Assembly: GCA_035444565.1 (NCBI GenBank)
Contig: DAOMOX010000001.1
Location: 194,335 to 258,334 of the forward strand
DNA from: Candidatus Dojkabacteria bacterium
Lineage (GTDB): Bacteria > Patescibacteriota > Dojkabacteria > B142 > OLB20
Reading direction: 5' to 3'
Length of the DNA stretch: 64,000 nucleotides
Made by a program: the position numbers and the translations under genes. Below are positions 1-64,000 of the stretch, one piece after another. The notes beneath the pieces were generated by a model. The model was not told the origin of the DNA. It did no database searches and saw only the letters and a program-made list of their open reading frames with translations. Numbering within the stretch: position 1 is the stretch's first letter; the number at the start of each line of letters is the position of its first letter.

Positions 1-1419
1 AATAATACTGATTATTGAATCTTCGATATCTATGAACTTTCATTCCTTCAAACTCTTCCTCTTTTGGTAGTGAATTCTCGGGATTGTTTGCTGTATGCAC
101 CGTGACTTTGTGTCCTAATTGGACCATTCTTCTGGCAAGTTCATAGCAATTCGTCTCAGCTCCACCATGTTCTGGATAGAATTTTGTGATTACATAATCA
201 ATTTTCAATGTTGGATTTTTCGTGACGGTATCGTTGAGCGCATCTATTGTTAGCCTGGCGGATTTGTCCCAGTTGAATTTTAGGGCTTGAACAAGACCTG
301 CTTTTACAATTTTTTGTTTCAAGCTACCATCTTGGAGAACTTGTTTTATCTTCTCGCCAACTTCTTCCGGATTTTTTGGATCCACCAAGAGTGCACCCTT
401 TTCTAGCACTTCAGGATAACTGGTGCGATCCGAGGCAACTACAGGAACTCCTGCAGTGATTGCTTCAAGCACCGATAAGCCAAATCCTTCGTAGTTCGAT
501 AGGCTCACAAAACACTCCGCATTGTTCAAAATGGTTGGTAAGTGATTCTGTTTAATTTCTCCGGTAAAGATAACTTTGTGCTGAAGCTTATAGTCCGATA
601 ATGACTCTAGTAATCGATTTGCCGAAGGTGTGACTGGTTTCGGTTTACCATCCCAGCCTAGTTTGAATTCTTTTCCAGCTATAACTAATTTCAAATCAGG
701 ATGTTTACTTGTGACTTTGTTAAATGACTGCAGTAACATATCGATATTTTTGTTTTCTTCGAGACCACCGTAGTAGAGAACATATGGTTGAGTGATTTTG
801 TACATCACTAATACCCTTCTCAACTCTCTTGTATCTGCGTGTATGTTTTCATTACGAAAAGCAGAGTCTACAGCTAAAGGTGTGACAAATATATTCTCTT
901 CTGGAAATTTTGCTTTCTTTACTAGTTCCTTTTTTGTGAAATTTGAATTTGTGAGAACTAGATCAGCTTTTCTAGCTTTCCACAGATTCTTCCTGTAAAA
1001 AATGCCCTTAACAAGATTCACCAAAGCATTTTTCTGTGAATATGAATTCGTAATCATTGGAATAATATCGTGAACCATTACTGCAGTTTTTACTTTTCCA
1101 ACAGGCAAACCTCTCTCTAAATGAGGAGCAAAGAAAATATCTAAATTTGATTTGATAATTTTTCTTTTAAATACTGTATTAAAGAAAAGTGGATTTGTGA
1201 CACTAGATTGTCTTGGTTTTCCAAGACTAATAAATGAGATATTTTTTGGGCTTTTGATTTCTAACTCTTTGAGATTTGATTTCTGGTCTTTGAATCCAAA
1301 CAGAACCCACTCGTGTTCATCGTTTTGTAACATCCTTCTGACGACTTCACGTGCATAGGTCCCAATTCCTCTGTGGGAGTATTGATCAAAAAGGAATGTG
1401 ATATCTATACCAACTCGCA
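1..1419 (-). CDS. GT4 glycosyltransferase, 5'-complete and 3'-truncated by the window edge. A complete GT4 domain appears to be followed in the same frame by the start of a second GT4 domain
   Basis: Minus-strand translation from the ATG at 1419 gives MRVGIDITFLFDQYSHRGIGTYAREVV..., a typical GT4 N-terminus. Around nt 420-480 it reads ...SNYEGFGLSVLEAITAGVPVVASD (EX7E-type GT4 motif). After ...LKFNWDKSARLTIDALND the frame continues without a stop into KIDYVITKFYPEHGGAETNCYELARRMVQLGHKVTVHT, a second GT4-like N-terminal Rossmann start. No stop to nt 1, and the complete-ORF track does not list it, consistent with an edge-truncated ORF. Confidence 0.7.
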
Positions 1420-1649
1420 TAACTGAATTATATATTGAATAGGGTAATTATACTAAATAATTCACAACTATGTATTCAGTATTAATAATTGGGAAAGTCA
1501 AGTTCTGGGTTTGGAGTATAGTCCAACGATGTCATTCCTACACTAAATTATATCTGGTGTAAACTCTAGCAGGAGTCTATTCAAGACTTGTATAAATAAG
1601 TTTAAATTCTTATGTATAATATATCTTTAGATTTACTAATCCTCACAAT

Positions 1650-2219
1650 ATGACTGATCCTATATACGATAAACATCTGGAACCAACAATAACTAAGGCT
1701 CAGACACCAATAGGGGAAATTGAATTAGTTAATGGGAGATTGTCGGATATACATTCGCCAAGATATTTTAGCGATTGGATTATGAAATATGGTGGTAATT
1801 TGGATACAAATATTGATGTAGCGGCAACGAGGTTAGGACACGCATTATTAACTATAAGAGATGATGATGAAAATTTTTACTTTCTTCCAAGCGTAACAGA
1901 TGAGACAGAAGGTGTTAATTTTGAAAGAAGTAGACAAGGTTCACTTTCTAGAATTGATTGGGAACTCTCAATTCCTGGTATGTCAGAGGAATTACGAGAC
2001 AGATTAAGTGAACTTAAGGAGATGATTTCCAATCAAAATTGGACTGATATCGAATCCCGAGCTAAGGGTCGAGCTGCATTTCGAGGTATACGCGATGATA
2101 TAAAAGAATCTGAGGAAGTAAAAGCTCATATTGATACATATTTGGGTACTAAAAAACAACTATGGGGTAAGTGGACAGAGTTTTTAAAAGAAAATGGTTT
2201 GATACCTAAAGGTTATTGA
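1650..2219 (+). CDS. hypothetical protein (189 aa), no recognisable motif
   Basis: Clean ORF with an AT-rich promoter-like upstream region (TATAAT-like at about 1615-1625). No TM segment, no recognised domain. Confidence 0.45.
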   Translation: MTDPIYDKHLEPTITKAQTPIGEIELVNGRLSDIHSPRYFSDWIMKYGGNLDTNIDVAATRLGHALLTIRDDDENFYFLPSVTDETEGVNFERSRQGSLSRIDWELSIPGMSEELRDRLSELKEMISNQNWTDIESRAKGRAAFRGIRDDIKESEEVKAHIDTYLGTKKQLWGKWTEFLKENGLIPKGY

Positions 2220-2327
2220 AGAAATATGTAATCCCCAGAGAGCATAATCACCTTGAGCTTCATCCTACATTATTGATATATATAATCCTTTGTATATTAT
2301 ATAGATATTAATTTTTACAAATTTATT

Positions 2328-2597
2328 ATGAATGACCGGAGATTTAGTGAAGCAGGACTTTTCCATGCTGCCGAAGGATTTGGTGGTGTTGCAACAGGAA
2401 CAGGACCAGTAGAGGATATATTACCTCCAGTAGGAAATGAGGATGTTGGACAGGCTGGTGTCGACGCATCAACACCAAACGCAGCTCCAGCAGCTGAAGC
2501 TATCGTTGACGATGGAATAGATGCGGCCAAACTCAGTACAACTCCACCTGGAGAGTTAATGCCCGGTCTAGAAGAACCAGTAGCACCAGAATTATAA
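2328..2597 (+). CDS. small acidic Ala/Gly/Pro/Val-rich hypothetical protein (89 aa) in a locally GC-rich segment
   Basis: ORF ends TAA at 2595-2597 and is followed about 15 nt later by a strong intrinsic terminator. Local GC is visibly higher than flanks. The antisense ORF 2315-2530 has no such terminator support. Confidence 0.4.
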   Translation: MNDRRFSEAGLFHAAEGFGGVATGTGPVEDILPPVGNEDVGQAGVDASTPNAAPAAEAIVDDGIDAAKLSTTPPGELMPGLEEPVAPEL

Positions 2598-2613
2598 TTT
2601 CATAAAAAAATCA

Positions 2614-2641
2614 AAGCACCTCTTCGGGGGTGCTTTTTTTG
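2614..2641 (+). terminator. rho-independent terminator: GCACC-TCTTCGG-GGTGC hairpin with a UUCG-type loop, followed by T7
   Basis: aaagcacctcttcgggggtgcttttttt read directly from the sequence. Confidence 0.75.
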
Positions 2642-2668
2642 TATGTTAATGATATTTTATTAATTCAT

Positions 2669-3229
2669 ATGGCGAAATTCATTAACCTCAACAACCAACT
2701 CAAATCAGAAATTGACGCAATTCTGATCAAATACTCATTAATAGAGTTACTCGCATCTTATGGGAAAGTCCTAGTTACTGGAAGTTATAGCTATGACCTA
2801 ATGGCTTGGAGGGATTACGATTTAGTTATAGAGTTAAATGATTACACAACTGAAGCTGTTTATAAATTGGTGGATGATATTGGAGTTAAATTAAACCCAG
2901 ACAGACTTCGGATTCTAAATAATCTCAACAAGACCGAAACTAACCGACCCCAAGGTGTATGGCTCGGTGTTTACATTGAGAATTGGAAAATCGATATTTG
3001 GCTCATGAATTCTGAAAACTTTAAAAAAGAGGTACAGAATTCACAGAAGTTAAAAGAAAAGCTTAAAGATGTGGATAGAGAAACTCTGATTTCGATAAAA
3101 TCAGAACTTTCCAAAGACCCTGACTATCATGTGAAATTCTCGAGTGTTGATTTATATGAGGCGTATTTAGATGGGAATGTAAGAACAGTACAGGAATTTT
3201 ATGAAAAATTGAAAAATTTAAAAATTTAG
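2669..3229 (+). CDS. minimal nucleotidyltransferase (Pol-beta superfamily) domain protein
   Basis: The motif VLVTGSYSYDLMAWRDYDLVIE fits the hG[GS]x9-13Dh[DE]h NTase signature. The start is moved to the ATG at 2669 (MAKFINL...) because the ORF-track start at 2630 lies inside the upstream terminator. Confidence 0.5.
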   Translation: MAKFINLNNQLKSEIDAILIKYSLIELLASYGKVLVTGSYSYDLMAWRDYDLVIELNDYTTEAVYKLVDDIGVKLNPDRLRILNNLNKTETNRPQGVWLGVYIENWKIDIWLMNSENFKKEVQNSQKLKEKLKDVDRETLISIKSELSKDPDYHVKFSSVDLYEAYLDGNVRTVQEFYEKLKNLKI

Positions 3230-3302
3230 AAATTCGCTACCACACAACCCTATTGGCTATCTTTACGCACTCTTGTATAATCACCTTCAAGCAAATCAAT
3301 AA

Positions 3303-4127
3303 ATGAATAATTCTGATGTAGACCCAGCAGGAATGATTCGCTATGACTTACCATTCCTTATTACTCATAACAGAGAAAGATTTACACCTGATCCTGTTAC
3401 TGGTTTCGGGTTAATGGAATATCTGTACAATCAAATCTTTGAGAAATATGGCCCATTTAAAGTTTCTGTGGAATGGTTTCAAGATCATGCACATGGTGTA
3501 GTATCGGAGAGTAAGGTTGAATGGGTGGATTATGAGGATTTGGCAAGTATTGAAGATGTTACGGATTTTATTCCCTCAATATCTGGAGTATTTGAAGTAT
3601 TATCATGTGAACGATTTGTAATTCCGATGATGGATCTTGAGATAATTTCATCTCCTACTAGTCAAACTACATTTCAACCAGATATTTCAGAATTTTGCAT
3701 GAAATTAGCTAAATCAGGAAATACGGGATGGATTATACGGTCTGGAGATTCAGGAAAAGGAAGTCATTGGTATATAGCTGACTATGCCCTCCCCTACAAT
3801 CCATATTTCTGGAAATCATCGGGAAATTTAATGCTTCAAATGACAGAAACAGTAGATGCCGGTTCTTTGTTACATGAAAATATTCTACTTTCTAATATGT
3901 TCGCAGCTCGTTTACTGGACTGTACAAGCATTGAGGAAGCACAAGAAATTGGGGCATCTATGCTGCTTACATTTCCAAGTCAAGTGAGTGGCTTGACAAG
4001 AAGAGGTTTACTCTACGACCCACGATGGGAAGGCCATAAACTAATCGAAGGAACAAATCCTTTGGTAAGGACTAAGAGAACGAAAGGCTATACTTCCCTT
4101 CCTAGTGTTTTGGTTGATATTTGTTGA
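3303..4127 (+). CDS. hypothetical protein (274 aa)
   Basis: Clean ORF with good coding periodicity. No recognised motif. Confidence 0.5.
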   Translation: MNNSDVDPAGMIRYDLPFLITHNRERFTPDPVTGFGLMEYLYNQIFEKYGPFKVSVEWFQDHAHGVVSESKVEWVDYEDLASIEDVTDFIPSISGVFEVLSCERFVIPMMDLEIISSPTSQTTFQPDISEFCMKLAKSGNTGWIIRSGDSGKGSHWYIADYALPYNPYFWKSSGNLMLQMTETVDAGSLLHENILLSNMFAARLLDCTSIEEAQEIGASMLLTFPSQVSGLTRRGLLYDPRWEGHKLIEGTNPLVRTKRTKGYTSLPSVLVDIC

Positions 4128-4211
4128 AATGTTATTAATACAATAGGAAGAATTACCAATTCCATTTAATCTTCTCAGCCTATATAATAAACCACGCCTT
4201 TTGCAAAAAAT

Positions 4212-5534
4212 ATGGAAACTACAAAACCATCTCAAAAATCTATCAAAGACTTCTATTTCCTACTCGGAAATACTATGCTAGCGAATCTCATCAATATGAC
4301 GGTTTGGTTTGCGCTCGTGTTTTTTGTTTATCTAGAGACGAAAGCTGTAATTGTGACATCTGTCACCTCTGGAATTTTTCTTGCAACGGTTGCTATAACA
4401 GGATTTTGGTTTGGGACTCTTGTCGACCATTACAAAAAGAAAAGCTTAATGTTAATCTCGAGTATTTTTTCATTAATCTCATATATCATCGGACTAGTGG
4501 TATATCTTGGAACACCTGACGACGCATTCAAAGACCTCACCAATCCTACGCTTTGGATTTTTATAATAATCCTATTAGCGGGAGTCATAGCCGGGAATAT
4601 CAGAACAATAGCGATTCCTACATTGGTCACACTTATGATTCCAGAAGACAGAAGAGATAGAGCTAACGGCTTAGTGGGAACTTCATCGGGAATAGTTTTT
4701 CTAGTTGTTTCTGTAATTAGTGGATTACTTGTAGCACACTCGGGGATGTATCTAGCTTTGGTATTGGCGATTATTGTGTCTATATTATCTATAGCTCATT
4801 TGGTTTTCATCCCAATTAAGGAAACTGTCACAAATGTCATCAAAAAAGGGAAATCAAAACTTGATATTCGAGGAACATTGAAAATCATTTCATCTGTCCC
4901 AGGGCTTGCATCATTAATTGTATTCACGACACTTAACAACTTCCTTGGTGGAGTATACATGTCATTAATGGATGCCTACGGTCTCTCACTAGTTTCAGTG
5001 CAGGTTTGGGGTTTTATTTGGGGTTTTCTGAGCACTGCTTTCATTGTTGGAGGACTTGTGATTGCCAAAAAAGGTCTGGGGAAAAATCCTCTAAAATCGC
5101 TTTTTATTGCTAACATTATTATCTGGTCGGTGTCCACTGTATTCACCATACAGCCTTCAATAGTACTATTAATGATAGGTATGTTTATCTATCTTGCAGT
5201 CGTGCCATTTATAGAGGCTTCCGAACATACGATTATCCAGAAAGTGGTTTCAGCTGATAGACAGGGTAGAGTTTTCGGTATCGCACAAAGCATAGAGCAA
5301 ACCGCTTCCCCTCTAACATCGTTTTTGATTGGACCACTTGCCCAATTTTTCTTTATTCCGTTTATGACCAATGGTGATGGTGCCAGATTGATCGGAAAAT
5401 GGTACGGTACAGGTGCTGATAGAGGAATTAGCTTAGTCTTCACTCTAACAGGTATCATCGGTCTAGCTATGACTATTATCGCCTTCAGATCGAAGTTTTA
5501 CAAGAGATTGTCAGAGAGGTATTTGGCAGGGTAG
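4212..5534 (+). CDS. MFS-type transporter (about 12 TM, efflux-like)
   Basis: Many hydrophobic helices through 440 aa. The N-terminal half has an MFS-like organisation with a loop between TM2 and TM3 (DHYKKKS). Confidence 0.65.
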   Translation: METTKPSQKSIKDFYFLLGNTMLANLINMTVWFALVFFVYLETKAVIVTSVTSGIFLATVAITGFWFGTLVDHYKKKSLMLISSIFSLISYIIGLVVYLGTPDDAFKDLTNPTLWIFIIILLAGVIAGNIRTIAIPTLVTLMIPEDRRDRANGLVGTSSGIVFLVVSVISGLLVAHSGMYLALVLAIIVSILSIAHLVFIPIKETVTNVIKKGKSKLDIRGTLKIISSVPGLASLIVFTTLNNFLGGVYMSLMDAYGLSLVSVQVWGFIWGFLSTAFIVGGLVIAKKGLGKNPLKSLFIANIIIWSVSTVFTIQPSIVLLMIGMFIYLAVVPFIEASEHTIIQKVVSADRQGRVFGIAQSIEQTASPLTSFLIGPLAQFFFIPFMTNGDGARLIGKWYGTGADRGISLVFTLTGIIGLAMTIIAFRSKFYKRLSERYLAG

Positions 5535-5698
5535 GACTGGAAAGATTCTGAGATTAAGGAATTCAGGAATTAAGAGATTAAAGACTAGTCATTGTATCAA
5601 TCTTTCAATTCCTCAATAGTTAAACACATACACAACCGCCAATTCACTTAAGTATTAATACATTTGGTGATATAATCATTACCCAAATACATATAATT

Positions 5699-6049
5699 AT
5701 GGATACTTTTACAATTTCTATCAATCAAATTCATCCCGGAGATTTCCCGAAAAAATCTTCATGGGAATATTTTAGTAATTTTCCTGATGAAAGATTTAAA
5801 CAGGAATTTTCCAGAACACCATTCGGACTAGCCTTATTACCTACAGTAGGTTTAATACTTATGGAAGGAAGTCACCGTGTGGCAAGACTCTCTGAAGTGG
5901 GCTTTTCCCAAATATACTACTTTATGAGAGAACTGACAAACTCGGACATAAAATCGTGGCAACAGAGAATTAACGCACTACATGGCAAAGGAATTTATAA
6001 TTTTGGTGATTTCCTAAGCCAGTGTCAAGATGGAAGGTTCTATCGGTAG
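5699..6049 (+). CDS. hypothetical protein (116 aa)
   Basis: ORF only. Confidence 0.3.
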   Translation: MDTFTISINQIHPGDFPKKSSWEYFSNFPDERFKQEFSRTPFGLALLPTVGLILMEGSHRVARLSEVGFSQIYYFMRELTNSDIKSWQQRINALHGKGIYNFGDFLSQCQDGRFYR

Positions 6050-6098
6050 AGTACTTTAGAACTATTTATAATTCCTTAATTTTTCAATCTCTAAATTT

Positions 6099-6776
6099 TT
6101 ACATTTTCTCTATGCTCCTACCCTTCTTTAAGTACCTCTTCAAAATCACCCCAAACAACATCGCAGCAACAAAAATCGATGATAGCCAGATTGTTGAACC
6201 CTGTTCACTTCTTAAATCTATGTCTTGAAAGATTATGTAAATCAATGAATTTACCAATAATCCACATACAGCAGTTATAGCGAAAAAATGACGAAATGTT
6301 ATATTAGTTAACCCTCCTGCGTATGAGATTAAATCGAAAAAAGCGAAGCCAAACAGTCTAGAGATTGTGAAGAATTTAACTCCTTCTACTGTCGTAAACT
6401 CATCAACTTCTTTCATGGCTTTTTTACCGACAAGTCTTAGCACAAGAGTTCTGCCGTATTTTCTAGCTATGTGAAAATTGATTGTGCAACTTATAAAACT
6501 GGCAATGTACAAAAGAGCCAATCCGGTCTTAATCCCATACAAAGAAACGCCCATTATTACTCCTGGAGAACCAGCAACTGGAGCTAGTACATGAGAAAAA
6601 ATGGTGTATGAAATTATAATCAGATATACCCATCTGCCTGATTCTTCTGTGAATTTGATTACAGTATTAGAATTAATGAGTGGGATAAAAAGGTATTTTT
6701 GAGCAATAAAGATGGCTATTACTACGAGAGCAATTTTACCGAGGAGTTTTAGATTGGTTTTAGTGATATGTTTCAT
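6099..6776 (-). CDS. DedA/TVP38 (SNARE-associated) family membrane protein
   Basis: 225 aa with 5-6 TM. The N-terminal TM is followed by a ...VLAPVAGSPGVIMGVSLYG... re-entrant-like glycine-rich segment typical of the DedA/TVP38 family. Confidence 0.45.
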   Translation of the reverse strand: MKHITKTNLKLLGKIALVVIAIFIAQKYLFIPLINSNTVIKFTEESGRWVYLIIISYTIFSHVLAPVAGSPGVIMGVSLYGIKTGLALLYIASFISCTINFHIARKYGRTLVLRLVGKKAMKEVDEFTTVEGVKFFTISRLFGFAFFDLISYAGGLTNITFRHFFAITAVCGLLVNSLIYIIFQDIDLRSEQGSTIWLSSIFVAAMLFGVILKRYLKKGRSIEKM

Positions 6777-6960
6777 AAAGGATATTATAGCCTATTAAAG
6801 AAGTAGTTTGCTTTGGAATACAAAGCTATTTGATTCTCCAAGTTTTATTATTAGCTAAAGTGTTTTATTACGAGAAAGATAAATTGAGTCTTAAATCCAG
6901 AATTCTGAATCTTAACTAATATATGTTATCATTGTAATCATATTATTTTAATATATTACA

Positions 6961-7245
6961 ATGAAAGACAAAACTAACTTGCAAATACCAATATCAACTA
7001 AAATTAAAAAGTTAGCAGAAGTAAAGGCCGAAGCTCATGGTTTTTCATCGGTGCAAGAACTTGTGAGAGTTTTTCTCGCTAGTTTTGTAAATGATGAAGT
7101 CAGTCTAGACTTCTCACGCCCCGTACAGAGCAAGATGTTCGATAGATATGAGAGAGAGCAAGCAATTGTTGATAAGGGATTACGTGATGGAACTACAAAA
7201 ACATATACTGCCGAAGAATTTATAGACCAGCTTAATAAATTATGA
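6961..7245 (+). CDS. dinJ: type II antitoxin, DinJ/RelB-like ribbon-helix-helix
   Basis: 94 aa. The N-terminus IPISTKIKKLAEVKAEAHGFSSVQELVRVFL is RHH-like and resembles DinJ (RIDEDLK..A..VL...GLT.S...R). It overlaps the downstream toxin by 4 nt (ATGA). Confidence 0.6.
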   Translation: MKDKTNLQIPISTKIKKLAEVKAEAHGFSSVQELVRVFLASFVNDEVSLDFSRPVQSKMFDRYEREQAIVDKGLRDGTTKTYTAEEFIDQLNKL

Positions 7246-7505
7246 CAATTACTGCTACCAAACAGTTTATTAGAAATTATAAAATACGGATTCATCCAAA
7301 CCCCAAGCTCACGAAAAAATTTGAACAAAGAGTTCTTTTATTTGCAAAAAACCCACAACATCCAATACTGAAATTACATAAACTTGCAGGGAATAAAGAT
7401 AATTACTACTCACTTTCGATTACTGGCGATATACGCGTCATATTAACTATCAAAGGAGACATCGCTACTTTTCACAATGTCGGAACGCATAGCCAGGTTT
7501 ATTGA
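7242..7505 (+). CDS. yafQ: type II toxin, RelE/YafQ family mRNA interferase
   Basis: 87 aa. The segment HPILKLHKLAGNKDNYYSLSITGDIRVILTIKGDIATFHNVGTHSQVY matches the YafQ/RelE pattern (H.L.G....Y.....I..D.R.I.......L.F.R.GTH). It is translationally coupled to the upstream RHH gene. Confidence 0.7.
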   Translation: MTITATKQFIRNYKIRIHPNPKLTKKFEQRVLLFAKNPQHPILKLHKLAGNKDNYYSLSITGDIRVILTIKGDIATFHNVGTHSQVY

Positions 7506-7526
7506 AAATAGAGAATTTTTTAATCC

Positions 7527-8246
7527 CTACATTTCTACATCTTGTCTCAGTTTCTCGTACATCACCACACCCGTTGCGACACTCATGTTTAGGGAATTGA
7601 TTTGACCTACTAGGGGGATTTTTACTACTTCATCACATTTGTTCATAATCGCGTCGCTTAATGAACGATCCTCACCACCGATTATAAACATCACTCGACC
7701 AGTCAAATCCGCCTCATGATAAAACTTTTCTCCAGATACTTCGATTCCCACAACTTTTACGCCTGCATCTTTGCATTCTTTGATAGCTGTAAATAAACCC
7801 TCGTGGACAATAGGAACATTTTCACTTGCTCCCATCGATGCTCTGATAACCTGAGGTGTGATTTTCGTCTTTGGAGAAAGCACAACTGCACTTGCACCTG
7901 TGCACTCAGCAGTACGGATAATCGAACCAATATTAAACTCATTAAAAGATTCTCGGATATAAATTAACATCATATCGTCATCACCTTCTTCCACAATTTT
8001 CCTAAAGGATAAAACAGGTAATGCAGACCTGACCGCAATAACACCCTGATGTTTGCCAGTGTCTGAAACTCTTTCGAGAAAATCCAACTTTACGAAACGC
8101 ATTTTGATTTTGTGTTTCTTCGCTAGTTTAACGATTTCATACATTTTGTCGTCTTTGTTGACTCTATCACGAATGAAAAGCTCCATCACATTTTCTGGAT
8201 TTGCTCTGAGACTTTCTAGTACTGGATTTCTGCCTTCTATGTTCAT
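7527..8246 (-). CDS. rlmB: SpoU/TrmH-family RNA 2'-O-methyltransferase (23S rRNA Gm2251 methyltransferase RlmB-like)
   Basis: N-terminal substrate-binding region (GRNPVLESL) plus the SPOUT knot motifs (VMFIIGGEDRSLSDAIMNKCDEVVKIP, INSLNMSVATGVVMYE). Confidence 0.8.
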   Translation of the reverse strand: MNIEGRNPVLESLRANPENVMELFIRDRVNKDDKMYEIVKLAKKHKIKMRFVKLDFLERVSDTGKHQGVIAVRSALPVLSFRKIVEEGDDDMMLIYIRESFNEFNIGSIIRTAECTGASAVVLSPKTKITPQVIRASMGASENVPIVHEGLFTAIKECKDAGVKVVGIEVSGEKFYHEADLTGRVMFIIGGEDRSLSDAIMNKCDEVVKIPLVGQINSLNMSVATGVVMYEKLRQDVEM

Positions 8247-8257
8247 AACAAGATGTA

Positions 8258-9268
8258 TTAAAGTCCAATTAAATTCTTCACTTCTACCAGAGTTCTCATA
8301 CCAACTTCTGTTGCCCGGACCCTGCCCCTCTCAAGAATAGCCTGAACCGAATCTTCATCGTTTTCAAATTGTTTTCTTTTCTCTCTAGCCTCAGTAAAGT
8401 ATCTCTGATGCGCATTAAATAGTTTCTCTTTAACTTCGACATCCCCCACTTCACCTTTCACATATCGATTTTTTAAATCCTGCACTTCCTCAAGATTGTC
8501 ATTTAATAAATCGTGAAAAATAAATACAGGATTACCCTCAACCCTACCTGGATCTGTTGCCTTTATTCGAGTTGGATCTGTAAAACAGCTCATAATCTGC
8601 TTCCGAATTACTTCTTCATCATCAAAAATTCCGATAACATTCCCAATACTTTTGCTCATCTTTCTAACACCATCGGTTCCAACTACTTTCGAAATTTCTT
8701 TTTTTCTATCTATCATTGGTACAGGAAGTGGGAAAAATTTTGTTTTGTAGGTCTTGTTAAAATTCTCAGCGATATCTCTAGCAAGTTCTATATGTTGCCT
8801 CTGATCCTCTCCGACTGGTACTCCAAATGGTTTGTATAGCAGGATATCAGCTGCCATCAAAATCGGATAATTAAAGAGACCCATATTAATATTCTCCACC
8901 ACTTCACCTTCCTGAAGTTTATCTTTAAAGGCATGCATTCTCTGCATCTGTCCGTATGAAATGTAGTTAGCTAATATGACTGCAAGTTCACTATGACTCT
9001 CAACTTGAGATTGTCGGAAAAATACAACTTTCTCAGGGTCCAAACCAAGAGCTAAATAGTCGAGTATGACATTTTTAATATTGTTTTCTAATACAGTTTT
9101 ATCTTTAACAGTAGTGAGTGCATGCAGGTCTGCAATGAAATAGTAAGCATTCTCAACTTCATTTTGAAGTTCTAGATGAGGCTTGATTGCGCCGAAATAG
9201 TTCCCAATGTGGAGCATATTTCCACTGGGAGTAATTCCTGATACGACTGTTTTTATTTTGCTATCCAT
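8258..9268 (-). CDS. trpS: tryptophan--tRNA ligase
   Basis: 336 aa class I aaRS with HIGH (MLHIGNYFG) and KMSKS (RKMSKSIGN) motifs. The size is typical of TrpRS. Confidence 0.9.
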   Translation of the reverse strand: MDSKIKTVVSGITPSGNMLHIGNYFGAIKPHLELQNEVENAYYFIADLHALTTVKDKTVLENNIKNVILDYLALGLDPEKVVFFRQSQVESHSELAVILANYISYGQMQRMHAFKDKLQEGEVVENINMGLFNYPILMAADILLYKPFGVPVGEDQRQHIELARDIAENFNKTYKTKFFPLPVPMIDRKKEISKVVGTDGVRKMSKSIGNVIGIFDDEEVIRKQIMSCFTDPTRIKATDPGRVEGNPVFIFHDLLNDNLEEVQDLKNRYVKGEVGDVEVKEKLFNAHQRYFTEAREKRKQFENDEDSVQAILERGRVRATEVGMRTLVEVKNLIGL

Positions 9269-9369
9269 AAATCGGTTTTAAACTATTCGATTATATCAAA
9301 TTTCACAAATCAATAGGTTGTATATATAGTGTTTCATTCAGTATAATCCAACTAATTACATCCAAAAAG

Positions 9370-9648
9370 ATGAATGGGGAGCATGATAAAACAATAGGTG
9401 AATTAATAACTGGGCAAAGAGCGAGAATTTACAAAGACACATATATTACCTTAGTAGGTCATTTTGTTGGTGACAGAGAAGAGGTACCTCCAAAAGGATT
9501 TACTACCAGGCATGCATTCAAAGGAAGGATTTTGGATTCTAAACGTATTAGTAACATGATAGAAGGACAAATTCCAGTTGGTTTAAAAGTGGACACTAAT
9601 ACCAACGTTTACTGCGTAGATCCATCTACAAAGGTAGGGACGTTATAA
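9370..9648 (+). CDS. hypothetical small protein (92 aa)
   Basis: ORF only. Confidence 0.3.
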   Translation: MNGEHDKTIGELITGQRARIYKDTYITLVGHFVGDREEVPPKGFTTRHAFKGRILDSKRISNMIEGQIPVGLKVDTNTNVYCVDPSTKVGTL

Positions 9649-9651
9649 AAA

Positions 9652-10122
9652 TTAGAATCGAAATGCTTCAGTAACTAGGAAAGCGTTTTCAGCAAAGTCC
9701 ATTTCTATCATTACTATATTATCGTAGTAATTAGTGGTAAATGCCCTGGGTAATTCCTGGATTCTATAAAACAGTTCTCGCCCTACCCCACGTTTATAGG
9801 CAGCAAAGTTACTTTCAGTTATAACGAATAATGAATTCACGCAATCTTCTCCTATAATACCCTTTAATGGAGATACTGTCTCGGATGATATCGATTCGGG
9901 AAGTACATAATGCGTACTTACTGCAGGAACAACCAATCCCAACATTTGAATCCTATTGATTTCTGAATCTCCTTGACTAGTTGAAAATAGAAAACCCTTC
10001 CCAAAAAGTGTTCTGATTATTTTCGAAAAACCCTCTGTTTTCGTCATATCTGGTAAAAATGCTGTTGGATCTTCATAAGTTGTATATCCTAGACCTTTCA
10101 AAATAGAAACACCTGTAGACAT
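9652..10122 (-). CDS. hypothetical protein (156 aa)
   Basis: ORF with an upstream RBS-like sequence. No motif recognised. Confidence 0.4.
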   Translation of the reverse strand: MSTGVSILKGLGYTTYEDPTAFLPDMTKTEGFSKIIRTLFGKGFLFSTSQGDSEINRIQMLGLVVPAVSTHYVLPESISSETVSPLKGIIGEDCVNSLFVITESNFAAYKRGVGRELFYRIQELPRAFTTNYYDNIVMIEMDFAENAFLVTEAFRF

Positions 10123-10407
10123 GGTAGAATTAATTAGACCCTCTTCTGGGTGGTGGATTTCAATTCCTCAACGACTTTTCAAACTATATAGAGTTTTAAA
10201 TCTAGAACTTAATTGCTTCTCATCTATCGGAAGATTAACAATATCTTCCACCAATTCGGAAAAAGCTCCAACGAGATACGGATGATCTTTTGAATCTAAT
10301 ATTCCTTCTAGCATTAATGTAACTTAAAGAACGAATTATACCACACAGACAAGTGTTCTCGAGCATAGGACGTTATGTGTTAAAATTAAATATACCCCAA
10401 TTTAACA

Positions 10408-11649
10408 ATGAAAAAATATTTAATATTTTTCCTTCTATTAATCTTAATGCTCATAATCATTGGGGTCGTATTTCTCAAAAATAACACCTCTTTCCTGAAT
10501 TTCAATATTTCCGAAGATGAAATTTCACAAAATAATCTCAATCCTACATCACCTGAAGCTGAAGAACGTGATTTGGTTAATTTAATCTCTAAACAATTAA
10601 TAGTACCCGAGTTATATCAAAGTGGTGCATTTAGCGAACCAAGGACACTAAATCTACCAGAGGGTTATGAAATAAGTGTCTACGCAGGTGGCATGAGAGC
10701 ACCTAGGTTTTTTGACTTTGATGATGATGGAAACATTTATGTCGCTGATAAAGGTTCCGGTGAAGTTTTGTTGCTAAAAGACGAAGATGGTGACAATGTA
10801 GCCGAAACCAAGATTACAGTTTTATCAGACTTAAGATCAGTTCATAGTGTTGATTATTACAATGGCAACCTTTATGTAGCAGAAGAACATCAAATCACTC
10901 GATTGAAAGGCATAAAATCTGATGGGACTTTCGATGAGTTCGTCATTTTGGTTAATGACCTTCCTGCCGACGGTGGCCACACAACAAGGACAGTAGTGAT
11001 AGGACCTGACGAGAAAATCTACGTATCTGTCGGATCTAGCTGTAACCTTTGCGAGGAAGAAGACGAACGGAGAGCTGCAATAGTGAGATACAATCTTGAT
11101 GGATCTGGTGAGGAGTTATACGCAGAAGGACTTCGTAACTCAGTAGGGATTGAATTTAATAATTTTGATTTGTGGTCGGTAGACAATGGTAGGGATAGAA
11201 TTGGTGACAATCTCCCACCTGAGGAGGTCAATATTGTCGAGCAAGGGAAACACTATGGATGGCCTTTCTGTTATGGGATGGGAATACCGAACCCAGAATA
11301 TCCAGACAGAACTGACTATTGTAGAAATGAGACTGCATTCCCAACATACGAAATGCAAGCACACTCTGCTCCACTAGGATTAACTTTCGCTCCAGACACC
11401 AGAGACCTAGCAGACAACCTGATAGTTGCATTCCACGGTTCATGGAATAGAACTATTCCTACAGGTTATAAGGTTGTAAGGATTGATACAACAAGTGAGA
11501 GTTCAGAAACTGTAAACTTCATCACTGGATGGCTGGATGAGAATGGCGACATTTGGGGAAGACCCGTGGGAGTGAAGTTCAACGAACAAGGAGAGTTGTT
11601 TATCACGGATGACGAAGCTGGAGCAATTTATATAATGAAGAAATTATAA
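10408..11649 (+). CDS. membrane-anchored PQQ-dependent soluble aldose/sorbosone dehydrogenase family protein (beta-propeller)
   Basis: N-terminal TM. Motifs include GMRAPRFFDFDDDGNIYVADKGSGEV, a His-containing loop (DGGHTTRT), GKHYGWPFCYG (the G-W-P motif of YliI/sGDH-like enzymes) and C-terminal GELFITDDEAGAIY. Confidence 0.7.
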   Translation: MKKYLIFFLLLILMLIIIGVVFLKNNTSFLNFNISEDEISQNNLNPTSPEAEERDLVNLISKQLIVPELYQSGAFSEPRTLNLPEGYEISVYAGGMRAPRFFDFDDDGNIYVADKGSGEVLLLKDEDGDNVAETKITVLSDLRSVHSVDYYNGNLYVAEEHQITRLKGIKSDGTFDEFVILVNDLPADGGHTTRTVVIGPDEKIYVSVGSSCNLCEEEDERRAAIVRYNLDGSGEELYAEGLRNSVGIEFNNFDLWSVDNGRDRIGDNLPPEEVNIVEQGKHYGWPFCYGMGIPNPEYPDRTDYCRNETAFPTYEMQAHSAPLGLTFAPDTRDLADNLIVAFHGSWNRTIPTGYKVVRIDTTSESSETVNFITGWLDENGDIWGRPVGVKFNEQGELFITDDEAGAIYIMKKL

Positions 11650-11682
11650 CGTTACATTTCCCACCCTCTGTCACTCCGTGGC

Positions 11683-11705
11683 TTGACCACGGAGTCTCGT
11701 TTATT
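11683..11705 (+). terminator. hairpin ACTCCGTGG-cttga-CCACGGAGT followed by T-rich tract; terminator of the dehydrogenase gene
   Basis: Perfect 9-bp stem read from the sequence. Confidence 0.6.
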
Positions 11706-11746
11706 GTCTAATTTGCACGAAAGTAAAAATCGGGATCCCGTGGTTA

Positions 11747-11767
11747 AACCACGGGAAGACTTGAGAA
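11747..11767 (-). terminator. hairpin TCCCGTGG-ttaaa-CCACGGGA with a T-run on the minus strand; terminator for the minus-strand GT2/GT-C operon
   Basis: 8-bp stem. On the minus strand it is followed by ATCCCGATTTTTACTTT. Confidence 0.5.
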
Positions 11768-11853
11768 AATCATACTAATAGCTGACTCTCTTTGATATGC
11801 GTGTTCCAAGGAATATCTTAAATTTTTTATTCTTTTATTTTTAATCGTTAACT

Positions 11854-12609
11854 CTATACATACTCCCCTCGCATTTCTCGCCAAACCACCGACAAAATCT
11901 GCTTCAGCATATCACCAGATTCGCGGAAGAATTTGCGATCTTTTGTACCAGATATATCTTCGTCGTTCCATTTCACTCGAACTTCTTTTATTTTTCCCCC
12001 TTTTTTCTGTATTAAATACAATAATTCGACATCAAATGCAGAAACCGACCAACCCTTTACGTTTTTCACCTTCAAAGCATTTAATTTAGGGAATGTCTCA
12101 CTCAATAAATCTGCTCTGAAAAGTTTGAACCCGCATTGCGTGTCATCAATTTGTCTCAAAAGGAAAAGCTTTCTGAAGCTGCTAAACATAAATCCAGCGA
12201 CTTTGCGGATAACTGTTGCAGAGTTGCGTTTACTGCCTCTAGAACCTATTACAGCTTGATTTTCGGCAATATATGGCATGAGTCTATCCAACTCACTCAA
12301 TGGAGTCGATTGATCCATATCAGTAAACAAAATATATTCACCAAAGGATTCTTGAATCCCACGATTTATAGCTACTGGCTTTCCTCCATGCTCTGCCTCA
12401 ACAATTTTAAGGAATTTTTTATCAGCGTAATTTTTTTTCAAATATTTCAAACTCCCGTCTGTTGAACCATCATCTACTATCAAAACTTCATAAGTAAAAT
12501 CCTGCTTTGATAGATACTTAAAAGCTTTGTGTAATAGACCTTTCTTCAGATTTGAAAGTTCGTTATATTGAGGAATTATTATTGATAAAAAGATTTTATC
12601 CTTTTTCAT
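11854..12609 (-). CDS. GT2 polyprenol-phosphate sugar synthase (Dpm1/GtrB/ArnC-like)
   Basis: SIIIPQYNE...VLIVDDGSTDGS...FTDMDQS (DxD)...CGFKLFR are classic Dpm1-type GT2 motifs. It overlaps the upstream GT-C gene by 14 nt. Confidence 0.8.
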   Translation of the reverse strand: MKKDKIFLSIIIPQYNELSNLKKGLLHKAFKYLSKQDFTYEVLIVDDGSTDGSLKYLKKNYADKKFLKIVEAEHGGKPVAINRGIQESFGEYILFTDMDQSTPLSELDRLMPYIAENQAVIGSRGSKRNSATVIRKVAGFMFSSFRKLFLLRQIDDTQCGFKLFRADLLSETFPKLNALKVKNVKGWSVSAFDVELLYLIQKKGGKIKEVRVKWNDEDISGTKDRKFFRESGDMLKQILSVVWREMRGEYV

Positions 12610-14068
12610 TATTTATATAGATGCTGTAATTGTGTACTTTTTCTGAGAAAGAAAAATTATCTGCACTCTCGAAGAATTTAATCAAAGTTTGATCGGATTC
12701 TTCATCGATAATCAGAACGAGAGCTTCATCACGTAACTCAACTGCTTCTTGCATTTTATCATCTGAGTATACGAGATGGTACCACACCAAATATTTATTG
12801 GTGAAATTACCATTTAATTGCGTAAAAATCCACGGATCGTCACCATAGTAATAATAATCAACGCCTTCATAATTGTTTTCAAAGTGTTCAATCAAATCTT
12901 TTCTTGTTTGGAAAGAGTCATGTTCTTTCCAAAACCAGCTATGACCATCACGCTTACCAAAGAACAAATATTGTGGAAAATCTGAGTAATATCTGATATG
13001 TCCATCAAAGCGTTCTTTATCAATTACAGGAAAGTTAAAGCCTTTGCTAAAGAGAAAAGTTACCAATACTAGAAAACCTAGTATTAATTCAAACAAGTGT
13101 AGTTTAGATGTGGGTTTAGTTTGTAGGTAAATTGCAAGAGACAGAAGTGATATTGGTAATAATTGAATCAGATAATGCATGTAAGGTCTTCCTGAGAGAG
13201 TTACCAACGTGATATCAACTACCAAAGTTAGAAATATTACAAAAACATTTCGACTTACCTGGTTTTTGTATAACTTAACTAAAGCATAATAAAATATCAG
13301 AGCAGACCCTGCGATTTTTATATAGTTCCAATAATTGGCATCTTCTTCCAATTCAATATACCTAAAGTTTGTCAGAAAAGTTGCATCGATAAAGTCATCA
13401 AAAGTCTTATTTAGAACCAAATATGCAAAGTATAGTCCGATTACGAAAAAATAAGTTGAAAGTACTTTTATGTAATATTGATAGTTAAATTTTTTCCTTT
13501 TCTTCCATAGGTCGAATATCGCAACGAGTGCAATTATCGCCACGGACTCGATAAAGGCTTGTGGTTTAATTAAAAAGGCATACGACAAAAGTATTCCAAC
13601 CAGAAAAGGTCTATGGCTAAAGAGAGACAGATACAAGATGGAAAGTGTTGCTGGAATATAAAATACCTCACTGTTAGCTAAATTTCCCTCTAACAAGGGA
13701 GTACCAAGGATGATGGCGAAAATTACCAAAATAAAGCTTTTTAACTTTGACTTTATGCCCAACCTAAGCATCAACTTGTGTAAAATCAAGATTGAGAAAA
13801 CGCCTGCAGAGATATTCATCAATTTTACGAGTACATAGCCCACATCCCAATCGAAAACACCCGCTAATGTGTATATCCAAACCATCATCGGAGGTTTGTG
13901 ATCCCATGCTCCCACATACAACTCTTTTCCCTGAAGAATTGCTTCTGCCTGTGCGGCATAAAACCCTTCATCTGGATACCAATATCCTTCGAATAGACTG
14001 GGTATTCGTAAAATTATGAATATAAATACCGCGATTAGGATAATTTTGTTATTTCTGGTGAGAATCAT
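12596..14068 (-). CDS. GT-C fold membrane glycosyltransferase (PMT/ArnT, GT39/GT83-like)
   Basis: 490 aa with more than 10 TM. The first loop, FEGYWYPDEGFYAAQAEAILQGKELY, carries a DE motif in a PMT/ArnT-like position. It is operonic with the Dpm1-like GT2. Confidence 0.6.
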   Translation of the reverse strand: MILTRNNKIILIAVFIFIILRIPSLFEGYWYPDEGFYAAQAEAILQGKELYVGAWDHKPPMMVWIYTLAGVFDWDVGYVLVKLMNISAGVFSILILHKLMLRLGIKSKLKSFILVIFAIILGTPLLEGNLANSEVFYIPATLSILYLSLFSHRPFLVGILLSYAFLIKPQAFIESVAIIALVAIFDLWKKRKKFNYQYYIKVLSTYFFVIGLYFAYLVLNKTFDDFIDATFLTNFRYIELEEDANYWNYIKIAGSALIFYYALVKLYKNQVSRNVFVIFLTLVVDITLVTLSGRPYMHYLIQLLPISLLSLAIYLQTKPTSKLHLFELILGFLVLVTFLFSKGFNFPVIDKERFDGHIRYYSDFPQYLFFGKRDGHSWFWKEHDSFQTRKDLIEHFENNYEGVDYYYYGDDPWIFTQLNGNFTNKYLVWYHLVYSDDKMQEAVELRDEALVLIIDEESDQTLIKFFESADNFSFSEKVHNYSIYINNEKG

Positions 14069-14123
14069 TTAAATATATTAGTCTATAATCGACAAGGTGT
14101 ACAAGTAGGTATCCAAAGAAAAA

Positions 14124-14140
14124 GGAGCCTTATAGGCTCC
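14124..14140 (-). terminator. hairpin GGAGCC-ttata-GGCTCC with flanking T-runs on both strands
   Basis: aaaaaggagccttataggctccttttatc; it separates the NNGY gene from the GT-C gene. Confidence 0.6.
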
Positions 14141-14163
14141 TTTTATCAAAGTTATTTGAATTT

Positions 14164-14682
14164 TTATTTTCTCTTCATAAACCCTAAGTCCTTGTTTAAA
14201 ACAAACACAGAACTAAGTAAAACTGAACCCAAACCAAGTGTACTGTACATGTTTATACCTGTATCTGCTAAGACTCTTTGTTCTACAACAGGGGCTGCTG
14301 CAGACAATACTCTAGCAGTAGGTTCTACTGTAGGCTCCACAGGAGTCGATGTAGGAACAACTTCAGTAGGTGTTGGTTCTGGAAGGTCAGTGGGTGTTGG
14401 TGTTGTAGTTGGAGTAGGTGTTGGATCTTCATCACAGACTGGAGCAACATAACCATTGTTGTAACCGTTATTATAGCCATTATTATAATCGTTGTTATAA
14501 CCATTGTTGTAGCCGTTGTTATAGCCATTGTTATAACCGTTGTTATATCCATCATCACGGTGATGTGCGTAAACTACAGCACTATCGGAGAAGATTGACA
14601 CTCCGGATAAGAAACTAAATGTGGCAGTTAAAAAGAGTGTACTTAACATTAAGCTACTCTTTACTTTATTGAAGTTAATCAT
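14164..14682 (-). CDS. secreted surface protein with an (NNGY)n repeat, Thr/Pro-rich linker and C-terminal LADTG sortase-type sorting signal
   Basis: Signal peptide (MINFNKVKSSLMLSTLFLTATFSFLSGVSIFSDSAVVYA). GYNN repeated 9 times (one unit DYNN). TPTPTTTPTPTDLPEPTPTEVVPTSTPVEPTVEPT linker. C-terminal LADTG plus hydrophobic segment plus KDLGFMKRK. Confidence 0.7.
   Translation of the reverse strand: MINFNKVKSSLMLSTLFLTATFSFLSGVSIFSDSAVVYAHHRDDGYNNGYNNGYNNGYNNGYNNDYNNGYNNGYNNGYVAPVCDEDPTPTPTTTPTPTDLPEPTPTEVVPTSTPVEPTVEPTARVLSAAAPVVEQRVLADTGINMYSTLGLGSVLLSSVFVLNKDLGFMKRK
14449..14550. repeat. in-frame 12-nt tandem repeat (about 8.5 copies) encoding the (NNGY)n tract
   Basis: The plus strand reads aaccattgttgta/aaccgttattata/gccattattata/atcgttgttata/aaccattgttgta/gccgttgttata/gccattgttata/aaccgttgttata. 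Confidence 0.85.
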
Positions 14683-14783
14683 TGAAAATAAATAAATGGG
14701 TTAAATTGGCCCGATTATATTACTTTCAAAGGCTTTTGTAAAGCAAAGTACAGAAAATTTAATTATTTTTAGCTAAAAAGAAA

Positions 14784-14808
14784 ACCTCCGGCATAAAATA
14801 CCGGAGGT
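14784..14808 (-). terminator. hairpin ACCTCCGG-cataaaata-CCGGAGGT with a T-run on the minus strand; terminator of the giant adhesin gene
   Basis: Read directly from the sequence. It sits 20 nt downstream of the adhesin stop. Confidence 0.7.
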
Positions 14809-14828
14809 TTAGTTCTTATAATTGCTTA

Positions 14829-17800
14829 CTAGTAGATATTTCTGCGAAATTTATTTTTGTTCAGAATAAATATTGCTGAAATCAGTGATGTACCTAGAAT
14901 AAGTGCTGTTGACATATTTCTCCCTGTATCAGAAAGACTATTACTTGCACCAAGTACTTTTCCGAGTGCACTCGTAGCCATGCCTCTGATATTTCCTGTA
15001 GATTCTTCATCATCAGTTATATTTGCACCAGCCACTTGTGCTCGATTCAAACTAACAGAATCAATGTTATCCTCAGGTGTTGGGTCATCTTCACAGAACT
15101 CAATTACTGGTTCTGGAACCTCAACAATTGAAGGTACAAGAGTTGTAGTAAATTCGTTTACTAACTGACAAGATCTTAAGGCACGAACCTCATTAATTAT
15201 TGAAGTTGCAGTGGAATCCGCAGGTACTAATAATCGAATCTGTGCAGTCCACTCTTCATTAACATCAAGGCTTTCTTTTGTCCATGTAACACGATTGTTT
15301 GCAGGTGTATATTGTCCATTTGGAGAGGAATCATAATATTGCATTCCTGCTGGTAGATTATCCCAAATTTCCACACCATGAGCTGTTTCAGTTCCTTTGT
15401 TTGCAACTCTGATGTTATAGGTAACGAGTTGGCCTGGTGTAAATGTTTCGTTTGTGGTGGTTTTCTCCGCTAATATATCTCCAATAACATTGTTACCGAA
15501 GTTCATATCTTCAAAAACATCACCAGAGCTGTCAATTATAAATGTGTGGTAACCTGGGTCAACAGGATATGTTTGTTCCCATGAACCGTTTGTAACGGCT
15601 TGGTTTACTTCAGTTAGGAAGTATGTGCCAGGCATTAGATTATTGAAAGAATACTCGCCTTCTGTATCAGTCTCCTCTGTATCGACAACTGTTCCGTCAT
15701 ATGTGTCCATTCTTAATTCAACTGTCCATCCCTCCATTTTAGGCTCACCATAGGTCTTTATTCCATCACCATTGTCATCATCCCATTTGTATCCACTCAC
15801 CTGTCCAAGTTCGAAATTTCCAAAATTGAAGTTACTCAAAACCTGACCTGATGTTTCAATCTCAATGTAATGACATTCTGTATCATAATCATCTGAGAAC
15901 GCTACACTTATCTCATTTTGTTTTGATGGATATGTTTGCATCCAACCATCTTGCATTTCCTCACAAAGTTTATATTCTCCTGGAAGCAACCCATCAAACT
16001 CAAAAGCTCCTTTTTCATCTGTCATTTTGTAAGATAATGAATTCATTACTTTATAACCATTTTCTTCATCATCTTCTAGAATCTCTAAAGTTACTTTCCA
16101 ACCTGAGAGTAATGAGTCTTTGTCTTCATCTGCCAACCCATTAGCATTCATATCATCCCACTTATATCCTTGTACTCTTCCAAGTTCAAAGTTTCCAAAG
16201 TTATTACCATGTAATTCTGTACCAACTTGAATAACTAATGGTCCCTGAACTTCATCTCCAGCGGTCTGGGTCCAGCCATCTTTTTGATTCTCATTTAACC
16301 AATAAATACCTGGTAGTAAATTATCAAATTTGTAATAACCGTTTTCATCAGTAGTTTTTGTTTGTATTTTTGAAATTGGGTCTTCTTCGTCACCAGTCCA
16401 TAGATTAATCTCCCAACCTTCTAGTCTGGCGTCTTGTCTGGTCAAAGTTCCATCTCCATTTGTATCTTCAAGTTTATAACCATCAATCAAACCCATTCTT
16501 GTATTTCCAAACTCACAAGTTTCTATACTGCCATTTTCTACTGTCAAATGACAATAACTTGGGCTAGGAGCTGTCTGAATCCATCCAGGTTGATTAATTT
16601 CTACTACTTGGTATTCTCCATTTTCTATCTCTTGTGAATATTCACCATCTTCGTCAGTCTCAACTCTATAATTGGATACATCATATACTCGGACTTCTAA
16701 AGTCCCAGCATTGTCGTTGTACCATGAAGGTGGGTTTGGATCATTATCTTCATCAAATATTCTTAGGTTCGCAACTGCATCATTTCCTTTTATAACAGTC
16801 TTGTATAAATGTGCAGAGTTTGATGAACCCCATTCAATGTTTTGATTATCAATCACAACATCAAGTGTCCTCACATCTCTGCCAGGGTTATCTGCAAAGT
16901 CTGCAGAATTTGACCAGTTGTCAGTTGAATAATATTCTGCATCAGCGAGTTTCGTAACCCCTGAGTAACTGTATGTTCCCTCTACCTCTACCAGGTAATA
17001 CTTCGAGCTTGATAAAACCCCAGTATTTACACCAGTTGGACTATTTGCAGGTAAATCAAGATCATAAATTGGTTCTAGGGTTTCAGGTTTGAGGACAATT
17101 TGCCAATTTGGAATTCCCATTTCTTCATCATCTCTCTCTCCGTTTGCATTTGCATCTTCGAATTTCATACCTTCAATTGCTCCCATTTTTACTGCGTTAA
17201 ATGCAACACAGTAATATGTGTTGTCTTCTTGATACCCACTCAACCATTCCCAGTTGTCGTAATTAGTGGTATCACCAGTACAGTAGAATTCTGCGCTGAC
17301 ATTACCATCGTTTGAGAAAGGAACATAACTTTCATCTGGGAATACTTCTCTAAGCTCTACTCTTCCTCCGACACTTTCTAATTCTGGTAACTCAACTTCA
17401 ACACCTGAACTAAATGTTGTCCATGGATCTCCCATCTCAGTTGTATTTTCCTGAAAGTCTCCAAAACTTCCACTTCCTGCTGGTCCCCATTGGAAATCCC
17501 AGTCTTCTTCAATCTTACACTGACCTCCACTTTGAGCAACCCACTCAGCAGCTGTGTCTGCGTCTATAGGACCTTGTTGATTATTTGGTAAGTATTGTTC
17601 CTCACTACATACAACTTTGGTTGCAAGTAGTTTTGCTGGCTCGCTAACTGGTCTATTTACTAATGTAAATGTTTCAGTTTCATTTTCAACTACTACCTCA
17701 GAAGCTTGACCACTGACATTTTCCCAATCTTTCATTAAGATTTCATTTGTCATGTAGTCTCCATAAGGAACATCTTCAAAAGTTACACAACCATTTTGTT

Positions 17801-19826
17801 CTGTAAATCCTGCATAACCTTCGTAAATATCCACATACATCGAACCTTCATTATCAGTTATGTTGTTATCGAAAGATGTAAATTTAAATTCACCTGTATA
17901 GTTTTCAAAACCTCTTGCATATGTATTTGCTGGTGAGAAGTAACCCCAATCTGCTGGATCATCATTAACTGTAACTCCAAGAGCACCTGTTGTGGTCAAA
18001 TCCATCACATTTATCCATGGGATATATGGACCTACAAATCCATCAGATTCTAATCTTTCTGAATAGGCAGGATCAGTTAATAATTCTGTTCCTCCTCGGT
18101 ATTTATAAGTTCCTCTTGCCATTAGAACATAATCGCCCTCTGGTAGTTCTGATGAGTAACTTGGAGTATAAGGATCTCCTATTTTGTCATCAGGTTCGAC
18201 TTCTACTGTTTCTAGTAATTCTCCTAACAACTGAACATTCCATCCTGGAAGATAATTTTGTTGATTATCTTGTTTACAGACAGTGACATCAGCAAATCTC
18301 TGAACAGGTTTGTTAAATGCTACACAGTAAGCTTCTTTATCTTCATTAAATAATGCATATTCTCCATAATTTGAAATATCACCATGACCTTCGCCATTTC
18401 TGTAACAAGCAAACCCTAATATTCTAGATGGGTCATCCTTTAACTCTCTAACTTCTAATCTACCTTCATATTCAATATCTGAGAGAACACCATCTCCATT
18501 TGCATCTGTTATTACATCATCTAAAGGAAAAACTGGACCTGTGGGGCTTCCACCTCCTGCAGTATCGTCAGGGTGTTGATCAACTTCAAACGTATAAGAT
18601 TCCCCTTCAACACAACCAGCAAAGCTTTCGTCATCAAGTTGATCGAATGCCATTCCATTTACTAAGCCTGATGAGTCAGGTCTGATTTGATTTTCATTCA
18701 AATCTATCTCTCCTGTTGTGAATGATGTTTTATTTAGAACACTACCCTCGCTACATTCATACTTTTTCACAAAAAGTGTTGCCATCGGAGTAGGTGTTGG
18801 AGAATCTGTCGGAACCGGTCTCACACATTCGACACTAACATTATCGATAAATGTTCCTAGTGAATTTGGAGTTCCATCATCCATAAATGAAACTACAGCT
18901 TTTTCCGAAGTTGCTTCGGCTGTCTTTGTATATTTCGTCCAAGTAGTATTTCCAGCTCCTGCACCTGTATGCGTATCTAAGGTGACACCATCCCAAGCAC
19001 TTACAAGTTTATTGTCCGCTTCAGAGGTTCCAGGTCTTGGAGAGAAGTGATATTCGATTTTGTATTCATATCCAGGGATTGTTGCGATTTCTTGACTAAT
19101 TTTTACTGACGCAGGTTCATTGTTTAATGGATTTGATGGTCCGAACCAATCTGCATCAAGCTCAGCATATTGAGCACCAGCTTGCGGTAACCATCCATTT
19201 ACTCCTTTGTGTAATTCAAGATTAGCAACTTTAGGCCTATTTTGACCTTCAAATAATGTTTCGGTACTTTGCCATTCAACTTTCCATTCCAAACCAGCTG
19301 TGTCATTAGGAACTATGTCCCAGTTTGCTGCTGTTGTGACTACTGGAGTTTCAAAATCAGGATTTTTTAGTAGGTTTACACCTGGGGTACAAACAAGTTC
19401 TTCACCAAGTACTTGCGCTCTTTTAAATGATACATGTGAAATATCTTTACAGCTCGAGTCTTTTTCATCTCCCTCCCAAACCTCTGAAACTGTTGCGGAA
19501 CCAGTACCCAGTCCTTCGACCTCAAAACAATCTCCAATAATATCGGCACCATATTCTAAAATATCTTTACCTCCATCTTTGATACATACTTCACTTACTT
19601 TGTAACCCACACCTGCATTATGAGTCTGTTCTTTTTGTTCATCTGGCCAATTATCATATTTAACCCAATCACCGCCTGTTTCAGGACATGTCTCGGCAGC
19701 ATTTGGATTAGTGTTGTCCTCAGGTTTTCCAGCAGCTTGTGCCGGAATCAATCCCACCAGAGGCGAAAAATATTGGAGTAAAATTAAAAATACGGTCAAA
19801 ACCGAAAGGTACTTTTTCCGAGGCAT
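14829..19826 (-). CDS. giant (1665 aa) cell-surface adhesin-like protein with at least four SdrD-B/CnaB-like Ca-binding repeats, a DUF11-like domain and a C-terminal LSDTG sorting signal
   Basis: N-terminal signal peptide. The repeats are GYKLEDTNGDGTLTRQDARLEGWEINLW, GYKWDDMNANGLADEDKDSLLSGWKVTL, GYKWDDDNGDGIKTYGEPKMEGWTVELR and MKFEDANANGERDDEEMGIPNWQIVLK, each followed by a DENGYYKFDNLLPGIYWL-type strand. Near the C-terminus there is TYNIRVANKGTETAHGVEIWDNLPAGMQY (DUF11-like). The protein ends LSDTG plus hydrophobic segment plus KNKFRRNIY. Confidence 0.8.
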   Translation of the reverse strand: MPRKKYLSVLTVFLILLQYFSPLVGLIPAQAAGKPEDNTNPNAAETCPETGGDWVKYDNWPDEQKEQTHNAGVGYKVSEVCIKDGGKDILEYGADIIGDCFEVEGLGTGSATVSEVWEGDEKDSSCKDISHVSFKRAQVLGEELVCTPGVNLLKNPDFETPVVTTAANWDIVPNDTAGLEWKVEWQSTETLFEGQNRPKVANLELHKGVNGWLPQAGAQYAELDADWFGPSNPLNNEPASVKISQEIATIPGYEYKIEYHFSPRPGTSEADNKLVSAWDGVTLDTHTGAGAGNTTWTKYTKTAEATSEKAVVSFMDDGTPNSLGTFIDNVSVECVRPVPTDSPTPTPMATLFVKKYECSEGSVLNKTSFTTGEIDLNENQIRPDSSGLVNGMAFDQLDDESFAGCVEGESYTFEVDQHPDDTAGGGSPTGPVFPLDDVITDANGDGVLSDIEYEGRLEVRELKDDPSRILGFACYRNGEGHGDISNYGEYALFNEDKEAYCVAFNKPVQRFADVTVCKQDNQQNYLPGWNVQLLGELLETVEVEPDDKIGDPYTPSYSSELPEGDYVLMARGTYKYRGGTELLTDPAYSERLESDGFVGPYIPWINVMDLTTTGALGVTVNDDPADWGYFSPANTYARGFENYTGEFKFTSFDNNITDNEGSMYVDIYEGYAGFTEQNGCVTFEDVPYGDYMTNEILMKDWENVSGQASEVVVENETETFTLVNRPVSEPAKLLATKVVCSEEQYLPNNQQGPIDADTAAEWVAQSGGQCKIEEDWDFQWGPAGSGSFGDFQENTTEMGDPWTTFSSGVEVELPELESVGGRVELREVFPDESYVPFSNDGNVSAEFYCTGDTTNYDNWEWLSGYQEDNTYYCVAFNAVKMGAIEGMKFEDANANGERDDEEMGIPNWQIVLKPETLEPIYDLDLPANSPTGVNTGVLSSSKYYLVEVEGTYSYSGVTKLADAEYYSTDNWSNSADFADNPGRDVRTLDVVIDNQNIEWGSSNSAHLYKTVIKGNDAVANLRIFDEDNDPNPPSWYNDNAGTLEVRVYDVSNYRVETDEDGEYSQEIENGEYQVVEINQPGWIQTAPSPSYCHLTVENGSIETCEFGNTRMGLIDGYKLEDTNGDGTLTRQDARLEGWEINLWTGDEEDPISKIQTKTTDENGYYKFDNLLPGIYWLNENQKDGWTQTAGDEVQGPLVIQVGTELHGNNFGNFELGRVQGYKWDDMNANGLADEDKDSLLSGWKVTLEILEDDEENGYKVMNSLSYKMTDEKGAFEFDGLLPGEYKLCEEMQDGWMQTYPSKQNEISVAFSDDYDTECHYIEIETSGQVLSNFNFGNFELGQVSGYKWDDDNGDGIKTYGEPKMEGWTVELRMDTYDGTVVDTEETDTEGEYSFNNLMPGTYFLTEVNQAVTNGSWEQTYPVDPGYHTFIIDSSGDVFEDMNFGNNVIGDILAEKTTTNETFTPGQLVTYNIRVANKGTETAHGVEIWDNLPAGMQYYDSSPNGQYTPANNRVTWTKESLDVNEEWTAQIRLLVPADSTATSIINEVRALRSCQLVNEFTTTLVPSIVEVPEPVIEFCEDDPTPEDNIDSVSLNRAQVAGANITDDEESTGNIRGMATSALGKVLGASNSLSDTGRNMSTALILGTSLISAIFILNKNKFRRNIY
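15500..17180 (-). repeat. block of SdrD-B/CnaB-like domain repeats inside the adhesin gene (protein-level repeats)
   Basis: Repeat starts map near 17170, 16495, 16170 and 15790 (minus-strand codons). Confidence 0.6.
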
Positions 19827-20184
19827 AGAATTTATTTAAAAAATAAATGGGGTAATAATATTGTATCTAGTTCACAAAACGAAAGCAACTAACTAAAGTG
19901 ACACTTTTTCTTGATTTATTGAGATTGATTTAACGATTCCCCACTATTTTAAGTATACGGGAAACGTTGATTGCTAACAGAACCTGAATTATTTTCTTTT
20001 AGAAATATTATCAAAGGAAAAATTACATAGGGCTATTTCTTTACTCTGAGCATAAGTATGTTAGCTCGGGTTTGCAATAATTTCCTAACCACAGTTGTAG
20101 TAACAAACTCTATTAGATGAAAAAGGATAAAATAGTTTTACCGAGTAAAGTGACCCAAAACCTCAACAAGCAAGTAAGGTTAGT

Positions 20185-22779
20185 TTAAGGAAATATGTAA
20201 CTAGAGTTTTTTGTAATAATTCCTTTGAATCTGTCAACAATATTTTTACCCTTTAATTGTTCATCCTTAGCTAGTTTTTTATTCACTAACCATTGTCTAG
20301 ATTTTCTAGAGATATAAAATCCTTTCGTAGACATTATTGCGTAAATCCCCGACCTCCTATAAAATTCTTGCAAAATATCCAATTCGTTTTCCTCAGGTTT
20401 AATATCTTTTTCCTTAAACCTCCGAGAAATCGACTTATAAACCCTTGCTGCTGTACCGAAAGTGTTGTTGTGATGTTTATCTGGATCGGTGATTATCATT
20501 TCATAAAAAACAGGGTCTGCATCAGGATTATCTTTATCACCTAACATAAACACCACTTTTATATCCTTATATCCTGTTTTTCGATCCACAAATTGAACTA
20601 GGTCAATCATCTCATCAATTCCAAGTCTTTGCCTTGTCTTTTTCTCGAAGTCTTTTGCCACTAATTTAAAGTCTTCATTATCAGGAAGTGAAATTCTTAT
20701 AGCTAATTTCGGTTTTTCCCCATCAACACTTTCATATGGCCTACCAATAGAAAGTGAAAGATTTGCGAAATTATCATTTTTCTGTGATTCTTCGAATTCC
20801 GACAAAATATTTTCAATGGTTTCAAAAGCACTTAACATAAATGATCCATCATCCTGATTCTCTTTAAGAACAATCCTACATCGAAATATATCTGTAACTC
20901 GAGTTATTCCTTCCGAGAGGAATTTATTAAAAATACCCATAAAACTTTTTCTATCAAATTCAATTACACCCGTAGATGAAGCTACCCGCTTAATTACCTT
21001 CTCCATTTTATTCACTCCAAATTCGGATTGTGACATATACTGATCTACTTTAGATTGAATTTCATTAAACCCTTCTTCAGACAATAGTTCCCTCTGAAAT
21101 TTTTCTTCAACTTTATTATTTAGTACCTTTGCCATTCCCTTAAGTCCAAATGATTCAATCAAAGGAATCAGAAGATATTTACATTCCTGCAATTGCCTCC
21201 AAAGGTAGGTAGGGTCAATTTCTTCAATTCCTTCAAGATGATCAATATTATCGAAGAATTCTAATGACCTTAGCAAAGGACCCTCAATATCAAATGCCTG
21301 AGATTCCCTAAATGCCTTTAATGGGATATTTCCCATAGAAGGTCTTAGTCTAAAAAATTTATCTTTATTAGCTCTGAAGAACTCAAAGCTTCGTTTCCGA
21401 CTGTTATCATGACTCTTACTAGGTTTGCCCAGAATTGATTGCAAATGTTGTTTAAAATCTTTCAATTCATCCTTCTTCTCCTCGGAAAGGTCAGGACCAA
21501 TGTTCAATCCGTATACTGAATTGATATTATGGACAGGTATCTCGGACTTATCTTCAATCGCTTTTGATGAATAAGCAATTCCAATAGAATATCTTAATAA
21601 TTCTGCCATTTCTGGATTACTCTCATCCATAGTTGCTAAAGTGGACCGTAATTTATCTTGGAACGCCTTGGTTTCTACGAAGTCATGTAAAAAAATTGCC
21701 CCAACCATACCTGTCGAGTTTACTACACCGTATTCGGAAGAATTCTTCTCCAGATCTCTTATCATCCTAATTATATGCTCATACCTATCCACCCTGTTTC
21801 CAACCTTCCCCGGCCTACCCATCCACTCCACAATAATATTGTGAATATATTTTAAATAGTTTGTTGATAATTCTTGATCTCTTTCAATTTTTTTAAGTAC
21901 TTGTTCAAACTTATTAAATAAAGGTAAATTTGAACCTCTAAATACCTCTAGATAATTCTCTTTTGTTTCCTCAAGATATTTCATAGGTCTTGATTTATAT
22001 TTCTCATCCGTTAATACTTCTAGAGTAGGAGCTTTTCCAATATCATCGATATGATTTACCATTCGGTCTATCATCTTTACAAATTTTATTACCCGCTTTT
22101 TACCCGCAATTTTTTTCGCATACTCTTCTATTGATACTCCCTCACCTTTAGAATGTGTCAAAGCTTCAATATTATCTTTAAGTTGAGGGGGAAAATGATC
22201 GATATATTCTTCAAATTTAGAGTCTTTAATATCCTCTAACCAATCATGTCCTATAAATGTAAATACTGATTCAAAAAAATTAAGTGGATCATCCCCATCA
22301 TCTTCAAGAATATCATTTATTATTTCCCCCCTATTATCAAAAATCACCCTTAACCCTGGTAATAGATGCCCGTATAAGGATCTCCTTAAACCATCCCTCC
22401 TCTTGTCATTTGAGTGAATTAATTTACTAACTTCTAAGGCATTTAATAATAAAGAATATTCCTCAGAACTTATGTAGTTGGCGCCCAAGTAAAATGCGAA
22501 TTCGTGTTCAATTTCTTCGGGGGTGGCAAAATTTACAGTATCTTCTAACCATGTTTCTCTTGATGTAGGGGTAAAAAATAGATCTTGTAATGCAACACCG
22601 TATTTGAATTCTAACCAAGCTTGTTCCCTATTTTCATTTCTAATAATTTGATCTATAGAATTTTGCCCTCCACTTAGTGTCTCTAAACGACCGAGATGAA
22701 AAGAAGCCATCAAATAGGGATCGTTATTTAAACGATCTTTAATCTCTGGAGTTATTACTAATTCTTGTTCGGGATTCAT
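20185..22779 (-). CDS. large cytoplasmic protein (864 aa) with an N-terminal HD-like motif and a C-terminal RelA/SpoT-type nucleotidyltransferase-like region (tentative)
   Basis: ...SLYGHLLPGLRV...FTFIGHDWLEDIKD is an HD-like H...HD..ED pattern. The C-terminus reads DIFRCRIVLKENQDDGSFML...GYKDIKVVFMLGD...PVFYEMIITDPDKHHNNTFGTAARVYK. This resembles the RSH synthetase D-x-x-G-x-R-I-I ... G-Y-x-S-L-H ... E-V-Q-I-R-T ... A-A-H-x-x-Y-K arrangement. Confidence 0.45.
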   Translation of the reverse strand: MNPEQELVITPEIKDRLNNDPYLMASFHLGRLETLSGGQNSIDQIIRNENREQAWLEFKYGVALQDLFFTPTSRETWLEDTVNFATPEEIEHEFAFYLGANYISSEEYSLLLNALEVSKLIHSNDKRRDGLRRSLYGHLLPGLRVIFDNRGEIINDILEDDGDDPLNFFESVFTFIGHDWLEDIKDSKFEEYIDHFPPQLKDNIEALTHSKGEGVSIEEYAKKIAGKKRVIKFVKMIDRMVNHIDDIGKAPTLEVLTDEKYKSRPMKYLEETKENYLEVFRGSNLPLFNKFEQVLKKIERDQELSTNYLKYIHNIIVEWMGRPGKVGNRVDRYEHIIRMIRDLEKNSSEYGVVNSTGMVGAIFLHDFVETKAFQDKLRSTLATMDESNPEMAELLRYSIGIAYSSKAIEDKSEIPVHNINSVYGLNIGPDLSEEKKDELKDFKQHLQSILGKPSKSHDNSRKRSFEFFRANKDKFFRLRPSMGNIPLKAFRESQAFDIEGPLLRSLEFFDNIDHLEGIEEIDPTYLWRQLQECKYLLIPLIESFGLKGMAKVLNNKVEEKFQRELLSEEGFNEIQSKVDQYMSQSEFGVNKMEKVIKRVASSTGVIEFDRKSFMGIFNKFLSEGITRVTDIFRCRIVLKENQDDGSFMLSAFETIENILSEFEESQKNDNFANLSLSIGRPYESVDGEKPKLAIRISLPDNEDFKLVAKDFEKKTRQRLGIDEMIDLVQFVDRKTGYKDIKVVFMLGDKDNPDADPVFYEMIITDPDKHHNNTFGTAARVYKSISRRFKEKDIKPEENELDILQEFYRRSGIYAIMSTKGFYISRKSRQWLVNKKLAKDEQLKGKNIVDRFKGIITKNSSYIFP

Positions 22780-22879
22780 CAGAAAAAACAGAAAACTATA
22801 CCATATTATTATATCATTAATATATAAATAGCCCCATCTTGAAAACTCAAGATGAGGCTATAAATCATTTGCAATATCT

Positions 22880-23476
22880 TTACTTTCCAAACTTCTCCCC
22901 GAACAATTTCACTGCTTCATTGATTATTTCATAAGCTTTTTCTTTTTCACCCCAGCCTTCGACTATAACCTTTTTATCAGTTTGGCCTTTGTATTTAAAT
23001 TGTAAATCCTTGTATCTCTCGAAAAAGAAGCCAATTTCATCTTTCTGGTGTTCTGACAAATCTGTGATAGATTTTATATGTTTGTATCGAATATCATCGA
23101 CTGGAACCGCTAGAATTTTGTCGTCTTTCTCACCACTATCATTAAAAAGCATAACACCAATTGGTCGGACAGAAATCAAACAACCTGGAAAAGTCGGATA
23201 AGTCAAAATACACATTACATCAAGCAAATCCTCATCCTCATCCCATGTTTGCGGAATTGCTCCATATTCAATAGGGTATGGTAATTTTTCGAACAAAACT
23301 CTGTCCAATTTCAATAATCCTGTATTTGTGTGAAATTCAAATTTATTGATTGAACCCATAGGTGTTTCTACAAGCATATTGATTTCCTCAGGAGCATTAT
23401 CCCCAACAGGAAGTTCAAATAGAGGATTCATCATTGTTTTTTGCGGTTTGTCCGCTAAATTTGCGATATCTGCCAT
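22880..23476 (-). CDS. ppa: inorganic pyrophosphatase (family I)
   Basis: About 198 aa. The acidic metal-binding cluster EDEDLLDVM, KILAVPVDD and flanking lysines fit family I PPase. Confidence 0.75.
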   Translation of the reverse strand: MADIANLADKPQKTMMNPLFELPVGDNAPEEINMLVETPMGSINKFEFHTNTGLLKLDRVLFEKLPYPIEYGAIPQTWDEDEDLLDVMCILTYPTFPGCLISVRPIGVMLFNDSGEKDDKILAVPVDDIRYKHIKSITDLSEHQKDEIGFFFERYKDLQFKYKGQTDKKVIVEGWGEKEKAYEIINEAVKLFGEKFGK

Positions 23477-23551
23477 AAAAATATATTAATAAATAGAATA
23501 ACTTTTGAATCCTGTATGATAACACGCAAAATTAAGTCTCTCAAGAACGAA

Positions 23552-23577
23552 AAGCGCCCTTCTATTCAAGGGCGCTT
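23552..23577 (-). terminator. hairpin AAGCGCCC-ttctattcaa-GGGCGCTT with a T-run on the minus strand
   Basis: Lies between the stop of 23593-24993 and the start of ppa. Confidence 0.6.
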
Positions 23578-23592
23578 AAATATTTTTACTCT

Positions 23593-24993
23593 TTAATCTC
23601 TAAGCATTCTCACTCTAGTCTGGATGATTATTGCCATAAGCGCTATAACTCCAACAATTACTAATAACATTGAATATTCAGGAATAGTCACCACTAATGG
23701 GAAAAATCCAAGTGCTAAAACCATTTCTGGAATTACAAATTTTGAACTAAATTTGAATCCTGCAATTCGACCTAATAGATAATACATCAATCCCCCAATA
23801 ACTACCACTGCTATAAGGAATGCCAGATAGAGTGGCATGGAGAAATTAGGCACTTTAGAGAAATTACTGAAAAGTTCAATCGTAGGATCAATGGTGAAAC
23901 TCGAAAGATAATGTACGAATGGGAAATACAGTGTAAACAATATTGTGACAAGAAGCATATCAAATAATGATAGCTTTCTTTTACCAAATCTATACGCCAA
24001 ATAAAGTGTAATTATTATAAATACGAAATACACTGGTGCCATCGTCAAATACACTCTGGAAACCTGTGCTGACGGATTGAGTTTGTCACCGACAGTTATA
24101 CTAACCTTTGGTTTTGAGTATAAATCTGGCTTGTCCCAGAACAAACTTACAGCACCATCCCCAAATTCTCTGTCAGTTACTGCTAGACCATCGTTGACAT
24201 CATATGACCTTGTTCCATTAATTGTAACTTTGAATTTGAAGTCTTGAGAACCTTTTGGATTTTCAATTCCTTCGTAGTTAAAACTAGAGACACCTACAGT
24301 TTCGTATCTTACCTCAACATTTACATCTTCCCCTGCTGGAATTTTCCCTTCCCAGCTTAGTCCGTCGTATTGAGTATTGTTATAGTAATTATAATCATAG
24401 GGCGATTTGGTCGGATTAATAGTGATTTGAGTCTTCGCATTAGTTACTTCTTCTCCATTAACTAATAATGTAGCATTACTAATCTCTTGTGAGCTGATAT
24501 TTCCAGGGAAAGGAAATTGAAACTTAATAAGACTTTCTTCATTAAGTTCATTTCTTAATAAATAAACGGATTTGAAGCTAGTTTTAAACGTAGGCTGATA
24601 AACCAATCCCTTTTTCACGAAATCTGCAGTGATTGTGACATCTGCATCTGTTGACTGTAAGCTGGTATTCTCGACATATCTCTTTGCGACATCATAAGAT
24701 AAGTCATTCTCTACATATAGTGAACTTTTTGTGTCCAACATTCCCAAACTTGGTGCAGATTGTGCCAATGGACCTCCATAGAGTTCTGCTGTTCCTGAGT
24801 AATTTCTATATGCAATTTCATTTCTTTCCTGTGCAATTGCTGACATTATCAAACTAAACACTCCAATGATTATCGTAAAGATAATAGTGAAAAAAATGTA
24901 CTGGATAACCAGAGAATCGACAGATTTCTTGACTGGTTTTGGCTGTGGTTGTGGTGTTTCTAACTTAGGGGCGTGAGTTGGTTGTTCGTTCAT
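23593..24993 (-). CDS. membrane protein with CreD-like architecture (N-terminal TM, about 250-aa extracytoplasmic domain, C-terminal 5-TM bundle)
   Basis: Topology only. Pro-rich cytoplasmic N-terminus, one TM, a beta-rich middle, then 5 TM. Confidence 0.35.
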   Translation of the reverse strand: MNEQPTHAPKLETPQPQPKPVKKSVDSLVIQYIFFTIIFTIIIGVFSLIMSAIAQERNEIAYRNYSGTAELYGGPLAQSAPSLGMLDTKSSLYVENDLSYDVAKRYVENTSLQSTDADVTITADFVKKGLVYQPTFKTSFKSVYLLRNELNEESLIKFQFPFPGNISSQEISNATLLVNGEEVTNAKTQITINPTKSPYDYNYYNNTQYDGLSWEGKIPAGEDVNVEVRYETVGVSSFNYEGIENPKGSQDFKFKVTINGTRSYDVNDGLAVTDREFGDGAVSLFWDKPDLYSKPKVSITVGDKLNPSAQVSRVYLTMAPVYFVFIIITLYLAYRFGKRKLSLFDMLLVTILFTLYFPFVHYLSSFTIDPTIELFSNFSKVPNFSMPLYLAFLIAVVVIGGLMYYLLGRIAGFKFSSKFVIPEMVLALGFFPLVVTIPEYSMLLVIVGVIALMAIIIQTRVRMLRD

Positions 24994-25103
24994 TTTATAA
25001 AAAAATAAATATTAATTAATCATACAACAATTGGAATAACGCTGGTACAGAAAAATATTACAAGAAAAACGCAGTAGCGGAGCTTTATTTCGTAGGAAAT
25101 TAG

Positions 25104-26390
25104 TTATTCGAAGCGAAGGGCTTTCACTGGATCGAGTCGTGCAGCCTTGATTGCTGGGTAAATACCTGCCAATACTCCTGTGATGATACAACCAATAATA
25201 ATTCCCAAGACGATAAGAGGATCAAGACTGAAGTAACGCTGTGCGGAAAAGCCCTGTTCTTGAAGCATATCTACAATGAATGGATCCGCTATGATAGTAA
25301 CTGCCAAAACAATGGTCAAACCTAGTAACCCACCTAGTAACCCGATAACGCCTGACTGTATTAGGAAGATGTATAATATCTGGTAATTTGAGGCCCCTAC
25401 AGCCTTATTTATACCTATTTCCCGAGTCTGTTCGTAAATACTCATAACCATAGTGTTGATAATTCCAATCGAAGCTACAAAGGCAGAAACGATTCCGAAG
25501 AAGATCAGTACAAAAGTGATAGCATTTGTGATTAAACTCAAAAATTCGAGTACGTCATCAGCACTAAAAGCCTGAAGTCCATATTTTTCAGAGATTTCTT
25601 CTCTGAATTTATTGACATCATCTTCGTTATTTAATTCAATGAATAGCTGGTCATAACCTATATCCTCTAAATATTCTTCCCCATTGATGAATCCGCCATT
25701 TTGTGCAAGCATCTCTGCTGCATCTCCAGTGGTAATAATCGCATCGGAACGATCAGAGCCCGAATCAATAACTCCAACTATCTTGTATCTATATTCCTTG
25801 TCGATTTGAGTTTTGGTTTTGTTCGAGAGCAATGCCGATGGTGCAACCTCTATAACCAAAGTCTGTCCCATGATTTCTTCATGACTGGTTTTGAAGAAAC
25901 TGACGACATCCTCACTGACAAAGGCTTCCCCAGAATCCAAAACTGTTTTTTCTCCATCAAAACCAGTGAAATACCTAGAGTCTCCAGCAACATCCCAACC
26001 AAAAGGAAAACTTGGTGAGAAAGCTTTATCGTTACCATCAAGACGCAACTGCATACCATTTATCATAATTGCAGGAACGACTTTACTAACTCTACTATCA
26101 TCTTGAATCTCTTTTACTAATGCTGAAGTCATTAATTCAGGTTCTTTCACCTCCTCTTCTTCGCCTTCTGCATCACCCATATCACCTGCAAAACTGAGGA
26201 AGTTAGTACTAGAAACTATTATCTCGTTTGGCTTAAATCTACTGGTGAATTCGTTTGTAATAACGTCTTTAAATCCATTCATTCCGAAAATTATCAAACT
26301 CAATAGTACAACAGCAATAGTAATACCCAAACTTGTGAGGAAAGTCCTTAATTTACTTCGAAATACTAGATTTAATGAATACTTTAACAT
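25104..26390 (-). CDS. ABC transporter permease, FtsX/MacB-like with large extracytoplasmic domain
   Basis: 428 aa. TM1, then a periplasmic domain of about 230 aa, then 3 C-terminal TM (FtsX fold). It abuts the ATPase gene. Confidence 0.75.
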   Translation of the reverse strand: MLKYSLNLVFRSKLRTFLTSLGITIAVVLLSLIIFGMNGFKDVITNEFTSRFKPNEIIVSSTNFLSFAGDMGDAEGEEEEVKEPELMTSALVKEIQDDSRVSKVVPAIMINGMQLRLDGNDKAFSPSFPFGWDVAGDSRYFTGFDGEKTVLDSGEAFVSEDVVSFFKTSHEEIMGQTLVIEVAPSALLSNKTKTQIDKEYRYKIVGVIDSGSDRSDAIITTGDAAEMLAQNGGFINGEEYLEDIGYDQLFIELNNEDDVNKFREEISEKYGLQAFSADDVLEFLSLITNAITFVLIFFGIVSAFVASIGIINTMVMSIYEQTREIGINKAVGASNYQILYIFLIQSGVIGLLGGLLGLTIVLAVTIIADPFIVDMLQEQGFSAQRYFSLDPLIVLGIIIGCIITGVLAGIYPAIKAARLDPVKALRFE

Positions 26391-27068
26391 TTATTTATTC
26401 CTAGATTTATCTAATTTACCGTCTTTCAAAAAGATTCGTCTTTTAGCACCTACAATTAACTCTGTATCATGCGTAACAATCAATAATGTCGTTTTCATCT
26501 CCCTATTAATCTCAAGCAACAAATCCATAATCTCCTTACCAGTCTTACTATCCAGATTCCCAGTTGGTTCATCCGCTAACAATATTTTCGGTTCAGCTAT
26601 CAATGCTCTAGCTATTGCGACTCTTTGTGCTTGACCACCTGAAAGTTCTTTTGGTTTATGATTTTTCCTGTCGGTGAGGCTCACTCGATCTAATAAGTAG
26701 CTTACTTTATCTTGCATTGCTTTTTTTGCACTTCTATTTGCGAAATAGCTCGGAAGACCAATATTTTCGGCAACACTTAGAGCAGGGATGAGGTAAAATT
26801 GCTGAAAAATTGTTCCAACAATATTTCTACGATAGAAAACAGAGTTATATTCGCGTATTTCTTTCTCGTCAACCCTTACCTCACCATCGTAATCCCTATC
26901 AAGTCCACCTAAGACATTTAATAATGTTGATTTACCCGATCCCGAAGGTCCAATAATTGTGACAACCTCACCAGATTCTATATCGAAGCTGAGGTTATTG
27001 ACAGCGTCAACGATATTGTTACGGCTAATTCTGTATTTCTTTGTAAGTTGTTTTATCTCAATCATCAT
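26391..27068 (-). CDS. ABC transporter ATP-binding protein (MacB/LolD-like)
   Basis: Walker A GPSGSGKST, Q-loop, signature LSGGQAQRVAIARAL, Walker B LLADEPTGNLD, H-loop VTHD. Confidence 0.9.
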   Translation of the reverse strand: MMIEIKQLTKKYRISRNNIVDAVNNLSFDIESGEVVTIIGPSGSGKSTLLNVLGGLDRDYDGEVRVDEKEIREYNSVFYRRNIVGTIFQQFYLIPALSVAENIGLPSYFANRSAKKAMQDKVSYLLDRVSLTDRKNHKPKELSGGQAQRVAIARALIAEPKILLADEPTGNLDSKTGKEIMDLLLEINREMKTTLLIVTHDTELIVGAKRRIFLKDGKLDKSRNK

Positions 27069-27159
27069 AGCAAAGGTATCATATCACAAATTTAGATAGA
27101 CAATAAAATAAATTGGAAATATTCAAATTACAACTCAGAATGTCCGACAAAGTCATACG

Positions 27160-27810
27160 TCATGCACAGTTATGAAGTTGTTTCTCTAACTCTAGTAGCT
27201 CTAGATAAGTAGCTTTTGGATTCTCTGATTTTGCAATTGCAGAACCTACAACCACAACATCGAAAGGAAAGTTAAGAATATTAGGTAAAGTTTGTTTATT
27301 TACGCCACCATCTAGACCAATTTCCCCAGTGAATCCGTCCTGTCTAAGTTTTTTGGAGAATTCAAGCATTTCTGGTCGAAACTCATTACCTTGTGCACCG
27401 GGTTGAATCGCAAATATATGAATCGAATCAACTTTATTGAAATATTTTTTGATAAAATCATATTGAACGGGTTCGTGAAACGAAACAGCAGTTTCAATTC
27501 CTTTTTGACCAATTATTTCCAATAAATCGTCAATATTATCAAGTGAATGTACATTTATGATGATTTTACGAACTCGAACATCTTCAACAAGCACTTTTAC
27601 TGCTTTTGATGGATAATCCATCATCAAATCAAAGTTGTAGATTACATCAACTGGAACTGACAAAGATTCTTCCGCTGTTATAGTTTTTCCTTGAGTCAAT
27701 GACCAATCAATGACATCGATATCTAGTTCTTTTGCAAACCCTGCATCTCTAATCACTTGCATTGCGTAGTCATCTTTATTGTTTGTGAGGATGGTTGGGT
27801 TGATTTTCAT
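27160..27810 (-). CDS. ribulose-phosphate 3-epimerase family TIM-barrel protein (divergent)
   Basis: MKINPTILT..., GIETAVSFHEP, IGLDGGVN and VVVVGSAIA resemble Rpe strands. Positions where I recall Rpe metal-binding His (HVDVMDG, HLMV) read DIDVIDW and DLMM here. The start is moved to the ATG at 27810. Confidence 0.45.
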   Translation of the reverse strand: MKINPTILTNNKDDYAMQVIRDAGFAKELDIDVIDWSLTQGKTITAEESLSVPVDVIYNFDLMMDYPSKAVKVLVEDVRVRKIIINVHSLDNIDDLLEIIGQKGIETAVSFHEPVQYDFIKKYFNKVDSIHIFAIQPGAQGNEFRPEMLEFSKKLRQDGFTGEIGLDGGVNKQTLPNILNFPFDVVVVGSAIAKSENPKATYLELLELEKQLHNCA

Positions 27811-27876
27811 TGGATTATAGTAATAATGATTGAATATCATAGCAAATAAATGGGGAAATCAGAATTTACGCCAATT

Positions 27877-29190
27877 TCAGCGCTGATTTGAAAGATAAGT
27901 GATTTCTGGCATTTCCCATTCATATGGAGACAAACCCGTATTTCTAAAAAACGCTTCAGCTAGTTGATCTTGTTCTGAAGTCACGTTACCGTTATCTCCT
28001 GACGGTTTTGAATTTGCTACTGCGAAAGAAGTTATAATATCAAATGTGGTGACACCGAAATCTATATCAGGATCTTTATAATATGATATCGCATTCGCCA
28101 CCCTAACTAAAGGATCTTCCGTGTTTGAATTACTGACAAAGATTAATGCCAATTCGTTTGGGGGGACATTATAACCGTATAATCTGAGTGTTTCATGAAA
28201 ATTTGTCACATCATATTTGTACTTGAACCCAACTACTCCCCACAATTCATGCATTGATTGGTATTCTTTGAGTTCCGGACTCTTATTAATTTCTGTTGCT
28301 AGCAAAAACATTTCTGCTGTAATTTCTTCCATAATTAGATACATTGTTGCATCACTTTTAAACAATCCAATATCATATTCAAATATTGATTTCCCATAGG
28401 TTGTAATATCATCTGTAAAAGATGGTGTTACAATTTGGGGGGATCCATAATCATCAACAATGAAAGTCTTTACCGGTTTTGCTTTAATAGATTTCTCAAC
28501 CAACGCTAAGCCGTCACCACACGTATGACCCAACTCATGTTCCATTACTTCCTCCAATGTATCCATATTTGGGTCCAGCATTTGCCGTATATTCTCGGGG
28601 CTTAAAACTACAATTGGTGCAGTCTCTGCACATGATTGACTAGCCAATGGTACATATGCCAACCTAGTATCAGGATCATCACGTCTTGTTAGAGAAACAA
28701 AGAGAGGGCCCTCCATTGAACCTCCAAAACCACAACCGTCCGGAGCAATCAAATTAAAATCGCTAATTGCTGCATGTAACGCCTGAACTTCATCAGGAGA
28801 TAAATTAGACGCAGCATTAGGAGTGAAAGCCAATAAATCGCTTTCAGGAACTTGGTCATCTTGAAAATCCTTCAATCTCTTACAGTAATCAACCGTATCT
28901 GCTTCATTATGTTCTAACGTATCCCCTGTGGTTATATAAAGCGGAAGATCATCATATGGTGATATCTCAGGTGTAGGAATTAAACCCGTAGGAGGGGTTA
29001 CCATAGGAGTAGGTACTACTAGTGACTGAGCTGGCATTGGATTCTTGCTCATACAGGCTGCTAATGCCAGAGTCATCAAAGCCATGGGTACTAGTTTTAA
29101 CAGCACACTTCGGAGGTTAAATTTATGATCCACTCCATCTATGTTACCTTCGGTACTTGAAGGAATTGAAAATTCTACATCTTTATCCAA
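27877..29190 (-). CDS. lipoprotein with HEXXH zinc-metalloprotease motif
   Basis: Lipobox LALAAC after a signal-like N-terminus. HELGH at ...EEVMEHELGHTCGDG. Pro-rich linker after the lipobox. Confidence 0.5.
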   Translation of the reverse strand: MDKDVEFSIPSSTEGNIDGVDHKFNLRSVLLKLVPMALMTLALAACMSKNPMPAQSLVVPTPMVTPPTGLIPTPEISPYDDLPLYITTGDTLEHNEADTVDYCKRLKDFQDDQVPESDLLAFTPNAASNLSPDEVQALHAAISDFNLIAPDGCGFGGSMEGPLFVSLTRRDDPDTRLAYVPLASQSCAETAPIVVLSPENIRQMLDPNMDTLEEVMEHELGHTCGDGLALVEKSIKAKPVKTFIVDDYGSPQIVTPSFTDDITTYGKSIFEYDIGLFKSDATMYLIMEEITAEMFLLATEINKSPELKEYQSMHELWGVVGFKYKYDVTNFHETLRLYGYNVPPNELALIFVSNSNTEDPLVRVANAISYYKDPDIDFGVTTFDIITSFAVANSKPSGDNGNVTSEQDQLAEAFFRNTGLSPYEWEMPEITYLSNQR

Positions 29191-29218
29191 AAGAATTATT
29201 TACACGACTATATTGTGA

Positions 29219-30973
29219 TTATATCATTTTGTTCATATACAATTCACCTAACTCAAAACCTAACTTTTTATAGTATTCCCTCGTACCAATAGCAGATATT
29301 ACTGAAATTTTATGATATTTGTCTTCAGAAGCCAATTTTTCAGCCATTTTTACAAGTTTTGTGCCGATTCCTAAATGTTGTGATTTTTGACTTAGTTTTA
29401 TTCCTACATCAACTACAGAACCATATACGTGCACCTCTCTAATCATTGCGGAATTCCGTAATTCTGAGATAAAATGATTATTAATTAACGACTTTTTAGG
29501 TAAACTTAACCTCAAAAACCCGATTATCTTATCCTCTGATTTTGTTTTGTACGATAAAAAGACTTCTTTCCCAACTTGAGTGGTATATTCAATTTTTTCA
29601 AGCTCCAAATCATCGACACTTATTGATTTGCCTTTAATCTCTCTACATCGGATACATTGACATTTTTTCTCTGTTCTTTCCAACTCCAGCTCAGCAATTT
29701 GTCTGAAATTAGTCAATTTGTTCCCTGCAACTATATCCGTGGATGGGATATCTCTCACTATCCTTGTTAATCTGCAATATCTAGGTGTCAAAGGCATAAT
29801 TTCAGTCATCACTTTCAACAATTCTTCGTAAGTGTAGGGTTTGTACTCACCTTTTTTGTACAAATCATATAACCCTGTGTTGGAAATGATGCTTGTGGGA
29901 TATACTTTAAGTTCATCTGGCTGAATTTGCTTCTCCCAGAGCCTTTTGTAATCCAGAATATCATTTTCAACTGTTGATCCATAAAGATTTGGCATCCAGT
30001 GTGCGTGTACTTTAAATCCTCCGAGTCTTAACAATCTAATAGCATTTTCGGTTTCTTTTCTACCATGACCCCTTTTGTTAAGTTCCATTACCTTATCATC
30101 TAGGCTTTGTATCCCGATTTGAATCTTTGTGGCTCCGAGTCTTCGGAACTTTATAATTTCAGTTTCATTTATCCAGTCTGGTCTTGTTTCTATGACTAAT
30201 CCCACGCAACGACTTTTTGCATTTTCGTTTAGTTTGTGAGCACTCTCAAGGCTCTCCCAAGTAGTCATCTCGGTCTCGGAAATTAATCTTTTACCTTTAT
30301 TGTGAACAACTTCGTTGATTATTTGATTGTATGATTTTCTACCACCATCGATTTTACGGTTTGGAGCCTTGTCTGCTTCTTCAAAATCGTTTTGAACTTT
30401 AACCTTGTCGCGATTGTCCTCGACTCCAAAGTCATTCATAGCATCAAAACATCTCTTCACAAACCAGATTTGATAACTTTCAGGATAAAATGACCAAGTT
30501 CCCCCCAAAACTATAAGTTCAACTTTGCTAGTGTTATGACCAATGTTATGAAGTGCCAACAACCTATTGTATGTCTGCAAATACGGATCGAAACTATTTC
30601 TCTCTGCTCTTTGTGCACCAGGTTCATCTCGGAGATAACTTTTTGGCATTCTGACGTCATTTGGACAAAAAATACACTTTCCAGGACATGGAAATGGTTT
30701 TGTTAGAACTGTTACAGGAGTAACGCCAGAAATTGTCCTAGTAGGTCTCATTTTAATTCTGTCCAAGACTTTCTGATCAACTTCAGTCCCAGCCACTTCT
30801 GATAAATATCGATAGCCTTCAACAAGATTATTTCGGCTAAATATTCCAGAGCCATCTCGTGGATGGTTGCGTAAGATTTTATGAAATTTCTTATAACTCC
30901 ATTTATTATCTGGAATTAATGAAATTTCTTGAAAAATCAGTTCGAATTCAGCTTTATATTTCTTTGGATCCAT
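29219..30973 (-). CDS. elp3: Elp3-family radical-SAM/GNAT tRNA wobble-uridine modification enzyme (Elongator protein 3 homolog)
   Basis: 584 aa. Radical SAM Cx4Cx2C motif (CPGKCIFC), the Elp3-type central domain and a C-terminal GNAT (QHLGIGTKLVKMAE). Confidence 0.8.
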   Translation of the reverse strand: MDPKKYKAEFELIFQEISLIPDNKWSYKKFHKILRNHPRDGSGIFSRNNLVEGYRYLSEVAGTEVDQKVLDRIKMRPTRTISGVTPVTVLTKPFPCPGKCIFCPNDVRMPKSYLRDEPGAQRAERNSFDPYLQTYNRLLALHNIGHNTSKVELIVLGGTWSFYPESYQIWFVKRCFDAMNDFGVEDNRDKVKVQNDFEEADKAPNRKIDGGRKSYNQIINEVVHNKGKRLISETEMTTWESLESAHKLNENAKSRCVGLVIETRPDWINETEIIKFRRLGATKIQIGIQSLDDKVMELNKRGHGRKETENAIRLLRLGGFKVHAHWMPNLYGSTVENDILDYKRLWEKQIQPDELKVYPTSIISNTGLYDLYKKGEYKPYTYEELLKVMTEIMPLTPRYCRLTRIVRDIPSTDIVAGNKLTNFRQIAELELERTEKKCQCIRCREIKGKSISVDDLELEKIEYTTQVGKEVFLSYKTKSEDKIIGFLRLSLPKKSLINNHFISELRNSAMIREVHVYGSVVDVGIKLSQKSQHLGIGTKLVKMAEKLASEDKYHKISVISAIGTREYYKKLGFELGELYMNKMI

Positions 30974-31053
30974 AGTCCTTGTATTGTAACATTAGAATTC
31001 GCAATTATTCACAAGTTTATTCCGTTTGACATGATAAAATATGCTTAATAAAT

Positions 31054-31770
31054 ATGAAAGACGAAACTAGACAGAAATTACTCGAACTTAATCGCATTTT
31101 CTACGAAAAAAATGCTAAGGAGTTCTCGAATACCAGGAATTATTACTGGCAAGGATGGCAAAAGGCATGGGAAGTAATCAAAACACATAATCCGAATATC
31201 AGAAATGTATTAGACGTAGGTTGTGGAAACGGACGTTTTTTGAAATTCTTGAGAGAAAACACCGAAAATTTCACATATCTAGGTATTGATCACTCATCCA
31301 ATTTCATTGAAGAATGCCAGAATAAACTTGCTGACGAAAATTCATATTTTATGCGCTTTGAAATAGCAAATGATGATTTTACTAAAATTGCTAACGAAAA
31401 ATATGATTTAATTTCACTCATAGCTGTATTACATCATATTCCTGGGAACTCAAACAGAATAGACCTGATTAAACAATTATCAAAATTACTTAAACCGAAA
31501 GGCATCATAATTATCACTTTTTGGGATTTTATGAAAGGGAACAGGATGCAGAGCAGAATTTTCCCTTGGTCTTTATCTAACATTGATAAAAAAGACCTTG
31601 AGGAAGGGGACCATCTACTAAAATGGTCAGATAGTACTGACACGCAAAGATATTGTCACTATTTTTCTGAGGAGGAAAAACAATCATTGATCAAATACTC
31701 GCAATTACGTCCACTATCAAGATATACCTCGGATAGCAATAATACGTATGTTATTATGCAAAAAGAATAA
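31054..31770 (+). CDS. class I SAM-dependent methyltransferase, Trm9/ALKBH8-MT-like
   Basis: EKNAKEFSNTRNYYWQGW...VLDVGCGNGRFLKFL matches the Trm9 N-terminal FS-TR--W motif plus motif I VLDVGCGNGKYL. It is divergently transcribed from elp3 with an 80-nt spacer. Confidence 0.55.
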   Translation: MKDETRQKLLELNRIFYEKNAKEFSNTRNYYWQGWQKAWEVIKTHNPNIRNVLDVGCGNGRFLKFLRENTENFTYLGIDHSSNFIEECQNKLADENSYFMRFEIANDDFTKIANEKYDLISLIAVLHHIPGNSNRIDLIKQLSKLLKPKGIIIITFWDFMKGNRMQSRIFPWSLSNIDKKDLEEGDHLLKWSDSTDTQRYCHYFSEEEKQSLIKYSQLRPLSRYTSDSNNTYVIMQKE

Positions 31771-31789
31771 TTCGATACTATATAAGTTA

Positions 31790-33505
31790 TCAACTATTAG
31801 GATTAGGCTCTTGAATGTTATTTTCAGTTCCGATTGATGTCGCTGGAATATTAGTTACTCCGGAAACCATATTGTCTTGTGAAGAAATTCCCCCTGAACC
31901 ATTATTGATTACTGGAGTTGTAGATGAGTAATCACCAACTGGTTGTTGCTGTTGTAAATCTGTCTCGTTTACAGAAAAAGAATTTTCAACTGAAGTTTCA
32001 CCGGAAGATAAGTCCATTACAGGAAGGTTTTCTTCATCTGGCATTTCTTGAGCATAACTTTTTCGCACAACATCTGCGTACGGATTAACCCCAAGATCCT
32101 CCACTTCAACAGACACTCCGTCAGTATCAATTTCGTCTACGCTGTGAGCTACATCGGAATCTTCAACTCCTTCTGTTTGTTCTGAATCATCTTCCAGAGG
32201 TTGATCGTCTAACATACTACTACCTAATTTATTATCTTCGTTATCAGTGGTGATTTGTGTCTCATTGGTCTGAACTTGTGCACCAGAACCTAAATCCTGC
32301 ATAGAATCAAGTGTCTCGACTGGTTCTGCTGATTCCGAACCTATCGTCTCAGTAGGAGGAGATTGAGTATTACTAACAACTGGTTGAGAGTTTTCAACGA
32401 CTGGAGGAATTATCGCAGTGGGATTTGCCTGTGTTTCTGTCACTTGTTCTACTTCAACGGGAGGAGTTTCAGGTTTTGAAGAACTTTCATCATCTATTTG
32501 AATCATATCTTCACTAAATGTTGCTTGTGGAGGCGTAGGCAAAGCCTCTCCAGAATCCTTCTTCGAGTCTCCAGATAATTTCTTAAAGAGGCCTTTTTTC
32601 TTAGCAAGAATTATTCCAACTACAAAAATTACGATTACTAGGATTATTAACCCAATTGCAATAAATCTAACTCTATTAGAGAATGAATTGTCTTCTGTAA
32701 CCGCTTCTTCTACAGGTTTTTCACTTACTTCAAAAGTATATTCTTCACTTTCATATATTTCTGGAAAATCATCAGCAGATATTTTTATAAGAAAAGTATG
32801 CATTCCAGGTTCTAATGAAGTAGTGTCTACCTTCACAACCCAGAAGCCATCTTCGTCCGCTTTTGCGAAGTAGCTTTTTGGGTCAGATTTTACTATAACT
32901 TCAATATCAGCATAAGATTCAGTTCTTCCATTTATCGTTAAGTCCTCACCTGCATCGAATTTGGGCACCTCAGTGTATCCATACGACTCAGTACCTAGAG
33001 TAATAAACCCGAACTTTTCAACCACGGATGGTGTCTTTTGCTCAATGTCAGGACCTTCAGGGATTGTAGGGTTTGGAGAATCATCAGTTTCAGATTTTGT
33101 TGTGGCACTCACTGTTGTCGAAAACGCTGAATAATTAGAACCATCGTATGCACGAACCTTGTAACTATAAGATGTTTCTGGTTCAAGACCATTATCTGAG
33201 TAGAATAATGAGCTAACTACTGCCACCATTTCATTGTTACGGAATAGTTCGTAAGCTGTAGAATTCGCAGATCTATTCCAGGAGATATCAATACGGTCAT
33301 CATTAATCACAGTAGCTGACAGTCCTTGTGGGACACCAGGTAATGCATTTGTAGGAATAGGTGCATCTGTTGGAGCGACTGTCGGAGTAGATGTTGTCGT
33401 GGGTATTACTGTAATTTCGGGTGTTACTGTCTGGGCATTTACACCCTCTAGAGATATAAAAAAAGCAAATACGAAAAGAATGGAAATAACTTTAAGATTT
33501 TTCAT
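31790..33505 (-). CDS. surface protein: signal peptide, fibronectin-III-like domain, single TM, acidic low-complexity C-terminal tail
   Basis: FN3-like block PQGLSATVINDDRIDISWNRS...YELFRNNEMV...SYSYKVRAYDGSNYSAFS. TM RFIAIGLIILVIVIFVVGIILAKKKG. The tail is rich in D/E/S/T/Q. Confidence 0.5.
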   Translation of the reverse strand: MKNLKVISILFVFAFFISLEGVNAQTVTPEITVIPTTTSTPTVAPTDAPIPTNALPGVPQGLSATVINDDRIDISWNRSANSTAYELFRNNEMVAVVSSLFYSDNGLEPETSYSYKVRAYDGSNYSAFSTTVSATTKSETDDSPNPTIPEGPDIEQKTPSVVEKFGFITLGTESYGYTEVPKFDAGEDLTINGRTESYADIEVIVKSDPKSYFAKADEDGFWVVKVDTTSLEPGMHTFLIKISADDFPEIYESEEYTFEVSEKPVEEAVTEDNSFSNRVRFIAIGLIILVIVIFVVGIILAKKKGLFKKLSGDSKKDSGEALPTPPQATFSEDMIQIDDESSSKPETPPVEVEQVTETQANPTAIIPPVVENSQPVVSNTQSPPTETIGSESAEPVETLDSMQDLGSGAQVQTNETQITTDNEDNKLGSSMLDDQPLEDDSEQTEGVEDSDVAHSVDEIDTDGVSVEVEDLGVNPYADVVRKSYAQEMPDEENLPVMDLSSGETSVENSFSVNETDLQQQQPVGDYSSTTPVINNGSGGISSQDNMVSGVTNIPATSIGTENNIQEPNPNS

Positions 33506-33796
33506 ATTATTTAGGCAGTTTTATAAAAACATGTACTCTTAGTTTAACCAAGCTGGAGAAAGTAATCAAGAGAATGGAGACAAAAGCGCCTGTCGCTTAA
33601 CATTTGTATTGGCAAACCTCTGCATATACAACTTAAGATTTAGCTTCTGGTTATCTTGAACTTCAAATTTGAATAGTTTTCTCCAACTCATTCATTACCA
33701 TATTTGTCGCATTCGCTGTTGGAAATATAAATCCTGTAAAATTAACTTAATAATAACACTCTCCTGGTTTGAGGGTAGATTAGTCAAATTCGATTG

Positions 33797-34294
33797 TTAA
33801 TTTAATGCAGACTCATCCCAGTCTCCTAATTTCTTGTTCATAATTAGGTTTTTCTGACCAAAATAACCCTGCTCTCTCACTCCCACCCTTGTAAAGCCAA
33901 GTTTCAAGTAGAACGGTTCTACTTTTGGATAAGTATAAAGCTCTATTAGATGAGCTTTTTTTGATTTTGCGAAATCCTGATATACATTAAAAAGAGTTAA
34001 CCCAACACCTTTTTTTCTGAATTCTTCTTTGACACCCAGCCAACTGATAAATGCAACTCCACCATAAGTATAGTCTCCAACAATGAACCCAATTACTTTT
34101 TCATTTTCAATTGCGATGTAAATATTCCTGAAAAATCTTTCCAACCATAGAAAAAAGTTTGTTTTATTGTAATCTTTCGTGAGGAAATGATTGATTAGAG
34201 ACGGGGTATAACCTGCATAACCTTCATGCATTATCTCGGTAAACAGTTCATAAAATGCATCTAAATCTGAAGTTGTAGCTTGTTTGATTACCAT
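33797..34294 (-). CDS. GNAT family N-acetyltransferase
   Basis: Motif A: GVKEEFRKKGVGLTLF. Confidence 0.7.
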   Translation of the reverse strand: MVIKQATTSDLDAFYELFTEIMHEGYAGYTPSLINHFLTKDYNKTNFFLWLERFFRNIYIAIENEKVIGFIVGDYTYGGVAFISWLGVKEEFRKKGVGLTLFNVYQDFAKSKKAHLIELYTYPKVEPFYLKLGFTRVGVREQGYFGQKNLIMNKKLGDWDESALN

Positions 34295-35193
34295 TCTTTA
34301 GACAGTCGTTTGTTTTTGGAAATCAATTTAAAATTCTTACCACCTGTGATTAACCAATCCATCAAAATTGGTTTTAGGAAGATATGAAGTAACATTGAAT
34401 AGAGGAGTACAAATGCCAATGCAATAATCAATAATAACAAATCTACTCTTATTGCTAGGAAAGCAATCAAAGTCGCCCCAATCACAACATAATATTTAAT
34501 TTCTCCCATTTTGAGAGAATTTATTGCATCAATCCATTCGTTAGAGAGTTTCGAAGTGATACTCAATTTCAAATTTCTTGAGATTATTATATTTAAGAAA
34601 AGTGCGTAAAGGAATATTGTTAGAGAATAGTTTACTGTTTGAGCATTTATATTTAAGCCCAAGAATCCAATAGAATTAACTATTCCTATAGTTGTAAGAA
34701 CTAACATTGCAAAAAGTAAAACATCTCCGACCAATAGCCTAATTAAATTTACTCTGGAAATCCCGCTTCCTTTCAATAAATATGCGAGGAATATTAAATA
34801 GATTATTGTTAAAGCATACAACCCATATAAAATCCTTCCACCAATCAAAATTAAAGTGGTCGGGTTGTAAACTAAAACTTGAAATTCGGAAATATCTCCC
34901 AGTTTTTCAGTGTAATCATCTTCCAGTTCAGAAAGTTCTTCAAGAGAGACATTTTGATAATAAACCTGATACTTGCCATCAGAGAAGGCATCAATTCGAT
35001 CGAAGTTACTTAATTCTTTGATTTTAGAACTGACTTCATCAACATTCTTCTCTTCTGTTAACTTAAAAGAAACGACATTGCTACTTGCGTAATCTACTCC
35101 TAGATTTAATCCTCCAAAAAGTAATAATCCCAATAACGCCAATAGAGGTATTAGACTTGCTAAAACTATTGTTAAAATTCTATTTTTTTGCAC
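34288..35193 (-). CDS. secF: protein-export membrane protein SecF (divergent)
   Basis: 301 aa. N-terminal TM then a periplasmic head with GLNLGVDYAS (corresponding to GxDFxGG), then 5 TM. It overlaps secD by 14 nt. Confidence 0.55.
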   Translation of the reverse strand: MQKNRILTIVLASLIPLLALLGLLLFGGLNLGVDYASSNVVSFKLTEEKNVDEVSSKIKELSNFDRIDAFSDGKYQVYYQNVSLEELSELEDDYTEKLGDISEFQVLVYNPTTLILIGGRILYGLYALTIIYLIFLAYLLKGSGISRVNLIRLLVGDVLLFAMLVLTTIGIVNSIGFLGLNINAQTVNYSLTIFLYALFLNIIISRNLKLSITSKLSNEWIDAINSLKMGEIKYYVVIGATLIAFLAIRVDLLLLIIALAFVLLYSMLLHIFLKPILMDWLITGGKNFKLISKNKRLSKEW

Positions 35194-36556
35194 TTTTGAT
35201 TGGTCTCATAAATAGTTTAAATATCGGAACAAAGAAAACAATTTTGTATATCTGCCAAACCAATACACCCATAATTATTACCTGGATAAATTGATTCACA
35301 GAAGCAGTAAGCAAATTCTCAAAGAATATTATAAGTGGGACCAAAATTAAAACGTTAAAGATAGGTCTCCAACCCCTTAATGTATTTGATTCAATATATT
35401 CCTCAAGGAGTTTCGACTTATTTTCAAATTTATTAACCCTGAGTACTGTAATAATCTGCTCCAAGATAAAGATTGTCACTATCAACTGAGTAGCGAATAT
35501 TAAAGAAAGACTAAGGTTTAGGTTTAAGATTTTGTGTAAAGCAATATTTACGACAGCGAATATGAAGCTCGCCATAATAACATATAATGATTTCTTACGA
35601 AGAATTACGACTGTCAATAAAGTCATAAACCCAACTAAAGCAATGGTTATCAACTTTGCATTTTGTAACGAGTCACTCCCGTATGTGGGATTGACTCCCA
35701 CTGCAGGATTTGCAACTACAACAGTATCTAAACTGGGGCTACTCATCACCGCCCCTAAGACTGCATTGTTTAATTTGCTATCAACAAGAGTTGTGTATAG
35801 GAGAATTCGATCGTGGTCTTGGTATGGGTCCATATAGTATCCGCTTGCTTGCAGTGCTACGAAAGAGCCATCAAGTGAGAATATAAGTGGAGTTCCAGTA
35901 GAGATATTTGACAGAAGAGCAAGCTGTAACTTCTGTTTCGCTTCAGGTTTAAATACGATTTCTAAACCGAAGTTGTTTGGTGTCTCAGGATCACCTGAAT
36001 AAATACGCGAATCTGAGATAACACTCATGCTTAAAATATCATCATTTGTAATACCTGACGATTTTCTTCCATCCGTGATTGAAGCAGTTTCTGCTTCGGG
36101 ATCTTGAGGTGCCTCTGGATCATCTACTAAAACATCCAAATTGCCTGGACTTGAAAGAACTTGTACCAATGTTGTTTCAAGTTCTTCAGGAGTGGTCAAA
36201 TGTAATTGAAATACTTCATCTTCAAGATTATAGAAACTTGTGAATTCGAAATCCCGTAAACCAATCAATCCCATTCTTCTTGCAATAGTTTCCTCTACCT
36301 GTTTAAATTTTTGAACTTTATCACCTTCAAAAGTTTTCAAATCAACATCATATACGACCTTAGATCCACCTTGAATATCTAAAGCAGGTTTATATGAGAA
36401 TGAATCTTGAATTAATTGAAGATTTAAATCAGTAGGATTTGCATTTGTGATTTCGTAAGACTTCTCTTTATAAGTAAATGAAACTGTAGGTATTGCTACT
36501 ACTAGAGCGATAAGAGCCAGAATTGTTATTAGAAACAATTGTAGTTTTGATTTCAT
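35180..36556 (-). CDS. secD: protein-export membrane protein SecD (divergent)
   Basis: 458 aa. N-terminal TM, LDIQGGSKVVYDV (SecD GLDLxGG motif), large periplasmic domain, C-terminal 5-6 TM. Confidence 0.6.
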   Translation of the reverse strand: MKSKLQLFLITILALIALVVAIPTVSFTYKEKSYEITNANPTDLNLQLIQDSFSYKPALDIQGGSKVVYDVDLKTFEGDKVQKFKQVEETIARRMGLIGLRDFEFTSFYNLEDEVFQLHLTTPEELETTLVQVLSSPGNLDVLVDDPEAPQDPEAETASITDGRKSSGITNDDILSMSVISDSRIYSGDPETPNNFGLEIVFKPEAKQKLQLALLSNISTGTPLIFSLDGSFVALQASGYYMDPYQDHDRILLYTTLVDSKLNNAVLGAVMSSPSLDTVVVANPAVGVNPTYGSDSLQNAKLITIALVGFMTLLTVVILRKKSLYVIMASFIFAVVNIALHKILNLNLSLSLIFATQLIVTIFILEQIITVLRVNKFENKSKLLEEYIESNTLRGWRPIFNVLILVPLIIFFENLLTASVNQFIQVIIMGVLVWQIYKIVFFVPIFKLFMRPIKSAKK

Positions 36557-36660
36557 TTCACTGAGAACAATAAGGGCTAATTCTATCAGTTGGATTGAAG
36601 TTTGTATATATTTACCCCATAGATTTTCCGAGTTATAATCACGAAACGAATTAATATTAC

Positions 36661-37851
36661 ATGGACAAACGTTTAAAACGAAACCTTATTCTCTTCTATA
36701 TAACTAGAAGTCTGTTTATACCTTTTTTCTGGCTGGCTATTTTATATATCTATCTGACAGAAACCAAAGGTCTTAGTCCAGCATCCACAATGTTCCTACT
36801 TAGTTTGCAAGAATTCTTATTAATTTTTTTGGAGGTTCCAACAGGTGTAATTGCGGATAAAATCTCACGTAGAGTTTCTGTTGCCCTAGGATATATTCTC
36901 ACTTCGTTACCATTTCTGATTATTCCATTCACCGACAGTTATTTAATATTTATTGCAATTTTTTCAATCAAAGCTATAGGAAAAGCCCTGACTTCTGGAG
37001 CTGACAATTCCCTACTATATGATTTACTCGCGGACTATGATTCGACTAGCTTATACAAAAAAATCCTAAACAAATCGAAGTCGTTGATGATGCTTGTAAC
37101 CGCTATATGCATTTTTATCGGGGGGTTCTTGGCTGAAATAAATATCGAGCTAACTTTAATTCTCCCTTTCCCCTTGATGATAATTGGAGCCATATCAGTA
37201 ATTTTGATGGACGAGCCAGAAACATCTAGAAAAGCAAAAGAAATCCAACAACAGAATTATCTTAAACATACATCAGAAGCATTTCGAAATATTCTTGGAA
37301 ATAGACAACTTTTAACCCTAGCTCTCATTTGGTCAATAGTTATGGGGTTAATTGTTAATCTAAAATGGATTTATACTCCAATTTTCCAAGCTTTGGAATT
37401 AAATTTAGTTATCATAGGAGGCCTAACAACAGGATTATACTTATTGAGATCTGTTTTAGCCTTTATCAGCGTCAGATTAATGCAGATTGATAACTTAAAA
37501 TCTTTGCCGCTATACTCAATAATTTTATCAATTTCATTTATTTTCCCTATTCTTATCTATAATCCAATTATTGTTATCCTGACGCTAATCACCATTACTC
37601 TCTTTTCGGAGACTTTGATGGCTATCTCAGAAGAGGAAATTCAATTAAAAATTGAAAGTAAGAATAGATCTACTGCAATGTCAGGAATAAATTTAATTTC
37701 TAGCGTAGTGGCTACAATTATGTTGAATGGTTTTGGGATTCTTAACAATGACTACGGTATAAAAATATCTCTTTTATTCTTAGTATTACTACTTTCGGTA
37801 AATATATTCCTGAGTATCTATTATAGAAAGTTGAAGTTATCTAGAATTTAG
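36661..37851 (+). CDS. MFS transporter
   Basis: 396 aa with about 12 TM. The loop VPTGVIADKISRRVSVALGY resembles the MFS motif A region. Confidence 0.6.
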   Translation: MDKRLKRNLILFYITRSLFIPFFWLAILYIYLTETKGLSPASTMFLLSLQEFLLIFLEVPTGVIADKISRRVSVALGYILTSLPFLIIPFTDSYLIFIAIFSIKAIGKALTSGADNSLLYDLLADYDSTSLYKKILNKSKSLMMLVTAICIFIGGFLAEINIELTLILPFPLMIIGAISVILMDEPETSRKAKEIQQQNYLKHTSEAFRNILGNRQLLTLALIWSIVMGLIVNLKWIYTPIFQALELNLVIIGGLTTGLYLLRSVLAFISVRLMQIDNLKSLPLYSIILSISFIFPILIYNPIIVILTLITITLFSETLMAISEEEIQLKIESKNRSTAMSGINLISSVVATIMLNGFGILNNDYGIKISLLFLVLLLSVNIFLSIYYRKLKLSRI

Positions 37852-37865
37852 AGAAGTTGAGAACT

Positions 37866-39944
37866 TTACCAAGCACCACTACCGCCTCCACCACCTCCTC
37901 CTCCAGAGAAGCCACCTGAGAAACCTCCACCTCCACTCCAACCACCTCCTGTTGCCGTCCCTGATGATGAAGGACTCACCGTCATAGCGGTTGCTGTAGT
38001 TGTGTTGAAAGTAGAAAGCGAATTTACCAGATAAATGGTGTTAAAGGTACTAATGTCTCCTTCATACCAATCAGGGGTACCCTTGTAGATGTCTTTGAAT
38101 TTTTCTGCCCATTGTTTTTCGATTCCAAAGACAATCGCGTATGGCAAGAATTTCTCAAAGGTTTCAGGTGTGAGGTTCTGTACACGATATTTCTCTGCCG
38201 TTTCCATATACATTTTGAAACCCAATACTTTATGGAATATTTGGGATCCGAGCTCTGTCTTCGATGGCATATGCTTTGAAACAATGAGCAATACCAAACC
38301 TAATATTCCTAAGGCAATTCCGGTCCCCCAGAAAATTGGCAAAACCGTAGAGGCCACTACTAAACCTACTCCAACAATCATTACCAGAAATCCAATTCCC
38401 AAATATTTAGTTCTGACGCTATCAGGTTTGTCATCGAAGTATTTCGCAGAGACCAGTTCTTCGTAAATTTTCTTTTTGATTCCGGGAAGACGTGTGTAGA
38501 ATTTATTCTTTAAGTCATTTGTAGTAACCCTTTCCTTGGTGCCAAATACCGCATCCATTAATTCTTTCTCCGGTTCCGAGAGGTCGTCAAATTCCTTTTG
38601 TTTGATTAATTCGAAATCGGCTTTTTTCAGTTTGATTCCCAAAACTTCTTTCGCGCCAAATTCTTTAATTTTAATGTATCCGCGATAAGCGAGGTCGATT
38701 ATTGACGATGTAATATCTTTAATATCGACCATTTCATCTTTTAACGATCCTAACAAATATGGTCTAATTTCATCAGGTGGACTGTATTCAGGAATGACAA
38801 TACTTTTATCAATATGATCACGACCTTTTGTCTTCCAAAGTTGATATATCTTGAGAGCACCTAGGGGTAATAACATTGCCCCAAAAAGATTAAGAGCCAA
38901 TATTACTGTCTGTCTGATTCTTTCTTCTCGAGTTAATTCGAGGCTTACGTCTAAATTTTTTATCTCTCCAGGTTCTAGTTTAATATTGAATTCTTTTGGA
39001 ATTCGACCATTTTGACTAAAAACAAGCTTATGTTCACCTGGAGGTAACCCTGCTACTTTTTCACTTACTCCTGAAAAATTTGTAACATCGTTAATGACTA
39101 GATCCTGTTCTTTAGGATTCAGCTTCAAGTTTAAAGTAGCGTATTTATCAATCATTCCCTTTGGAAGTTTTTGCAGAATAGTTAAATTCTCTCCCGGAAG
39201 AAGATTATCTTTTGTGATTATTACTCTTGTTCCGTTGTTTGCTGCCTCAACAGAATAATCGGTTCCATGACCAGGGACAGTCAAACCTAAGCTCGAAGTA
39301 TCTACAGGTCCTGGGTAATTAATTGTGACACGACCTCTCTCAACAACATAATCGCGATTGTCCCATATTGCGTTCCAGTAAAGCAAATCATGGTCATCAA
39401 AATACCCTGGGGCACCAAACACCTTGTACTTTAAAGAGAAAGTAACTACTTCATTGTTAAAATTTATCCCTTCTTCAGAAAAAATCCAATTAATTGCGAA
39501 TATTTTATCGCTCCCGTCTTGTTTAATTAACACCAAGTATTTGTTTGGTGGGACAACTGGGTTACCATTACTTGTGTAGGTTATTTCGTCATCATCTGCC
39601 ATTTCAAGTAAATTTCCATCATTGTCTCTTACTTCCAACAAATCTAAAGTCTCGAAACCACCACATAATAAATATTGATTTTCTTTGCACCTTTGTAGTG
39701 CCTCACTGGAAATTAAACGTATATCTCTCGTAATAGCATGGTATTCCCCATTAAATCTATAACGTAAGACTTCAGTCACATCCATTGTAGAGTCTTTGTT
39801 TTGATCGATAGTTACATCAATTGTTTCGTAAACAAAACTTCTCTCCTGCGCTATGACTATTCCCGGACTGAGAAATAGGTAACCTAAAGTTAATAAGAAT
39901 GCGACTACAAAATACTTAATATTACTAATAAGTTTAGTCATCAT
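37866..39944 (-). CDS. DUF2207-family membrane protein with Gly-rich C-terminal tail
   Basis: 692 aa: signal/TM, large extracytoplasmic domain, 3 TM and a cytoplasmic tail ending GGGWSGGGGFSGGFSGGGGGGGGSGAW. It is adjacent to lemA, a pairing typical of DUF2207 (YciQ-like) proteins. Confidence 0.55.
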   Translation of the reverse strand: MMTKLISNIKYFVVAFLLTLGYLFLSPGIVIAQERSFVYETIDVTIDQNKDSTMDVTEVLRYRFNGEYHAITRDIRLISSEALQRCKENQYLLCGGFETLDLLEVRDNDGNLLEMADDDEITYTSNGNPVVPPNKYLVLIKQDGSDKIFAINWIFSEEGINFNNEVVTFSLKYKVFGAPGYFDDHDLLYWNAIWDNRDYVVERGRVTINYPGPVDTSSLGLTVPGHGTDYSVEAANNGTRVIITKDNLLPGENLTILQKLPKGMIDKYATLNLKLNPKEQDLVINDVTNFSGVSEKVAGLPPGEHKLVFSQNGRIPKEFNIKLEPGEIKNLDVSLELTREERIRQTVILALNLFGAMLLPLGALKIYQLWKTKGRDHIDKSIVIPEYSPPDEIRPYLLGSLKDEMVDIKDITSSIIDLAYRGYIKIKEFGAKEVLGIKLKKADFELIKQKEFDDLSEPEKELMDAVFGTKERVTTNDLKNKFYTRLPGIKKKIYEELVSAKYFDDKPDSVRTKYLGIGFLVMIVGVGLVVASTVLPIFWGTGIALGILGLVLLIVSKHMPSKTELGSQIFHKVLGFKMYMETAEKYRVQNLTPETFEKFLPYAIVFGIEKQWAEKFKDIYKGTPDWYEGDISTFNTIYLVNSLSTFNTTTATAMTVSPSSSGTATGGGWSGGGGFSGGFSGGGGGGGGSGAW

Positions 39945-39949
39945 ATTCG

Positions 39950-40534
39950 TTATTTGGTTTCCTTTTCGGAGAAATCTACTTTTACGTTTTGTTTCTCAGC
40001 TTCGTCAGCTTCGAAAAATTCTTTGTTCTTGAATCCTAGAACACCACCGATAAGATTGTTTGGAAAAACTGCAAGTTTAAGATTGAATTCACGTACTGCA
40101 CCATTGTAATATCGTCTTGCTCCTTGTATTTCTTCTTCTATAGTTTGAAGTGTTTTTTGTAAATCTAGGAAGTTTGCGTCTGCTTTCAACTGAGGGTAAT
40201 TTTCTGCAACAGCAAACAATGTTCTCAAAGTTGAAGTAAGTTCACCTTCAATTTTTCCTTTTTCCTCAACGCTCTCAGTTTTCATTGCGGCCGATCTCAG
40301 TTCTGCGATTTTCTCGAATGTCTCTTTTTCGTGCTTAGCATAACCTTTTACCGTTTCGACAATATTGGGAATTAAGTCATATCTTCGTTTTAGTTGTACA
40401 TCAATCCCACTCCATGCCTCTTCGACAAGCACTCGTAATTTAACTAATCCATTGTATAGGGCAATTACAAACCCAACTAATCCTAAGATTACTGCGCCAA
40501 TAATTACAAAAACTGCCATTGATCCTGCAAACAT
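39950..40534 (-). CDS. lemA: LemA family protein
   Basis: N-terminal TM plus GIDVQLKRRYDLIPNIVETVKGYAKHEKETF...FAVAENYPQLKA, the canonical LemA core. Confidence 0.8.
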   Translation of the reverse strand: MFAGSMAVFVIIGAVILGLVGFVIALYNGLVKLRVLVEEAWSGIDVQLKRRYDLIPNIVETVKGYAKHEKETFEKIAELRSAAMKTESVEEKGKIEGELTSTLRTLFAVAENYPQLKADANFLDLQKTLQTIEEEIQGARRYYNGAVREFNLKLAVFPNNLIGGVLGFKNKEFFEADEAEKQNVKVDFSEKETK

Positions 40535-40555
40535 TTTATTTATTTAATAATTAAA

Positions 40556-42394
40556 TTAATTAATATATATTCTCCAATTTTCAATAGTATCGAACCGTTC
40601 TTCCAGATTGCTAATCTTCGAAATATCCACATTCTTCACTCTTCTGTTAATTATATAAGTTTCCTTAGGATGGTACAAGAAAATTACCGGTACATCCTCT
40701 GCAATAATCTCCTGAAAGAGTGTGTATTTGGTTGTTCTCGTTTCTTTATTTGTGATTTTTCTGGCGTCATCAAGGATATCATCTATCTCTGGAATTTTTT
40801 TTGTAACAACCCTACCTTGTTTCTCAGGATCTGGAACAACTGCCAAAACTTCACGCGATGACCTATAAGAACTGATATTAAGTCCTGGATGGCTTATCTG
40901 TGAACTATGAAAAAGCTCATATCTATCTGGGTCTATAAATGTCTGTACACCAAAAAGCAAGGACCCGAATTGTTTTGGGATAATATACTCATCGCGAACC
41001 TTTGCCAAACTTTCTGGAACTATTTTGACATTTATACCCACTTCCGCGAGATCCTGGTTTATGACCGTAGCAATCTTTTCTCGATCTTCATTGTCTACAT
41101 AGAGAAGTTCAAACTCCAACTGCTTACCATCTTTTTCTCGGTATAGTTTACCCGGAGGCAATACCCATCCAAGTTCATCTAATAATTCTGCAGATTTAAC
41201 TGGATCAAAAGAATATTTATTTACATCTGCATATGCGAAAGAACTTCTTGGAATTGAACTGTCCGAAACCTCAGCATATCCTAGCAGTGTTTCGACAATT
41301 CTGTCTTTGTTGATTGCGGAGGAGATTGCCTGTCGCAACTTTTTTTCTGCAAATAATTCATTGTCCAAGTTAAAATACATCGCCCAGTATTGATTATAAA
41401 TAACGTCACTTGTGAGAACCTGTGTGGCGTAATTGTCATTCAAATCTCGCAAATTATCTATGCTAATGCCTGCCAAACCATGAATCTGACCAGATTTGAT
41501 TGCATTAACAGCACTAATTTCGCTTGGGAATAAATCAAACTTTAATATCTCAATCGCAATCTCTTGTCTGTACTGTAGATTTCTTCTAAGCGTAATAGAC
41601 TGAGCTTCTACTCTCTGTAGTCGGAAAGGACCTGTGCCTACTGGATTTCTATTAAGGATAGGATCAGATGTGTTTATATTCTGTGGATTTACATCAGTTA
41701 GCATATGTTCAGGAAGGATTTTGAAACTCATTGCTTCGAAAAAAGATGGGATGACCGTGTTTTCTTGGAATGAAATATCAAAGGAATAATCATCTATAAC
41801 GTTCATTTTCATATTCACTGCAGCTCTCGAATGAATAGTGCTAGTCTCAGCAGAATTTTCCAGTTGTTGAAGTAGTTTAAATGTCGCAGAGACGTCTTTG
41901 GAAGTAAGACTCTCCCCATCATGCCACTTCACGTCTTTCAGTAAATGGAATCGATAACGGCTTCCATTATCCAGTGATTCGTAATTTTCGATTAAGACAT
42001 TACGAATATTTCCACTCTGATCAATTTTAATCAAACTTTCATACACTAAGTCTCCCAGGTCCTTTTCTAACTGAATTTCACTAACGATTAAAGGACTTAC
42101 TCTGTTAAGTTGTCTAAGTTCACCATTGGTATCGACTCCCACGATTACCCCTTCAACAAAAGTATTGGTATTTATTTTAAAGAAAGCATTTACGTTTTGA
42201 GATACCAAAGAAACAATACCAACAGTCACGAAAATAATGGTGAAAAAATGACTAAATGGTCTTGAATCTTTATAGAGATCTGCCAATCTGATTACAGGAG
42301 AAGAATTACCAACAAATAATAAATCAGGAATATTCCAAAGGTAACTTCTAATCGAATAAATTAGTTTTTGGAGCGATTGTAGTAAAAAAAGCAT
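40556..42394 (-). CDS. ABC transporter substrate-binding protein, family 5 (peptide/nickel/oligosaccharide-type), membrane anchored
   Basis: 612 aa. N-terminal TM then SBP_bac_5-like blocks (...FHLLKDVKWHDGESLTSKDV...). No cognate permease is adjacent. Confidence 0.65.
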   Translation of the reverse strand: MLFLLQSLQKLIYSIRSYLWNIPDLLFVGNSSPVIRLADLYKDSRPFSHFFTIIFVTVGIVSLVSQNVNAFFKINTNTFVEGVIVGVDTNGELRQLNRVSPLIVSEIQLEKDLGDLVYESLIKIDQSGNIRNVLIENYESLDNGSRYRFHLLKDVKWHDGESLTSKDVSATFKLLQQLENSAETSTIHSRAAVNMKMNVIDDYSFDISFQENTVIPSFFEAMSFKILPEHMLTDVNPQNINTSDPILNRNPVGTGPFRLQRVEAQSITLRRNLQYRQEIAIEILKFDLFPSEISAVNAIKSGQIHGLAGISIDNLRDLNDNYATQVLTSDVIYNQYWAMYFNLDNELFAEKKLRQAISSAINKDRIVETLLGYAEVSDSSIPRSSFAYADVNKYSFDPVKSAELLDELGWVLPPGKLYREKDGKQLEFELLYVDNEDREKIATVINQDLAEVGINVKIVPESLAKVRDEYIIPKQFGSLLFGVQTFIDPDRYELFHSSQISHPGLNISSYRSSREVLAVVPDPEKQGRVVTKKIPEIDDILDDARKITNKETRTTKYTLFQEIIAEDVPVIFLYHPKETYIINRRVKNVDISKISNLEERFDTIENWRIYIN

Positions 42395-42396
42395 TT

Positions 42397-42633
42397 TTAA
42401 GTAGCATTAGCTATAGCAATAGCCAATCCCACAACAACAAATAATACAATTAGTAAGATGGTTGCATTAAAAAAGAATTTTTCTGCACCTCTTTTTGAGC
42501 GATAGCTTTCACCACCACCAGAACCACCAAACATAGTACCTAATCCAGATCCTTGTTGTTGTAGAAGAATAAAAATAACCAACAATACACCAATTATGAT
42601 GAAGACAATGTTTAGAATGTTCTTTATATCCAT
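42397..42633 (-). CDS. secG: preprotein translocase subunit SecG
   Basis: 78 aa with 2 TM. LLQQQGSGLGTMFGGSGGG matches the SecG LLQ..G.G.G..FGG signature. Confidence 0.75.
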   Translation of the reverse strand: MDIKNILNIVFIIIGVLLVIFILLQQQGSGLGTMFGGSGGGESYRSKRGAEKFFFNATILLIVLFVVVGLAIAIANAT

Positions 42634-42649
42634 TTTGAAAATTATAAAT

Positions 42650-43069
42650 TTAGAATTTCCCTTTGTTCAGGAACTGTAAAATTATACTACAAATGTTTGA
42701 AAAGACAGAAACAAATCCTATTACCGAGAGCGCATTTGGTAAGGTCAATAATTTAGGTGTTGTAAACCAAATAAAATCAAAGTCACCTACGAACCCTCGT
42801 GAGAAGTTCATCACATCAGGGATAGTCACTGATATTACCCAGAGAAAAATAAAAGTTAAACCACCACCTATTAATAATTTCCCCCATACATTCTTTGGGA
42901 ATCTAAAGAATCTTAGTATTTCAGGTAATACTAAAATCAATAATCCATAAATTGATGCCGTAATGAAATAACCAGCGGAGCCATTAGGACTTGATACTCC
43001 TGGCATGGTGCTTACAACTAACCAAAAAATCATAAAGTGAATTACAAAATGTTCTATATTTTTGAGCAT
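42650..43069 (-). CDS. hypothetical 4-TM membrane protein
   Basis: Hydrophobicity pattern only. Confidence 0.4.
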   Translation of the reverse strand: MLKNIEHFVIHFMIFWLVVSTMPGVSSPNGSAGYFITASIYGLLILVLPEILRFFRFPKNVWGKLLIGGGLTFIFLWVISVTIPDVMNFSRGFVGDFDFIWFTTPKLLTLPNALSVIGFVSVFSNICSIILQFLNKGKF

Positions 43070-43116
43070 TATATTGACTAATAATTAGAATATTGTAGTC
43101 CAATCAAAGAATTGTC

Positions 43117-43830
43117 TCAAGTAACTTCTGTCCCGACATATTCTTGACCTTTGAGATATTTGCCGAAGTTCTCCAAATCATCTCCTCCTAAGATTACGAA
43201 TTTTAGATTTCTCTCCATTGCCATTCTGCTGGCAATAGGATCAATTGGATAATTTCCACCGGGTTCATGCTTATCTTTATTTCCAATTATATCTAGATAT
43301 TCTTTCCAAGATATTTTCGAAAGTCTCTTAGCTTGTGGATTTAACTTAGGGTCTGCATCATAAACTCCGTCAACATTTTTCAAGCTTACAACGATTTTAG
43401 AGTCGAGCATATCACTAGCAAGTATGGCATCCACATCCCCGCTATGACCAGGTCTACCACCACCTCCGACTTTTATTTTATGATCGATTTTGAATTTTTC
43501 TTTATCTCCTTCGTAGTAATCCTCGTATTTTATGACGTCTTCGTCAGCTAATTGGGCAAAATATGCGTTTACTAAATATGCATGCAGAACGTTAACAGTA
43601 GTACCAACCCAATGGATACTCATATCGTCTACGACACCCGCCTCTCTTGCTAAATCACGATATTTCCGCATTGTATATCCCCCTCCTACCGCGATAAAAA
43701 ATTTGGTTTCTTGAAGACTAGGTTCTGTTAATACATCTTTCAGGCTTGATAAATAGCCATAGTCAAACACATCCGTCTCACTTTTGGACAATAATGATCC
43801 TCCTAATTTGATAACAATAGTTGATTCCAT
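43117..43830 (-). CDS. pyrH: UMP kinase, archaeal-type (amino-acid kinase family)
   Basis: IVIKLGGSLL, IAVGGG, KVGGGGRPGHSGDVDA, NVDGVYDADPK and YPIDPIASRM align with archaeal-type uridylate kinases. Confidence 0.7.
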   Translation of the reverse strand: MESTIVIKLGGSLLSKSETDVFDYGYLSSLKDVLTEPSLQETKFFIAVGGGYTMRKYRDLAREAGVVDDMSIHWVGTTVNVLHAYLVNAYFAQLADEDVIKYEDYYEGDKEKFKIDHKIKVGGGGRPGHSGDVDAILASDMLDSKIVVSLKNVDGVYDADPKLNPQAKRLSKISWKEYLDIIGNKDKHEPGGNYPIDPIASRMAMERNLKFVILGGDDLENFGKYLKGQEYVGTEVT

Positions 43831-43938
43831 ATATTCATAATAATATTTAAGAAATATGACATTATTAACACAAAAATAACAGATATTCAGGAATTTTTCA
43901 GTTTTTTATTATTAAATTAAATAGATTAATTTGATAAA

Positions 43939-44106
43939 TGGATATCTTCATAAAACATCTCGAGAATATTATTCATGCTACTCTCAGAAAGCAAGAGCGT
44001 AATTATTTATCGGAGCTCAGATTGACAGAGGCTTTACTTCGGTCTGATATTAATGAACTAAACACCAAAATCGATAAACTTATAGAAATTCGATCACCTT
44101 AAAGAA
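43939..44106 (+). CDS. possible small ORF (55 aa) in the 330-nt pyrH-nnr spacer
   Basis: MDIFIKHLENIIHATLRKQERNYLSELRLTEALLRSDINELNTKIDKLIEIRSP. It is below the 60-aa track cutoff and has no homology support. Confidence 0.15.
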
Positions 44107-44162
44107 CAAATTTATAATATTACTGTTGTAATAAACTCCCATTGCTTTAGAATATAAGTACA

Positions 44163-45671
44163 ATGAAAATATTAACTGCCCAACAGATCAAATTACTTGA
44201 ATCTGCAACTCTGCAGACTCAAAATGTTCAAGAGTTAGAACTCGTAAAGCGAGCAGGCTTGGCTTTGTTTAAATCTATAACTTCAAAACTAAAATATCAC
44301 TCTGAATTTGCAGTTTTCTGTGGAACAGGAAAAAACGGAACTGATGGGCTTTACTGTGCCAAGTTGCTTGGTGAAATGGGACATAAATGTAGAGTTTATG
44401 TACTGAAACTTTCAAAAACTCCAAACAATACGTTTCTCAAAATCCTGGATCAACTTGATCAGACACTTGTCCCCATTGAGTACATCAATTCAATAAACAA
44501 TTTCCCTAAAATCCGCTCAAAAACCATAATTATCGATGCAATGGTAGGCACAGGTCTTAACAGACCCCTGAAAGGACTGATGGCTGATGTGGTACAAAAG
44601 ATTAATGCTACTCGAAATAATATTGTCGTTTCTGTTGATATGCCTACAGGATTGATGACAGACGTTGTAGCAAGCTCTTCTGATGTCATTCAGGCTAATT
44701 ACACTTTTACTTTCGAAACACCTAAACTCACACAACTACTCCCTGAAAGTTATCCTTATGTAGGAGAGTGGAAGGTTTTGCCAATTGGATTAGATCAGAA
44801 GTATTTAAATAAAATTGAAACTCATCTTCAATATATCGACTCCGAATCCATAAAAACTCTCTCGAAGAAATTGCATAGGGAGAAATTCTCTCACAAAGGT
44901 GATTTTGGTCATACACTCGTAGTAGCAGGCAGTTTAGGGAAAATGGGTGCTGCTATTTTAACTACCAAATCTGCTCTAAAAAGCGGTGCTGGATTAGTTA
45001 CTGCACTAGTTCCTACAATAGGTTACGAGATTATGCAAATATCAGTTCCCGAAGCCATGACAAACATATCAAACGATTCTGATTTTATTGAGAACATAGA
45101 TGTTGACCTGACTGTATATAAAACTATCGCCATGGGTCCTGGGTTAGGTACATCCACAGAAACAATTAAAGCCATCAAGACATTATTAAGAAAAGTTACT
45201 TATCCAATAGTGATTGATGCTGATGCGATAAATATTATTAGTGCAGACCGCTCAATCCTTGAAGAAATCCCAAAAAATTCAATATTTACTCCTCACATCA
45301 AAGAATTCGATCATTTAGTTGGCCCATCTACAAATTCCATACAAAGACTTGAGAAACAAAGAACTTTTGCAATTAGGTATAACCAAATAATTATACTCAA
45401 AGGTGCACATACTTCAATTTCATTTCCAAATGGATTGATTTTATTCAATTCGACTGGGAATCCAGGTATGGCAACGGCTGGTTCGGGTGATGTCCTTACC
45501 GGAACAATTGCAGGAATGCTCTCCCAAGGTCTCAAAAGTTCCCAAGCTGCAATATTAGGAGTTTATTATCATGGGTTAGCGGGTGACTTAGCAAAAAAAG
45601 AACTAGGAATGATTGGAATAAACGCTACCGATATAATCAATAATCTCCCTCAAGCTATCAACAGTCTTTAA
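44163..45671 (+). CDS. nnr: bifunctional NAD(P)H-hydrate repair enzyme (epimerase + ADP-dependent dehydratase)
   Basis: N-terminal YjeF_N (AVFCGTGKNGTDGL, corresponding to GxGNNGGDG) plus C-terminal carbohydrate-kinase-like domain (AMGPGLGTS, GSGDVLTGTIAGMLSQG). Confidence 0.85.
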   Translation: MKILTAQQIKLLESATLQTQNVQELELVKRAGLALFKSITSKLKYHSEFAVFCGTGKNGTDGLYCAKLLGEMGHKCRVYVLKLSKTPNNTFLKILDQLDQTLVPIEYINSINNFPKIRSKTIIIDAMVGTGLNRPLKGLMADVVQKINATRNNIVVSVDMPTGLMTDVVASSSDVIQANYTFTFETPKLTQLLPESYPYVGEWKVLPIGLDQKYLNKIETHLQYIDSESIKTLSKKLHREKFSHKGDFGHTLVVAGSLGKMGAAILTTKSALKSGAGLVTALVPTIGYEIMQISVPEAMTNISNDSDFIENIDVDLTVYKTIAMGPGLGTSTETIKAIKTLLRKVTYPIVIDADAINIISADRSILEEIPKNSIFTPHIKEFDHLVGPSTNSIQRLEKQRTFAIRYNQIIILKGAHTSISFPNGLILFNSTGNPGMATAGSGDVLTGTIAGMLSQGLKSSQAAILGVYYHGLAGDLAKKELGMIGINATDIINNLPQAINSL

Positions 45672-45789
45672 TCCCAACCCTCGCAATACTTATTTCTCTT
45701 GTTGTTAAATTAAACAGTTTATATAGTATTTTAAAGATTTGCTTTCAGCATTCCTGAAAGTTACAATATAAAAAATTTCAATTATTCAG

Positions 45790-46563
45790 ATGAATTTGTT
45801 CCTTAGCAAGGTATATGCTCAAGTTGATGGAGTAGTCTCTCCAACAATACCTTTCACTCCTCCTGGGAGCATTACCCCTACCACAGCTGGACCCACCACG
45901 GCGGTTGTAGGACCATCGATTTCTCTGACTTCTGAGGAAACAACACTAGAAGTTGGAACTACTTCGAAAATTCAAGTCGTGATAGACACACAACTCCAAC
46001 CAATTAGCCAATATTCTATACAAATACTTTTCAGTCCTGAATTCTTAAGGGTAGTAGATTTTGATGACAGTACGGATAGTATCGAAGTCGATTTTAGAGA
46101 CACATTCTTCGACTCCACGATTAATGAAGTATCACAACAACAAGGAATTATCACAATCAGTGCCGAGAACCCTGCTGGTTCATCTAGTATCACTAGTCGA
46201 GTTGTAGCAGAAATCCAAGTAGAAGCACTCAAAGCGGGTTTTGCAGAAGTTTCGATTGGTCGAGAAAATTCCAATTTACTGACTTCGGGATCTGCTGATA
46301 TTCTCCAAAATACCACTACTGTTGAATTTGTGATTGGTGGAGGCGGAGGAACTGGACCTACCATAGTAATTCCTTCTACAAGCATCAATCCGAACGTATC
46401 TGTATTGCCATCGAGTGATATACCTCTACCAAGTCGGACTCCCGACACAGCAATAACTGATAACCTCCGAGCCCCAGCTGCCCTTATTTTAGGTGTCATC
46501 TTGATATCTATGGGAAGCTACTTCATCAAACTTAGAAATACGAATGAGAGTAAGAAAAATTGA
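45790..46563 (+). CDS. secreted beta-sandwich (cohesin-like, tentative) protein with C-terminal TM anchor and basic tail
   Basis: N-terminal signal-like segment, Thr/Pro-rich stretch, GGGGGTGP linker. C-terminal LRAPAALILGVILISMGSYFIKLRNTNESKKN (TM plus basic tail, but no L[AS]DTG motif). Confidence 0.4.
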   Translation: MNLFLSKVYAQVDGVVSPTIPFTPPGSITPTTAGPTTAVVGPSISLTSEETTLEVGTTSKIQVVIDTQLQPISQYSIQILFSPEFLRVVDFDDSTDSIEVDFRDTFFDSTINEVSQQQGIITISAENPAGSSSITSRVVAEIQVEALKAGFAEVSIGRENSNLLTSGSADILQNTTTVEFVIGGGGGTGPTIVIPSTSINPNVSVLPSSDIPLPSRTPDTAITDNLRAPAALILGVILISMGSYFIKLRNTNESKKN

Positions 46564-47482
46564 ACAGGAAAAGGTATTTATGAATACCATAATCCATATC
46601 ACTCTATTCTCTGATAAACCAACTGTATACACCCAACAGAAAATTCAGGAAGCATTTAGTTGTTTTGATCGAGTTGTAAAGAAATACACACGATTTTCTC
46701 CTAAAAGCGAACTGTCTGCGCTAAATAACTCAGGCGGAAAGCCAATGAAAGTCTCTGATGAGTTTTATTACTTAATTGAGTACATGCTCGAGCTCAGCAA
46801 AATTACAGATGGAAATTATGATCCGACGATTATAGACATACTCGAAACCTATGGTTACGGTGCGAATCGTAACTTCAAAGAACTCGACGATCCCAATCTT
46901 TATGAAAATATACAGACTCTTGTAGAGAAAAGACCAAGTCCCTCTCAAATAAAATTAAATAAAAAAAATAAAACAGTGCAATTTGCTCCAAGACAAAGAA
47001 TTGACTTGGGGAGTATTGGAAAGGGTTACGCGATTGATCTTGCATACGATGTCTTAGAGGATTTTCCAGCGTTTATGATAAATGCAGGAGGTGATATACG
47101 AATCAAAGGTCCGAAGCCTGACGGAGAAAACTGGAAAATAGGACTTTACAAAAGTCAGCTCCCAAACCAAGCACTACCGAAAGATGCTTACACAGGAATT
47201 ATAGAACTCGAGAATGGTAGTGTATGCGGATCAGGGGGTTGGGCAAGGAAAGTTAGATTTTTCCATCATTTGATAAATCCCAAAACTGGTTTTCCCATCA
47301 ATGAAATAACTCAAACTTACGTAATTGCTCCAAAAGCGATAGAAGCCGACTCTTGGGCAACCGTATTATTTACTATGGGAGAAAGAGGACTACCACTTTT
47401 GAAAGAACAAGGCTTCAAGGGAATTCTGATAGATCAGAAAGGTAAACTGTTACAGACAGAGAGTGTAATACAAATTCCCTAA
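46544..47482 (+). CDS. apbE: FAD:protein FMN transferase (ApbE family)
   Basis: RIDLGSIGKGYAIDLAYDVL and the C-terminal ...SGGWARKV...HLINPKTG blocks are typical of ApbE. An alternative start at the ATG at 46580 (MNTIIHI...) avoids the 20-nt overlap. Confidence 0.75.
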   Translation: MRVRKIEQEKVFMNTIIHITLFSDKPTVYTQQKIQEAFSCFDRVVKKYTRFSPKSELSALNNSGGKPMKVSDEFYYLIEYMLELSKITDGNYDPTIIDILETYGYGANRNFKELDDPNLYENIQTLVEKRPSPSQIKLNKKNKTVQFAPRQRIDLGSIGKGYAIDLAYDVLEDFPAFMINAGGDIRIKGPKPDGENWKIGLYKSQLPNQALPKDAYTGIIELENGSVCGSGGWARKVRFFHHLINPKTGFPINEITQTYVIAPKAIEADSWATVLFTMGERGLPLLKEQGFKGILIDQKGKLLQTESVIQIP

Positions 47483-47734
47483 GAAAAAACTTTCCATAAC
47501 TAAAGTGAGAAATGCACTGAATTTATATAATCATGATATTTGACAGCATATCTTAGGTTGGTATGTTTTGTCCGACAACGTTTTCCACCTCCACAGACCA
47601 GACAAACAATAACATACCCTTAGAAATCTCTATCAACCTACTAAAGTGACACACCCTCTCCGAGTGCTCACTGTTTACGAATGAAGTACCTATCTAGTAT
47701 AATTAGCATTACTTATTCTAACTTAACCTGCCCC

Positions 47735-47756
47735 TCCTGATTCGTCGGGATTTTTT
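47735..47756 (+). promoter_or_regulatory. terminator-like hairpin UCCUGA-UUCG-UCGGGA plus U6, ending 13 nt before the start codon of the 1582-aa GT fusion gene. It could terminate an upstream ncRNA or act as a leader or attenuator
   Basis: tcctgattcgtcgggatttttt, one G-U pair in the stem. It lies at the 3' end of a 286-nt, relatively GC-rich non-coding spacer (47483-47768). Confidence 0.4.
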
Positions 47757-47768
47757 GACTTTCAAAAT

Positions 47769-50700
47769 ATGTTTGATTTGGAAATCGTCATACCCGTTCT
47801 CAATGAAGAGAAGGCAGTGGCAGAATTAATTAAAAGAATAGACAAGAGTCTGAGATCCGAAAAGATTTCGTATAGGATGATTTTTGTTGATGACCATTCT
47901 ACCGACAAAACGGTTGAGATAATTCAATCATTTAAGAAAAAATATCCAATTCTTCTTCACACAAAGACAGGGAAACCTGGCAAAGCATACTCTATCCTTG
48001 AAGGTGCAAACCTTGCGTCATCTGAAAAAATTGCAATGCTTGACGGCGACCTGCAGTACCCACCTGAGGTACTTCCCCATATGTTCAGACTTTCTGAAAT
48101 CTACGGAGTGGTTGTGGCAGATAGAAAAAAGGAACATCTGTCTTTATTGCGAAGAGCTCTATCTAATCTCAATTCACAGATGATTGGGAAGTATCTGTTG
48201 AAGCTTGACTGTGACTCTCAATCCGGACTAAAAGTATTCAGAAAAGAAATAATTGAACAATTAAACAAAAAAGATTTGCAACCTTGGGCATTGGACATGC
48301 CTTTACTATACGCTGCATTGAATATGGGTTATAAAATTGGAAACGTAGAGATTGACTTTGTAGATCGAGCTTATGGAACATCCAAGGTTAACTTCATCAA
48401 AACCACATTTGAAATTATCTCCACCGCATTCTCACTTAAATTTTTCTCCTCAAAGATTGCATCTATTAAACCGGAAAGAGATTCAATGCTTGGGTCGGGG
48501 GTCATCTATAAAAACAAAAAGTATATAACCCACACCACACTTCCGCATTCCGAATCTGCGCTTTATACGTTTACCCGAAAACAGAAGCTAATTATTATCA
48601 GTTTGATTGTGGGTATATTGGCGGGATTGATACTTAATCCACTAAACGCCTTGATTGTGATTGTGGCAATTTTGAGTTTGATCTATTTTGCAGATGTTGT
48701 TTTTGGAGCGTATGTATTGGCGAAAAGTTTACATTATCCACCAGAGTTAACGTTTGATGCAGAGGAATTAAATAATCTGAAAACAAAAGATCTACCTACC
48801 TACAGTATTCTCTGTCCATTATATAAGGAGGGCAACATATTGCCTGAATTCGTAAAATCCATTAGAAATCTCGACTGGCCAAAGCGTAAATTAGATGTCT
48901 TAATACTGCTTGAAAAAGACGATAAAGAAACACTTGCCGCCGCAAAGAAGCTTAGACTTCCAAAGTATATAAGAGTTATTGTTGTTCCCGATTCACAACC
49001 CCGGACCAAACCAAAGGCTTGTAATTATGGTCTACAATTATCGAAAGGAGAATATGTAGTAATTTTTGATGCAGAAGACAAACCAGACCCACTTCAATTA
49101 AAGAAAGCGTATCTCGGATTCCGAAAAAGCGGAGAGAAGGTCTTCTGTTTGCAATCTAAACTTAATTACTACAATCCAGACGATAATCTTCTGACCAGAC
49201 TTTTTACAGCGGAATATTCTCTGTGGTTCGATGTCATCCTTCCAGGATTGCAATCAATCAAAACAACAATTCCACTTGGAGGAACAAGTAATCACTTCAG
49301 GACAAAGCAATTGATTACCATGCAAGGATGGGACCCATTCAATGTTACAGAAGATTGCGATCTCGGTGTCAGAATCTTCAAAGCAGGATATTCAACAGCA
49401 ATTATCGACTCAACGACATATGAAGAGGCAAATAGCTCCCCGAAAAACTGGGTTAGGCAACGTTCTCGGTGGATTAAGGGCTATATGCAAACATATTTGG
49501 TTCATATGAGAAATCCTCTAAAATTTCTACGAGAGCACGGAATTCATGCTCTCATCTTTCAATTAATTATAGGTATGCGAATCAGCTTTATGCTGATTAA
49601 CCCTTTACTATGGTTGGCTACTTTTGTCTATTTTGCATTTAGACCATTTGTTGGGGAATACATCGAAGCTCTTTATCCATCATGGATTTTCTACATCGCA
49701 GGAATTTCTCTTGTCGGTGGAAATTTCATGTACATATTTAATTATATGATTGGATGTGCAAAGAAGGAACACTACGGTTTAATCAAGTATGTCTTCTTTA
49801 TCCCTCTTTATTGGATTCTTGCTAGTGTCGCCGCATTCAAAGCAGCGCAACAACTAATTCTCAAGCCACACTTCTGGGAGAAGACCCATCATGGATTACA
49901 TCTCTCGACCAAAGAAACCAACCAAATTGTAAAAGAAGAATTAAAATCGAAACGAGTATCAGAGAAAAATAAATTTAATTTTAGACCCAAAATCAGTCCC
50001 TACTTCAATAAAGCTACAACATTGCTAAAGGGTGGTAGTTTTGGAATAACACTATTAGTTGGGGCATCCGTAGGTGCCAATTTCCTTGATTTCTTAACTA
50101 GTACTTACCTTGGCAGAAATCTTGGTTCTGAAGAATTTGGATTAATTGGATTGATGGGAAGTTTTATTTTCATAGTCAATTTGATCGCTGCTGGAATAAA
50201 TAAAACGGTATCCCACCAGACTGCTTTCGTGTATGGGAAATACGGGAAACCTGTTGGAAGATTGTGGTATGAACATCGTAACAAAGTTATTAAATTATCC
50301 ATCCTCTTTACTCTTATATGGTTGTTGGTAGTTCCGTTTTCAGAAGACTTTTTTAACTCGCATACACTCTTTCCTTTTCTTGTATTCACTCCCGTTTGGG
50401 TTTCCTTAATGCTTAAAGCATGGGATGGAGGTTATCTAGAAGGAAGTCTTAAATTCACCTGGTTGGCAGTCCTTACACTAGTAGCAGCATTTTCAAAACT
50501 ATTGTTCTCAGTAATATTTGTAACTTTTGGATTGGAACACCTCGTTTACGCAGCTGGACCGATATCCTTATTCCTCGGATTCTGTGGAGGTTGGATAGTC
50601 GCTAGGAAAATAGCTCATCAAAATACTGATACTACTACTAAGCCTTCAAGGGCAAATATGAGATTCTCTCGAGCATTCTTAGCAACTGCTACCATAGCAA

Positions 50701-52517
50701 AAGTGTCGTCAATATCGTTTCTAAGTCTAGATTTAATCTTCGTAAAACATTTTTTAACAGCCACCGAGGCAGGAGAATACGCACTTCTCGTTTTAGTAGG
50801 AAGAATAATCTACATCGTAGGAGGTTTTTCTTCACAGTTCATACTTCCAATAATTAGCAAAGAAAGCGGGGAAGGTATTAAGAAAAGTAAATCTTTTAAG
50901 ATAATCATGCTTAGTGTGATTGTCTCAACTCTGTTAGTCTTTTTAATGGTCGGACCTCTTGGTTCCACGACGATTCCATTGTTATTCGGGAATAATGCAT
51001 TGCCGATAACCCCTTACTTGACTCCATTCGCCCTAGCCATGGTACTATTCACAATTGCCTATAGTCTTGTTACTTATCATCAAGCACGTAAAGAGTACGC
51101 ATTTTCTCTTATCGGTATAGTCACTGCTATTGTGCAATTTCTATTTCTATATCTTTTTCACTCAAACATCGGTCAAGTTGTCTCGGGAATGCTTCTAAGT
51201 GGAGCTTTCTACTTGATAACTACACTCATAATGCACATCTATTATGAGAAGGTAATAGCTATTCAGTCAAACTTGGTGGATCTTTGGGACTTGATTGTGA
51301 ACCCCAAACGTCCAGCCTTTGGAATGGACACTGTTAACAAATTAAACATTCTAATTTATAACTGGAGAGACACAAAACACGTATGGGCAGGGGGGGCTGA
51401 AGTATATGTACATGAACTTGCAAAACAGTGGGTAGAAAAAGGTAATCACGTCACTGTTTTCTGCGGTAACGATGGATTATGTGAACGTCATGAAATTGTT
51501 GATGGTGTGAACATTATACGCCGGGGAGGATTTTATACAGTATATGTATGGGCAATCCTCTACTATATTCTGAGATTAAGAGGAAGGTATGATGTTATAG
51601 TCGAAAGCGTTAATGCTATGCCCTTTTTCACTCCACTTTTTTCGAGGATACCTAAATTAGCCATAATCCATCATGTACATAGTGATATCATCTTGAAAGA
51701 ACTTAAGTTGCCATTGACTCGTATTCCACTCGCTGTAATTACTAAATTTATTGAGAGTAAAGTAATGCCGATTGTTTACCAAAACACTCAAATGGTTACC
51801 GTTTCAAAATCAAGCAAAGAAGATATGGAAAAGATTGGTTTTGGAAAGAATAAAGCGATACAAATCATCAACCCCGGAATCGATTTAAATATACTTAAAC
51901 CTAGTCCAAAATCAAAAACACCTACCCTCTTATACCTTGGCAGATTAAAGCCATATAAATCTATTGATACACTTATCAAAGCAACTAATGAATTGAGAGA
52001 GGTTTTTCCAAATATTAGAGTGAAAATTGCTGGTTTTGGAGAAAGCCGAAAAGACTTAGAAAGTTTGACTAGAAAATTAGGTCTGCAGAGATATGTAGAA
52101 TTCCTAGGAAGGGTATCAGAAGCAAACAAAGTCCGCTTATTAGGGGAAGCTTGGGTATTTGTACAACCATCAACCTTCGAAGGTTGGGGTATCTCAATTT
52201 TAGAGGCCAATGCTTGTGGGACACCAATTGTGGCTTCAAGGGTCCCGGGACTCATAGACTCTGTTAAAAATCCATCAACCGGTTATACTGTAAAAGTAAA
52301 AGATGAAAAAGCATTTGCCGAAGCAATCCAAAAACTATTGCAGGATAATAAATTAAGAAAAAGATTCTCTGCGAACTCAATAAAATGGGCAAATAATTTT
52401 GGTTGGGAAGGCAAAGCTAATGATTTTATGAATATTGTACTGCAAGAGGTACATAACGCAGATACCGTTCACTTGTTCGGGGAACAGTTACATAGCCGTG
52501 GTGAGAATGTTGACTAA
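47769..52517 (+). CDS. four-module membrane glycosyltransferase fusion (1582 aa): Dpm1-like GT2, processive QxxRW GT2 synthase, MOP/Wzx-like multi-TM flippase region, GT4
   Basis: Module 1 (aa 1-230): EIVIPVLNE, FVDDHSTD, MLDGDLQ (Dpm1-type). TM pair at about aa 255-315. Module 2 (aa about 325-585): SILCPLYKE, VIFDAEDKPD (DxD), TED, QRSRW at aa 564-568, then a 4-TM bundle typical of processive synthases. Module 3 (aa about 745-1250): about 12 TM with Wzx/Polysacc_synt-like periodicity. Module 4 (aa about 1265-1582): GT4 with ...VQPSTFEGWGISILEANACGTPIVAS. It is a single uninterrupted ORF in the supplied track. Confidence 0.85.
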   Translation: MFDLEIVIPVLNEEKAVAELIKRIDKSLRSEKISYRMIFVDDHSTDKTVEIIQSFKKKYPILLHTKTGKPGKAYSILEGANLASSEKIAMLDGDLQYPPEVLPHMFRLSEIYGVVVADRKKEHLSLLRRALSNLNSQMIGKYLLKLDCDSQSGLKVFRKEIIEQLNKKDLQPWALDMPLLYAALNMGYKIGNVEIDFVDRAYGTSKVNFIKTTFEIISTAFSLKFFSSKIASIKPERDSMLGSGVIYKNKKYITHTTLPHSESALYTFTRKQKLIIISLIVGILAGLILNPLNALIVIVAILSLIYFADVVFGAYVLAKSLHYPPELTFDAEELNNLKTKDLPTYSILCPLYKEGNILPEFVKSIRNLDWPKRKLDVLILLEKDDKETLAAAKKLRLPKYIRVIVVPDSQPRTKPKACNYGLQLSKGEYVVIFDAEDKPDPLQLKKAYLGFRKSGEKVFCLQSKLNYYNPDDNLLTRLFTAEYSLWFDVILPGLQSIKTTIPLGGTSNHFRTKQLITMQGWDPFNVTEDCDLGVRIFKAGYSTAIIDSTTYEEANSSPKNWVRQRSRWIKGYMQTYLVHMRNPLKFLREHGIHALIFQLIIGMRISFMLINPLLWLATFVYFAFRPFVGEYIEALYPSWIFYIAGISLVGGNFMYIFNYMIGCAKKEHYGLIKYVFFIPLYWILASVAAFKAAQQLILKPHFWEKTHHGLHLSTKETNQIVKEELKSKRVSEKNKFNFRPKISPYFNKATTLLKGGSFGITLLVGASVGANFLDFLTSTYLGRNLGSEEFGLIGLMGSFIFIVNLIAAGINKTVSHQTAFVYGKYGKPVGRLWYEHRNKVIKLSILFTLIWLLVVPFSEDFFNSHTLFPFLVFTPVWVSLMLKAWDGGYLEGSLKFTWLAVLTLVAAFSKLLFSVIFVTFGLEHLVYAAGPISLFLGFCGGWIVARKIAHQNTDTTTKPSRANMRFSRAFLATATIAKVSSISFLSLDLIFVKHFLTATEAGEYALLVLVGRIIYIVGGFSSQFILPIISKESGEGIKKSKSFKIIMLSVIVSTLLVFLMVGPLGSTTIPLLFGNNALPITPYLTPFALAMVLFTIAYSLVTYHQARKEYAFSLIGIVTAIVQFLFLYLFHSNIGQVVSGMLLSGAFYLITTLIMHIYYEKVIAIQSNLVDLWDLIVNPKRPAFGMDTVNKLNILIYNWRDTKHVWAGGAEVYVHELAKQWVEKGNHVTVFCGNDGLCERHEIVDGVNIIRRGGFYTVYVWAILYYILRLRGRYDVIVESVNAMPFFTPLFSRIPKLAIIHHVHSDIILKELKLPLTRIPLAVITKFIESKVMPIVYQNTQMVTVSKSSKEDMEKIGFGKNKAIQIINPGIDLNILKPSPKSKTPTLLYLGRLKPYKSIDTLIKATNELREVFPNIRVKIAGFGESRKDLESLTRKLGLQRYVEFLGRVSEANKVRLLGEAWVFVQPSTFEGWGISILEANACGTPIVASRVPGLIDSVKNPSTGYTVKVKDEKAFAEAIQKLLQDNKLRKRFSANSIKWANNFGWEGKANDFMNIVLQEVHNADTVHLFGEQLHSRGENVD

Positions 52518-53454
52518 ACAAATCAAACAAAATACCCCAAATCAGAACTTCCCTGAAAAGATAGAGCATTTTTCCTTTGTTCACAATCTCGGAGAATTTG
52601 GGAAAGATTCTTCTTTTCACTTCGCACTTTATAGGGACACTGAAGGGAATGAATATGTCTGTAAACTATTTAAGGGAAAAAAGAATAGTCTTAAGTACAG
52701 GTCGATAAAAAATGAAATATCTGCTTACAAAGCTCTTAATCAAAGTTCTCCAACCCTACAAAGCCCATTAGGTTTCGAGATTTCAATTCCAAAAATCTAT
52801 AGCACTTATGAAAACGATGAGATTGTCTGCTTTATTATGGACAAGGTGTCAGGAAACTCCTTAGACAATGAGTCAATTGACAGAATAATTCAATCCTACC
52901 AAGCTATAGCAGAATATTTACTAAAATTTTCCATAGAAGCTGATTTAAGTAAAACAGGTGTACTTAGAAGGAATTTCATTCAATTTTTCCTCTTGTATCA
53001 CTACTATTGCCTTCGAGTAATTCTTAAAAATCCTGAATTAATATTGAAGATTATTAATACTATTCCAGTCTTTTATAGAGGAATTATTAACTTTAGTATT
53101 GATAGAACGAATACACTTGTTATCCGAGACTTAGCAAGTAATAATAATATATTTATTGATAATAAAAAGCTATTAATAATTGATTTAGAATCTGCAACAA
53201 TAACTCATCCAATTATTCAGTTGTCCAGTTTTGTTGTTGTGGAGTCGGCAAACAAAGATTTTCTATTAAAGTTGTGTAATTCAGAAATTACTAAATCTAT
53301 CATGGGGAATCATAGAAATCTACTAATATTTAAAGCCATGTTGGTTTACGGTGCTATGGTCGATATCGTTGCTAACTATATGACCGATAAAGATCCAGTT
53401 AAAAAATCATCCGTGAATTTAATTAATGAAACATTCAAACTGAAACTATCATGA
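52507..53454 (+). CDS. kinase-like phosphotransferase (APH/choline-kinase fold), probable sugar or small-molecule kinase
   Basis: VIRDLASNNNIFID (catalytic-loop-like, aligning with HxDLxxxN) and LIIDLESA (DFG-equivalent IDxE). The start is taken at the ATG at 52507 (MLTKQ...), an 11-nt overlap instead of 83 nt. Confidence 0.45.
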   Translation: MLTKQIKQNTPNQNFPEKIEHFSFVHNLGEFGKDSSFHFALYRDTEGNEYVCKLFKGKKNSLKYRSIKNEISAYKALNQSSPTLQSPLGFEISIPKIYSTYENDEIVCFIMDKVSGNSLDNESIDRIIQSYQAIAEYLLKFSIEADLSKTGVLRRNFIQFFLLYHYYCLRVILKNPELILKIINTIPVFYRGIINFSIDRTNTLVIRDLASNNNIFIDNKKLLIIDLESATITHPIIQLSSFVVVESANKDFLLKLCNSEITKSIMGNHRNLLIFKAMLVYGAMVDIVANYMTDKDPVKKSSVNLINETFKLKLS

Positions 53455-54551
53455 AATTAATAATCTCCACATACGACGATATTAAAAACCCGAATTATGG
53501 GGGTGGGGGAGCAATTGCTCTGCATGAGTTGGCAAAAAGACTCACTAGAAAATTTGAAGTCACGGTCATCAGTTGGAACCATTCTGGGATAAAGAATGAA
53601 AATATTGATGGAGTGGAATATGCACGTATTGGGTTTAGTTTTATTAGTCCAAAGATTGCGATGTTTATATTTCAAATGATTCTACCGTTTTTTGCCATAT
53701 TCAAAAGCTTTGATCTCTGGATTGAGAGTTTTGCTCCACCCTTCACTACCGCATTTCTACCAATATTTACTAGAAAACCCGTAGTCGGTGTAGTACACAT
53801 GCTCGCTGCCGAAGATATGAAGAGGAAATACAAAGTGGACCTTGGCAGAATTGAAAATGCAGGAATTAGAAAATATAAACATATTGTTTCAACTCAAAAT
53901 ATGATTCGCGAAAAGATTCTAAGCGTAAATCCGCAATGTAATTGTAAAGTAATCAGTAACGGAATTGAAAAAGTTTATCCCGAAAAAGTTACGAAGAAAA
54001 AGCAGTTCTTATTCCTAGGTCGGATTGAGATTAATCAAAAAGGGTTGGATTTACTCATAGACACTTTTAAGAAATTTAATAAATTATCAAAAGAAAAATA
54101 CAAATTAGTAATCGCAGGCTCTGGGCTGGATTCTGACTTGAAAAGACTCAAACAACTCATCAAAGAATCTGAATTAGACAACCAGATTGTTCTCGCAGGT
54201 CGTGTCGAGGGGAAATCAAAAGAAACCTTGATGAAAGAGTCAACAGCTATGATTCTTACATCTCGTTTTGAAACATTTTCTATGGTAGCACTGGAGTCGC
54301 TAGCTTTTGGTCTACCACTCGTTACATTTGATATTGAAGGCTTGAAATGGATTCCCGATAATGTTGTCAGAAAAGCAGAATCGTTTAATACGGATGACTT
54401 AGCGAACGTCTTATTAGAAATTATCAATAATAAAAAATTACAAGAGGAAATGCGTATCAACGGTTTGAAATATGCAACGAAATACACCTGGGATAATATC
54501 GCAAAAGAGTATGAAGATTTAATTGATGAAATAAAAAATGCAAAAAGATAA
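53451..54551 (+). CDS. GT4 glycosyltransferase
   Basis: N-terminal NYGGGGAIALHELAKRL. C-terminal SRFETFSMVALESLAFGLPLVTFD (EX7E). Confidence 0.8.
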   Translation: MKLIISTYDDIKNPNYGGGGAIALHELAKRLTRKFEVTVISWNHSGIKNENIDGVEYARIGFSFISPKIAMFIFQMILPFFAIFKSFDLWIESFAPPFTTAFLPIFTRKPVVGVVHMLAAEDMKRKYKVDLGRIENAGIRKYKHIVSTQNMIREKILSVNPQCNCKVISNGIEKVYPEKVTKKKQFLFLGRIEINQKGLDLLIDTFKKFNKLSKEKYKLVIAGSGLDSDLKRLKQLIKESELDNQIVLAGRVEGKSKETLMKESTAMILTSRFETFSMVALESLAFGLPLVTFDIEGLKWIPDNVVRKAESFNTDDLANVLLEIINNKKLQEEMRINGLKYATKYTWDNIAKEYEDLIDEIKNAKR

Positions 54552-55311
54552 TCAATTAATAAAAGAAATCATTACTAAAAAACTTAAATGCGTATTTATA
54601 TCTCCACATTTTGATGATGCAATATTATCTTGTGGAGGTTTGATGCTTGAGTTAGCGGGGAAAACCGAGATGACTGTCGTAAATGTCTTCTCAAAGGCAA
54701 ACGCAGGTCCCCATACTCTTTCCGCTCGACGATTTCTCAAATTTTCTGGAAATCATAGTAGTGCACAAGAACTCTATTCTGCGAGAGAATTAGAAGATAA
54801 ATCAACCCTGCAAAAGTTAGGAGTAAAAGTAATAAACCTTGGGCTAGAAGACGCATTGTTTAGAAAGAAAAAATCCAAAAGTATTTTTAGCAGAGTACTC
54901 CCTGAACTTAATCATGTATATCCGACATACCCATTGCATATTATCAGAGGTGCAAATCCAAACGATCCAGCCTTTAAACAAGTCAAAAACAAATTAAAAA
55001 AATTATATAAAGAGAACAATATTATCTATTTCTCACCATACGGGATTGGAAATCATGCTGACCATCAAGTGGTAAGCTCAGTTAGTAGAGACTTATTCAA
55101 AAAACTAGTGTTGTATTCTGATTTTCCATATAACATACGATTAAACGATTATGGTTCTGACATAGACGGATTTAAGAAAATCGAGTTAATTCCAAATCAG
55201 CTGGAAAAAATACAATTAATAAAAATGTATAAAACACAATTTGAGGGATTATTCCCAAACGGAGAAGTTAAAGAGCACAACGAGGTTTATTTTATAAGAA
55301 ACAAAAAGTGA
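54538..55311 (+). CDS. PIG-L/LmbE family N-acetylglucosaminyl deacetylase
   Basis: VFISPHFDDAILSCGG (PHxDD motif) and GNHADHQ (HxDH motif). Confidence 0.75.
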   Translation: MQKDNQLIKEIITKKLKCVFISPHFDDAILSCGGLMLELAGKTEMTVVNVFSKANAGPHTLSARRFLKFSGNHSSAQELYSARELEDKSTLQKLGVKVINLGLEDALFRKKKSKSIFSRVLPELNHVYPTYPLHIIRGANPNDPAFKQVKNKLKKLYKENNIIYFSPYGIGNHADHQVVSSVSRDLFKKLVLYSDFPYNIRLNDYGSDIDGFKKIELIPNQLEKIQLIKMYKTQFEGLFPNGEVKEHNEVYFIRNKK

Positions 55312-56357
55312 ATGTAAGAATTTATAAAACTACAGATGAAAAACTAATCAAAGAATGGAACGAACTTTGGGAAAAGTCTTCTCATGCACACTTTTTCAAT
55401 TCATATGCCTGGTTTGCTGTTTGTAAAGAAATATTCAAGCCGAGAAATATACGAATTGCTTGTGTTTACAACGATAATGAATTATTAGCAATTTACCCCT
55501 TGTTTGAGCAAAAAAAATATGGCGTAAAAACATATGGCAATCCAGGAGGTAGATTCGCAGACAAATTCTGTTTATTGGTTCTTGATTTAGATGAAAATGT
55601 AATCCGTGAACTGTTAAAGATTCTAAAGACATTCACTGTTTCAATAGAAGAAGTTTCCGAACTATTCTATCCTTGGTTTACTTCTAGTGGTTTCACCAAA
55701 TCCCCTCTAGTCGAAGAAACATCAATACTAAGATTAGGTGATGATCCCTATCGATATATGCATAAAAAGAAGAAAAGAAAGATGCTAAACAAATATAATA
55801 GAAACTTCTCAAATACTAAGTATATTAGATTTAATGGTACTGACGTTAAACGTAACCTCAAATACGTTGAACAAATCGATACGAAAAGCAGGAAAAAGCT
55901 TTCCGGGAAAGAAGTGACATCAGATGGGGAACAATATGAACTATTTAAAAATCTAGCTGAAAAATTCCCACAATATTTAACTTTAGATGTGCTTTTCGTA
56001 CAAGAAAAACCCATCGCTTATGAACTTGGAATTTTATCGAAGGACAAGGAGATTGGATATCAAACAGCTTTTGACGAGGAATTTAAATACTTTGAGCCTG
56101 GACGTATCATTCTTGTTTACATCTGGGAAAGCATGAGAAAAGAAGGAATAGAGATTTATGACTGGGCGAGGGGAACAAATATATTAAAACAAGATTTTAC
56201 AGAATATTTTGAAAAACAATATAAGTTCTATGCCGCAAACAAATTGGTTCTGAGTTTTTGGTATTTACTTGACTATAGTAAAGATTTGATTCTAAACAAT
56301 GATTCCTTGTACAGAGCATACTTGTTTTTTAAAAATCGATTAATTAATTTCCTGTAA
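55308..56357 (+). CDS. GNAT-fold acyltransferase, BioF2-like/CelD/FemAB-related (Acetyltransf_6-like)
   Basis: N-terminal EWNELWEKSSHAHFFNSYAWFAVC pattern and a size of about 350 aa. It is a paralog of the next gene. Confidence 0.45.
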   Translation: MNVRIYKTTDEKLIKEWNELWEKSSHAHFFNSYAWFAVCKEIFKPRNIRIACVYNDNELLAIYPLFEQKKYGVKTYGNPGGRFADKFCLLVLDLDENVIRELLKILKTFTVSIEEVSELFYPWFTSSGFTKSPLVEETSILRLGDDPYRYMHKKKKRKMLNKYNRNFSNTKYIRFNGTDVKRNLKYVEQIDTKSRKKLSGKEVTSDGEQYELFKNLAEKFPQYLTLDVLFVQEKPIAYELGILSKDKEIGYQTAFDEEFKYFEPGRIILVYIWESMRKEGIEIYDWARGTNILKQDFTEYFEKQYKFYAANKLVLSFWYLLDYSKDLILNNDSLYRAYLFFKNRLINFL

Positions 56358-56359
56358 TA

Positions 56360-57436
56360 ATGTCTCCGAAATATCAAATAAAAACTTTTTACGAGATTGA
56401 TCAAAACCTGATTAAAGAGTGGGAATCACTATGGATTAACGCAGTAAATGCGACAATATTTAACTCATATCCATGGTTCAAGGCTACTTCAAAAACTAAA
56501 CAATTGCATAAATGTGTTATTTATCTCTGTTACCAAAACGATGAACTTGTGGCAATCTTACCCCTCGTGGAGGAAAAGCGATTTGGAATCAAAGTGTTAA
56601 CAACTCATCTAGGAAGTTATATTTCAGATGAAGCAATTTTATTAAAGGAATATAATGCACAACTGCTAAAAGAACTAATAGTAGAGATTTCCAAGAACAA
56701 CAACTTATACCTAACCCGGGTAAGCTCCACAAATGTCCAAGACCTAAAAAACATTTTTCCTCAAATATTCTTCTCTGTTATTGGTGTAAATCCGATTATT
56801 AATCTCAAGGGTGACCCATTATCTTCGTTTTCAAAGTCATCAAGAAAGAAACTAGAAAGCATACTAAAGAAAGCAGGAGACATGATTGTACTCAAGACAT
56901 TTTCAGAAGATGATAATCTAAATGAATTGCTAAAAGTAATGATTGATATTGATACAAATAGTGGGAAGCAAAAGAATTCAAGAGATATATTCACCAAAGA
57001 GGAAGAAAAAAGATTCTTCGCCAATTTGATTAACTACTGTAGGAAATATATTGAAATATCAATACTTTATTACAATGATAAACCCATAGCTTACACATTC
57101 AACCTGAAGGGTGGAAAAGTATATTTTGGTTACCAAACTTCATATCTATTTGAGTATAGAAAATTGTCTCCAGGGAAATTAGTATTAATGAGATCTCTTA
57201 AAGAAATTGCACATTCGGGATATAATCTACTGGACTGTGGAGAAGGTCTTAGCGCATTTAAACAAGAATTTACTAAAGATTATAAACTGAAATATGATCT
57301 TCATTATTCGAGGAATTCTTTGGTGATGATTTGGTGGAAATTAATAATTTTCGCAAGAAGAGCAAAACAAATACTTCTCCCAGAGAAAAATAGTAGGGAT
57401 TATGAATTTTTATTTACTACAAATTTAAAAGGTTAA
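56360..57436 (+). CDS. GNAT-fold acyltransferase, BioF2-like/CelD/FemAB-related (paralog)
   Basis: EWESLWINAVNATIFNSYPWFKAT with the same layout as 55308-56357. Confidence 0.45.
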   Translation: MSPKYQIKTFYEIDQNLIKEWESLWINAVNATIFNSYPWFKATSKTKQLHKCVIYLCYQNDELVAILPLVEEKRFGIKVLTTHLGSYISDEAILLKEYNAQLLKELIVEISKNNNLYLTRVSSTNVQDLKNIFPQIFFSVIGVNPIINLKGDPLSSFSKSSRKKLESILKKAGDMIVLKTFSEDDNLNELLKVMIDIDTNSGKQKNSRDIFTKEEEKRFFANLINYCRKYIEISILYYNDKPIAYTFNLKGGKVYFGYQTSYLFEYRKLSPGKLVLMRSLKEIAHSGYNLLDCGEGLSAFKQEFTKDYKLKYDLHYSRNSLVMIWWKLIIFARRAKQILLPEKNSRDYEFLFTTNLKG

Positions 57437-57461
57437 TTATATAAAAAAGCACTTTAAAGAA

Positions 57462-59069
57462 ATGGAAAAAGTCATAAAATTAAAAAAATTTAAAAGTATG
57501 TTTTCAACAACATTACAAATAGTAGTATTAATATTCATAACATTGGTACTATTTGCCTCTATTAGAGGAACTGCAGGAATTCCTACAGCTGAAGAACTAA
57601 ACAGCCCAGTTTGGAAAGAACAAGGACCATTTGAATTATCCCCAGAAAGAGGACGTTATGCTTTAACATATTCAATCATTGAAGATAAATCATTTGATTT
57701 CTCTATACCTGTCGCAAGATTTACTACTCCCGACCTTGGTTTTACAGATGGCAAATTTGTCTCGTTGTTTGCTCCTGGCGTTTCCTTCTTGGTTATTCCG
57801 GGATACATTGTCGGACATTACCTAGGGATGTCTCAAGTGGGAACATATTCTGCAATTGCTGTCTATGCAATTCTAAACTTTATATTGATTCGTCAGATAA
57901 GTAAATTATTGGGGGCAAGTAACCCAGCTTCAGTAATTGCAGGGATGACTTTCATATTCGCAACTCCCGCCTTTGCGTATGGTGTAAGCCTTTACCAACA
58001 TCATATATCTACATTCCTGATACTTTTAGCTACATACTTACTAGTCAGATTTGAAAGGAAATGGTTAGCTATAGTTGGAATTTGGTTCCTTTGCGGATTA
58101 GGGATAGCTGTAGATAATCCAAATCTATTGATGATGATGCCAATAGGTATAGTTGCATTATTGCAATCTCTAGATATTGAAGAGAAGAAGGAAGAGATGA
58201 GTATAAGAATTTATCCGAAATATATTATTGCAATAATTGGAGTACTTATACCAGCTTTAGGATTCATGTATTTTAATTATGTATCTTATGGAAATCCTTT
58301 ACAGTTAGGAGGTACAACAAATAGTGTAGATGCGATAAACGAAGAAGGTAAACCAGTTACTTCTGAAGGTATACTGACCCCTGAAGAACTTGCACAAGCC
58401 GGAGAGTTTGAAGAGGGAGAACGTTCTTCTGTCGGGTTTTTCGAGGCTCGAGACATGGTCAACGGTCTTTATATCCACCTTTTCAGTGAAGACAGAGGTG
58501 TGATATATTTCACACCTGTAATCCTGACCGGAATTATTGGAATTTTCGTACTTTATAGATCAAAAAATAAACATCTCCCATTACTATTAAGTATCGTCGG
58601 AGTGAATCTGATACTCTACTCAATGTGGGGTGACCCTTGGGGAGGATGGGCATTTGGATCAAGGTATTTGATACCAAGTTATGCCATTATGTCGATTTTC
58701 ATTGCAATGGCATTAACCAGATATTCCAGAAATATTCTGGTCTTGCTTGTTTTTGCCGTACTTTTTGTCTATTCAACTGCAATAAACACACTAGGAGCTA
58801 TCACTACAAGCGCAATACCTCCGAAAGTACAAGCTATTCCGCTCGAAGCTTTGACTGGTAAAGAAGAAAAATTCAACTACAAAAGAAGCTGGGATTTCCT
58901 AAACAATAATGGTTCTAAGTCATATTTTTACCAGGAATTTCTGGAAGATAGTGTTCCAGCAAAAGATTTTTATATCACTCTTGTGTCAGCGATATCCACA
59001 GTATCAATAATGACATTAATCGGAGTCTATTTAACAAAAAGAAAAACTAAAGATGAAAATAAAGATTGA
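57462..59069 (+). CDS. GT-C fold membrane glycosyltransferase-like protein (PMT/ArnT/PIG-mannosyltransferase-like)
   Basis: 535 aa with about 11 TM and an extracytoplasmic loop after TM1. Overall GT-C topology. Confidence 0.5.
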   Translation: MEKVIKLKKFKSMFSTTLQIVVLIFITLVLFASIRGTAGIPTAEELNSPVWKEQGPFELSPERGRYALTYSIIEDKSFDFSIPVARFTTPDLGFTDGKFVSLFAPGVSFLVIPGYIVGHYLGMSQVGTYSAIAVYAILNFILIRQISKLLGASNPASVIAGMTFIFATPAFAYGVSLYQHHISTFLILLATYLLVRFERKWLAIVGIWFLCGLGIAVDNPNLLMMMPIGIVALLQSLDIEEKKEEMSIRIYPKYIIAIIGVLIPALGFMYFNYVSYGNPLQLGGTTNSVDAINEEGKPVTSEGILTPEELAQAGEFEEGERSSVGFFEARDMVNGLYIHLFSEDRGVIYFTPVILTGIIGIFVLYRSKNKHLPLLLSIVGVNLILYSMWGDPWGGWAFGSRYLIPSYAIMSIFIAMALTRYSRNILVLLVFAVLFVYSTAINTLGAITTSAIPPKVQAIPLEALTGKEEKFNYKRSWDFLNNNGSKSYFYQEFLEDSVPAKDFYITLVSAISTVSIMTLIGVYLTKRKTKDENKD

Positions 59070-60657
59070 AAAAGCAAAAATTAACAATTTAACTCATTTC
59101 CTAGAGAAGCATGCACTAACGTTAATCGTATTAACCCTTATTTTAGTAGCAACTGCCACATGGTATGGGTTCTATCAAAATGGATTAGGGCTCGCATACA
59201 ACGACGCTCGCTCACATCTAAATATCGGAAGACGTGTTGTAGAAGGTCTAAAACCAGGACTTGCACAGATTGGATCTGTTTGGTTACCACTACCTCATTT
59301 GCTCATGGTTCCGACCATATGGAATGACTTTTTCTGGCATTCGGGACTCGCTGGAGCAATTCAATCAATGGGTTCTTTTGTTATCACAGGTATGTTAGTT
59401 TATCTTTATTTGAAAAAGCTCGGAGTGTCACTATTTGCACGATTCTTTGGTGTCGCTATGTTTGCCCTGAATTTAAATGTATTGTATCTACAATCAACCG
59501 CGATGACCGAGCTACTTTTGATTGCTACCATGACTGCTGGTTCGTATTACTTGTTATTGTGGGCTCAGAAGGAAAATATTGTTGATCTCTTAAAGTGCTC
59601 TCTTTTTATAATGCTTTCCACTTTGATTCGATATGATGGCTGGTTCTTGATTTTCATAGCTACTTTGATAGTGGCATTCCAAATATTTCGCAAGAAAGGC
59701 TACAAGGCCACAGAAGGTATGTCGATCATGTTTATGTCTCTTGGTGGTTTAGGTATTGCGCTTTGGGTACTCTGGAATTTACTGATTTTCGGAGACCCAT
59801 TATTCTTTGCATTTGGTCCTTTTTCAGCACATTCTCAGCAGGAACAGTTATTAGCAGCAGGGAATCTCCCTACAAAGGGCGATATACTACTCTCAATCAA
59901 AATGTATCTATATGCCCTATTTTTCAATTCTTATACATTACCGGCGATTCTAGGGCTATTTGGAGGTATAAGTCTATGGTTTAACAAGAAAATTAATATA
60001 AATGCTCGAATTGCCACACTGGCTTTGATTGCTCCATTTATTTTCAACATTCTAGCACTTTACCTTGGTCACTCCGTTTTGTTTATTCAAGGGATTTCTG
60101 GAGACACATGGTTCAATGTCCGCTATGGAGTCATGCTTGCCCCTTCTATTGCCATTTTCGTGGCATATTTGACCGACAAAGTGAAACCAATGAGATTCGT
60201 TATAGTGGGTCTTACTTTGCTGGTTCTGACATTTGCTTTTCTAAATCAAGATGCTGTAACAATTGATGATGCACGAGTTGGCTCTAGTCAGAAAAATGTT
60301 TCCGAAGTATCCGACTGGCTAGCTGATAACGCTGGAGACAAAGAAGGCTTTATTCTAATTTCTGCTGCCTCTCATGATGCTATAATCTTTTCGTCAGGAA
60401 TGGATATGAGTAGATTTATCCATGAAGGAACAGGACTTTACTGGGATACTGCTCTCGGAAACCCTGACCATTGGGCTAGATGGATAGTGATGAGAACCCA
60501 TGACGAAAATGATTTAGTATTCAGAGAAATCAACAAAGAAGCATGGGAAGATCATTACACACTTGTAGATCATTATCCTTTTGCAGATATCTACGAACTA
60601 AAACCAGAGTCAATGACAAATTTAAACACAGAACCTGTTCTTAAGAATGTGAAATAA
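59053..60657 (+). CDS. GT-C fold membrane glycosyltransferase-like protein (second, with a C-terminal extracytoplasmic domain of about 150 aa)
   Basis: 534 aa with about 11 TM. The first loop is LAYNDARSHLNIGRRV. It overlaps the previous gene by 17 nt. Confidence 0.45.
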   Translation: MKIKIEKAKINNLTHFLEKHALTLIVLTLILVATATWYGFYQNGLGLAYNDARSHLNIGRRVVEGLKPGLAQIGSVWLPLPHLLMVPTIWNDFFWHSGLAGAIQSMGSFVITGMLVYLYLKKLGVSLFARFFGVAMFALNLNVLYLQSTAMTELLLIATMTAGSYYLLLWAQKENIVDLLKCSLFIMLSTLIRYDGWFLIFIATLIVAFQIFRKKGYKATEGMSIMFMSLGGLGIALWVLWNLLIFGDPLFFAFGPFSAHSQQEQLLAAGNLPTKGDILLSIKMYLYALFFNSYTLPAILGLFGGISLWFNKKININARIATLALIAPFIFNILALYLGHSVLFIQGISGDTWFNVRYGVMLAPSIAIFVAYLTDKVKPMRFVIVGLTLLVLTFAFLNQDAVTIDDARVGSSQKNVSEVSDWLADNAGDKEGFILISAASHDAIIFSSGMDMSRFIHEGTGLYWDTALGNPDHWARWIVMRTHDENDLVFREINKEAWEDHYTLVDHYPFADIYELKPESMTNLNTEPVLKNVK

Positions 60658-61668
60658 ATGATGGATTTTATTGAAAAGCTAAGAAGACTTAGCCTCAAAC
60701 AAATTATATCTGGGCTTTTTATAGCAAGTTTAATTTCTTTACTAGTTTATCTCTACATTTCATCGGTGCAAGGTCCAAATAAACCAGCTAATCTCTGGGA
60801 AGTTCAATCTATCGACACTATGAAATATTCTAGGGATTTAGCTAGAGAAAAACTAAACGAAGCAACGTTTGACGAGGAAATTGATTATCAAGTTAGTAAT
60901 ATCAAAGAGATGGGTGCTAGTCATGTAGCACTCGGAACTCCATACGATGATGAGTTTATACCTTATCTAGAAAGGTGGGTTAATACTGCAAGAAAGTATC
61001 GCCTAAAAGTTTGGTTCCGGGGGAATTTCTCAGGATGGGAGCAATGGTTCAATTACGAGGGGATAACTCCAGAAAAACATCAGGAACTAATTGAAACATT
61101 CATTATTAATAATCCGCAACTTTTCCAGGATGGAGACATTTTCTCACCATGTACCGAATGTGAAAATGGAGTATTGGGAGACCCGAGACTCACTGGTAAT
61201 GTCAATGACTATAAAATATTCTTGGTCGAAGAATATGATATAGCCAATACCGCATTCGATAGAATTGAAAAAGACGTTACAGTAAATTTCCCGATGAACG
61301 GAGATGTCGCAGAATTAATTATGGACAAACGGATGACTCAAAATCTGGGAGGAGTAGTTGTGGTGGATCATTACGTCGAAAGACCTGAACAATTAGCAGA
61401 AGACGTAAGACATTATGCAAAATTAAGCGGGGGCAAAGTAATCCTAGGTGAAATAGGTGTTTATATTCCTGGAATCCATCCCCAAATGAATGATTTCGAA
61501 CAGGCAGACTGGCTTGAACAAGCTTTAACATTGCTTGCAGAAGAGGAAGACCTCGTAGGTATTAATTATTGGGTATTTAGCGACGGGACCACTCAACTAT
61601 GGGAGAAAGACACTCGTGTGAAAAGGAAAGCGGCTGATGTTTTACAAAATTTCTATAAACCCAAGTAG
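60658..61668 (+). CDS. membrane-anchored TIM-barrel glycoside-hydrolase-like protein (GH5/GH113-like, tentative)
   Basis: N-terminal TM. KVILGEIGV is a candidate nucleophile-Glu strand, and ...NPQLFQDGDIFSPCTECENG is a candidate acid/base region. GINYWVFSDG may be a C-terminal barrel strand. Confidence 0.35.
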   Translation: MMDFIEKLRRLSLKQIISGLFIASLISLLVYLYISSVQGPNKPANLWEVQSIDTMKYSRDLAREKLNEATFDEEIDYQVSNIKEMGASHVALGTPYDDEFIPYLERWVNTARKYRLKVWFRGNFSGWEQWFNYEGITPEKHQELIETFIINNPQLFQDGDIFSPCTECENGVLGDPRLTGNVNDYKIFLVEEYDIANTAFDRIEKDVTVNFPMNGDVAELIMDKRMTQNLGGVVVVDHYVERPEQLAEDVRHYAKLSGGKVILGEIGVYIPGIHPQMNDFEQADWLEQALTLLAEEEDLVGINYWVFSDGTTQLWEKDTRVKRKAADVLQNFYKPK

Positions 61669-61749
61669 GGAGACATTTTTGGCAAAATTTGATAAAATCA
61701 TGCACTAGGTAAAGGAATTACTATATTAGTACATATTTTTTAAAGCATT

Positions 61750-62817
61750 ATGAAAATAATAATTTTCGCTGGAGGGCATGGTACTCGATTATGGCCACTC
61801 AGTCGTAAAAACTCCCCAAAGCAATTCGAGAAAATGTTTAACGGTAAATCTACTCTACAATTGATGGTAGATAGGGTTAAACCCGTTGTTGGCATTGAGA
61901 ACGTATATATTTCAACCGGTAGCGCTTTCAAAGAAATTATTGAAAGTCAGCTCACGGAACTTCCCAGGGAAAATATCATCTACGAACCAGCAAAAAGAGA
62001 TCTCGCCGCTGCAGTTGGTCTTGCTTTTCTAACATTAAAACAAAAAGGTGTGAACGAGCCTGTAGCAATATTATGGTCTGATCATCTGGTTGAAAATCTA
62101 TCTGAATTTCAAAATGCATTAAGAACAGGTGAGCAACTTATCAATGAAAATCCAAACAGATTTATCTTTAACGGAGAAATACCTAGATTTGCAAATAATA
62201 ATTTAGGTTGGATTAGTATCGGAGACACAATTGAAAATAAAAATGGATTTGATGTCCATAGTTTTGAAGGTTGGATTTACAGACCTGATGTCGAATTATG
62301 CAATCAATTATTCGAATCAAAAAGAGCAGTCTGGAACACTGGATATTTTGTTACTTCCGTCGATTTTGTAACAGGCTTGTATCAACAGCACATGCCTGAA
62401 ATGTATTCTCAACTTCAACAAGTAGTTTCCAGCCCTGAACTTTTGGATTCTATCTACCCGACAATTGAATCTATACATTTTGACGAAGCAATAGTACAAA
62501 AATCACGTCCCGATCAGGCTGTTGTACTCACTTTTGACATAGGTTGGAGTGACCCCGGAACACTTTATGCACTTAAAGAAGCTATAGTGGCTAACAAAGA
62601 AGATAATTATATTCATGGTAAAGCAGTATCACTGGCTACTTCGGATTCTATGATTTTTAATCAACAACAGAATAAATTAGTCGCAACTATCGGATTAGAC
62701 GGATTTGTAGTAGTAAATACAGAAGATGCTGTTTTCGTATGTCACAAGGACAATATTAGAGAGATAACACAGTTATTAAAACAAATTGAAGCAGAAGGAT
62801 ACTCGGAGTACCTATAA
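61750..62817 (+). CDS. manC: mannose-1-phosphate guanylyltransferase (GDP-mannose pyrophosphorylase)
   Basis: MKIIIFAGGHGTRLWPLSRKNSPKQF matches the ManC N-terminal signature (GG.GTRLWPLSR...PKQF). Confidence 0.8.
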   Translation: MKIIIFAGGHGTRLWPLSRKNSPKQFEKMFNGKSTLQLMVDRVKPVVGIENVYISTGSAFKEIIESQLTELPRENIIYEPAKRDLAAAVGLAFLTLKQKGVNEPVAILWSDHLVENLSEFQNALRTGEQLINENPNRFIFNGEIPRFANNNLGWISIGDTIENKNGFDVHSFEGWIYRPDVELCNQLFESKRAVWNTGYFVTSVDFVTGLYQQHMPEMYSQLQQVVSSPELLDSIYPTIESIHFDEAIVQKSRPDQAVVLTFDIGWSDPGTLYALKEAIVANKEDNYIHGKAVSLATSDSMIFNQQQNKLVATIGLDGFVVVNTEDAVFVCHKDNIREITQLLKQIEAEGYSEYL

Positions 62818-62866
62818 TTGTATACAATAAATAGAGGACATCTTTCTTATCTATTAGGAACTTTAA

Positions 62867-64000
62867 TTGGCCCAGAAAGCAATCCGTGAGTACTACGGAA
62901 AAAAATTGATTTTTCAGTATCTGCCAGAATTCTTAACCAGCTTCAGTCAAGGCTATAAAGGGGTAGAAATTGATTCTAAACAGTTAAATCAAATTAATAA
63001 ACTTCCAAATTTCAAATATGGTTATGTTGCAAAGCCAGACGAGCTTTTTGGCAAGAGAGGAAAGAACAATCTCGTATTTATTAATACTGATCAGAAAAAA
63101 GTATTAAACTGGATAAAATCAAAATCATCAGTAAAAACCGTTATCAAACAAAATGAAAAAGAACTCTCTGGGAGTTTAAGAAGATTTATTTTAGAACCTT
63201 TCATCCCTCACGACGAAGAATATTACTTAGCTATTAAAACTGAAAGATTAGTAGATAAATTATATTTTTCCACCTCAGGAGGCGTAGAGGTTGAAGATAA
63301 TTGGGAGAAAGTTACCGGTATAGATATCCCATTTAGCCTTGATAACTCACCTATTCACTCCTACGTTTCGAATACGATTGGCAAACTCATCAAAGATAAA
63401 CAAGAAAGCACTCTATTAGCTGATTTCGTTTCTGCAATTTACCAGGTTTTTAAATTACTGGATTTTTCATATCTTGAGATTAATCCTTTTGTAATTAATG
63501 ATGGAGAGATCTATTTACTTGATCTTGTTGCCAGAATGGATAACACAGCAGTATACAAAAACAGAAAACTATATGAAGTAATAGGGGAACCAGAATTCGC
63601 TCCACCATTTGGTAGTGAAATGCCAGAATCAGAAACTAAAATTATTGAGATGGACGAAAGCTCTGGCGCATCTTTGAAATATAAGCTAATAAATCCAGAA
63701 GGGAAAATTTGGCTTCTAACTTCCGGAGGAGGAGGAAGCGTGATTTTTGCAGATACAGTTGGAGATTTGGGCTATCACTCAGAAATTGCAAATTATACTG
63801 ATTATAGTGGAAACCCCAATACAGATGAAACTCAGGAGTTTTGTGAAATTATATTCTCTGATATGTTTAAAAGTAATAGAAAAGATAAAGTATTAATTGT
63901 CGGAGGGGGAATAGCTAATTTTACAGATATTGCAAAAACATTCACGGGGGTAGCTAGAGCAGTAGAAGAACATCATAAACAATTCAATCAGCAGAAAATC
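62867..64000 (+). CDS. aclB: ATP-citrate lyase-like protein, N-terminal ATP-grasp/citryl-CoA synthetase (AclB-type) portion; TTG start; 3'-truncated by the window edge
   Basis: Translation from TTG at 62867, after an in-frame TAA and an AGGAA RBS 7 nt upstream. It aligns closely with the ACLY N-terminus as recalled: [18 protein letters not shown] versus [32 protein letters not shown] versus [46 protein letters not shown] versus [38 protein letters not shown]...[38 protein letters not shown]...[10 protein letters not shown] versus EFPPPFGRE...[38 protein letters not shown]...[36 protein letters not shown] versus [26 protein letters not shown]. Confidence 0.8.
   Translation, partial: [378 protein letters not shown]

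Follow-up and report, generated by a model that had tools for sequence, protein, structure and literature searches.

Bacteria of the CPR (Patescibacteria) are believed to spend their lives attached to other cells; to our knowledge, very little is known about how they display their surface proteins. The question is raised in concrete form by a stretch of 64,000 nucleotides (the window) from Candidatus Dojkabacteria (WS6, CPR), originating from activated sludge. It carries a gene for a 1665-residue adhesin-like protein whose tail is built like a sorting signal, with LSDTG in the place of LPXTG. How would such a protein be held at the cell surface, and which enzyme would read its tail? The reading that we favor, and consider reasonably probable, is that the protein is a fibrillar adhesin which a sortase anchors by way of a variant sorting signal.

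Layout of the adhesin

A first-pass annotation had recognized in this reading frame the layout of a sortase substrate, with signal peptide, ectodomain, LSDTG, hydrophobic segment and basic tail, and all of these elements are present. The gene and the features preceding the tail are the following.

14829-19826, minus strand: adhesin gene, 1665 aa plus stop, ATG start
19734-19826, minus strand: putative signal peptide, residues 1-31, MPRKKYLSVLTVFLILLQYFSPLVGLIPAQA followed by A, read from the sequence
18792-19403, minus strand: DUF642-like head with CBM fold, residues ~142-345 (PF04862, AF2, Foldseek)
17646-18314, minus strand: internal module A, residues ~505-727, with GTYKYRGG
16497-17201, minus strand: internal module A', residues ~876-1110, with GTYSYSG, second copy of module A
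15492-16496, minus strand: three SdrD_B/SpaA stalk repeats, residues ~1111-1445 (PF17210, PF17802)
15183-15479, minus strand: DUF11 (CLIPPER) stalk domain, residues 1450-1548 (PF01345)
14782-14810, minus strand: terminator-like hairpin with a 13-bp stem just past the adhesin stop codon, a consensus match only

An identical protein (P0001) exists in the databases, and a partial copy at NCBI (P0004) bears the title 'SdrD B-like domain-containing protein [Candidatus Dojkabacteria bacterium]'. The N-terminus has the basic n-region, the hydrophobic core and the AQA/A junction of a Sec signal peptide, with the cut probably falling after AQA, and it is kept in the orthologs (P0003-P0013). The protein would be exported by the Sec route through this peptide.

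Segments that match the head at about 50% identity occur in more than 40 CPR surface proteins and in one archaeal protein. The match of the head to DUF642 (PF04862, residues 241-332) is marginal, its 27.9 bits barely exceeding the cut-off of 27, and that to the choice-of-anchor C family (TIGR04362) stays below threshold (35.6 bits, cut-off 120). The AF2 model of the head has a pLDDT above 90, and Foldseek aligns it with CBM61, CBM4, CBM16 and a porphyran CBM at TM(target) values of 0.6-0.72. On the strength of this model, the head is plausibly a distinct N-terminal adhesive domain of the fibrillar-adhesin type, with a predicted binding function; placed at the tip, it might recognize a glycan on another cell or surface. 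The combination of a fibrillar architecture with a CBM-like head makes a role in host attachment plausible.

Below the head, a stalk of beta-sandwiches would comprise two modules of about 200 residues, three SdrD_B/SpaA repeats and one DUF11/CLIPPER domain. The second internal repeat type noted in the first pass is real: the GTYKY and GTYSY modules, A and A', share 22% identity (E 1e-5, pairwise BLASTP), a kinship that emerged from direct pairwise comparison after self-BLAST at default sensitivity had missed the repeats. The count of four or more SdrD-B repeats was slightly generous, as three GYK[LW][ED]D repeat starts are clear (residues 1116, 1220 and 1345) and the fourth, near 880, is degenerate. 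SdrD_B is matched in three stretches (116 bits, cut-off 29.7, E 1.2e-33) and SpaA in four (81 bits, cut-off 23.1, E 5.5e-23), and the repeats carry D-x-N-x-N/D-G motifs of the calcium type. DUF11, for which an HMM search had been proposed along with SdrD_B and Cna_B, was likewise found (61 bits, cut-off 24.6, E 1.8e-16), while the Pfam search gave no match to Cna_B in the adhesin. Residues K1455, D1489 and N1545 of the DUF11 domain lie at the spacing of an isopeptide triad (34/90, against 33/91 in 9IFR; PMC12617251), and an intramolecular isopeptide bond may form there.

These properties invite comparison with two groups of known proteins. With fibrillar adhesins that have SdrD_B/SpaA/CLIPPER stalks (PMC12617251) the Dojkabacteria protein shares its general plan, in which an adhesive N-terminal domain is followed by a stalk of repeated CnaA/CnaB-like beta-sandwiches and the protein ends in a sorting signal. 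With the staphylococcal Sdr MSCRAMMs it shares the SdrD_B repeats and their calcium-type D-x-N-x-N-G motifs; however, it has neither the A-region (N2N3) nor the Ser-Asp repeat, carries a DUF642/CBM-like jelly-roll head instead and belongs to a CPR bacterium. The SdrC model (NF000535) reaches 24 bits, far below its cut-off of 1700, and spans the B-repeat region only. Since the principle of a fibrillar adhesin with a sortase-type signal is well established, the advance made here is an incremental one.

The tail and its conservation

The C-terminal end of the adhesin reads, in order, VLGAS (1624-1628), NS, LSDTG (1631-1635), RNMST, ALILGTSLISAIFIL and NKNKFRRNIY. A second tail of this kind belongs to the neighboring gene.

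14943-14957, minus strand: VLGAS motif, residues 1624-1628, conserved, N-terminal to the pentapeptide
14922-14936, minus strand: LSDTG pentapeptide, residues 1631-1635, positional equivalent of LPXTG
14832-14906, minus strand: hydrophobic segment 1641-1655 and basic end NKNKFRRNIY 1656-1665
14164-14682, minus strand: 172-aa protein with signal peptide, (NGYN)n repeat, PT-rich linker and RVLADTG tail
14257-14271, minus strand: LADTG pentapeptide of the 172-aa protein, residues 138-142

The hydrophobic segment of the adhesin has 15 residues, among them a Gly conserved across tails, and positively charged residues follow at the extreme C-terminus. The neighbor with a homologous LADTG tail, mentioned without coordinates in the first pass, is this 172-aa gene and not the upstream gene of 864 aa; its tail aligns with that of the adhesin and has the same hydrophobic segment and basic end. 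The gene contains a 12-nt tandem repeat at 14449-14552, and an NCBI partial copy of its product (P0074) also comes from Dojkabacteria. Canonical L-P-x-T-G is absent from both tails. A six-frame scan of the window found just these two L[AS]DTG tails, in adjacent genes, and all orthologs and paralogs that we examined carry the motif too; such adjacency and recurrence are more than chance. Elsewhere in the window, a protein encoded at 45790-46563 ends in a membrane segment and a basic end with no VLG/LxxTG, which argues against the motif being something that C-terminal anchors of this genome generally bring with them.

We compared 16 distinct tails from Dojkabacteria loci. The first and last positions of the pentapeptide are L and G in all of them, and T is found in 15. 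Position 2 is A in eight, S in six and Q and P in one each, and position 3 varies freely (D, A, E, V, P, K, S, Q). The aspartate is therefore no part of the motif, and the LxDTG specificity postulated for a dedicated sortase was mistaken: D occupies the free X of LPXTG, and what has changed is the proline position (A/S/Q/P). Upstream, in 22 CPR tails of the Dojkabacteria and LPATG types, the V of VLG is invariant and its L and G are conserved in at least 90%. Read from these alignments, the apparent signal of the lineage is V-L-G-A-S, one to three residues, then L-[A/S, rarely P/Q/T]-x-T-G-[R/K].

Proline is the strongest determinant for most sortases, and its loss from 15 of the 16 tails lends itself to another reading, the chief rival of ours. 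The sortase might have been lost in Dojkabacteria, leaving L-x-x-T-G as a decaying relic and the adhesin tethered to the membrane by its C-terminal helix, an uncleaved stop-transfer anchor. Occasional tails that deviate further, LADAG and LQATG, would fit such decay. We nonetheless regard this as rather unlikely. The tails of paralogs are overall just 20-40% identical, yet L, T and G are nearly invariant among them while X drifts, which is the pattern of an enzyme recognition site and not of a plain membrane anchor; the upstream VLG is kept as well, and 15 hydrophobic residues make a short helix for stably anchoring a 1665-aa protein through a wall.

Family models place the tail close to the known signal. 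The only meaningful family match of the adhesin tail is to TIGR01167 (LPXTG_anchor), just below the cut-off of 15.9 bits: it scores 15.0 bits and the 172-aa protein 12.0. Higher values go to a Dojkabacteria ortholog (P0196, 17.0) and to tails from Microgenomates (20-21). PF00746 (cut-off 20 bits) matched neither the adhesin nor the 172-aa tail. P0196 has canonical LPATG and comes from the same syntenic island; a single orthologous system therefore shows P, S and A as alternatives at the same place of the motif. Searched with a profile of the tail, a collection of 5.8 billion proteins returned two matches, both fragments of proteins already in the set; an exhaustive search of a representative protein library gave just 13, including a few new tails, and showed the family to be narrow. 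A metagenome scan with the tail yielded two loci only.

Known sorting signals and the search for a sortase

What the Dojkabacteria tails share with the LPXTG signal of TIGR01167 and PF00746 is the accompanying signal peptide, the L, T and G of the pentapeptide, the hydrophobic segment and the basic C-terminal end. They differ from it in having Ser (adhesin) or Ala (172-aa protein) for Pro, with scores just under the cut-off, Arg or Lys after the Gly, and a conserved VLG(A/x)S 5-7 residues upstream. The motif had been called non-canonical, and the proline is indeed replaced; as a positional homolog of LPXTG it is less exotic than this implied, because Ala at that place is already known from the class E signal LAXTG (PMC5148588). 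LAXTG is an established signal in Actinobacteria, where it is served in Streptomyces chaplins by SrtE1/E2, and SrtE1 tolerates Ala as well as Pro there (PMC5148588), a breadth that the Dojkabacteria tails appear to require. Ala stands in 8 of the 16 tails, LADTG included; unlike in class E, Ser is about as common and Q, T and P also occur, in a different phylum. By the class E mark of Ala at position P3, LADTG of the 172-aa protein has Ala and LSDTG of the adhesin has Ser. Taking the NF033747 model and its conserved Tyr in the beta3/beta4 loop as the hallmark of the enzymes, we found the CPR sortases examined, from other lineages, to reach only 29-46 bits where the cut-off is 160. Judged by these comparisons, the tail is an LPXTG signal with a relaxed proline position that extends across the lineage and resembles the class E signal: a modest variation on the well-known sortase system and no new system.

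The closest parallel lies in Microgenomates. Column by column, the adhesin tail can be aligned with the 'QVLGAS-x-E-LPATG' ends of Microgenomates proteins of 1300-2080 aa, and in at least 11 loci the gene for such a protein comes directly after a PF04203 sortase gene. VLGAS, the layout of the tail and the DUF642/SdrD_B/SpaA/DUF11 repertoire are common to both. In contrast, the Microgenomates tails retain Pro and continue with N/S where those of Dojkabacteria have R/K, and the Microgenomates sortase gene is adjacent whereas the adhesins of Dojkabacteria occupy an island of their own, near which no sortase was found.

Sortases are enriched in CPR bacteria (PMC6744442; PMC3812714), and outside Microgenomates the literature describes them as 'patchily detected'. 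Our searches relied on HMMs, as a TLxTC regular expression alone is an unsafe test because many CPR sortases carry TLQTS. As first noted from the reading frames, the window holds no sortase: phmmer with a CPR sortase and SrtA, and a CPR-sortase HMM, found none among all six-frame ORFs. The result was the same for about 15 kb of contig flanking the window, which brings the part of the source contig covered to about 79 kb, and for about 20 related Dojkabacteria loci; the gene neighborhoods of 12 proteins gave each time the same syntenic island, without a sortase. No protein named Dojkabacteria figured among the best 120 of 6475 matches in a CPR-sortase protein search; with the CPR-sortase profile on genome contigs, the best 80 of 273 matches were all from Microgenomates or Parcubacteria, none of them titled Dojkabacteria. 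The literature held no link of Dojkabacteria or WS6 to a sortase beyond one general statement. The empty searches of the source contig and many syntenic loci, and the patchiness of the enzyme, are what an uncleaved anchor would predict; against this, the searches covered just a small fraction of any Dojkabacteria genome. These results also weigh against the favored reading, as do the scores of the tail under the curated cut-offs and the deviating tails LADAG and LQATG.

On the favored reading of a sortase-anchored adhesin, the C-terminal hydrophobic segment and basic end would hold the exported protein in the membrane until a sortase-family transpeptidase cuts LSDTG between Thr1634 and Gly1635 and joins the adhesin to peptidoglycan. 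The 172-aa neighbor would be sorted by the same signal, as LADTG. A candidate peptide substrate for the putative Dojkabacteria sortase is VLGASNSLSDTGRN. The locus provides a clear case, common to the lineage, of a signal derived from LPXTG in which the proline position is relaxed and a VLG motif is conserved upstream. Wall anchoring in Dojkabacteria gains a testable handle, namely the enzyme that reads L-[A/S]-x-T-G and the role of VLG in recognition. Motif-based predictors demanding LPXTG will miss proteins with Dojkabacteria tails.

A membrane protein beside the island

One could ask whether anchoring proceeds without a conventional adjacent sortase, through a divergent sortase encoded elsewhere that reads 'L-x-x-T-G + upstream VLG' or through a non-sortase enzyme; we think this very unlikely. 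The candidate for the latter is a Cys-free, polytopic membrane protein of 490 aa.

12596-14068: 490-aa polytopic membrane protein, Cys-free

That this protein, or some other undescribed enzyme, processes the tail strikes us as most improbable, although several features draw attention to it. Its gene lies directly downstream of tail-bearing genes in 8 of 9 independent Dojkabacteria loci, the protein is conserved with many invariant polar residues, and profile searches of Pfam, NCBIfam and PDB sequences gave no match. On the other hand, locus L010 lacks it and still holds two tail-bearing genes, a GT2 glycosyltransferase invariably accompanies it, and the tail is a homolog of genuine sortase signals. 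The protein also carries W-Y-x-D-E-G and W-D-H-K-P-P motifs, which we take to resemble those of GT-C glycosyltransferases of the ArnT/PMT type and which would point to glycosylation rather than proteolysis; the same three profile searches, all empty, leave the GT-C assignment unconfirmed. Were non-sortase processing of an LPXTG-derived tail true, it would amount to a new protein-sorting system in CPR bacteria. A single-sequence structure model of the protein had a pLDDT of 44.7, too low for use. An exosortase- or archaeosortase-like role was ruled out, as the protein has no cysteine and no family match. The adhesin island itself is hypervariable, its gene content differing among close Dojkabacteria relatives.

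Domain architecture of the adhesin and its neighbour

In six-frame translation, two proteins of the window, and only these two, end in an L[AS]DTG pentapeptide followed by a hydrophobic segment and a basic end.

Tail-bearing proteins of the window
14829..19826 (-): adhesin ORF, ATG start, 1665 residues
residues 1631-1635: LSDTG pentapeptide of the adhesin
residues 1641-1655: hydrophobic stretch of the adhesin, 15 residues
residues 1656-1665: basic end of the adhesin
14164..14682 (-): ORF of the LADTG-bearing neighbour, 172 aa

The layout described in the first-pass annotation (signal peptide, repetitive ectodomain and LSDTG-hydrophobic-basic end) is present in full in the 1665-aa ORF, which opens with a typical signal peptide (MPRKKYLSVLTVFLILLQYFSPLVGLIPAQA/A), closes with ...GKVLGASNSLSDTGRNMSTALILGTSLISAIFILNKNKFRRNIY and is followed 3' of its stop codon by a terminator-like hairpin. 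The neighbouring LADTG gene, also correctly spotted, has a promoter-like site on its 5' side; its product runs from a signal peptide through an (NGYN)n repeat and a Pro/Thr-rich linker to the tail ...RVLADTGINMYSTLGLGSVLLSSVFVLNKDLGFMKRK. A 12-nt tandem repeat (8.7 copies, 14449-14552) codes for the (NGYN)n stretch, possibly a length-variable spacer.

Two families anticipated for the adhesin, SdrD_B (116 bits, three stretches) and DUF11 (61 bits, residues 1450-1548), are indeed found by Pfam, along with SpaA (81 bits, four stretches) and DUF642 (27.9 bits, cut-off 27); NCBIfam yields TIGR01451 and, below its threshold, choice-of-anchor C. "Four or more" SdrD-B repeats had been counted: three GYK[LW][ED]D starts stand (1116, 1220 and 1345), the fourth, near 880, being only a degenerate copy. 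The second repeat type is genuine, GTYKYRGG and GTYSYSG marking the two copies of a module of ~200 residues (~505-727 and ~876-1110; 22% identity, E 1e-5). SdrD_B, SpaA and DUF11/CLIPPER are standard stalk families of fibrillar adhesins, many with intramolecular isopeptide bonds (PMC12617251), and the adhesin is a new member of this known kind. In its DUF11 domain, K1455, D1489 and N1545 have the spacing of the 9IFR triad, suggesting that an isopeptide bond may form there.

Modelling of residues 34-346 with 37 homologs gave a mean pLDDT of 87.7, exceeding 90 over the DUF642-like part, and the predicted head fold matches CBM61, CBM4-2, CBM16 and a porphyran CBM with TM(target) of 0.6-0.72. The DUF642-like head domain recurs at ~50% identity in dozens of surface proteins from CPR bacteria and in one from an archaeon. 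The latter (P0051, 45% identity), annotated as from a Thermoplasmatota archaeon, suggests either cross-domain exchange of a surface module or a mis-binned contig.

The adhesin itself occurs in metagenome assemblies as an identical protein and as close orthologs, and an identical copy of its tail is found in an activated-sludge assembly. A partial copy at NCBI is named, by automated annotation, [quoted passage not shown]; the NCBI copy of the 172-aa protein is likewise from Dojkabacteria (WS6), a CPR/Patescibacteria lineage. The window maps to the ENA contig ERZ773355 NODE_6_length_216726; its G+C is ~36%.

The proposed Dojkabacteria sorting signal

Orthologs of the adhesin (P0002-P0013 and P0016) keep the tail; they do not keep the aspartate.

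Pentapeptide residues in all distinct tails pooled from Dojkabacteria loci (n=16)
position 1: L, 16/16
position 2: A ×8, S ×6, Q ×1, P ×1
position 3: D, A, P, V, K, S, Q
position 4: T, 15/16
position 5: G, 16/16
next residue: usually R/K

Across these and the further tails given below, the Dojkabacteria motif reads as L-[A/S, rarely P/T/Q]-x-T-G. The LxDTG specificity initially proposed thus gives way: D occupies the free X position, and it is the proline position that has really changed. A library of 50%-identity representatives supplied further tails (LTNTG, LSSTG and LSQTG), together with an ortholog, P0196, that carries a canonical LPATG-R and is located in the same syntenic island as the other tail-bearing genes.

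CPR homologs more remote from the adhesin have canonical LPxTG ends with "VLGxS" before the pentapeptide, and a PF04203 sortase gene adjoins two of them. When a profile built from these sortases was scanned against one genome per species, the best 80 of 273 loci were all from Microgenomates/Parcubacteria, none from a Dojkabacteria genome. At no fewer than 11 of those 80 loci the sortase is directly followed by a 1300-2080-aa ORF ending in "QVLGAS(T/I)ELPATG(N/S)", a hydrophobic segment and a basic end. In a joint alignment, the VLG, L, T and G of the Dojkabacteria tails share columns with those of the sortase-linked LPATG tails. The VLG is conserved in each of the CPR tails examined, 5-7 residues ahead of the pentapeptide, and may be an extended recognition element. 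Examples of the Microgenomates pairs of sortase and surface protein, among loci L014-L093, are L035:8001-13198, L051, L054 and L064.

TIGR01167 (LPXTG_anchor) scores of tails scanned alone; cut-off 15.9 bits
adhesin (LSDTG): 15.0 bits
172-aa protein (LADTG): 12.0 bits
P0196 (LPATG): 17.0 bits
Microgenomates tails: 20-21 bits

Judged by these scores, both window tails appear to be LPXTG-type signals, placed just under the threshold by the P-to-S/A change. The adhesin is predicted to work like an LPXTG sortase substrate, although under strict membership it falls outside on pentapeptide and HMM cut-offs. Class E signals ("LAXTG"), an established type, have alanine in place of the proline, and SrtE1 accepts Ala as well as Pro there (PMC5148588). 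The Dojkabacteria tails resemble them at the changed position; unlike class E signals, however, they carry Ser as often as Ala, and no class E enzyme has come to light. They would represent a new, lineage-wide form of a known signal, one that LPXTG-based predictors miss. The original observation is confirmed and its interpretation partly supported.

Anchoring and the sortase question

The adhesin would probably be exported via Sec, held by its tail and joined to the wall by transpeptidation at Thr1634, so that a rigid, Ca-stabilised stalk presents a glycan-binding head. What the analysis establishes is domain identity, the fold of the head and the homology of the tail; cleavage, anchoring, ligand and host we infer. 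The locus is a useful, testable pointer to adhesin display in a CPR lineage.

As first noted, the window holds no sortase gene detectable by phmmer with S. aureus SrtA and a CPR sortase as queries, nor by hmmsearch of six-frame ORFs with the CPR profile (positive controls, 249-286 bits), which was equally negative for ~15 kb of the source contig flanking the window and for ~20 related Dojkabacteria loci. Within the CPR, sortase occurs almost throughout Microgenomates and patchily in other groups (PMC6744442); it is present in SR1, WWE3 and TM7 genomes (PMC3812714). The missing sortase, like the loss of proline from the pentapeptide, would suit a tail that is an uncleaved anchor left after sortase loss. 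We consider this rather unlikely, since L, T, G and the upstream VLG are near-invariant in otherwise divergent paralog tails. Moreover, a 257-aa secreted protein of the window (45790-46563, +) provides an internal contrast to both sorting-signal tails: its C-terminus has a membrane segment and a basic end yet lacks VLG/LxxTG (...SRTPDTAITDNLRAPAALILGVILISMGSYFIKLRNTNESKKN). A new principle would be at hand only if the genome turned out to lack sortase.

Among the best 120 of 6475 CPR sortases (P0075-P0194), 32 have TLQTS, with Ser for the catalytic Cys of TLxTC. Apparently of Parcubacteria type, they keep the His (GHSSDY) and Arg (e.g. L009:6773-7375); one of them adjoins an LPRTG protein. We found no mention of this variant of CPR sortases in the literature.

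A hypervariable adhesin island

Tail-bearing genes occupy one syntenic slot in every Dojkabacteria locus examined.

Gene order around the slot
1: MacB-type ABC transporter
2: ~470-aa protein
3: DHH phosphoesterase (inorganic pyrophosphatase in the window)
4: 800-900-aa cytoplasmic protein, no family
5: 1-3 tail-bearing genes, 161 to 2479 aa, differing widely in size and domain content
6: ~490-aa polytopic membrane protein (absent in locus L010)
7: GT2 glycosyltransferase
8: TrpRS and SpoU methylase

Whole modules are gained and lost among adhesin orthologs, and the slot is a hypervariable adhesin island. Conserved upstream of it in every Dojkabacteria locus examined are an 864-aa protein (20185-22779, -) and a 466-aa protein that follows the MacB-type transporter (23593-24993, -), neither with a Pfam or NCBIfam match.

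On the 3' side, in 8 of 9 Dojkabacteria loci, lies the pair of membrane protein (490 aa in the window, 12596-14068, -) and GT2 (11854-12609, -; weak ArnC/PgfS-like matches). The former, without a match in Pfam, NCBIfam or PDB, has invariant W-Y-x-D-E-G-F-Y and W-D-H-K-P-P motifs. Were the tail read by an enzyme other than a sortase, this unclassifiable protein would be the only nearby candidate; that is highly improbable, as it is devoid of cysteine, is always paired with the GT2 and carries motifs that may be GT-C-like. It could instead be a GT-C-type enzyme glycosylating PT-rich adhesins.

Genes for cell-envelope glycosylation form a long run on one strand (47769-62817, +); among them are a 1582-aa GT2 and GT4 fusion that also contains a large membrane region, PIG-L, Acetyltransf_6 and a gene resembling mannose-1-phosphate guanylyltransferase. 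Just past the window end, the source contig carries an ATP-citrate-lyase-like gene pair (L095:11118-14228; ATP-grasp_2/Citrate_bind and Ligase_CoA/Citrate_synt), unexpected for a CPR genome with sparse metabolism.

Follow-up and report, generated by a model that had tools for sequence, protein, structure and literature searches.

We found that, in an uncultivated member of the Patescibacteria, a single gene at 47769..52517 (+) of the window, by which we mean the whole 64-kb stretch of DNA analysed here, encodes a predicted inner-membrane protein of ~180 kDa and 18 transmembrane (TM) helices in which four glycan-assembly modules (M1 to M4) are joined. A literature search for this architecture, or for the envelope glycosyltransferases of Patescibacteria, returned nothing relevant; we found no published description of the four-module arrangement, and the kinds of module from which it is built are already known. 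The gene is predicted to head a conserved surface-glycan locus that recurs in dozens of related genomes of Patescibacteria, and the best explanation, which we consider probable, is that the protein makes, flips and uses a lipid-linked sugar in coupling with a polymer synthase. The parts of the reading frame are as follows.

47769..48473 (+), M1, GT-A/GT2 polyprenyl-phosphate glycosyltransferase, aa 1-235, with DGDLQY at aa 92-97
48474..48773 (+), linker and TM1-TM2, the N-terminal TM hairpin of the synthase, aa 236-335, with a conserved T254-H255
48774..49538 (+), catalytic domain of M2, a cellulose/PNAG/chitin-synthase-type GT2, aa 336-590
49539..49904 (+), C-terminal bundle of M2, four TM helices, aa 591-712, ending in WEKTxHG
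50031..51263 (+), M3, 12-TM flippase module of the MOP superfamily (Wzx/PST-like), aa 755-1165
51351..52448 (+), M4, GT-B/GT4 retaining glycosyltransferase, aa 1195-1560

According to the ORF listing, the reading frame runs over 1582 aa from an ATG start to its stop with zero internal stops, as the first-pass annotation had claimed. A call for the identical 1582-aa product is also found on the contig of origin (ENA ERZ773355 NODE_6; 216,726 bp, coverage 34.9), and at least 120 full-length homologues (1513-1620 aa, identity 46-95%, query coverage 98-100%) stem from independent assemblies, some of them from contigs of up to ~0.99 Mb. Since there are this many independent full-length homologues and the source contig carries the same product, a chimeric join or a missed frameshift is excluded, and the module junctions, at which a stop codon, a frameshift or a chimeric join had been envisaged, are unbroken in dozens of genomes. 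With this architecture the protein belongs to a large family: 1292 matches were counted among the scored candidates, and the MOP module falls into 549 clusters at 50% identity (E<=1e-30). Public records that carry a name give only "glycosyltransferase", "hypothetical protein" or, at JGI, "glycosyltransferase XagB" or "cellulose synthase/PNAG synthase-like glycosyltransferase". Searched as a whole, the protein matched the Pfam families PF00535 (aa 6-163), PF13641 and PF13632 (343-621), PF13439 (1208-1374) and PF00534 (1380-1540), and all four module identities proposed earlier are supported by Pfam, NCBIfam and PDB sequence matches together with the fold of M3. Residue conservation was counted over 37 aligned homologues, and the catalytic or signature residues of every module are kept in 31-37 of the 37, nearly all of them being invariant.

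M1 matched PF00535 at 1.1e-35, and its relatives in the PDB (phmmer) are the Dol-P-Man synthase 5mlz (1.4e-20, aa 4-233), ArnC (2e-14) and GtrB (8e-12). These DPMS, ArnC and GtrB matches span ~210-230 aa, while the next GT2 structures reached 2e-6 or weaker over ~90-100 aa only; among NCBIfam models, ArnC (2.4e-19) and PgfS (2.6e-19) were matched. M1 is therefore predicted to belong to the DPM1/GtrB/ArnC-type class of polyprenyl-phosphate GT2 enzymes. The donor, metal and acceptor-phosphate residues of PfDPMS have been described, with R117, R131 and S135 binding the polyprenyl-phosphate group (PMC5526996). The described residues map to E13, D42, D92, D94, Q96, R119, R128, S132, R200 and K206 of M1, each conserved in 31-37 of the 37 homologues. 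D92-G-D94-L-Q96-Y97 aligns with 89-DADLQH-94 of PfDPMS (D92 and D94 in 37/37, Q96 in 34/37); R117, R131 and S135 correspond to R119 (37/37), R128 (36/37) and S132 (33/37), and the A-loop residues R202 and K208 to R200 (36/37) and K206 (31/37). Like the dolichol- or polyprenol-phosphate mannose synthases and their relatives (PfDPMS, Ppm1, ArnC, GtrB), M1 aligns across the full catalytic domain, with both the DxDLQ motif and the Arg/Arg/Ser site for the acceptor phosphate retained. In contrast to PfDPMS-type enzymes, it lacks a TM domain of its own, since the hairpin that follows is part of M2, and it carries Tyr in place of PfDPMS H94 and an invariant Asp, D176, in place of K178. Because of this last replacement, M1 is not a strict DPMS.

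The linker region shows a hydropathy peak at 274-313. In six loci in which M1 is absent or separately encoded (L007, L012, L014, L024, L066 and L073), the linker and TM hairpin remain with M2; we therefore rejected the reading of the hairpin (aa 273-318) as a GtrB-like anchor of M1. The M2 catalytic domain carries QRSRW at aa 564-568 (nt 49458-49472), and D385, K414xKAxN419, D434xED437, T527ED529 and Q564RSRW568 are invariant in 36-37 of the 37 homologues. Its Pfam matches were PF13641 (7.5e-27) and PF13632 (4.9e-22), and a PDB sequence search matched BcsA (4hg6/5ej1) at 1e-11. Against the equivalog models, M2 scored 93.9 bits for TIGR03937 PgaC (1e-26; cut-off 422.3) and 71.3 bits for TIGR03030 CelA (4.5e-20; cut-off 699.1). 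By sequence it is a BcsA/PgaC-like GT2 and, with scores below the equivalog cut-offs, an orthologue of neither PgaC nor BcsA. The hydrophobic segments around the GT domain number 2 + 4 and are rich in invariant residues. Those of the C-terminal bundle lie at ~593-612, 614-632, 639-660 and 674-697; many columns between 597 and 709 are invariant, and the bundle has an HMM match of its own in every locus. M2 shares the D, DxD, TED and QxxRW motifs with the processive membrane GT2 synthases (BcsA, PgaC, hyaluronan and chitin synthases, NodC), and it also resembles them in its KAxN nucleotide-binding motif, its flanking TM bundle and its best matches, PgaC and BcsA. It differs from them in lying far under the equivalog cut-offs and in being covalently joined to three other modules. 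Processivity and the type of product are assumed from the motifs. No PilZ, BcsB or PgaD partner of M2 was detected.

The middle region had been described as a Wzx/MOP-like stretch of about 500 aa; the resemblance is borne out, while the region is in fact ~410-450 aa long with 12 TM helices. The M3 segment of this protein gave no Pfam match even at E<=10. Among 22 homologous M3 segments, however, 17 matched PF01943 Polysacc_synt (best 2.8e-12), and PF13440 was the sole other MOP-clan family among the matches listed (E<=1). Since a profile built from the 22 segments matched no PDB sequence, a fold comparison was needed. The AlphaFold2 model of M3 (pLDDT 85.5, pTM 0.84) was compared with the PDB by Foldseek, and the best 50 matches were all MATE, MurJ or WzxE structures, with TM-scores of 0.54-0.73. 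In relatives, M3 is also found stand-alone or as an M3-M4 protein. On the strength of its homologues and its modelled fold, M3 is assigned as an independent module of the MOP superfamily; the same fold and the stand-alone M3 proteins lead us to reject the idea that this stretch is just the C-terminal TM bundle of the synthase. With the Wzx/PST flippases, which include its structural relatives WzxE and MurJ, M3 shares 12 TM helices, the MOP fold and an N-in, C-in topology (positive-inside rule), as well as the PF01943 matches of its homologues; unlike them, it is joined on both sides to glycosyltransferases.

M4 matched PF00534 (1.1e-44, 152.5 bits) and PF13439 (2.6e-15, 57.3 bits), both above the gathering score, and its relatives in the PDB are MshA (3c48/3c4q, ~1e-18), PimA, PimB' and TarM. 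Both glutamates of its EX7E motif, E1471-x7-E1479 (nt 52179-52205), are present in 37/37 homologues, and G1208, G1209, R1392, K1397, E1471 and E1479 are conserved in 36-37 of 37. The earlier assignment of a GT4 with an EX7E motif is confirmed by these two families and the invariant glutamate pair. The TM count of 2 + 4 + 12 = 18 places an even number of helices between each pair of GT domains, and the short loops hold 25.8 K+R per 141 aa on the cytoplasmic side vs 6.2 per 67 aa outside. By hydropathy and the positive-inside rule, all three catalytic GT domains are predicted to be cytoplasmic, in one consistent and continuous topology, which had been singled out for checking.

The genes downstream, as far as 62817, had been described as glycan-related, and this holds; two conserved membrane proteins among them, GTC1 and GTC2, which are the most informative partners of the fusion protein, had been missed. 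The downstream features are as follows.

52435..53454 (+), kinase-like gene of APH/choline-kinase fold, immediately after the fusion gene (called from ~52507 in ENA)
53451..57436 (+), variable cassette of a GT4, a PIG-L-family de-N-acetylase and two FemAB-like PF13480 genes (Pfam)
53451-54551 (+), GT4 of the cassette (Pfam)
54538-55311 (+), PIG-L-family de-N-acetylase of the cassette (Pfam)
55308-56357 and 56360-57436 (+), the two FemAB-like PF13480 genes of the cassette (Pfam)
57462..59069 (+), GTC1, conserved 535-aa polytopic membrane protein, probably a GT-C glycosyltransferase
59053..60657 (+), GTC2, conserved glycosyltransferase of the GT-C fold, 534 aa, whose C-terminal domain is extracytoplasmic
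60658..61668 (+), possible glycoside hydrolase, extracytoplasmic and with a membrane anchor
61750..62817 (+), mannose-1-phosphate guanylyltransferase, for the supply of GDP-mannose

The kinase-like gene is kept beside the fusion gene in 23 loci; a homologue matched PF01633 (7.8e-5) and PF01636 (6e-4), and the copy in this genome gave a weak CotS match alone. Elsewhere the cassette position is occupied by differing sets of GT2, GT4, CE4, epimerase, DegT, methyl-, acetyl- and pyruvyl-transferase genes. In the 53 loci with both the fusion gene and GTC1, the order is fusion gene, variable cassette of 1.2-7.8 kb, GTC1, GTC2 and the hydrolase-like gene. GTC1 lies downstream in 55 of 80 loci (>100 bits). 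It matched NCBIfam NF047440, "LA_3751/LA_3752 putative glycosyltransferase" (3.1e-17, under the cut-off), one of 15 homologues matched PMT_2 (2.6e-8), hhalign aligned GTC1 with GTC2 at E 1.3e-4 (probability 54%), and E58 and D91, located after TM1, are invariant; GTC1 is probably a GT-C glycosyltransferase. GTC2 is a GT-C glycosyltransferase, and its family, with >2400 sequences at 61-75% identity and without a Pfam model, is a clear annotation gap. Neither the GTC1 nor the GTC2 profile matched a PDB sequence. The hydrolase-like gene follows GTC2 in 26 loci, a count bounded by flank length. Three of 12 homologues gave weak PF11790 Glyco_hydro_cc matches (5.7e-5), eight of the 12 carry an extra CarboxypepD_reg domain, and its profile gave weak matches only, the best being a carboxypeptidase-regulatory-type domain of a SusC homologue; its product may be a glycoside hydrolase. 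The mannose-1-phosphate guanylyltransferase matched TIGR01479 (1e-58, with a score below the curated cut-off) and PF00483 (9.2e-20), and no match to it was found in the fetched flanks of other loci. A promoter and terminator scan gave nothing above chance. A replication origin at the GC-skew minimum was rejected, as there is no DnaA-box cluster.

In the reading that we favour, M1 would act at the inner leaflet, charging polyprenyl phosphate with a sugar taken from a nucleotide donor; as the last gene of the locus encodes a GDP-mannose pyrophosphorylase, this sugar may be mannose. M4, whose role is the least constrained, and the glycosyltransferases of the cassette may extend the M1 product or another lipid-linked intermediate, and M3 would flip the lipid-linked saccharide to the outer leaflet. 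Neither an initiating phosphoglycosyl transferase nor a Wzy polymerase was found among the scanned genes of the 64-kb window or in 10 cassette families, and either may lie elsewhere in the genome; since neither turned up in the locus, the substrate of M3 is probably not a classical Und-PP-linked repeat unit. GTC1 and GTC2, being of a class that uses lipid-linked donors only, would transfer the flipped saccharide onto an extracellular acceptor, and family properties suggest that the GT-C enzymes use the donor made by the GT2. M2 would polymerise a β-linked glycan from nucleotide sugar and thread it through its own 6-TM channel, and this glycan would be the likely backbone or acceptor. Joined in one chain, the modules would channel scarce lipid carrier among donor synthesis, flipping and polymer export. 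The first-pass annotation had already placed the modules in pathway order and considered a protein that would generate and export a lipid-linked donor of its own; both are inferences.

Characterised precedents made of separate proteins exist in the GtrB/GtrA/Gtr* systems and in the polyprenyl-phosphoribose synthase, MATE-family flippase and GT-C systems (PMC11127046), as well as in the Group A carbohydrate, in which GacI is an Und-P GlcNAc transferase, GacK a member of the Wzx family and GacL a GT-C (bioRxiv 10.1101/180810). The parts list of these three-component systems (GtrB/GtrA/Gtr*; GacI(J)/GacK/GacL; polyprenyl-phosphoribose synthase/MATE flippase/GT136) is the same as here and lies in one locus: M1 corresponds to the polyprenyl-P-loading GT2, M3 to the flippase, and GTC2, with GTC1 probably, to the GT-C enzyme, so that synthase, flippase and GT-C components are all encoded together. 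As with M3, the flippase is of the MOP family in GacK and in the three-component system of Citrobacter. In gacL mutants, the lipid donor accumulates. The present locus differs from those systems in that a single polypeptide carries donor synthase, flippase, BcsA-type polymerase and GT4, that the conserved GT-C-type proteins are a pair of paralogues where the others have one, and that the backbone machinery appears to be of the synthase type rather than an ABC transporter or Wzy. Overall, this would be a three-component system (GtrB-type synthase, flippase, GT-C) hard-wired to a synthase-type polymerase and a GT4.

The N-glycosylation system of Haloferax volcanii (Agl) comprises the Dol-P glycosyltransferases AglJ and AglD, the Wzx-like flippase AglR and the GT-C enzymes AglS and AglB. 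It combines DPM1-like GT2s acting on polyprenol monophosphate with a MOP flippase and GT-C enzymes, without a phosphoglycosyl transferase, and in this resembles the locus as scanned here. Agl is archaeal, consists of separate proteins and lacks a synthase module, and the resemblance is a lead.

A search of related genomes for co-linear orthologues returned the same order, M1, M2, M3, M4, in fused and split forms alike, the order of modules being equal to the order of genes in the split forms. The full fusion is present in ~45 loci, while in ~11-13 loci [M1-TM-M2] and [M3-M4] are encoded as two genes, the first ATG of the second lying <=4 nt from the stop of the first in ten; further variants lack M1 or M4. 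Two-gene and M1-less variants appear at >=6 separate places among fused forms in an NJ tree without support values. An alternative genetic code behind the split forms is unlikely, as most differ in frame and have ordinary TAA stops with an ATG 1-4 nt downstream. Fusion is not obligatory. Because M1 is dispensable in some lineages, being missing from five of the six loci named above (all but L073), coupling of M1 to M3 cannot be the sole reason for the assembly.

These split forms bear on a second reading, in which two independent machines were merely joined: [M1-M2], and a Pel-like [M3-M4] of the kind proposed for PelF and PelG, in which the GT4 would build a glycan independently of any lipid carrier and the polymer would leave through the MOP module. 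The usual break indeed falls exactly between M2 and M3, [M3-M4] proteins of ~800 aa are common, and the cassette often includes a de-N-acetylase (PIG-L or CE4). We nevertheless regard this reading as quite unlikely: no PelG family was among the matches listed for the 22 M3 homologues (E<=1), which went to PF01943 and PF13440, no PelF model was among the 25 NCBIfam matches listed for M4, and the scan of locus genes showed nothing like the c-di-GMP receptor PelD/PelE, so that a PelG/PelF identity of M3-M4 is not supported. Furthermore, the two halves remain adjacent, co-oriented and usually translationally coupled or fused, and the conserved GT-C partners would be left without the flipped lipid-linked donor that they need.

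A lipoglycan or glycolipid pathway like that of mycobacterial PIM/LM/LAM has a similarly small chance in our judgement. There, M2 would form a glycolipid, M4 would extend it in the cytoplasm like PimA or PimB', M3 would flip it, and on the outside GTC1 and GTC2 would lengthen it, using polyprenyl-P-mannose from M1, like Ppm1 with MptA/MptB. Against this, M2 is matched most strongly by PgaC and BcsA and carries a conserved TM bundle such as translocating synthases typically have; the locus showed no inositol or lipid-anchor genes, no counterpart of ManC was found in the flanks fetched from other loci, and cassette content varies between genomes as it does in an O-antigen or capsule locus. Finally, an artefact, whether separate genes merged by mis-assembly, sequencing error or an over-long ORF call, or a middle region that is the synthase's TM bundle, could appeal to the two-gene versions in other genomes and to the missing direct Pfam match of this copy's M3, but we reject it as having practically no chance, given the >=120 full-length homologues, the fusion in ~45 species-level genomes, the same product on a 35x-coverage, 217-kb contig, invariant residues in every module, and an M3 that is modelled as a complete 12-TM MOP transporter and occurs stand-alone elsewhere.

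We therefore return to the reading in which a lipid-linked sugar is made, flipped and used in coupling with a polymer synthase. The argument that the modules work as one machine is based on their covalent fusion and on the conserved company of GTC1 and GTC2. The assembly of bacterial glycans is usually presented as a set of distinct routes (synthase-, Wzx/Wzy- and ABC-dependent, and three-component decoration). This fusion protein covalently unites hallmarks of two such routes, namely the BcsA-type synthase of one and the donor-synthase/flippase pair of another, with a GT4 in addition. To our knowledge, the envelope chemistry of Patescibacteria is essentially unknown and their genetics is not yet possible. 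The protein family is abundant yet unannotated in these organisms, and as one 180-kDa chain it makes a good candidate for cryo-EM and for expression in a heterologous host. The natural fusions and fissions are Rosetta-stone evidence for a physical coupling of making, flipping and using a lipid-linked sugar; as far as we know, flippases for polyprenyl-monophosphate sugars are still largely inferred. In a more speculative version, which we consider rather doubtful, the locus would encode a hybrid bacterial route, not recognised before, without phosphoglycosyl transferase or Wzy: M1 would start on polyprenyl monophosphate in a manner like archaeal and eukaryotic Dol-P pathways, M4 and the cassette would extend, M3 would flip, and the two GT-C-type enzymes would polymerise the saccharide or graft it onto the β-glycan of M2, giving a major envelope polymer of Microgenomates and related Patescibacteria. 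If this is true, the covalent link between M1 and M3 would be the first direct pointer to a flippase of polyprenyl-monophosphate donors.

The reading frame at 47769..52517 on the plus strand of the window begins with an ATG and encodes 1582 aa with zero internal stops in the ORF listing of the window, and its base composition is uniform. The first-pass annotation had read it as one uninterrupted frame, and this was borne out: gene calling on the source contig (ENA ERZ773355 NODE_6; 216,726 bp, coverage 34.9) gives the identical 1582-aa product, and 1292 of the scored candidates matched in a homologue search with the fusion protein, the top 120 all being 1513-1620 aa long at 98-100% query coverage and 46-95% identity (for example, OGC97782.1 / UniRef100_A0A1F4ZCJ9 and QQG47187.1). 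Where the source gives a name, the homologues come from Microgenomates, Amesbacteria, Curtissbacteria and Woesebacteria; products, where named, are 'glycosyltransferase' or 'hypothetical protein', and in JGI 'XagB' or 'cellulose synthase/PNAG synthase-like glycosyltransferase'. Invariant columns are present in all modules of a 37-sequence alignment of these homologues. Since the same product occurs on the source contig and the homologues are full length, sequence comparison indicates that the four-module fusion is real and under selection, and it is extremely improbable that the ORF is an artefact. The modules and the conserved partner genes are:

aa 1-235 (+): M1, predicted polyprenyl-phosphate GT2; PF00535 match
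aa about 273-712 (+): M2, BcsA/PgaC-like GT2; PF13641 and PF13632 matches
aa about 755-1165 (+): M3, Wzx/PST-like MOP module; PF01943 in homologues, AlphaFold2 model, Foldseek
aa 1195-1560 (+): M4, GT4; PF00534 (1.1e-44) and PF13439 (2.6e-15)
57462-59069 (+): GTC1, membrane protein; NCBIfam putative membrane glycosyltransferase family (3.1e-17)
59053-60657 (+): GTC2, membrane protein; conserved partner of the fusion gene
after GTC1 and GTC2: hydrolase-like protein, 336 aa, membrane-anchored, weakly glycoside-hydrolase-like

The best solved-structure match of M1 was the Pyrococcus Dol-P-Man synthase (1.4e-20, aa 4-233), followed by ArnC (2e-14) and GtrB (8e-12); these three cover the whole catalytic domain, while the remaining GT2 structures align with the first 90-100 residues only, at 2e-6 or weaker. 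With residue roles taken from PfDPMS (PMC5526996), alignment placed the metal and donor motif 89-DADLQH-94 at D92-G-D94-L-Q96-Y97, the residues of the acceptor-phosphate site (R117, R131 and S135) at R119, R128 and S132, and the A-loop residues R202 and K208 at R200 and K206. These counterparts are kept in 31-37 of the 37 homologues, except at the positions of H94, which is Tyr in M1, and K178, which is an invariant Asp (D176). The full-domain matches and conserved residues mark M1, by every available sequence test, as a polyprenyl-phosphate glycosyltransferase, in keeping with the Dpm1-type GT2 first proposed, although not a strict DPMS. M2 matched the PgaC model at 1e-26, the CelA model at 4.5e-20 and BcsA structures at 1e-11, and D385, K414xKAxN419, D434xED437, T527-E-D529 and Q564RSRW568 are invariant in the 37 homologues, as expected from the earlier reading of a cellulose/chitin/hyaluronan-synthase-type GT2 with QRSRW. 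Hydropathy places two TM helices ahead of the catalytic domain and four, rich in invariant residues, behind it. M2 scores far below the curated equivalog cut-offs for PgaC and CelA; it would work like the cellulose/PNAG-type synthases, yet is an orthologue of neither.

The weakest point of the earlier case was the identity of M3. The window's own M3 segment had no match at any threshold in a Pfam search, and no PDB sequence was found with a profile built from 22 of its orthologues. However, 17 of these 22 orthologous segments matched PF01943 (Polysacc_synt, the Wzx/PST family; best 2.8e-12), PF13440 being the sole other MOP-clan family listed for them. The AlphaFold2 model of the window's M3 was confident (pLDDT 85.5, pTM 0.84, 12 long helices), and all 50 listed Foldseek PDB matches to it belong to the MOP superfamily (MATE, MurJ, WzxE; TM-score 0.54-0.73). 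Its K+R distribution gives an N-in/C-in topology. When the M3 profile was run against a full set of 1.84 billion representatives, 549 clusters scored E<=1e-30. Among the 150 best are about 12 proteins with all four modules, about 50 of the M3-M4 type (about 725-960 aa) and about 50 in which M3 stands alone (about 405-520 aa). The PF01943 homologues, the predicted MOP fold and the separate forms therefore make M3 an autonomous MOP module and rule out that it is the synthase's own TM bundle; the proposed flippase-like middle module thus survives on homologue profiles and the model. M4, whose relatives include MshA, PimA, PimB' and TarM, keeps GG, R1392, K1397 and E1471-x7-E1479 in 36-37 of 37 sequences and reads as a standard GT4 with the EX7E motif previously noted.

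A cytoplasmic catalytic domain is a requirement of each of these GT families. Because the 18 TM helices are arranged as 2 + 4 + 12, each GT domain is separated from the next by an even number of them, and short loops carry 25.8 K+R per 141 residues on the GT side versus 6.2 per 67 on the opposite side. Hydropathy and loop charge thus agree with the continuous topology that had been put forward for checking, in which the three catalytic domains all face the cytoplasm.

In order to follow the modules across genomes, 80 loci were fetched from species-representative genomes via a conserved M3 peptide, and their six-frame ORFs were scanned with per-module HMMs built from the alignment. The loci are Patescibacteria, with many Microgenomates lineages and some Parcubacteria; many of them (L003, L007, L009, L013 and others) derive from TPA records whose titles read 'uncultured Gammaproteobacteria', 'Pseudomonadales', 'Bdellovibrionales' or 'Bathyarchaeia', which is probably mislabelled MAG taxonomy. 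The co-linear orthologues that were to be sought in CPR genomes were found, with a full M1-TM-M2-M3-M4 gene in about 45 complete loci. A two-gene form occurs in about 11-13 loci, where a gene for [M1-TM-M2] (about 750-780 aa) precedes one for [M3-M4] (about 800-860 aa). Ten split loci have no more than 4 nt between the stop of gene 1 and the first ATG of gene 2, a spacing that is a signature of translational coupling, not sequencing errors. M1 is absent in some loci (L007, L012, L014, L024, L066) and encoded separately as a 267-aa protein in L073; M3 stands alone in L032, L053, L065 and L071; and L023, L029, L037 and L054 carry C-terminal additions. Some of these last genes reach 1792-1884 aa, and L054 ends in an additional GT4 domain, giving a five-module version. 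Module order is constant in all variants, and the TM hairpin (aa 273-318) stays with M2 in every one. In a crude neighbour-joining M3 tree, without support values, split forms are interspersed with fused ones in at least six distinct positions, so fusion or fission seems to have been repeated in evolution; the fused and split forms supply Rosetta-stone evidence for joint action of the modules. In the Levybacteria locus L035, a full fusion gene is directly followed by a stand-alone MOP gene (+ strand, 7751-13935), and a second M1-TM-M2 gene runs in the opposite direction (reverse-complement coordinates 14255-16480); this looks like a duplicated system.

The fusion gene opens a tight co-oriented run ending at 62817. 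When the ORFs of all 80 loci were clustered against one another, a recurring plan emerged: the fusion gene comes first, followed by a cassette that varies in content and spans 1.2-7.8 kb, and then by GTC1, GTC2 and the hydrolase-like gene. The fusion gene and GTC1 occur together in 53 loci. Like O-antigen and capsule loci, conserved flanks enclose a variable middle. Cassette content varies by genome, with GT2 genes of about 305 aa in 64 loci, alongside GT4s, CE4 or PIG-L deacetylases, epimerases, DegT aminotransferases, oxidoreductases, methyl-, acetyl- and pyruvyl-transferases and a gene resembling APH/choline kinases; the locus genes scanned included neither a phosphoglycosyl transferase nor a Wzy. 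This kinase-like gene lies directly after the fusion gene in the window (52435-53454) and in 23 related loci, and hints at a phospho-substituent on the glycan, e.g. phosphocholine or phosphoethanolamine. At 53451-57436, two tandem FemAB-like (PF13480) genes are grouped with a GT4 and a PIG-L-family de-N-acetylase; FemAB-like homologues flank only four other loci (L001, L035, L064, L080), and the grouping may point to a decoration with amino-acylated glucosamine. GTC2 has >2415 homologues at 61-75% identity, none with a Pfam family and, where named, 'hypothetical' or 'uncharacterized protein'; the Foldseek result agrees with its GT-C assignment. Profile comparison links GTC1 weakly to GTC2, and one GTC1 homologue matched PMT_2. 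The GT-C catalytic carboxylate sits shortly after TM1, and both proteins have invariant acidic residues there; GTC1 is probably a GT-C. PF11790 was matched by 3 of 12 homologues of the hydrolase-like protein, and in this genome the run closes with a GDP-mannose pyrophosphorylase.

Elsewhere in the window, a second giant ORF (14829-19826, minus strand, 1665 aa), with three SdrD_B stretches and SpaA, DUF11 and DUF642 domains, looks like a large surface adhesin, and a radical-SAM + GNAT protein of Elp3-like architecture is encoded at 29219-30973 (minus strand). Gene orientation switches at 43830/44163, nearly all ORFs from about position 6 kb up to there being on the minus strand and all genes afterwards on the plus strand, and the lowest cumulative GC skew falls at 48-50 kb. 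The region (about 43830-50000) thus behaves like an origin; a DnaA-box cluster is absent there, and the entire 64 kb contains no tRNA genes.

GT-C enzymes act on the membrane's outer face and require polyprenyl-phosphate- or polyprenyl-diphosphate-linked donors, as restated for three-component systems (PMC11127046), and the fusion protein combines exactly the two parts that this calls for, the polyprenyl-phosphate glycosyltransferase M1 and a Wzx-type flippase, M3. The same logic is distributed over separate proteins in GacI, GacK (Wzx family) and GacL (GT-C) (10.1101/180810) and in the Gtr and pentofuranose systems (PMC11127046). Beside the observed module identities, conserved catalytic residues, topology, fusion/fission pattern and synteny, we infer from this donor need and these precedents all substrates, the direction in which intermediates pass from one module to the next and what M4 does, as a make-flip-transfer sequence: M1 would make a lipid-linked sugar, possibly extended by M4 and cassette transferases, M3 would flip it, and GTC1 and GTC2 would transfer it outside, while M2, by analogy with BcsA/PgaC, would make and extrude a beta-glycan as the probable acceptor or backbone. 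We favor this overall model with moderate confidence. A Pel-like reading of M3-M4 agrees with the natural break point of the split forms, but no PelG-family match is listed for M3 and the GT-C partners are left unexplained, making it unlikely; a PIM/LM-like lipoglycan, to which mannose-related hints point, is similarly doubtful. The chemistry is not of a new kind, because each module falls within a known family. The four-module architecture was not found described in the literature on this architecture or on Patescibacteria envelope synthesis; together with its evolutionary lability and a conserved locus with two unannotated GT-C-type families, it appears to be new to description.

Follow-up and report, generated by a model that had tools for sequence, protein, structure and literature searches.

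A conserved patescibacterial operon proposed to assemble a cell-envelope glycoconjugate

Closest described systems

The eukaryotic GPI core is made by the GT4 enzyme PIG-A and the deacetylase PIG-L, followed by flipping and by the GT-C mannosyltransferases PIG-M/V/B, which are fed by DPM1. The mycobacterial PIM/LM/LAM lipoglycan pathway employs the GT4 enzymes PimA/PimB, an acyltransferase, flipping, Ppm1, and the GT-C enzymes PimE/MptA/MptB. In the Arn modification of lipid A, the GT2 enzyme ArnC is joined by the deformylase ArnD, which acts on Und-P-Ara4FN on the carrier, by the ArnE/F flippase, and by the GT-C enzyme ArnT. The tailoring of teicoplanin/A40926 by Orf2*/Dbv21 is a precedent for GlcNAc transfer, deacetylation, and N-acylation. 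For the Caulobacter holdfast, it has been proposed that HfsK, a FemX-like tandem-GNAT protein, acylates amines that have been freed by the deacetylase HfsH (PMC5362036).

Within the stretch of DNA analyzed here (64,000 nt, hereafter the window), positions 47769-62817 hold ten co-directional + strand ORFs (Table 1). A sequence-only reading had spoken of eleven genes; the ORF listing of the window gives ten, and that reading's own list also names ten. Whether this operon assembles a cell-envelope glycoconjugate, conserved across Microgenomates-type Patescibacteria and with a simpler sister module in Actinobacteria, is judged to be about an even call. Many ultra-small Patescibacteria/CPR share the operon, and even chances are likewise given to the reading that its product is an amino-sugar-containing surface glycan.

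Gene content of the operon

The tight packing noted in the sequence-only reading was found again. With ATG 52507 taken as the start of g2, there are overlaps of 11 nt (g1/g2), 4 nt (g2/g3), 14 nt (g3/g4), 4 nt (g4/g5), and 17 nt (g7/g8), and gaps of 2 nt (g5-g6), 25 nt (g6-g7), 0 nt (g8-g9), and 81 nt (g9-ManC). The 287 nt of intergenic space upstream of the operon contain the two best promoter-like sites, which are weak evidence because the scan as a whole was not enriched over shuffles. A TM scan gave no TM segment in g4, g5, or g6, a single weak hydrophobic stretch inside the protein and nothing signal-like at the N terminus in each of g2 and g3, polytopic proteins for g7 and g8, and an N-terminal anchor for g9. 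At the family level, every enzyme class that had been named was verified, with the assignment of g8 to GT-C as the sole weak case.

Table 1. Features of the operon and its upstream region (window positions)
Feature	Positions	Strand	Assignment	Basis
Promoter-like sites	47540-47567, 47674-47703	+	Two best sites, 5' of operon	Each 10/12 consensus positions
g1	47769..52517	+	1582-aa fusion (GT2a, GT2b synthase, MOP flippase-like, GT4)	Pfam, NCBIfam, motifs, TM scan
g1 domain 1 (aa 1-230)	47769..48458	+	Soluble GT-A GT2, DPM1/ArnC/GtrB/PgfS-like	Pfam Glycos_transf_2 2.6e-21
g1 domain 2 (aa ~270-740)	48576..49988	+	Membrane-embedded processive GT2 synthase	Pfam Glyco_trans_2_3, Glyco_tranf_2_3
g1 domain 3 (aa ~770-1175)	50076..51293	+	MOP/Wzx-like flippase domain, about 10 TM segments	Homologue matches, TM scan
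g1 domain 4 (aa ~1200-1560)	51366..52448	+	GT4 (GT-B, retaining) glycosyltransferase	Pfam Glycos_transf_1 1.1e-44, Glyco_transf_4 2.6e-15
g2	52507..53454	+	315-aa APH/ChoK/protein-kinase-fold phosphotransferase	Homologues' Pfam matches, PDB profile matches
g3	53451..54551	+	GT4 glycosyltransferase, conserved upstream partner of deacetylase	Pfam; gene order
g4	54538..55311	+	PIG-L/LmbE zinc-dependent de-N-acetylase, cytoplasmic	Pfam PF02585 3.6e-14
g5	55308..56357	+	Acetyltransf_6 GNAT N-acyltransferase	Pfam PF13480 8.1e-15
g6	56360..57436	+	Acetyltransf_6 GNAT N-acyltransferase	Pfam PF13480 1.4e-18
g7	57462..59069	+	GT-C fold membrane glycosyltransferase (GT-C1), no Pfam family	Structural confirmation of GT-C
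g8	59053..60657	+	Probable second GT-C-type glycosyltransferase (GT-C2), C-terminal extracytoplasmic domain, no Pfam family	NCBIfam, topology
g9	60658..61668	+	Membrane-anchored clan GH-A (beta/alpha)8 glycoside hydrolase or transglycosylase, no Pfam family	Fold, Glu pair
g10	61750..62817	+	Mannose-1-phosphate guanylyltransferase (ManC type, without PMI domain)	Pfam NTP_transferase + ManC_GMP_beta-helix

In g1, Pfam finds GT2, GT2, and GT4 domains. The first domain, with DDHS (aa 41) and DGD (aa 92) motifs, matches the NCBIfam models for ArnC (2.4e-19, 69.5 bits, cutoff 529) and PgfS (2.6e-19, 69.6 bits, cutoff 500), significant E-values that suggest a likeness to polyprenol-phosphate glycosyltransferases at the family level only. 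Such matches, together with the GT-C fold matches given below, support the earlier claim of a DPM1-like domain alongside GT-C enzymes. The second domain has the features of a processive GT2 beta-glycan synthase (D, DxD, TED, QxxRW, and flanking TM helices), with DAED at 434, TED at 527, QRSRW at 564, and TM segments at 294, 592, and 671. Few parts of the cluster are as well conserved (56-65% identity), and its NCBIfam matches, PgaC/IcaA (1e-26, spanning almost the whole model) and CelA (4.5e-20), do not reach the cutoffs. A Pfam search with the window copy of the third domain returned no match; orthologous fusions in three loci (L088, L089, L094) carry PF01943 Polysacc_synt, and a stand-alone homologue (L008:6559-7974) matches Polysacc_synt_3 at 3.5e-8, above the cutoff. 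Both the QxxRW synthase domain and the Wzx/MOP-like flippase domain had been missed in the sequence-only reading. Fusions of this type (~1560-1620 aa) are also present in L006, L011, L012, L036, L050, L086, L088-L090, L094, and L095, and the domains are separate genes in L005, L008, L010, and L093.

A Pfam search with g2 itself gave no match. Among its 311 homologues, Pfam APH was found in 28/37 and Choline_kinase in 6/37, and a profile search of the PDB produced matches to kinase catalytic loops; conserved residues are K53, E70, D208, N214, and D226. The gene is present in seven loci (L006, L009, L011, L089, L090, L094, L095) and absent from the others; it is an accessory gene.

Membership of g4 in the PIG-L family is indicated by its PF02585 score (53.8 bits, cutoff 28.2) and by its zinc-binding/catalytic PHxDD and HxDH motifs, which occur as SPHFDD (H24, D26, D27) and HADH (H173, D175, H176) and are invariant in 20-39 homologues. 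Its nearest solved relatives in a PDB profile search are Dbv21 and Orf2* (~1e-12); at E <= 1, the profile returned one deacetylase besides these two and did not retrieve MshB or BshB. Against NCBIfam at E <= 0.1, PRK02122 (18 bits) was the only match, with no MshB/BshB equivalog. The next two genes, g5 and g6, are paralogous (25% identity over the full length, 7e-37), score 55.7 and 67.8 bits against the PF13480 cutoff of 22, and are about as long as the tandem-GNAT enzymes FemX and HfsK. They had been called FemAB/CelD-like. As GNAT N-acyltransferases they stand, since PF13480 was matched by 13/13 proteins (g5, g6, and 11 homologues); FemAB proper was not recovered, PF02388 having been matched by 0/13 of the same proteins, with one weak PF04339 match below cutoff. 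Because these GNATs are Acetyltransf_6 rather than FemAB proper, aminoacylation is speculation.

In g7, both the membrane fold and the conserved acidic residue in the first extracytoplasmic loop that characterize GT-C enzymes were found, and its fold is matched best by transferases of lipid-linked glycans and lipid A (ALG12, ArnT) rather than by protein transferases. The most conserved gene of the cluster is g8 (50-66% identity), in which Y49-N50-D51-A52-R53-S54-H55, after TM1, is invariant. Its NCBIfam match, LA_3751/LA_3752 (3.3e-4; 7/14 homologues match, best 7.9e-9), is to a family that it has in common with g7; hhalign comparisons of g8 with the g7 profile and with an actinobacterial PMT-type profile were insignificant, as was that of g7 with the actinobacterial profile. 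Thus, of the two GT-C proteins that had been claimed, g7 is confirmed structurally, and g8 is probably a GT-C membrane glycosyltransferase, as judged from the shared NCBIfam family and its topology. For g9, which had been described as a GH5-like hydrolase, a (beta/alpha)8 barrel with an acid/base Glu after beta4 and a nucleophile Glu after beta7 places the protein in clan GH-A, and PslG is among its matches. Assignment to GH5 by sequence (Pfam Cellulase) was not upheld: there was no Pfam or NCBIfam match even at E <= 10 and no PDB sequence match with the profile.

Both Pfam domains of g10 are above cutoff, consistent with ManC membership, and TIGR01479 (1e-58, positions 4-352 of 467) covers the GMP part only, the PMI domain being absent. 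A ManC gene lies 3' of the cluster only in L088-L090, close relatives which have the whole neighborhood in common with the window, flanking YjeF/ApbE and citrate-lyase-like genes included; it is absent from the cluster in the 15 other lineages. A promoter-like site (61670-61698) lies inside the gap before ManC. The gene adjoins the operon, its membership in the operon is doubtful, and, given this distribution and its own promoter-like site, the mannose identity that had been put forward is not sustained.

Conservation in CPR and Actinobacteria

Synteny in related CPR genomes had been proposed as a check, and this gene order was found again in another 18 CPR loci. No fewer than 15 of them belong to distinct species-level genomes, and three are from organisms more closely related to that of the window. 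Chance falls far short of explaining such an arrangement. The order fusion-GT4-PIG-L-(GNAT)-GT-C1-GT-C2-GH-A is seen in L005-L012, L036, L050, L085, L086, L088-L090, L093, and L094. The trio GT-C1/GT-C2/GH-A hydrolase, or at least GT-C2 and GH-A, is present in 18/18 of the other CPR loci and forms the core that does not vary between lineages; in L087, the trio occurs but the synthase does not. The central part of the cluster is variable and may hold the kinase, extra GTs, GrpB, HAD, and zero to two GNATs. Neither the core nor this variability had been noticed in the sequence-only reading.

The proposed unit of GT4, then PIG-L, then N-acyltransferase also found support. GT4 adjoins PIG-L on the upstream side in 16/18 CPR loci and lies directly 5' of it in ~30 actinobacterial loci, and L011 encodes a single 610-aa PIG-L+Acetyltransf_6 fusion protein. 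Other variants include an HAD phosphatase between GT4 and PIG-L (L089), CE4 deacetylases (L093, L095), a fused GrpB+GT2+GT4 (L050), and a 1106-aa GT2+CE4 fusion, probably with GT-C1 (L095). In Actinobacteria, a sister module is found with the order GT2-GT4-[Wzx+PMT-type GT-C fusion]-GT4-PIG-L; in Arthrobacter (L015), such a fusion is flanked by GT2, GT4, GT4, and PIG-L. Together with the gene order, this module supports HexNAc transfer, de-N-acetylation, and N-acylation on a lipid-linked intermediate, followed by flipping and by GT-C elaboration outside. Sortase genes are located 3' of the trio in several lineages; none adjoins the cluster in the window, L085, L086, or L088-L090.

A proposed assembly route and its rivals

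Taken together, the families and folds, the membrane topology, the synteny, the intact catalytic motifs (g4 PHxDD/HxDH; g1 DAED/TED/QRSRW; g2 K/E/D/N/D; g9 Glu pair), and the gene fusions that tie steps together, namely PIG-L+GNAT (L011), GT2a+synthase+Wzx+GT4 (most loci), GrpB+GT2+GT4 (L050), GT2+CE4 (L095), and Wzx+GT-C (L015), have led to a scheme for glycan assembly, whose substrates, step order, lipid carrier, and final acceptor we infer from them. On the cytoplasmic face, g3 would transfer HexNAc (most probably GlcNAc) to an acceptor linked to a membrane lipid. As the cluster lacks a phosphoglycosyl-transferase initiator, this acceptor would be a glycerolipid or a polyprenol-monophosphate-sugar from the DPM1/ArnC-like GT2 domain. 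The zinc deacetylase g4 would uncover the amine, and g5 and g6 would re-acylate it from acyl-CoA or aminoacyl-tRNA; the g2 kinase and the GT4 domain of g1 may decorate or extend the intermediate, and the Wzx-like domain would flip it. Outside the membrane, g7 and g8 would transfer sugars from polyprenol-phosphate-sugar donors or else join the glycan to its final acceptor, a beta-linked polymer would come from the QxxRW domain, and g9 may trim or remodel the product. N-acylation would be optional, because GNATs are missing from several otherwise complete clusters (L009, L012, L050, L086, L093, L094), and the GlcN step would not be universal, because L087 lacks PIG-L and L095 has a CE4 domain in its place. 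It should be noted that a processive synthase and a Wzx-type flippase are usually alternative export routes; consequently, the presence of one beside the other counts against the scheme.

The synthase domain could instead be the center of the system, making and exporting an exopolysaccharide (PNAG-, chitin-, cellulose-, or beta-mannan-like) that GH-A trims, with the other enzymes making a primer or decorations. The DAED/TED/QRSRW motifs and the near-full-length PgaC/IcaA match are in line with this, as are the CE4 deacetylases of L093 and L095 and the resemblance of the GH-A enzyme, with PslG among its matches, to hydrolases that accompany synthase operons. However, the trio persists without a synthase in L087, PIG-L and the GNATs are cytoplasmic and would have no access to an extruded polymer, and the conserved Wzx-like domain and GT-C pair are left unexplained, so this reading is very unlikely. 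Alternatively, the sugar might be edited on its carrier, in an Arn-like or mycobacterial GalN-like manner: the ArnC-like GT2 would make a polyprenol-P-HexNAc that PIG-L deacetylates there, with possible re-acylation by the GNATs, flipping, and GT-C transfer of a single modified amino sugar to a polymer (e.g. the QxxRW synthase product), a lipid, or a protein. This is considered rather unlikely, given that the deacetylase adjoins GT4, not GT2, in almost every locus, that two GT4 enzymes are left without a role, and that the matches to ArnC and PgfS fall well short of the curated cutoffs.

Extracytoplasmic protein O-glycosylation of the streptococcal Pgf or PMT type, in which surface or sortase-anchored proteins would be the targets of the GT-C pair, with a lipid-linked donor built or edited by the cytoplasmic enzymes, is quite unlikely, since six loci, the window's included, have no adjoining sortase, the best fold matches are not protein transferases, and a processive synthase and a GH-A hydrolase are atypical of such loci. 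Finally, the GT4-PIG-L-GNAT sub-cluster, in some loci with kinase or HAD phosphatase, might make a soluble mycothiol/bacillithiol-like aminoacyl-GlcN, its membrane glycan neighbors being coincidental. The order of the chemistry matches MshA/MshB and BshA/BshB, the HAD phosphatase of L089 recalls MshA2, and the GNATs are about the length of FemX, a tandem-GNAT enzyme that uses aminoacyl-tRNA (PMC5362036). Nevertheless, no MshA/MshB/BshA/BshB equivalog threshold was reached, an MshC/BshC-type ligase is missing, and the deacetylase profile finds Orf2*/Dbv21 in the PDB rather than MshB or BshB. Furthermore, in 16 CPR loci the flippase fusion and the GT-C genes enclose the sub-cluster, and in Actinobacteria it is placed beside a Wzx+GT-C fusion, which makes this reading highly improbable.

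Comparison with known systems

The sequence-only reading had seen GPI/mycothiol logic in the operon, and as an identity this did not hold. No Msh/Bsh equivalog threshold was reached (for TIGR03449 MshA, with a cutoff of 462.5, g3 scored 43 bits and the GT4 domain of g1 118 bits), and Pfam and NCBIfam found no MshC-type ligase or MshD-type gene in the cluster and no ethanolamine-phosphate transferase or GPI transamidase domain in the ten genes.

Several systems share parts of the proposed chemistry. Holdfast HfsH/HfsK likewise pairs a deacetylase with a tandem-GNAT acyltransferase, but HfsH belongs to the CE4 polysaccharide deacetylases, the holdfast pathway is Wzy-type, and HfsK activity is itself putative. 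The Streptococcus mutans Pgf system (PgfS, PgfM1, PgfM2) combines a GT2, one of the best named matches of GT2a, with two GT-C membrane proteins acting outside the membrane; however, PgfM1 and PgfM2 are YfhO-type, Pgf has no deacetylase, GNAT, synthase, or hydrolase, and it glycosylates proteins, whereas a protein acceptor for the cluster is only hypothetical. Teicoplanin/A40926 tailoring, which provides the nearest solved relatives of g4, follows the route proposed for the cluster (GlcNAc to GlcN to N-acyl-GlcN), but on a peptide aglycone, with a GT1 enzyme, an acyltransferase of another family, and no membrane machinery. With Arn, the cluster would share GT2 action on polyprenol phosphate, de-N-acylation of a carrier-linked amino sugar, flipping, and GT-C transfer, and ArnC and ArnT are among the best matches of its proteins; ArnD, in contrast, is CE4-type rather than PIG-L, Ara4N synthesis genes are absent from the cluster, and its two GT4 enzymes and GNATs have no Arn counterpart.

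The PIM/LM/LAM pathway and the GPI core are also among the closest known systems. Unlike GPI synthesis, the cluster has no EtN-P transferase or transamidase, a phosphatidylinositol acceptor is not indicated, g7 is closer to ALG12 and ArnT, and there are extra parts: the processive synthase, tandem GNATs, kinase, and GH-A hydrolase. A further, decidedly unlikely hypothesis is that CPR and many Actinobacteria make a GPI-like membrane glycolipid, a lipid-GlcN, N-acylated or aminoacylated, that GT-C enzymes elongate outside the membrane with polyprenol-P-sugars as donors. If so, this glycolipid might anchor or accept surface proteins, which would fit the sortase genes 3' of the trio in several lineages, and, sharing the enzymatic logic of the eukaryotic GPI core, its synthesis would be the counterpart in bacteria of GPI biosynthesis and might even be related to it by descent.

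Gene content and layout of the cluster

The plus-strand cluster comprises ten ORFs, g1 to g10; the sequence-only reading had claimed eleven genes, and its own list likewise names ten. The junction overlaps it gave are correct when recomputed with the ATG start of g2, a start that is also annotated on the 216.7-kb metagenome contig containing the window (ENA ERZ773355 NODE_6). The window has a GC content of about 36%, and tRNA and Rfam scans of it returned no feature. On the 5' side lie YjeF/Nnr, an unknown gene and ApbE, followed by a 287-nt gap before g1. The region's two best promoter-like sites fall inside this gap, but they carry little weight because the promoter and terminator scan showed no enrichment over shuffles. 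A terminator-like hairpin 3' of these sites, 19 nt 5' of the g1 start codon, could be an upstream terminator or a leader element. The genes 3' of the cluster resemble ATP-citrate lyase: the gene directly after ManC is followed, beyond the window, by a Ligase_CoA/Citrate_synt gene, and together they form an ATP-citrate-lyase-like pair that would not normally be expected in a reduced CPR genome and is kept in the close relatives L088-L090.

Features of the cluster, its surroundings and compared loci (window coordinates unless a locus or amino-acid range is named)
Feature	Position	Strand	Description
Cluster	47769-62817	+	g1-g10
g1, first domain	aa 1-230		soluble GT2; DDHS and DGD motifs
g1, second domain	aa ~270-740		membrane-embedded GT2; DAED, TED and QRSRW, processive-synthase hallmarks
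g1, third domain	aa ~770-1175		about ten TM segments; Wzx/MOP-like by orthologues
g1, fourth domain	aa ~1200-1560		GT4
g3			GT4
g4			PIG-L/LmbE deacetylase; PHxDD and HxDH motifs intact
g5, g6			paralogous Acetyltransf_6 enzymes
g10			ManC-type guanylyltransferase; isomerase domain absent
g1/g2 junction	g2 start ATG 52507	+	11-nt overlap
g2/g3 junction		+	4-nt overlap
g3/g4 junction		+	14-nt overlap
g4/g5 junction		+	4-nt overlap
g5/g6 junction		+	2-nt gap
g6/g7 junction		+	25-nt gap
g7/g8 junction		+	17-nt overlap
g8/g9 junction		+	0-nt gap
g9/g10 junction		+	81-nt gap
Hairpin	47735-47750	+	terminator-like, then TTTTTT
Gene after ManC	62867-64000; L001 18330-20774	+	ATP-grasp_2/Citrate_synth_N/Citrate_bind; runs past window end
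GT2 and overlapping protein	11854-14068	-	251 aa and 490 aa
Predicted surface protein	14829-19826	-	1665 aa; SdrD_B, CLIPPER and SpaA-like repeats
Elp3-like protein	29219-30973	-	Radical_SAM, Radical_SAM_C and GNAT domains
PIG-L + Acetyltransf_6 ORF	L011 9995-11827		610 aa
Wzx-like + GT-C protein	L015 5781-8834		1017 aa
Second synthase and GT-C2	L050 14426-17617		529 aa each
GrpB gene or domain	L088 10768-11313; L094 6196-6801; L050 4921-7575		nucleotidyltransferase fold
Small gene + sortase next to trio	L087 11313-12433; L093 11345-12348; L094 11332-12491; L095 11301-12484		small protein of 150-215 aa

The first gene encodes a 1582-aa, four-domain fusion, whose synthase and flippase domains had been overlooked. 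In the window copy the third domain has no Pfam match; its orthologues, both stand-alone and fused, match Polysacc_synt_3 or Polysacc_synt, which are Wzx/MOP flippase families. The kinase g2 likewise has no Pfam match itself. An exhaustive HMMER search found 311 relatives, with APH matched by 28 of the 37 sampled; conservation extends to the kinase residues K, E, D, N and D, and PDB sequence searches gave kinase catalytic-loop matches. The two GNATs, g5 and g6, are about 350 aa long, as in the tandem-GNAT enzymes FemX and HfsK, and match PF13480 rather than FemAB PF02388, so that membership of FemAB proper was dropped. TM segments are absent from g4, g5 and g6, and in g2 and g3 the only hydrophobic segment is a weak internal one, with nothing signal-like at the N-terminus of either; consequently, all five proteins should act in the cytoplasm. 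Elsewhere in the window, a GNAT domain also occurs in an Elp3-like protein.

The trio that follows, g7 to g9 (GT-C1, GT-C2 and GH-A), has no Pfam family for any member, and PDB sequence searches of these proteins and of the GNATs, by single sequence and by profile, yielded nothing useful. The first, g7, is a structurally confirmed GT-C. It shares with g8 the NCBIfam LA_3751/LA_3752 "putative glycosyltransferase" family, and in g8 TM1 is followed by an invariant YNDARSH and the C-terminal domain is soluble; from these sequence features, g8 is probably a GT-C as well. An hhalign comparison of the g8 and g7 profiles gave a probability of 1.8%, which does not bear on the assignment either way. Against an actinobacterial PMT-type GT-C profile, g7 and g8 scored 0.3% and 1.3%, a result that says nothing on g8 because the confirmed GT-C failed too. 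The supposed GH5-like hydrolase, g9, belongs to clan GH-A by fold, but its assignment to GH5 was not borne out by sequence. With the FemAB-proper and GH5 labels set aside, the family-level enzyme calls of the sequence-only reading were right. Elsewhere in the window, the genes for a 251-aa GT2 and a 490-aa protein without a Pfam match overlap, and the two may be another GT2 and membrane-transferase pair.

Conservation in CPR and an actinobacterial sister module

Loci were gathered by a deacetylase-anchored scan of a genome collection and by look-ups anchored on relatives of g9 and g4, and genes were mapped by tblastn and blastp. Conservation and synteny in related CPR genomes were seen in 18 further CPR loci. 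With variable members in brackets, the consensus order begins with the GT2a-synthase-Wzx-GT4 unit (GT2a being the first GT2 domain of g1), fused or split, then (kinase), (extra GT2), (GrpB), (CE4); it continues with GT4, (HAD), PIG-L, (GrpB), (0-2 Acetyltransf_6), (extra GT4), and ends with GT-C1, GT-C2, GH-A. This final trio forms the invariable core of the cluster and occurs very widely: at 90% identity, g7 falls into at least 1472 clusters and g9 into at least 1876, which, where named, are from Woesebacteria, Gottesmanbacteria, Shapirobacteria and Amesbacteria. Sixteen of the 18 loci carry a GT4 with PIG-L after it; the exceptions are L087, where other GTs and dTDP-sugar genes take the place of this pair, and L095, in which a CE4 deacetylase and a GT2, probably together with GT-C1, form one 1106-aa protein. 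ManC, on which the proposed mannose assignment had relied in part, lies 3' of the cluster in just three loci, all from close relatives with both flanks in common, and in none of the 15 others; because it is not co-conserved beyond these relatives, the "mannose island" has been dropped.

Several other features of these loci were observed. Directly after the trio, four other Microgenomates lineages have a small gene, whose product has no significant Pfam match, and then a sortase gene; this arrangement points to a possible tie with the anchoring of surface proteins. A GrpB gene or domain recurs in the cluster, and GrpB, the APH-like kinase and the GNATs recall the three classes of aminoglycoside-modifying enzymes. 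In L050, GrpB, GT2 and GT4 are fused; the same locus has a second, stand-alone processive synthase adjoining a second GT-C2 copy, which suggests that the two work as a pair. The CPR-type cluster also appears on contigs whose public records name them as Methylomirabilota, Pseudomonadales, Sulfotelmatobacter, Fimivivens or Niabella (L005, L006, L010, L036; proteins P0126, P0241); mis-binning or mislabelling of these MAG contigs is the probable cause.

In about 30 actinobacterial genomes (Streptomyces, Arthrobacter, Paenarthrobacter, Kocuria, Pseudonocardia, Actinoplanes and others; loci among L013-L051), a GT4 lies immediately upstream of a PIG-L that is 33-39% identical, and in most of these loci another GT4, together with a GT2, lies about 5 kb upstream. 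The order in Arthrobacter L015 is GT2, GT4, a 1017-aa protein, GT4, PIG-L. In the 1017-aa protein, a Wzx-like N-terminal half (Polysacc_synt) is joined to a C-terminal half that matches the GT-C families PMT (1.9e-8) and PMT_2 (2.1e-7). This actinobacterial module is apparently uncharacterised and mirrors the CPR cluster. Six activities (a DPM1-like GT2, two GT4s, a flippase, a GT-C and PIG-L) are thus linked in both phyla by fusions that differ between them, and this is the strongest evidence for one membrane-crossing pathway.

A proposed pathway and its rivals

Taken together, these results have led to a general scheme, the most parsimonious one, which we consider about equally likely to be right or wrong. 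A HexNAc would be added by a GT4, its acetyl group removed by PIG-L and the amine re-acylated by the GNATs, where present. The intermediate could be decorated by the kinase, GrpB and extra GTs and would then be flipped by the Wzx-like domain; outside, the GT-C enzymes would elaborate or transfer it from polyprenol-P-sugar donors, the QxxRW synthase may contribute a beta-glycan, and the anchored GH-A enzyme would trim or remodel the product. Since the cluster has no phosphoglycosyl-transferase initiator, a membrane lipid, or a polyprenol-P-sugar that GT2a would make, is the probable acceptor. Two parts of the sequence-only reading are retained here: the order GlcNAc, GlcN, N-acyl, given the recurrent GT4-PIG-L pair and a PIG-L fused to Acetyltransf_6 in L011, and the GT2 plus GT-C logic, given the linkage of a DPM1-like GT2 and a GT-C in two phyla.

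The rivals differ from this scheme mainly in what is edited and in the final acceptor. Arn-like editing of a carrier-linked monosaccharide is unlikely, if still to be reckoned with, and protein O-glycosylation of the Pgf or PMT type is somewhat less probable; the best named matches of GT2a are ArnC and PgfS (~2.5e-19), both under the curated cutoffs. The window also encodes a 1665-aa predicted surface protein that might serve as a sortase substrate or as a target of glycosylation. A bacterial GPI-like GlcN-lipid anchor common to CPR and Actinobacteria has only an outside chance; g7 is closer to ALG12 and ArnT than to GPI-MT-I or PimE. The prospects of a synthase-dependent exopolysaccharide are slimmer; here the second domain of g1 matches PgaC/IcaA over nearly its full length, at a sub-threshold score. 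A soluble mycothiol-like metabolite is very improbable. The proposed GPI or mycothiol identity was not supported by comparison: none of the cluster genes reached the MshA, MshB, BshA or BshB equivalog thresholds, and the cluster has no EtN-P transferase, transamidase, MshC or MshD. MshB/BshB orthology of g4 was rejected because the family models were not matched, and neither enzyme is among the PDB matches of the g4 profile.

Significance and comparison with known systems

As a glycoconjugate cluster of known enzyme classes, the operon is not categorically new. A literature search, including PF13480, found no description of it, and what appears uncharacterised is the combination of a DPM1-like GT2/processive synthase/Wzx/GT4 mega-fusion with GT4-PIG-L, tandem GNATs and a Pfam-less, lineage-wide trio, together with its breadth in CPR and the actinobacterial sister module. 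CPR/Patescibacteria are epibiotic and live by surface contact with their hosts, and to our knowledge there is almost no experimental knowledge of their cell-envelope glycans. Two of its core genes each form over 1400 clusters at 90% identity, which places the operon among the widely shared CPR envelope loci; it offers a concrete, testable candidate for a secondary cell-wall polymer, lipoglycan or glycoprotein system. The sister module in culturable Actinobacteria, such as Arthrobacter and Streptomyces, opens this chemistry to experiment.

Among known systems, the GPI core pathway uses the same set of enzyme classes as the cluster, and the PIM/LAM and Arn pathways match it in part, but the comparisons do not support placing the cluster in any of the three. 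The closest solved relatives of g4 are Orf2* and Dbv21, the teicoplanin/A40926 deacetylases, which act within a sequence of GlcNAc transfer, deacetylation and N-acylation, the same chemical order as that proposed for the cluster. For the pairing of a deacetylase with tandem GNATs, the Caulobacter holdfast enzymes HfsH and HfsK provide a functional analogue (PMC5362036).
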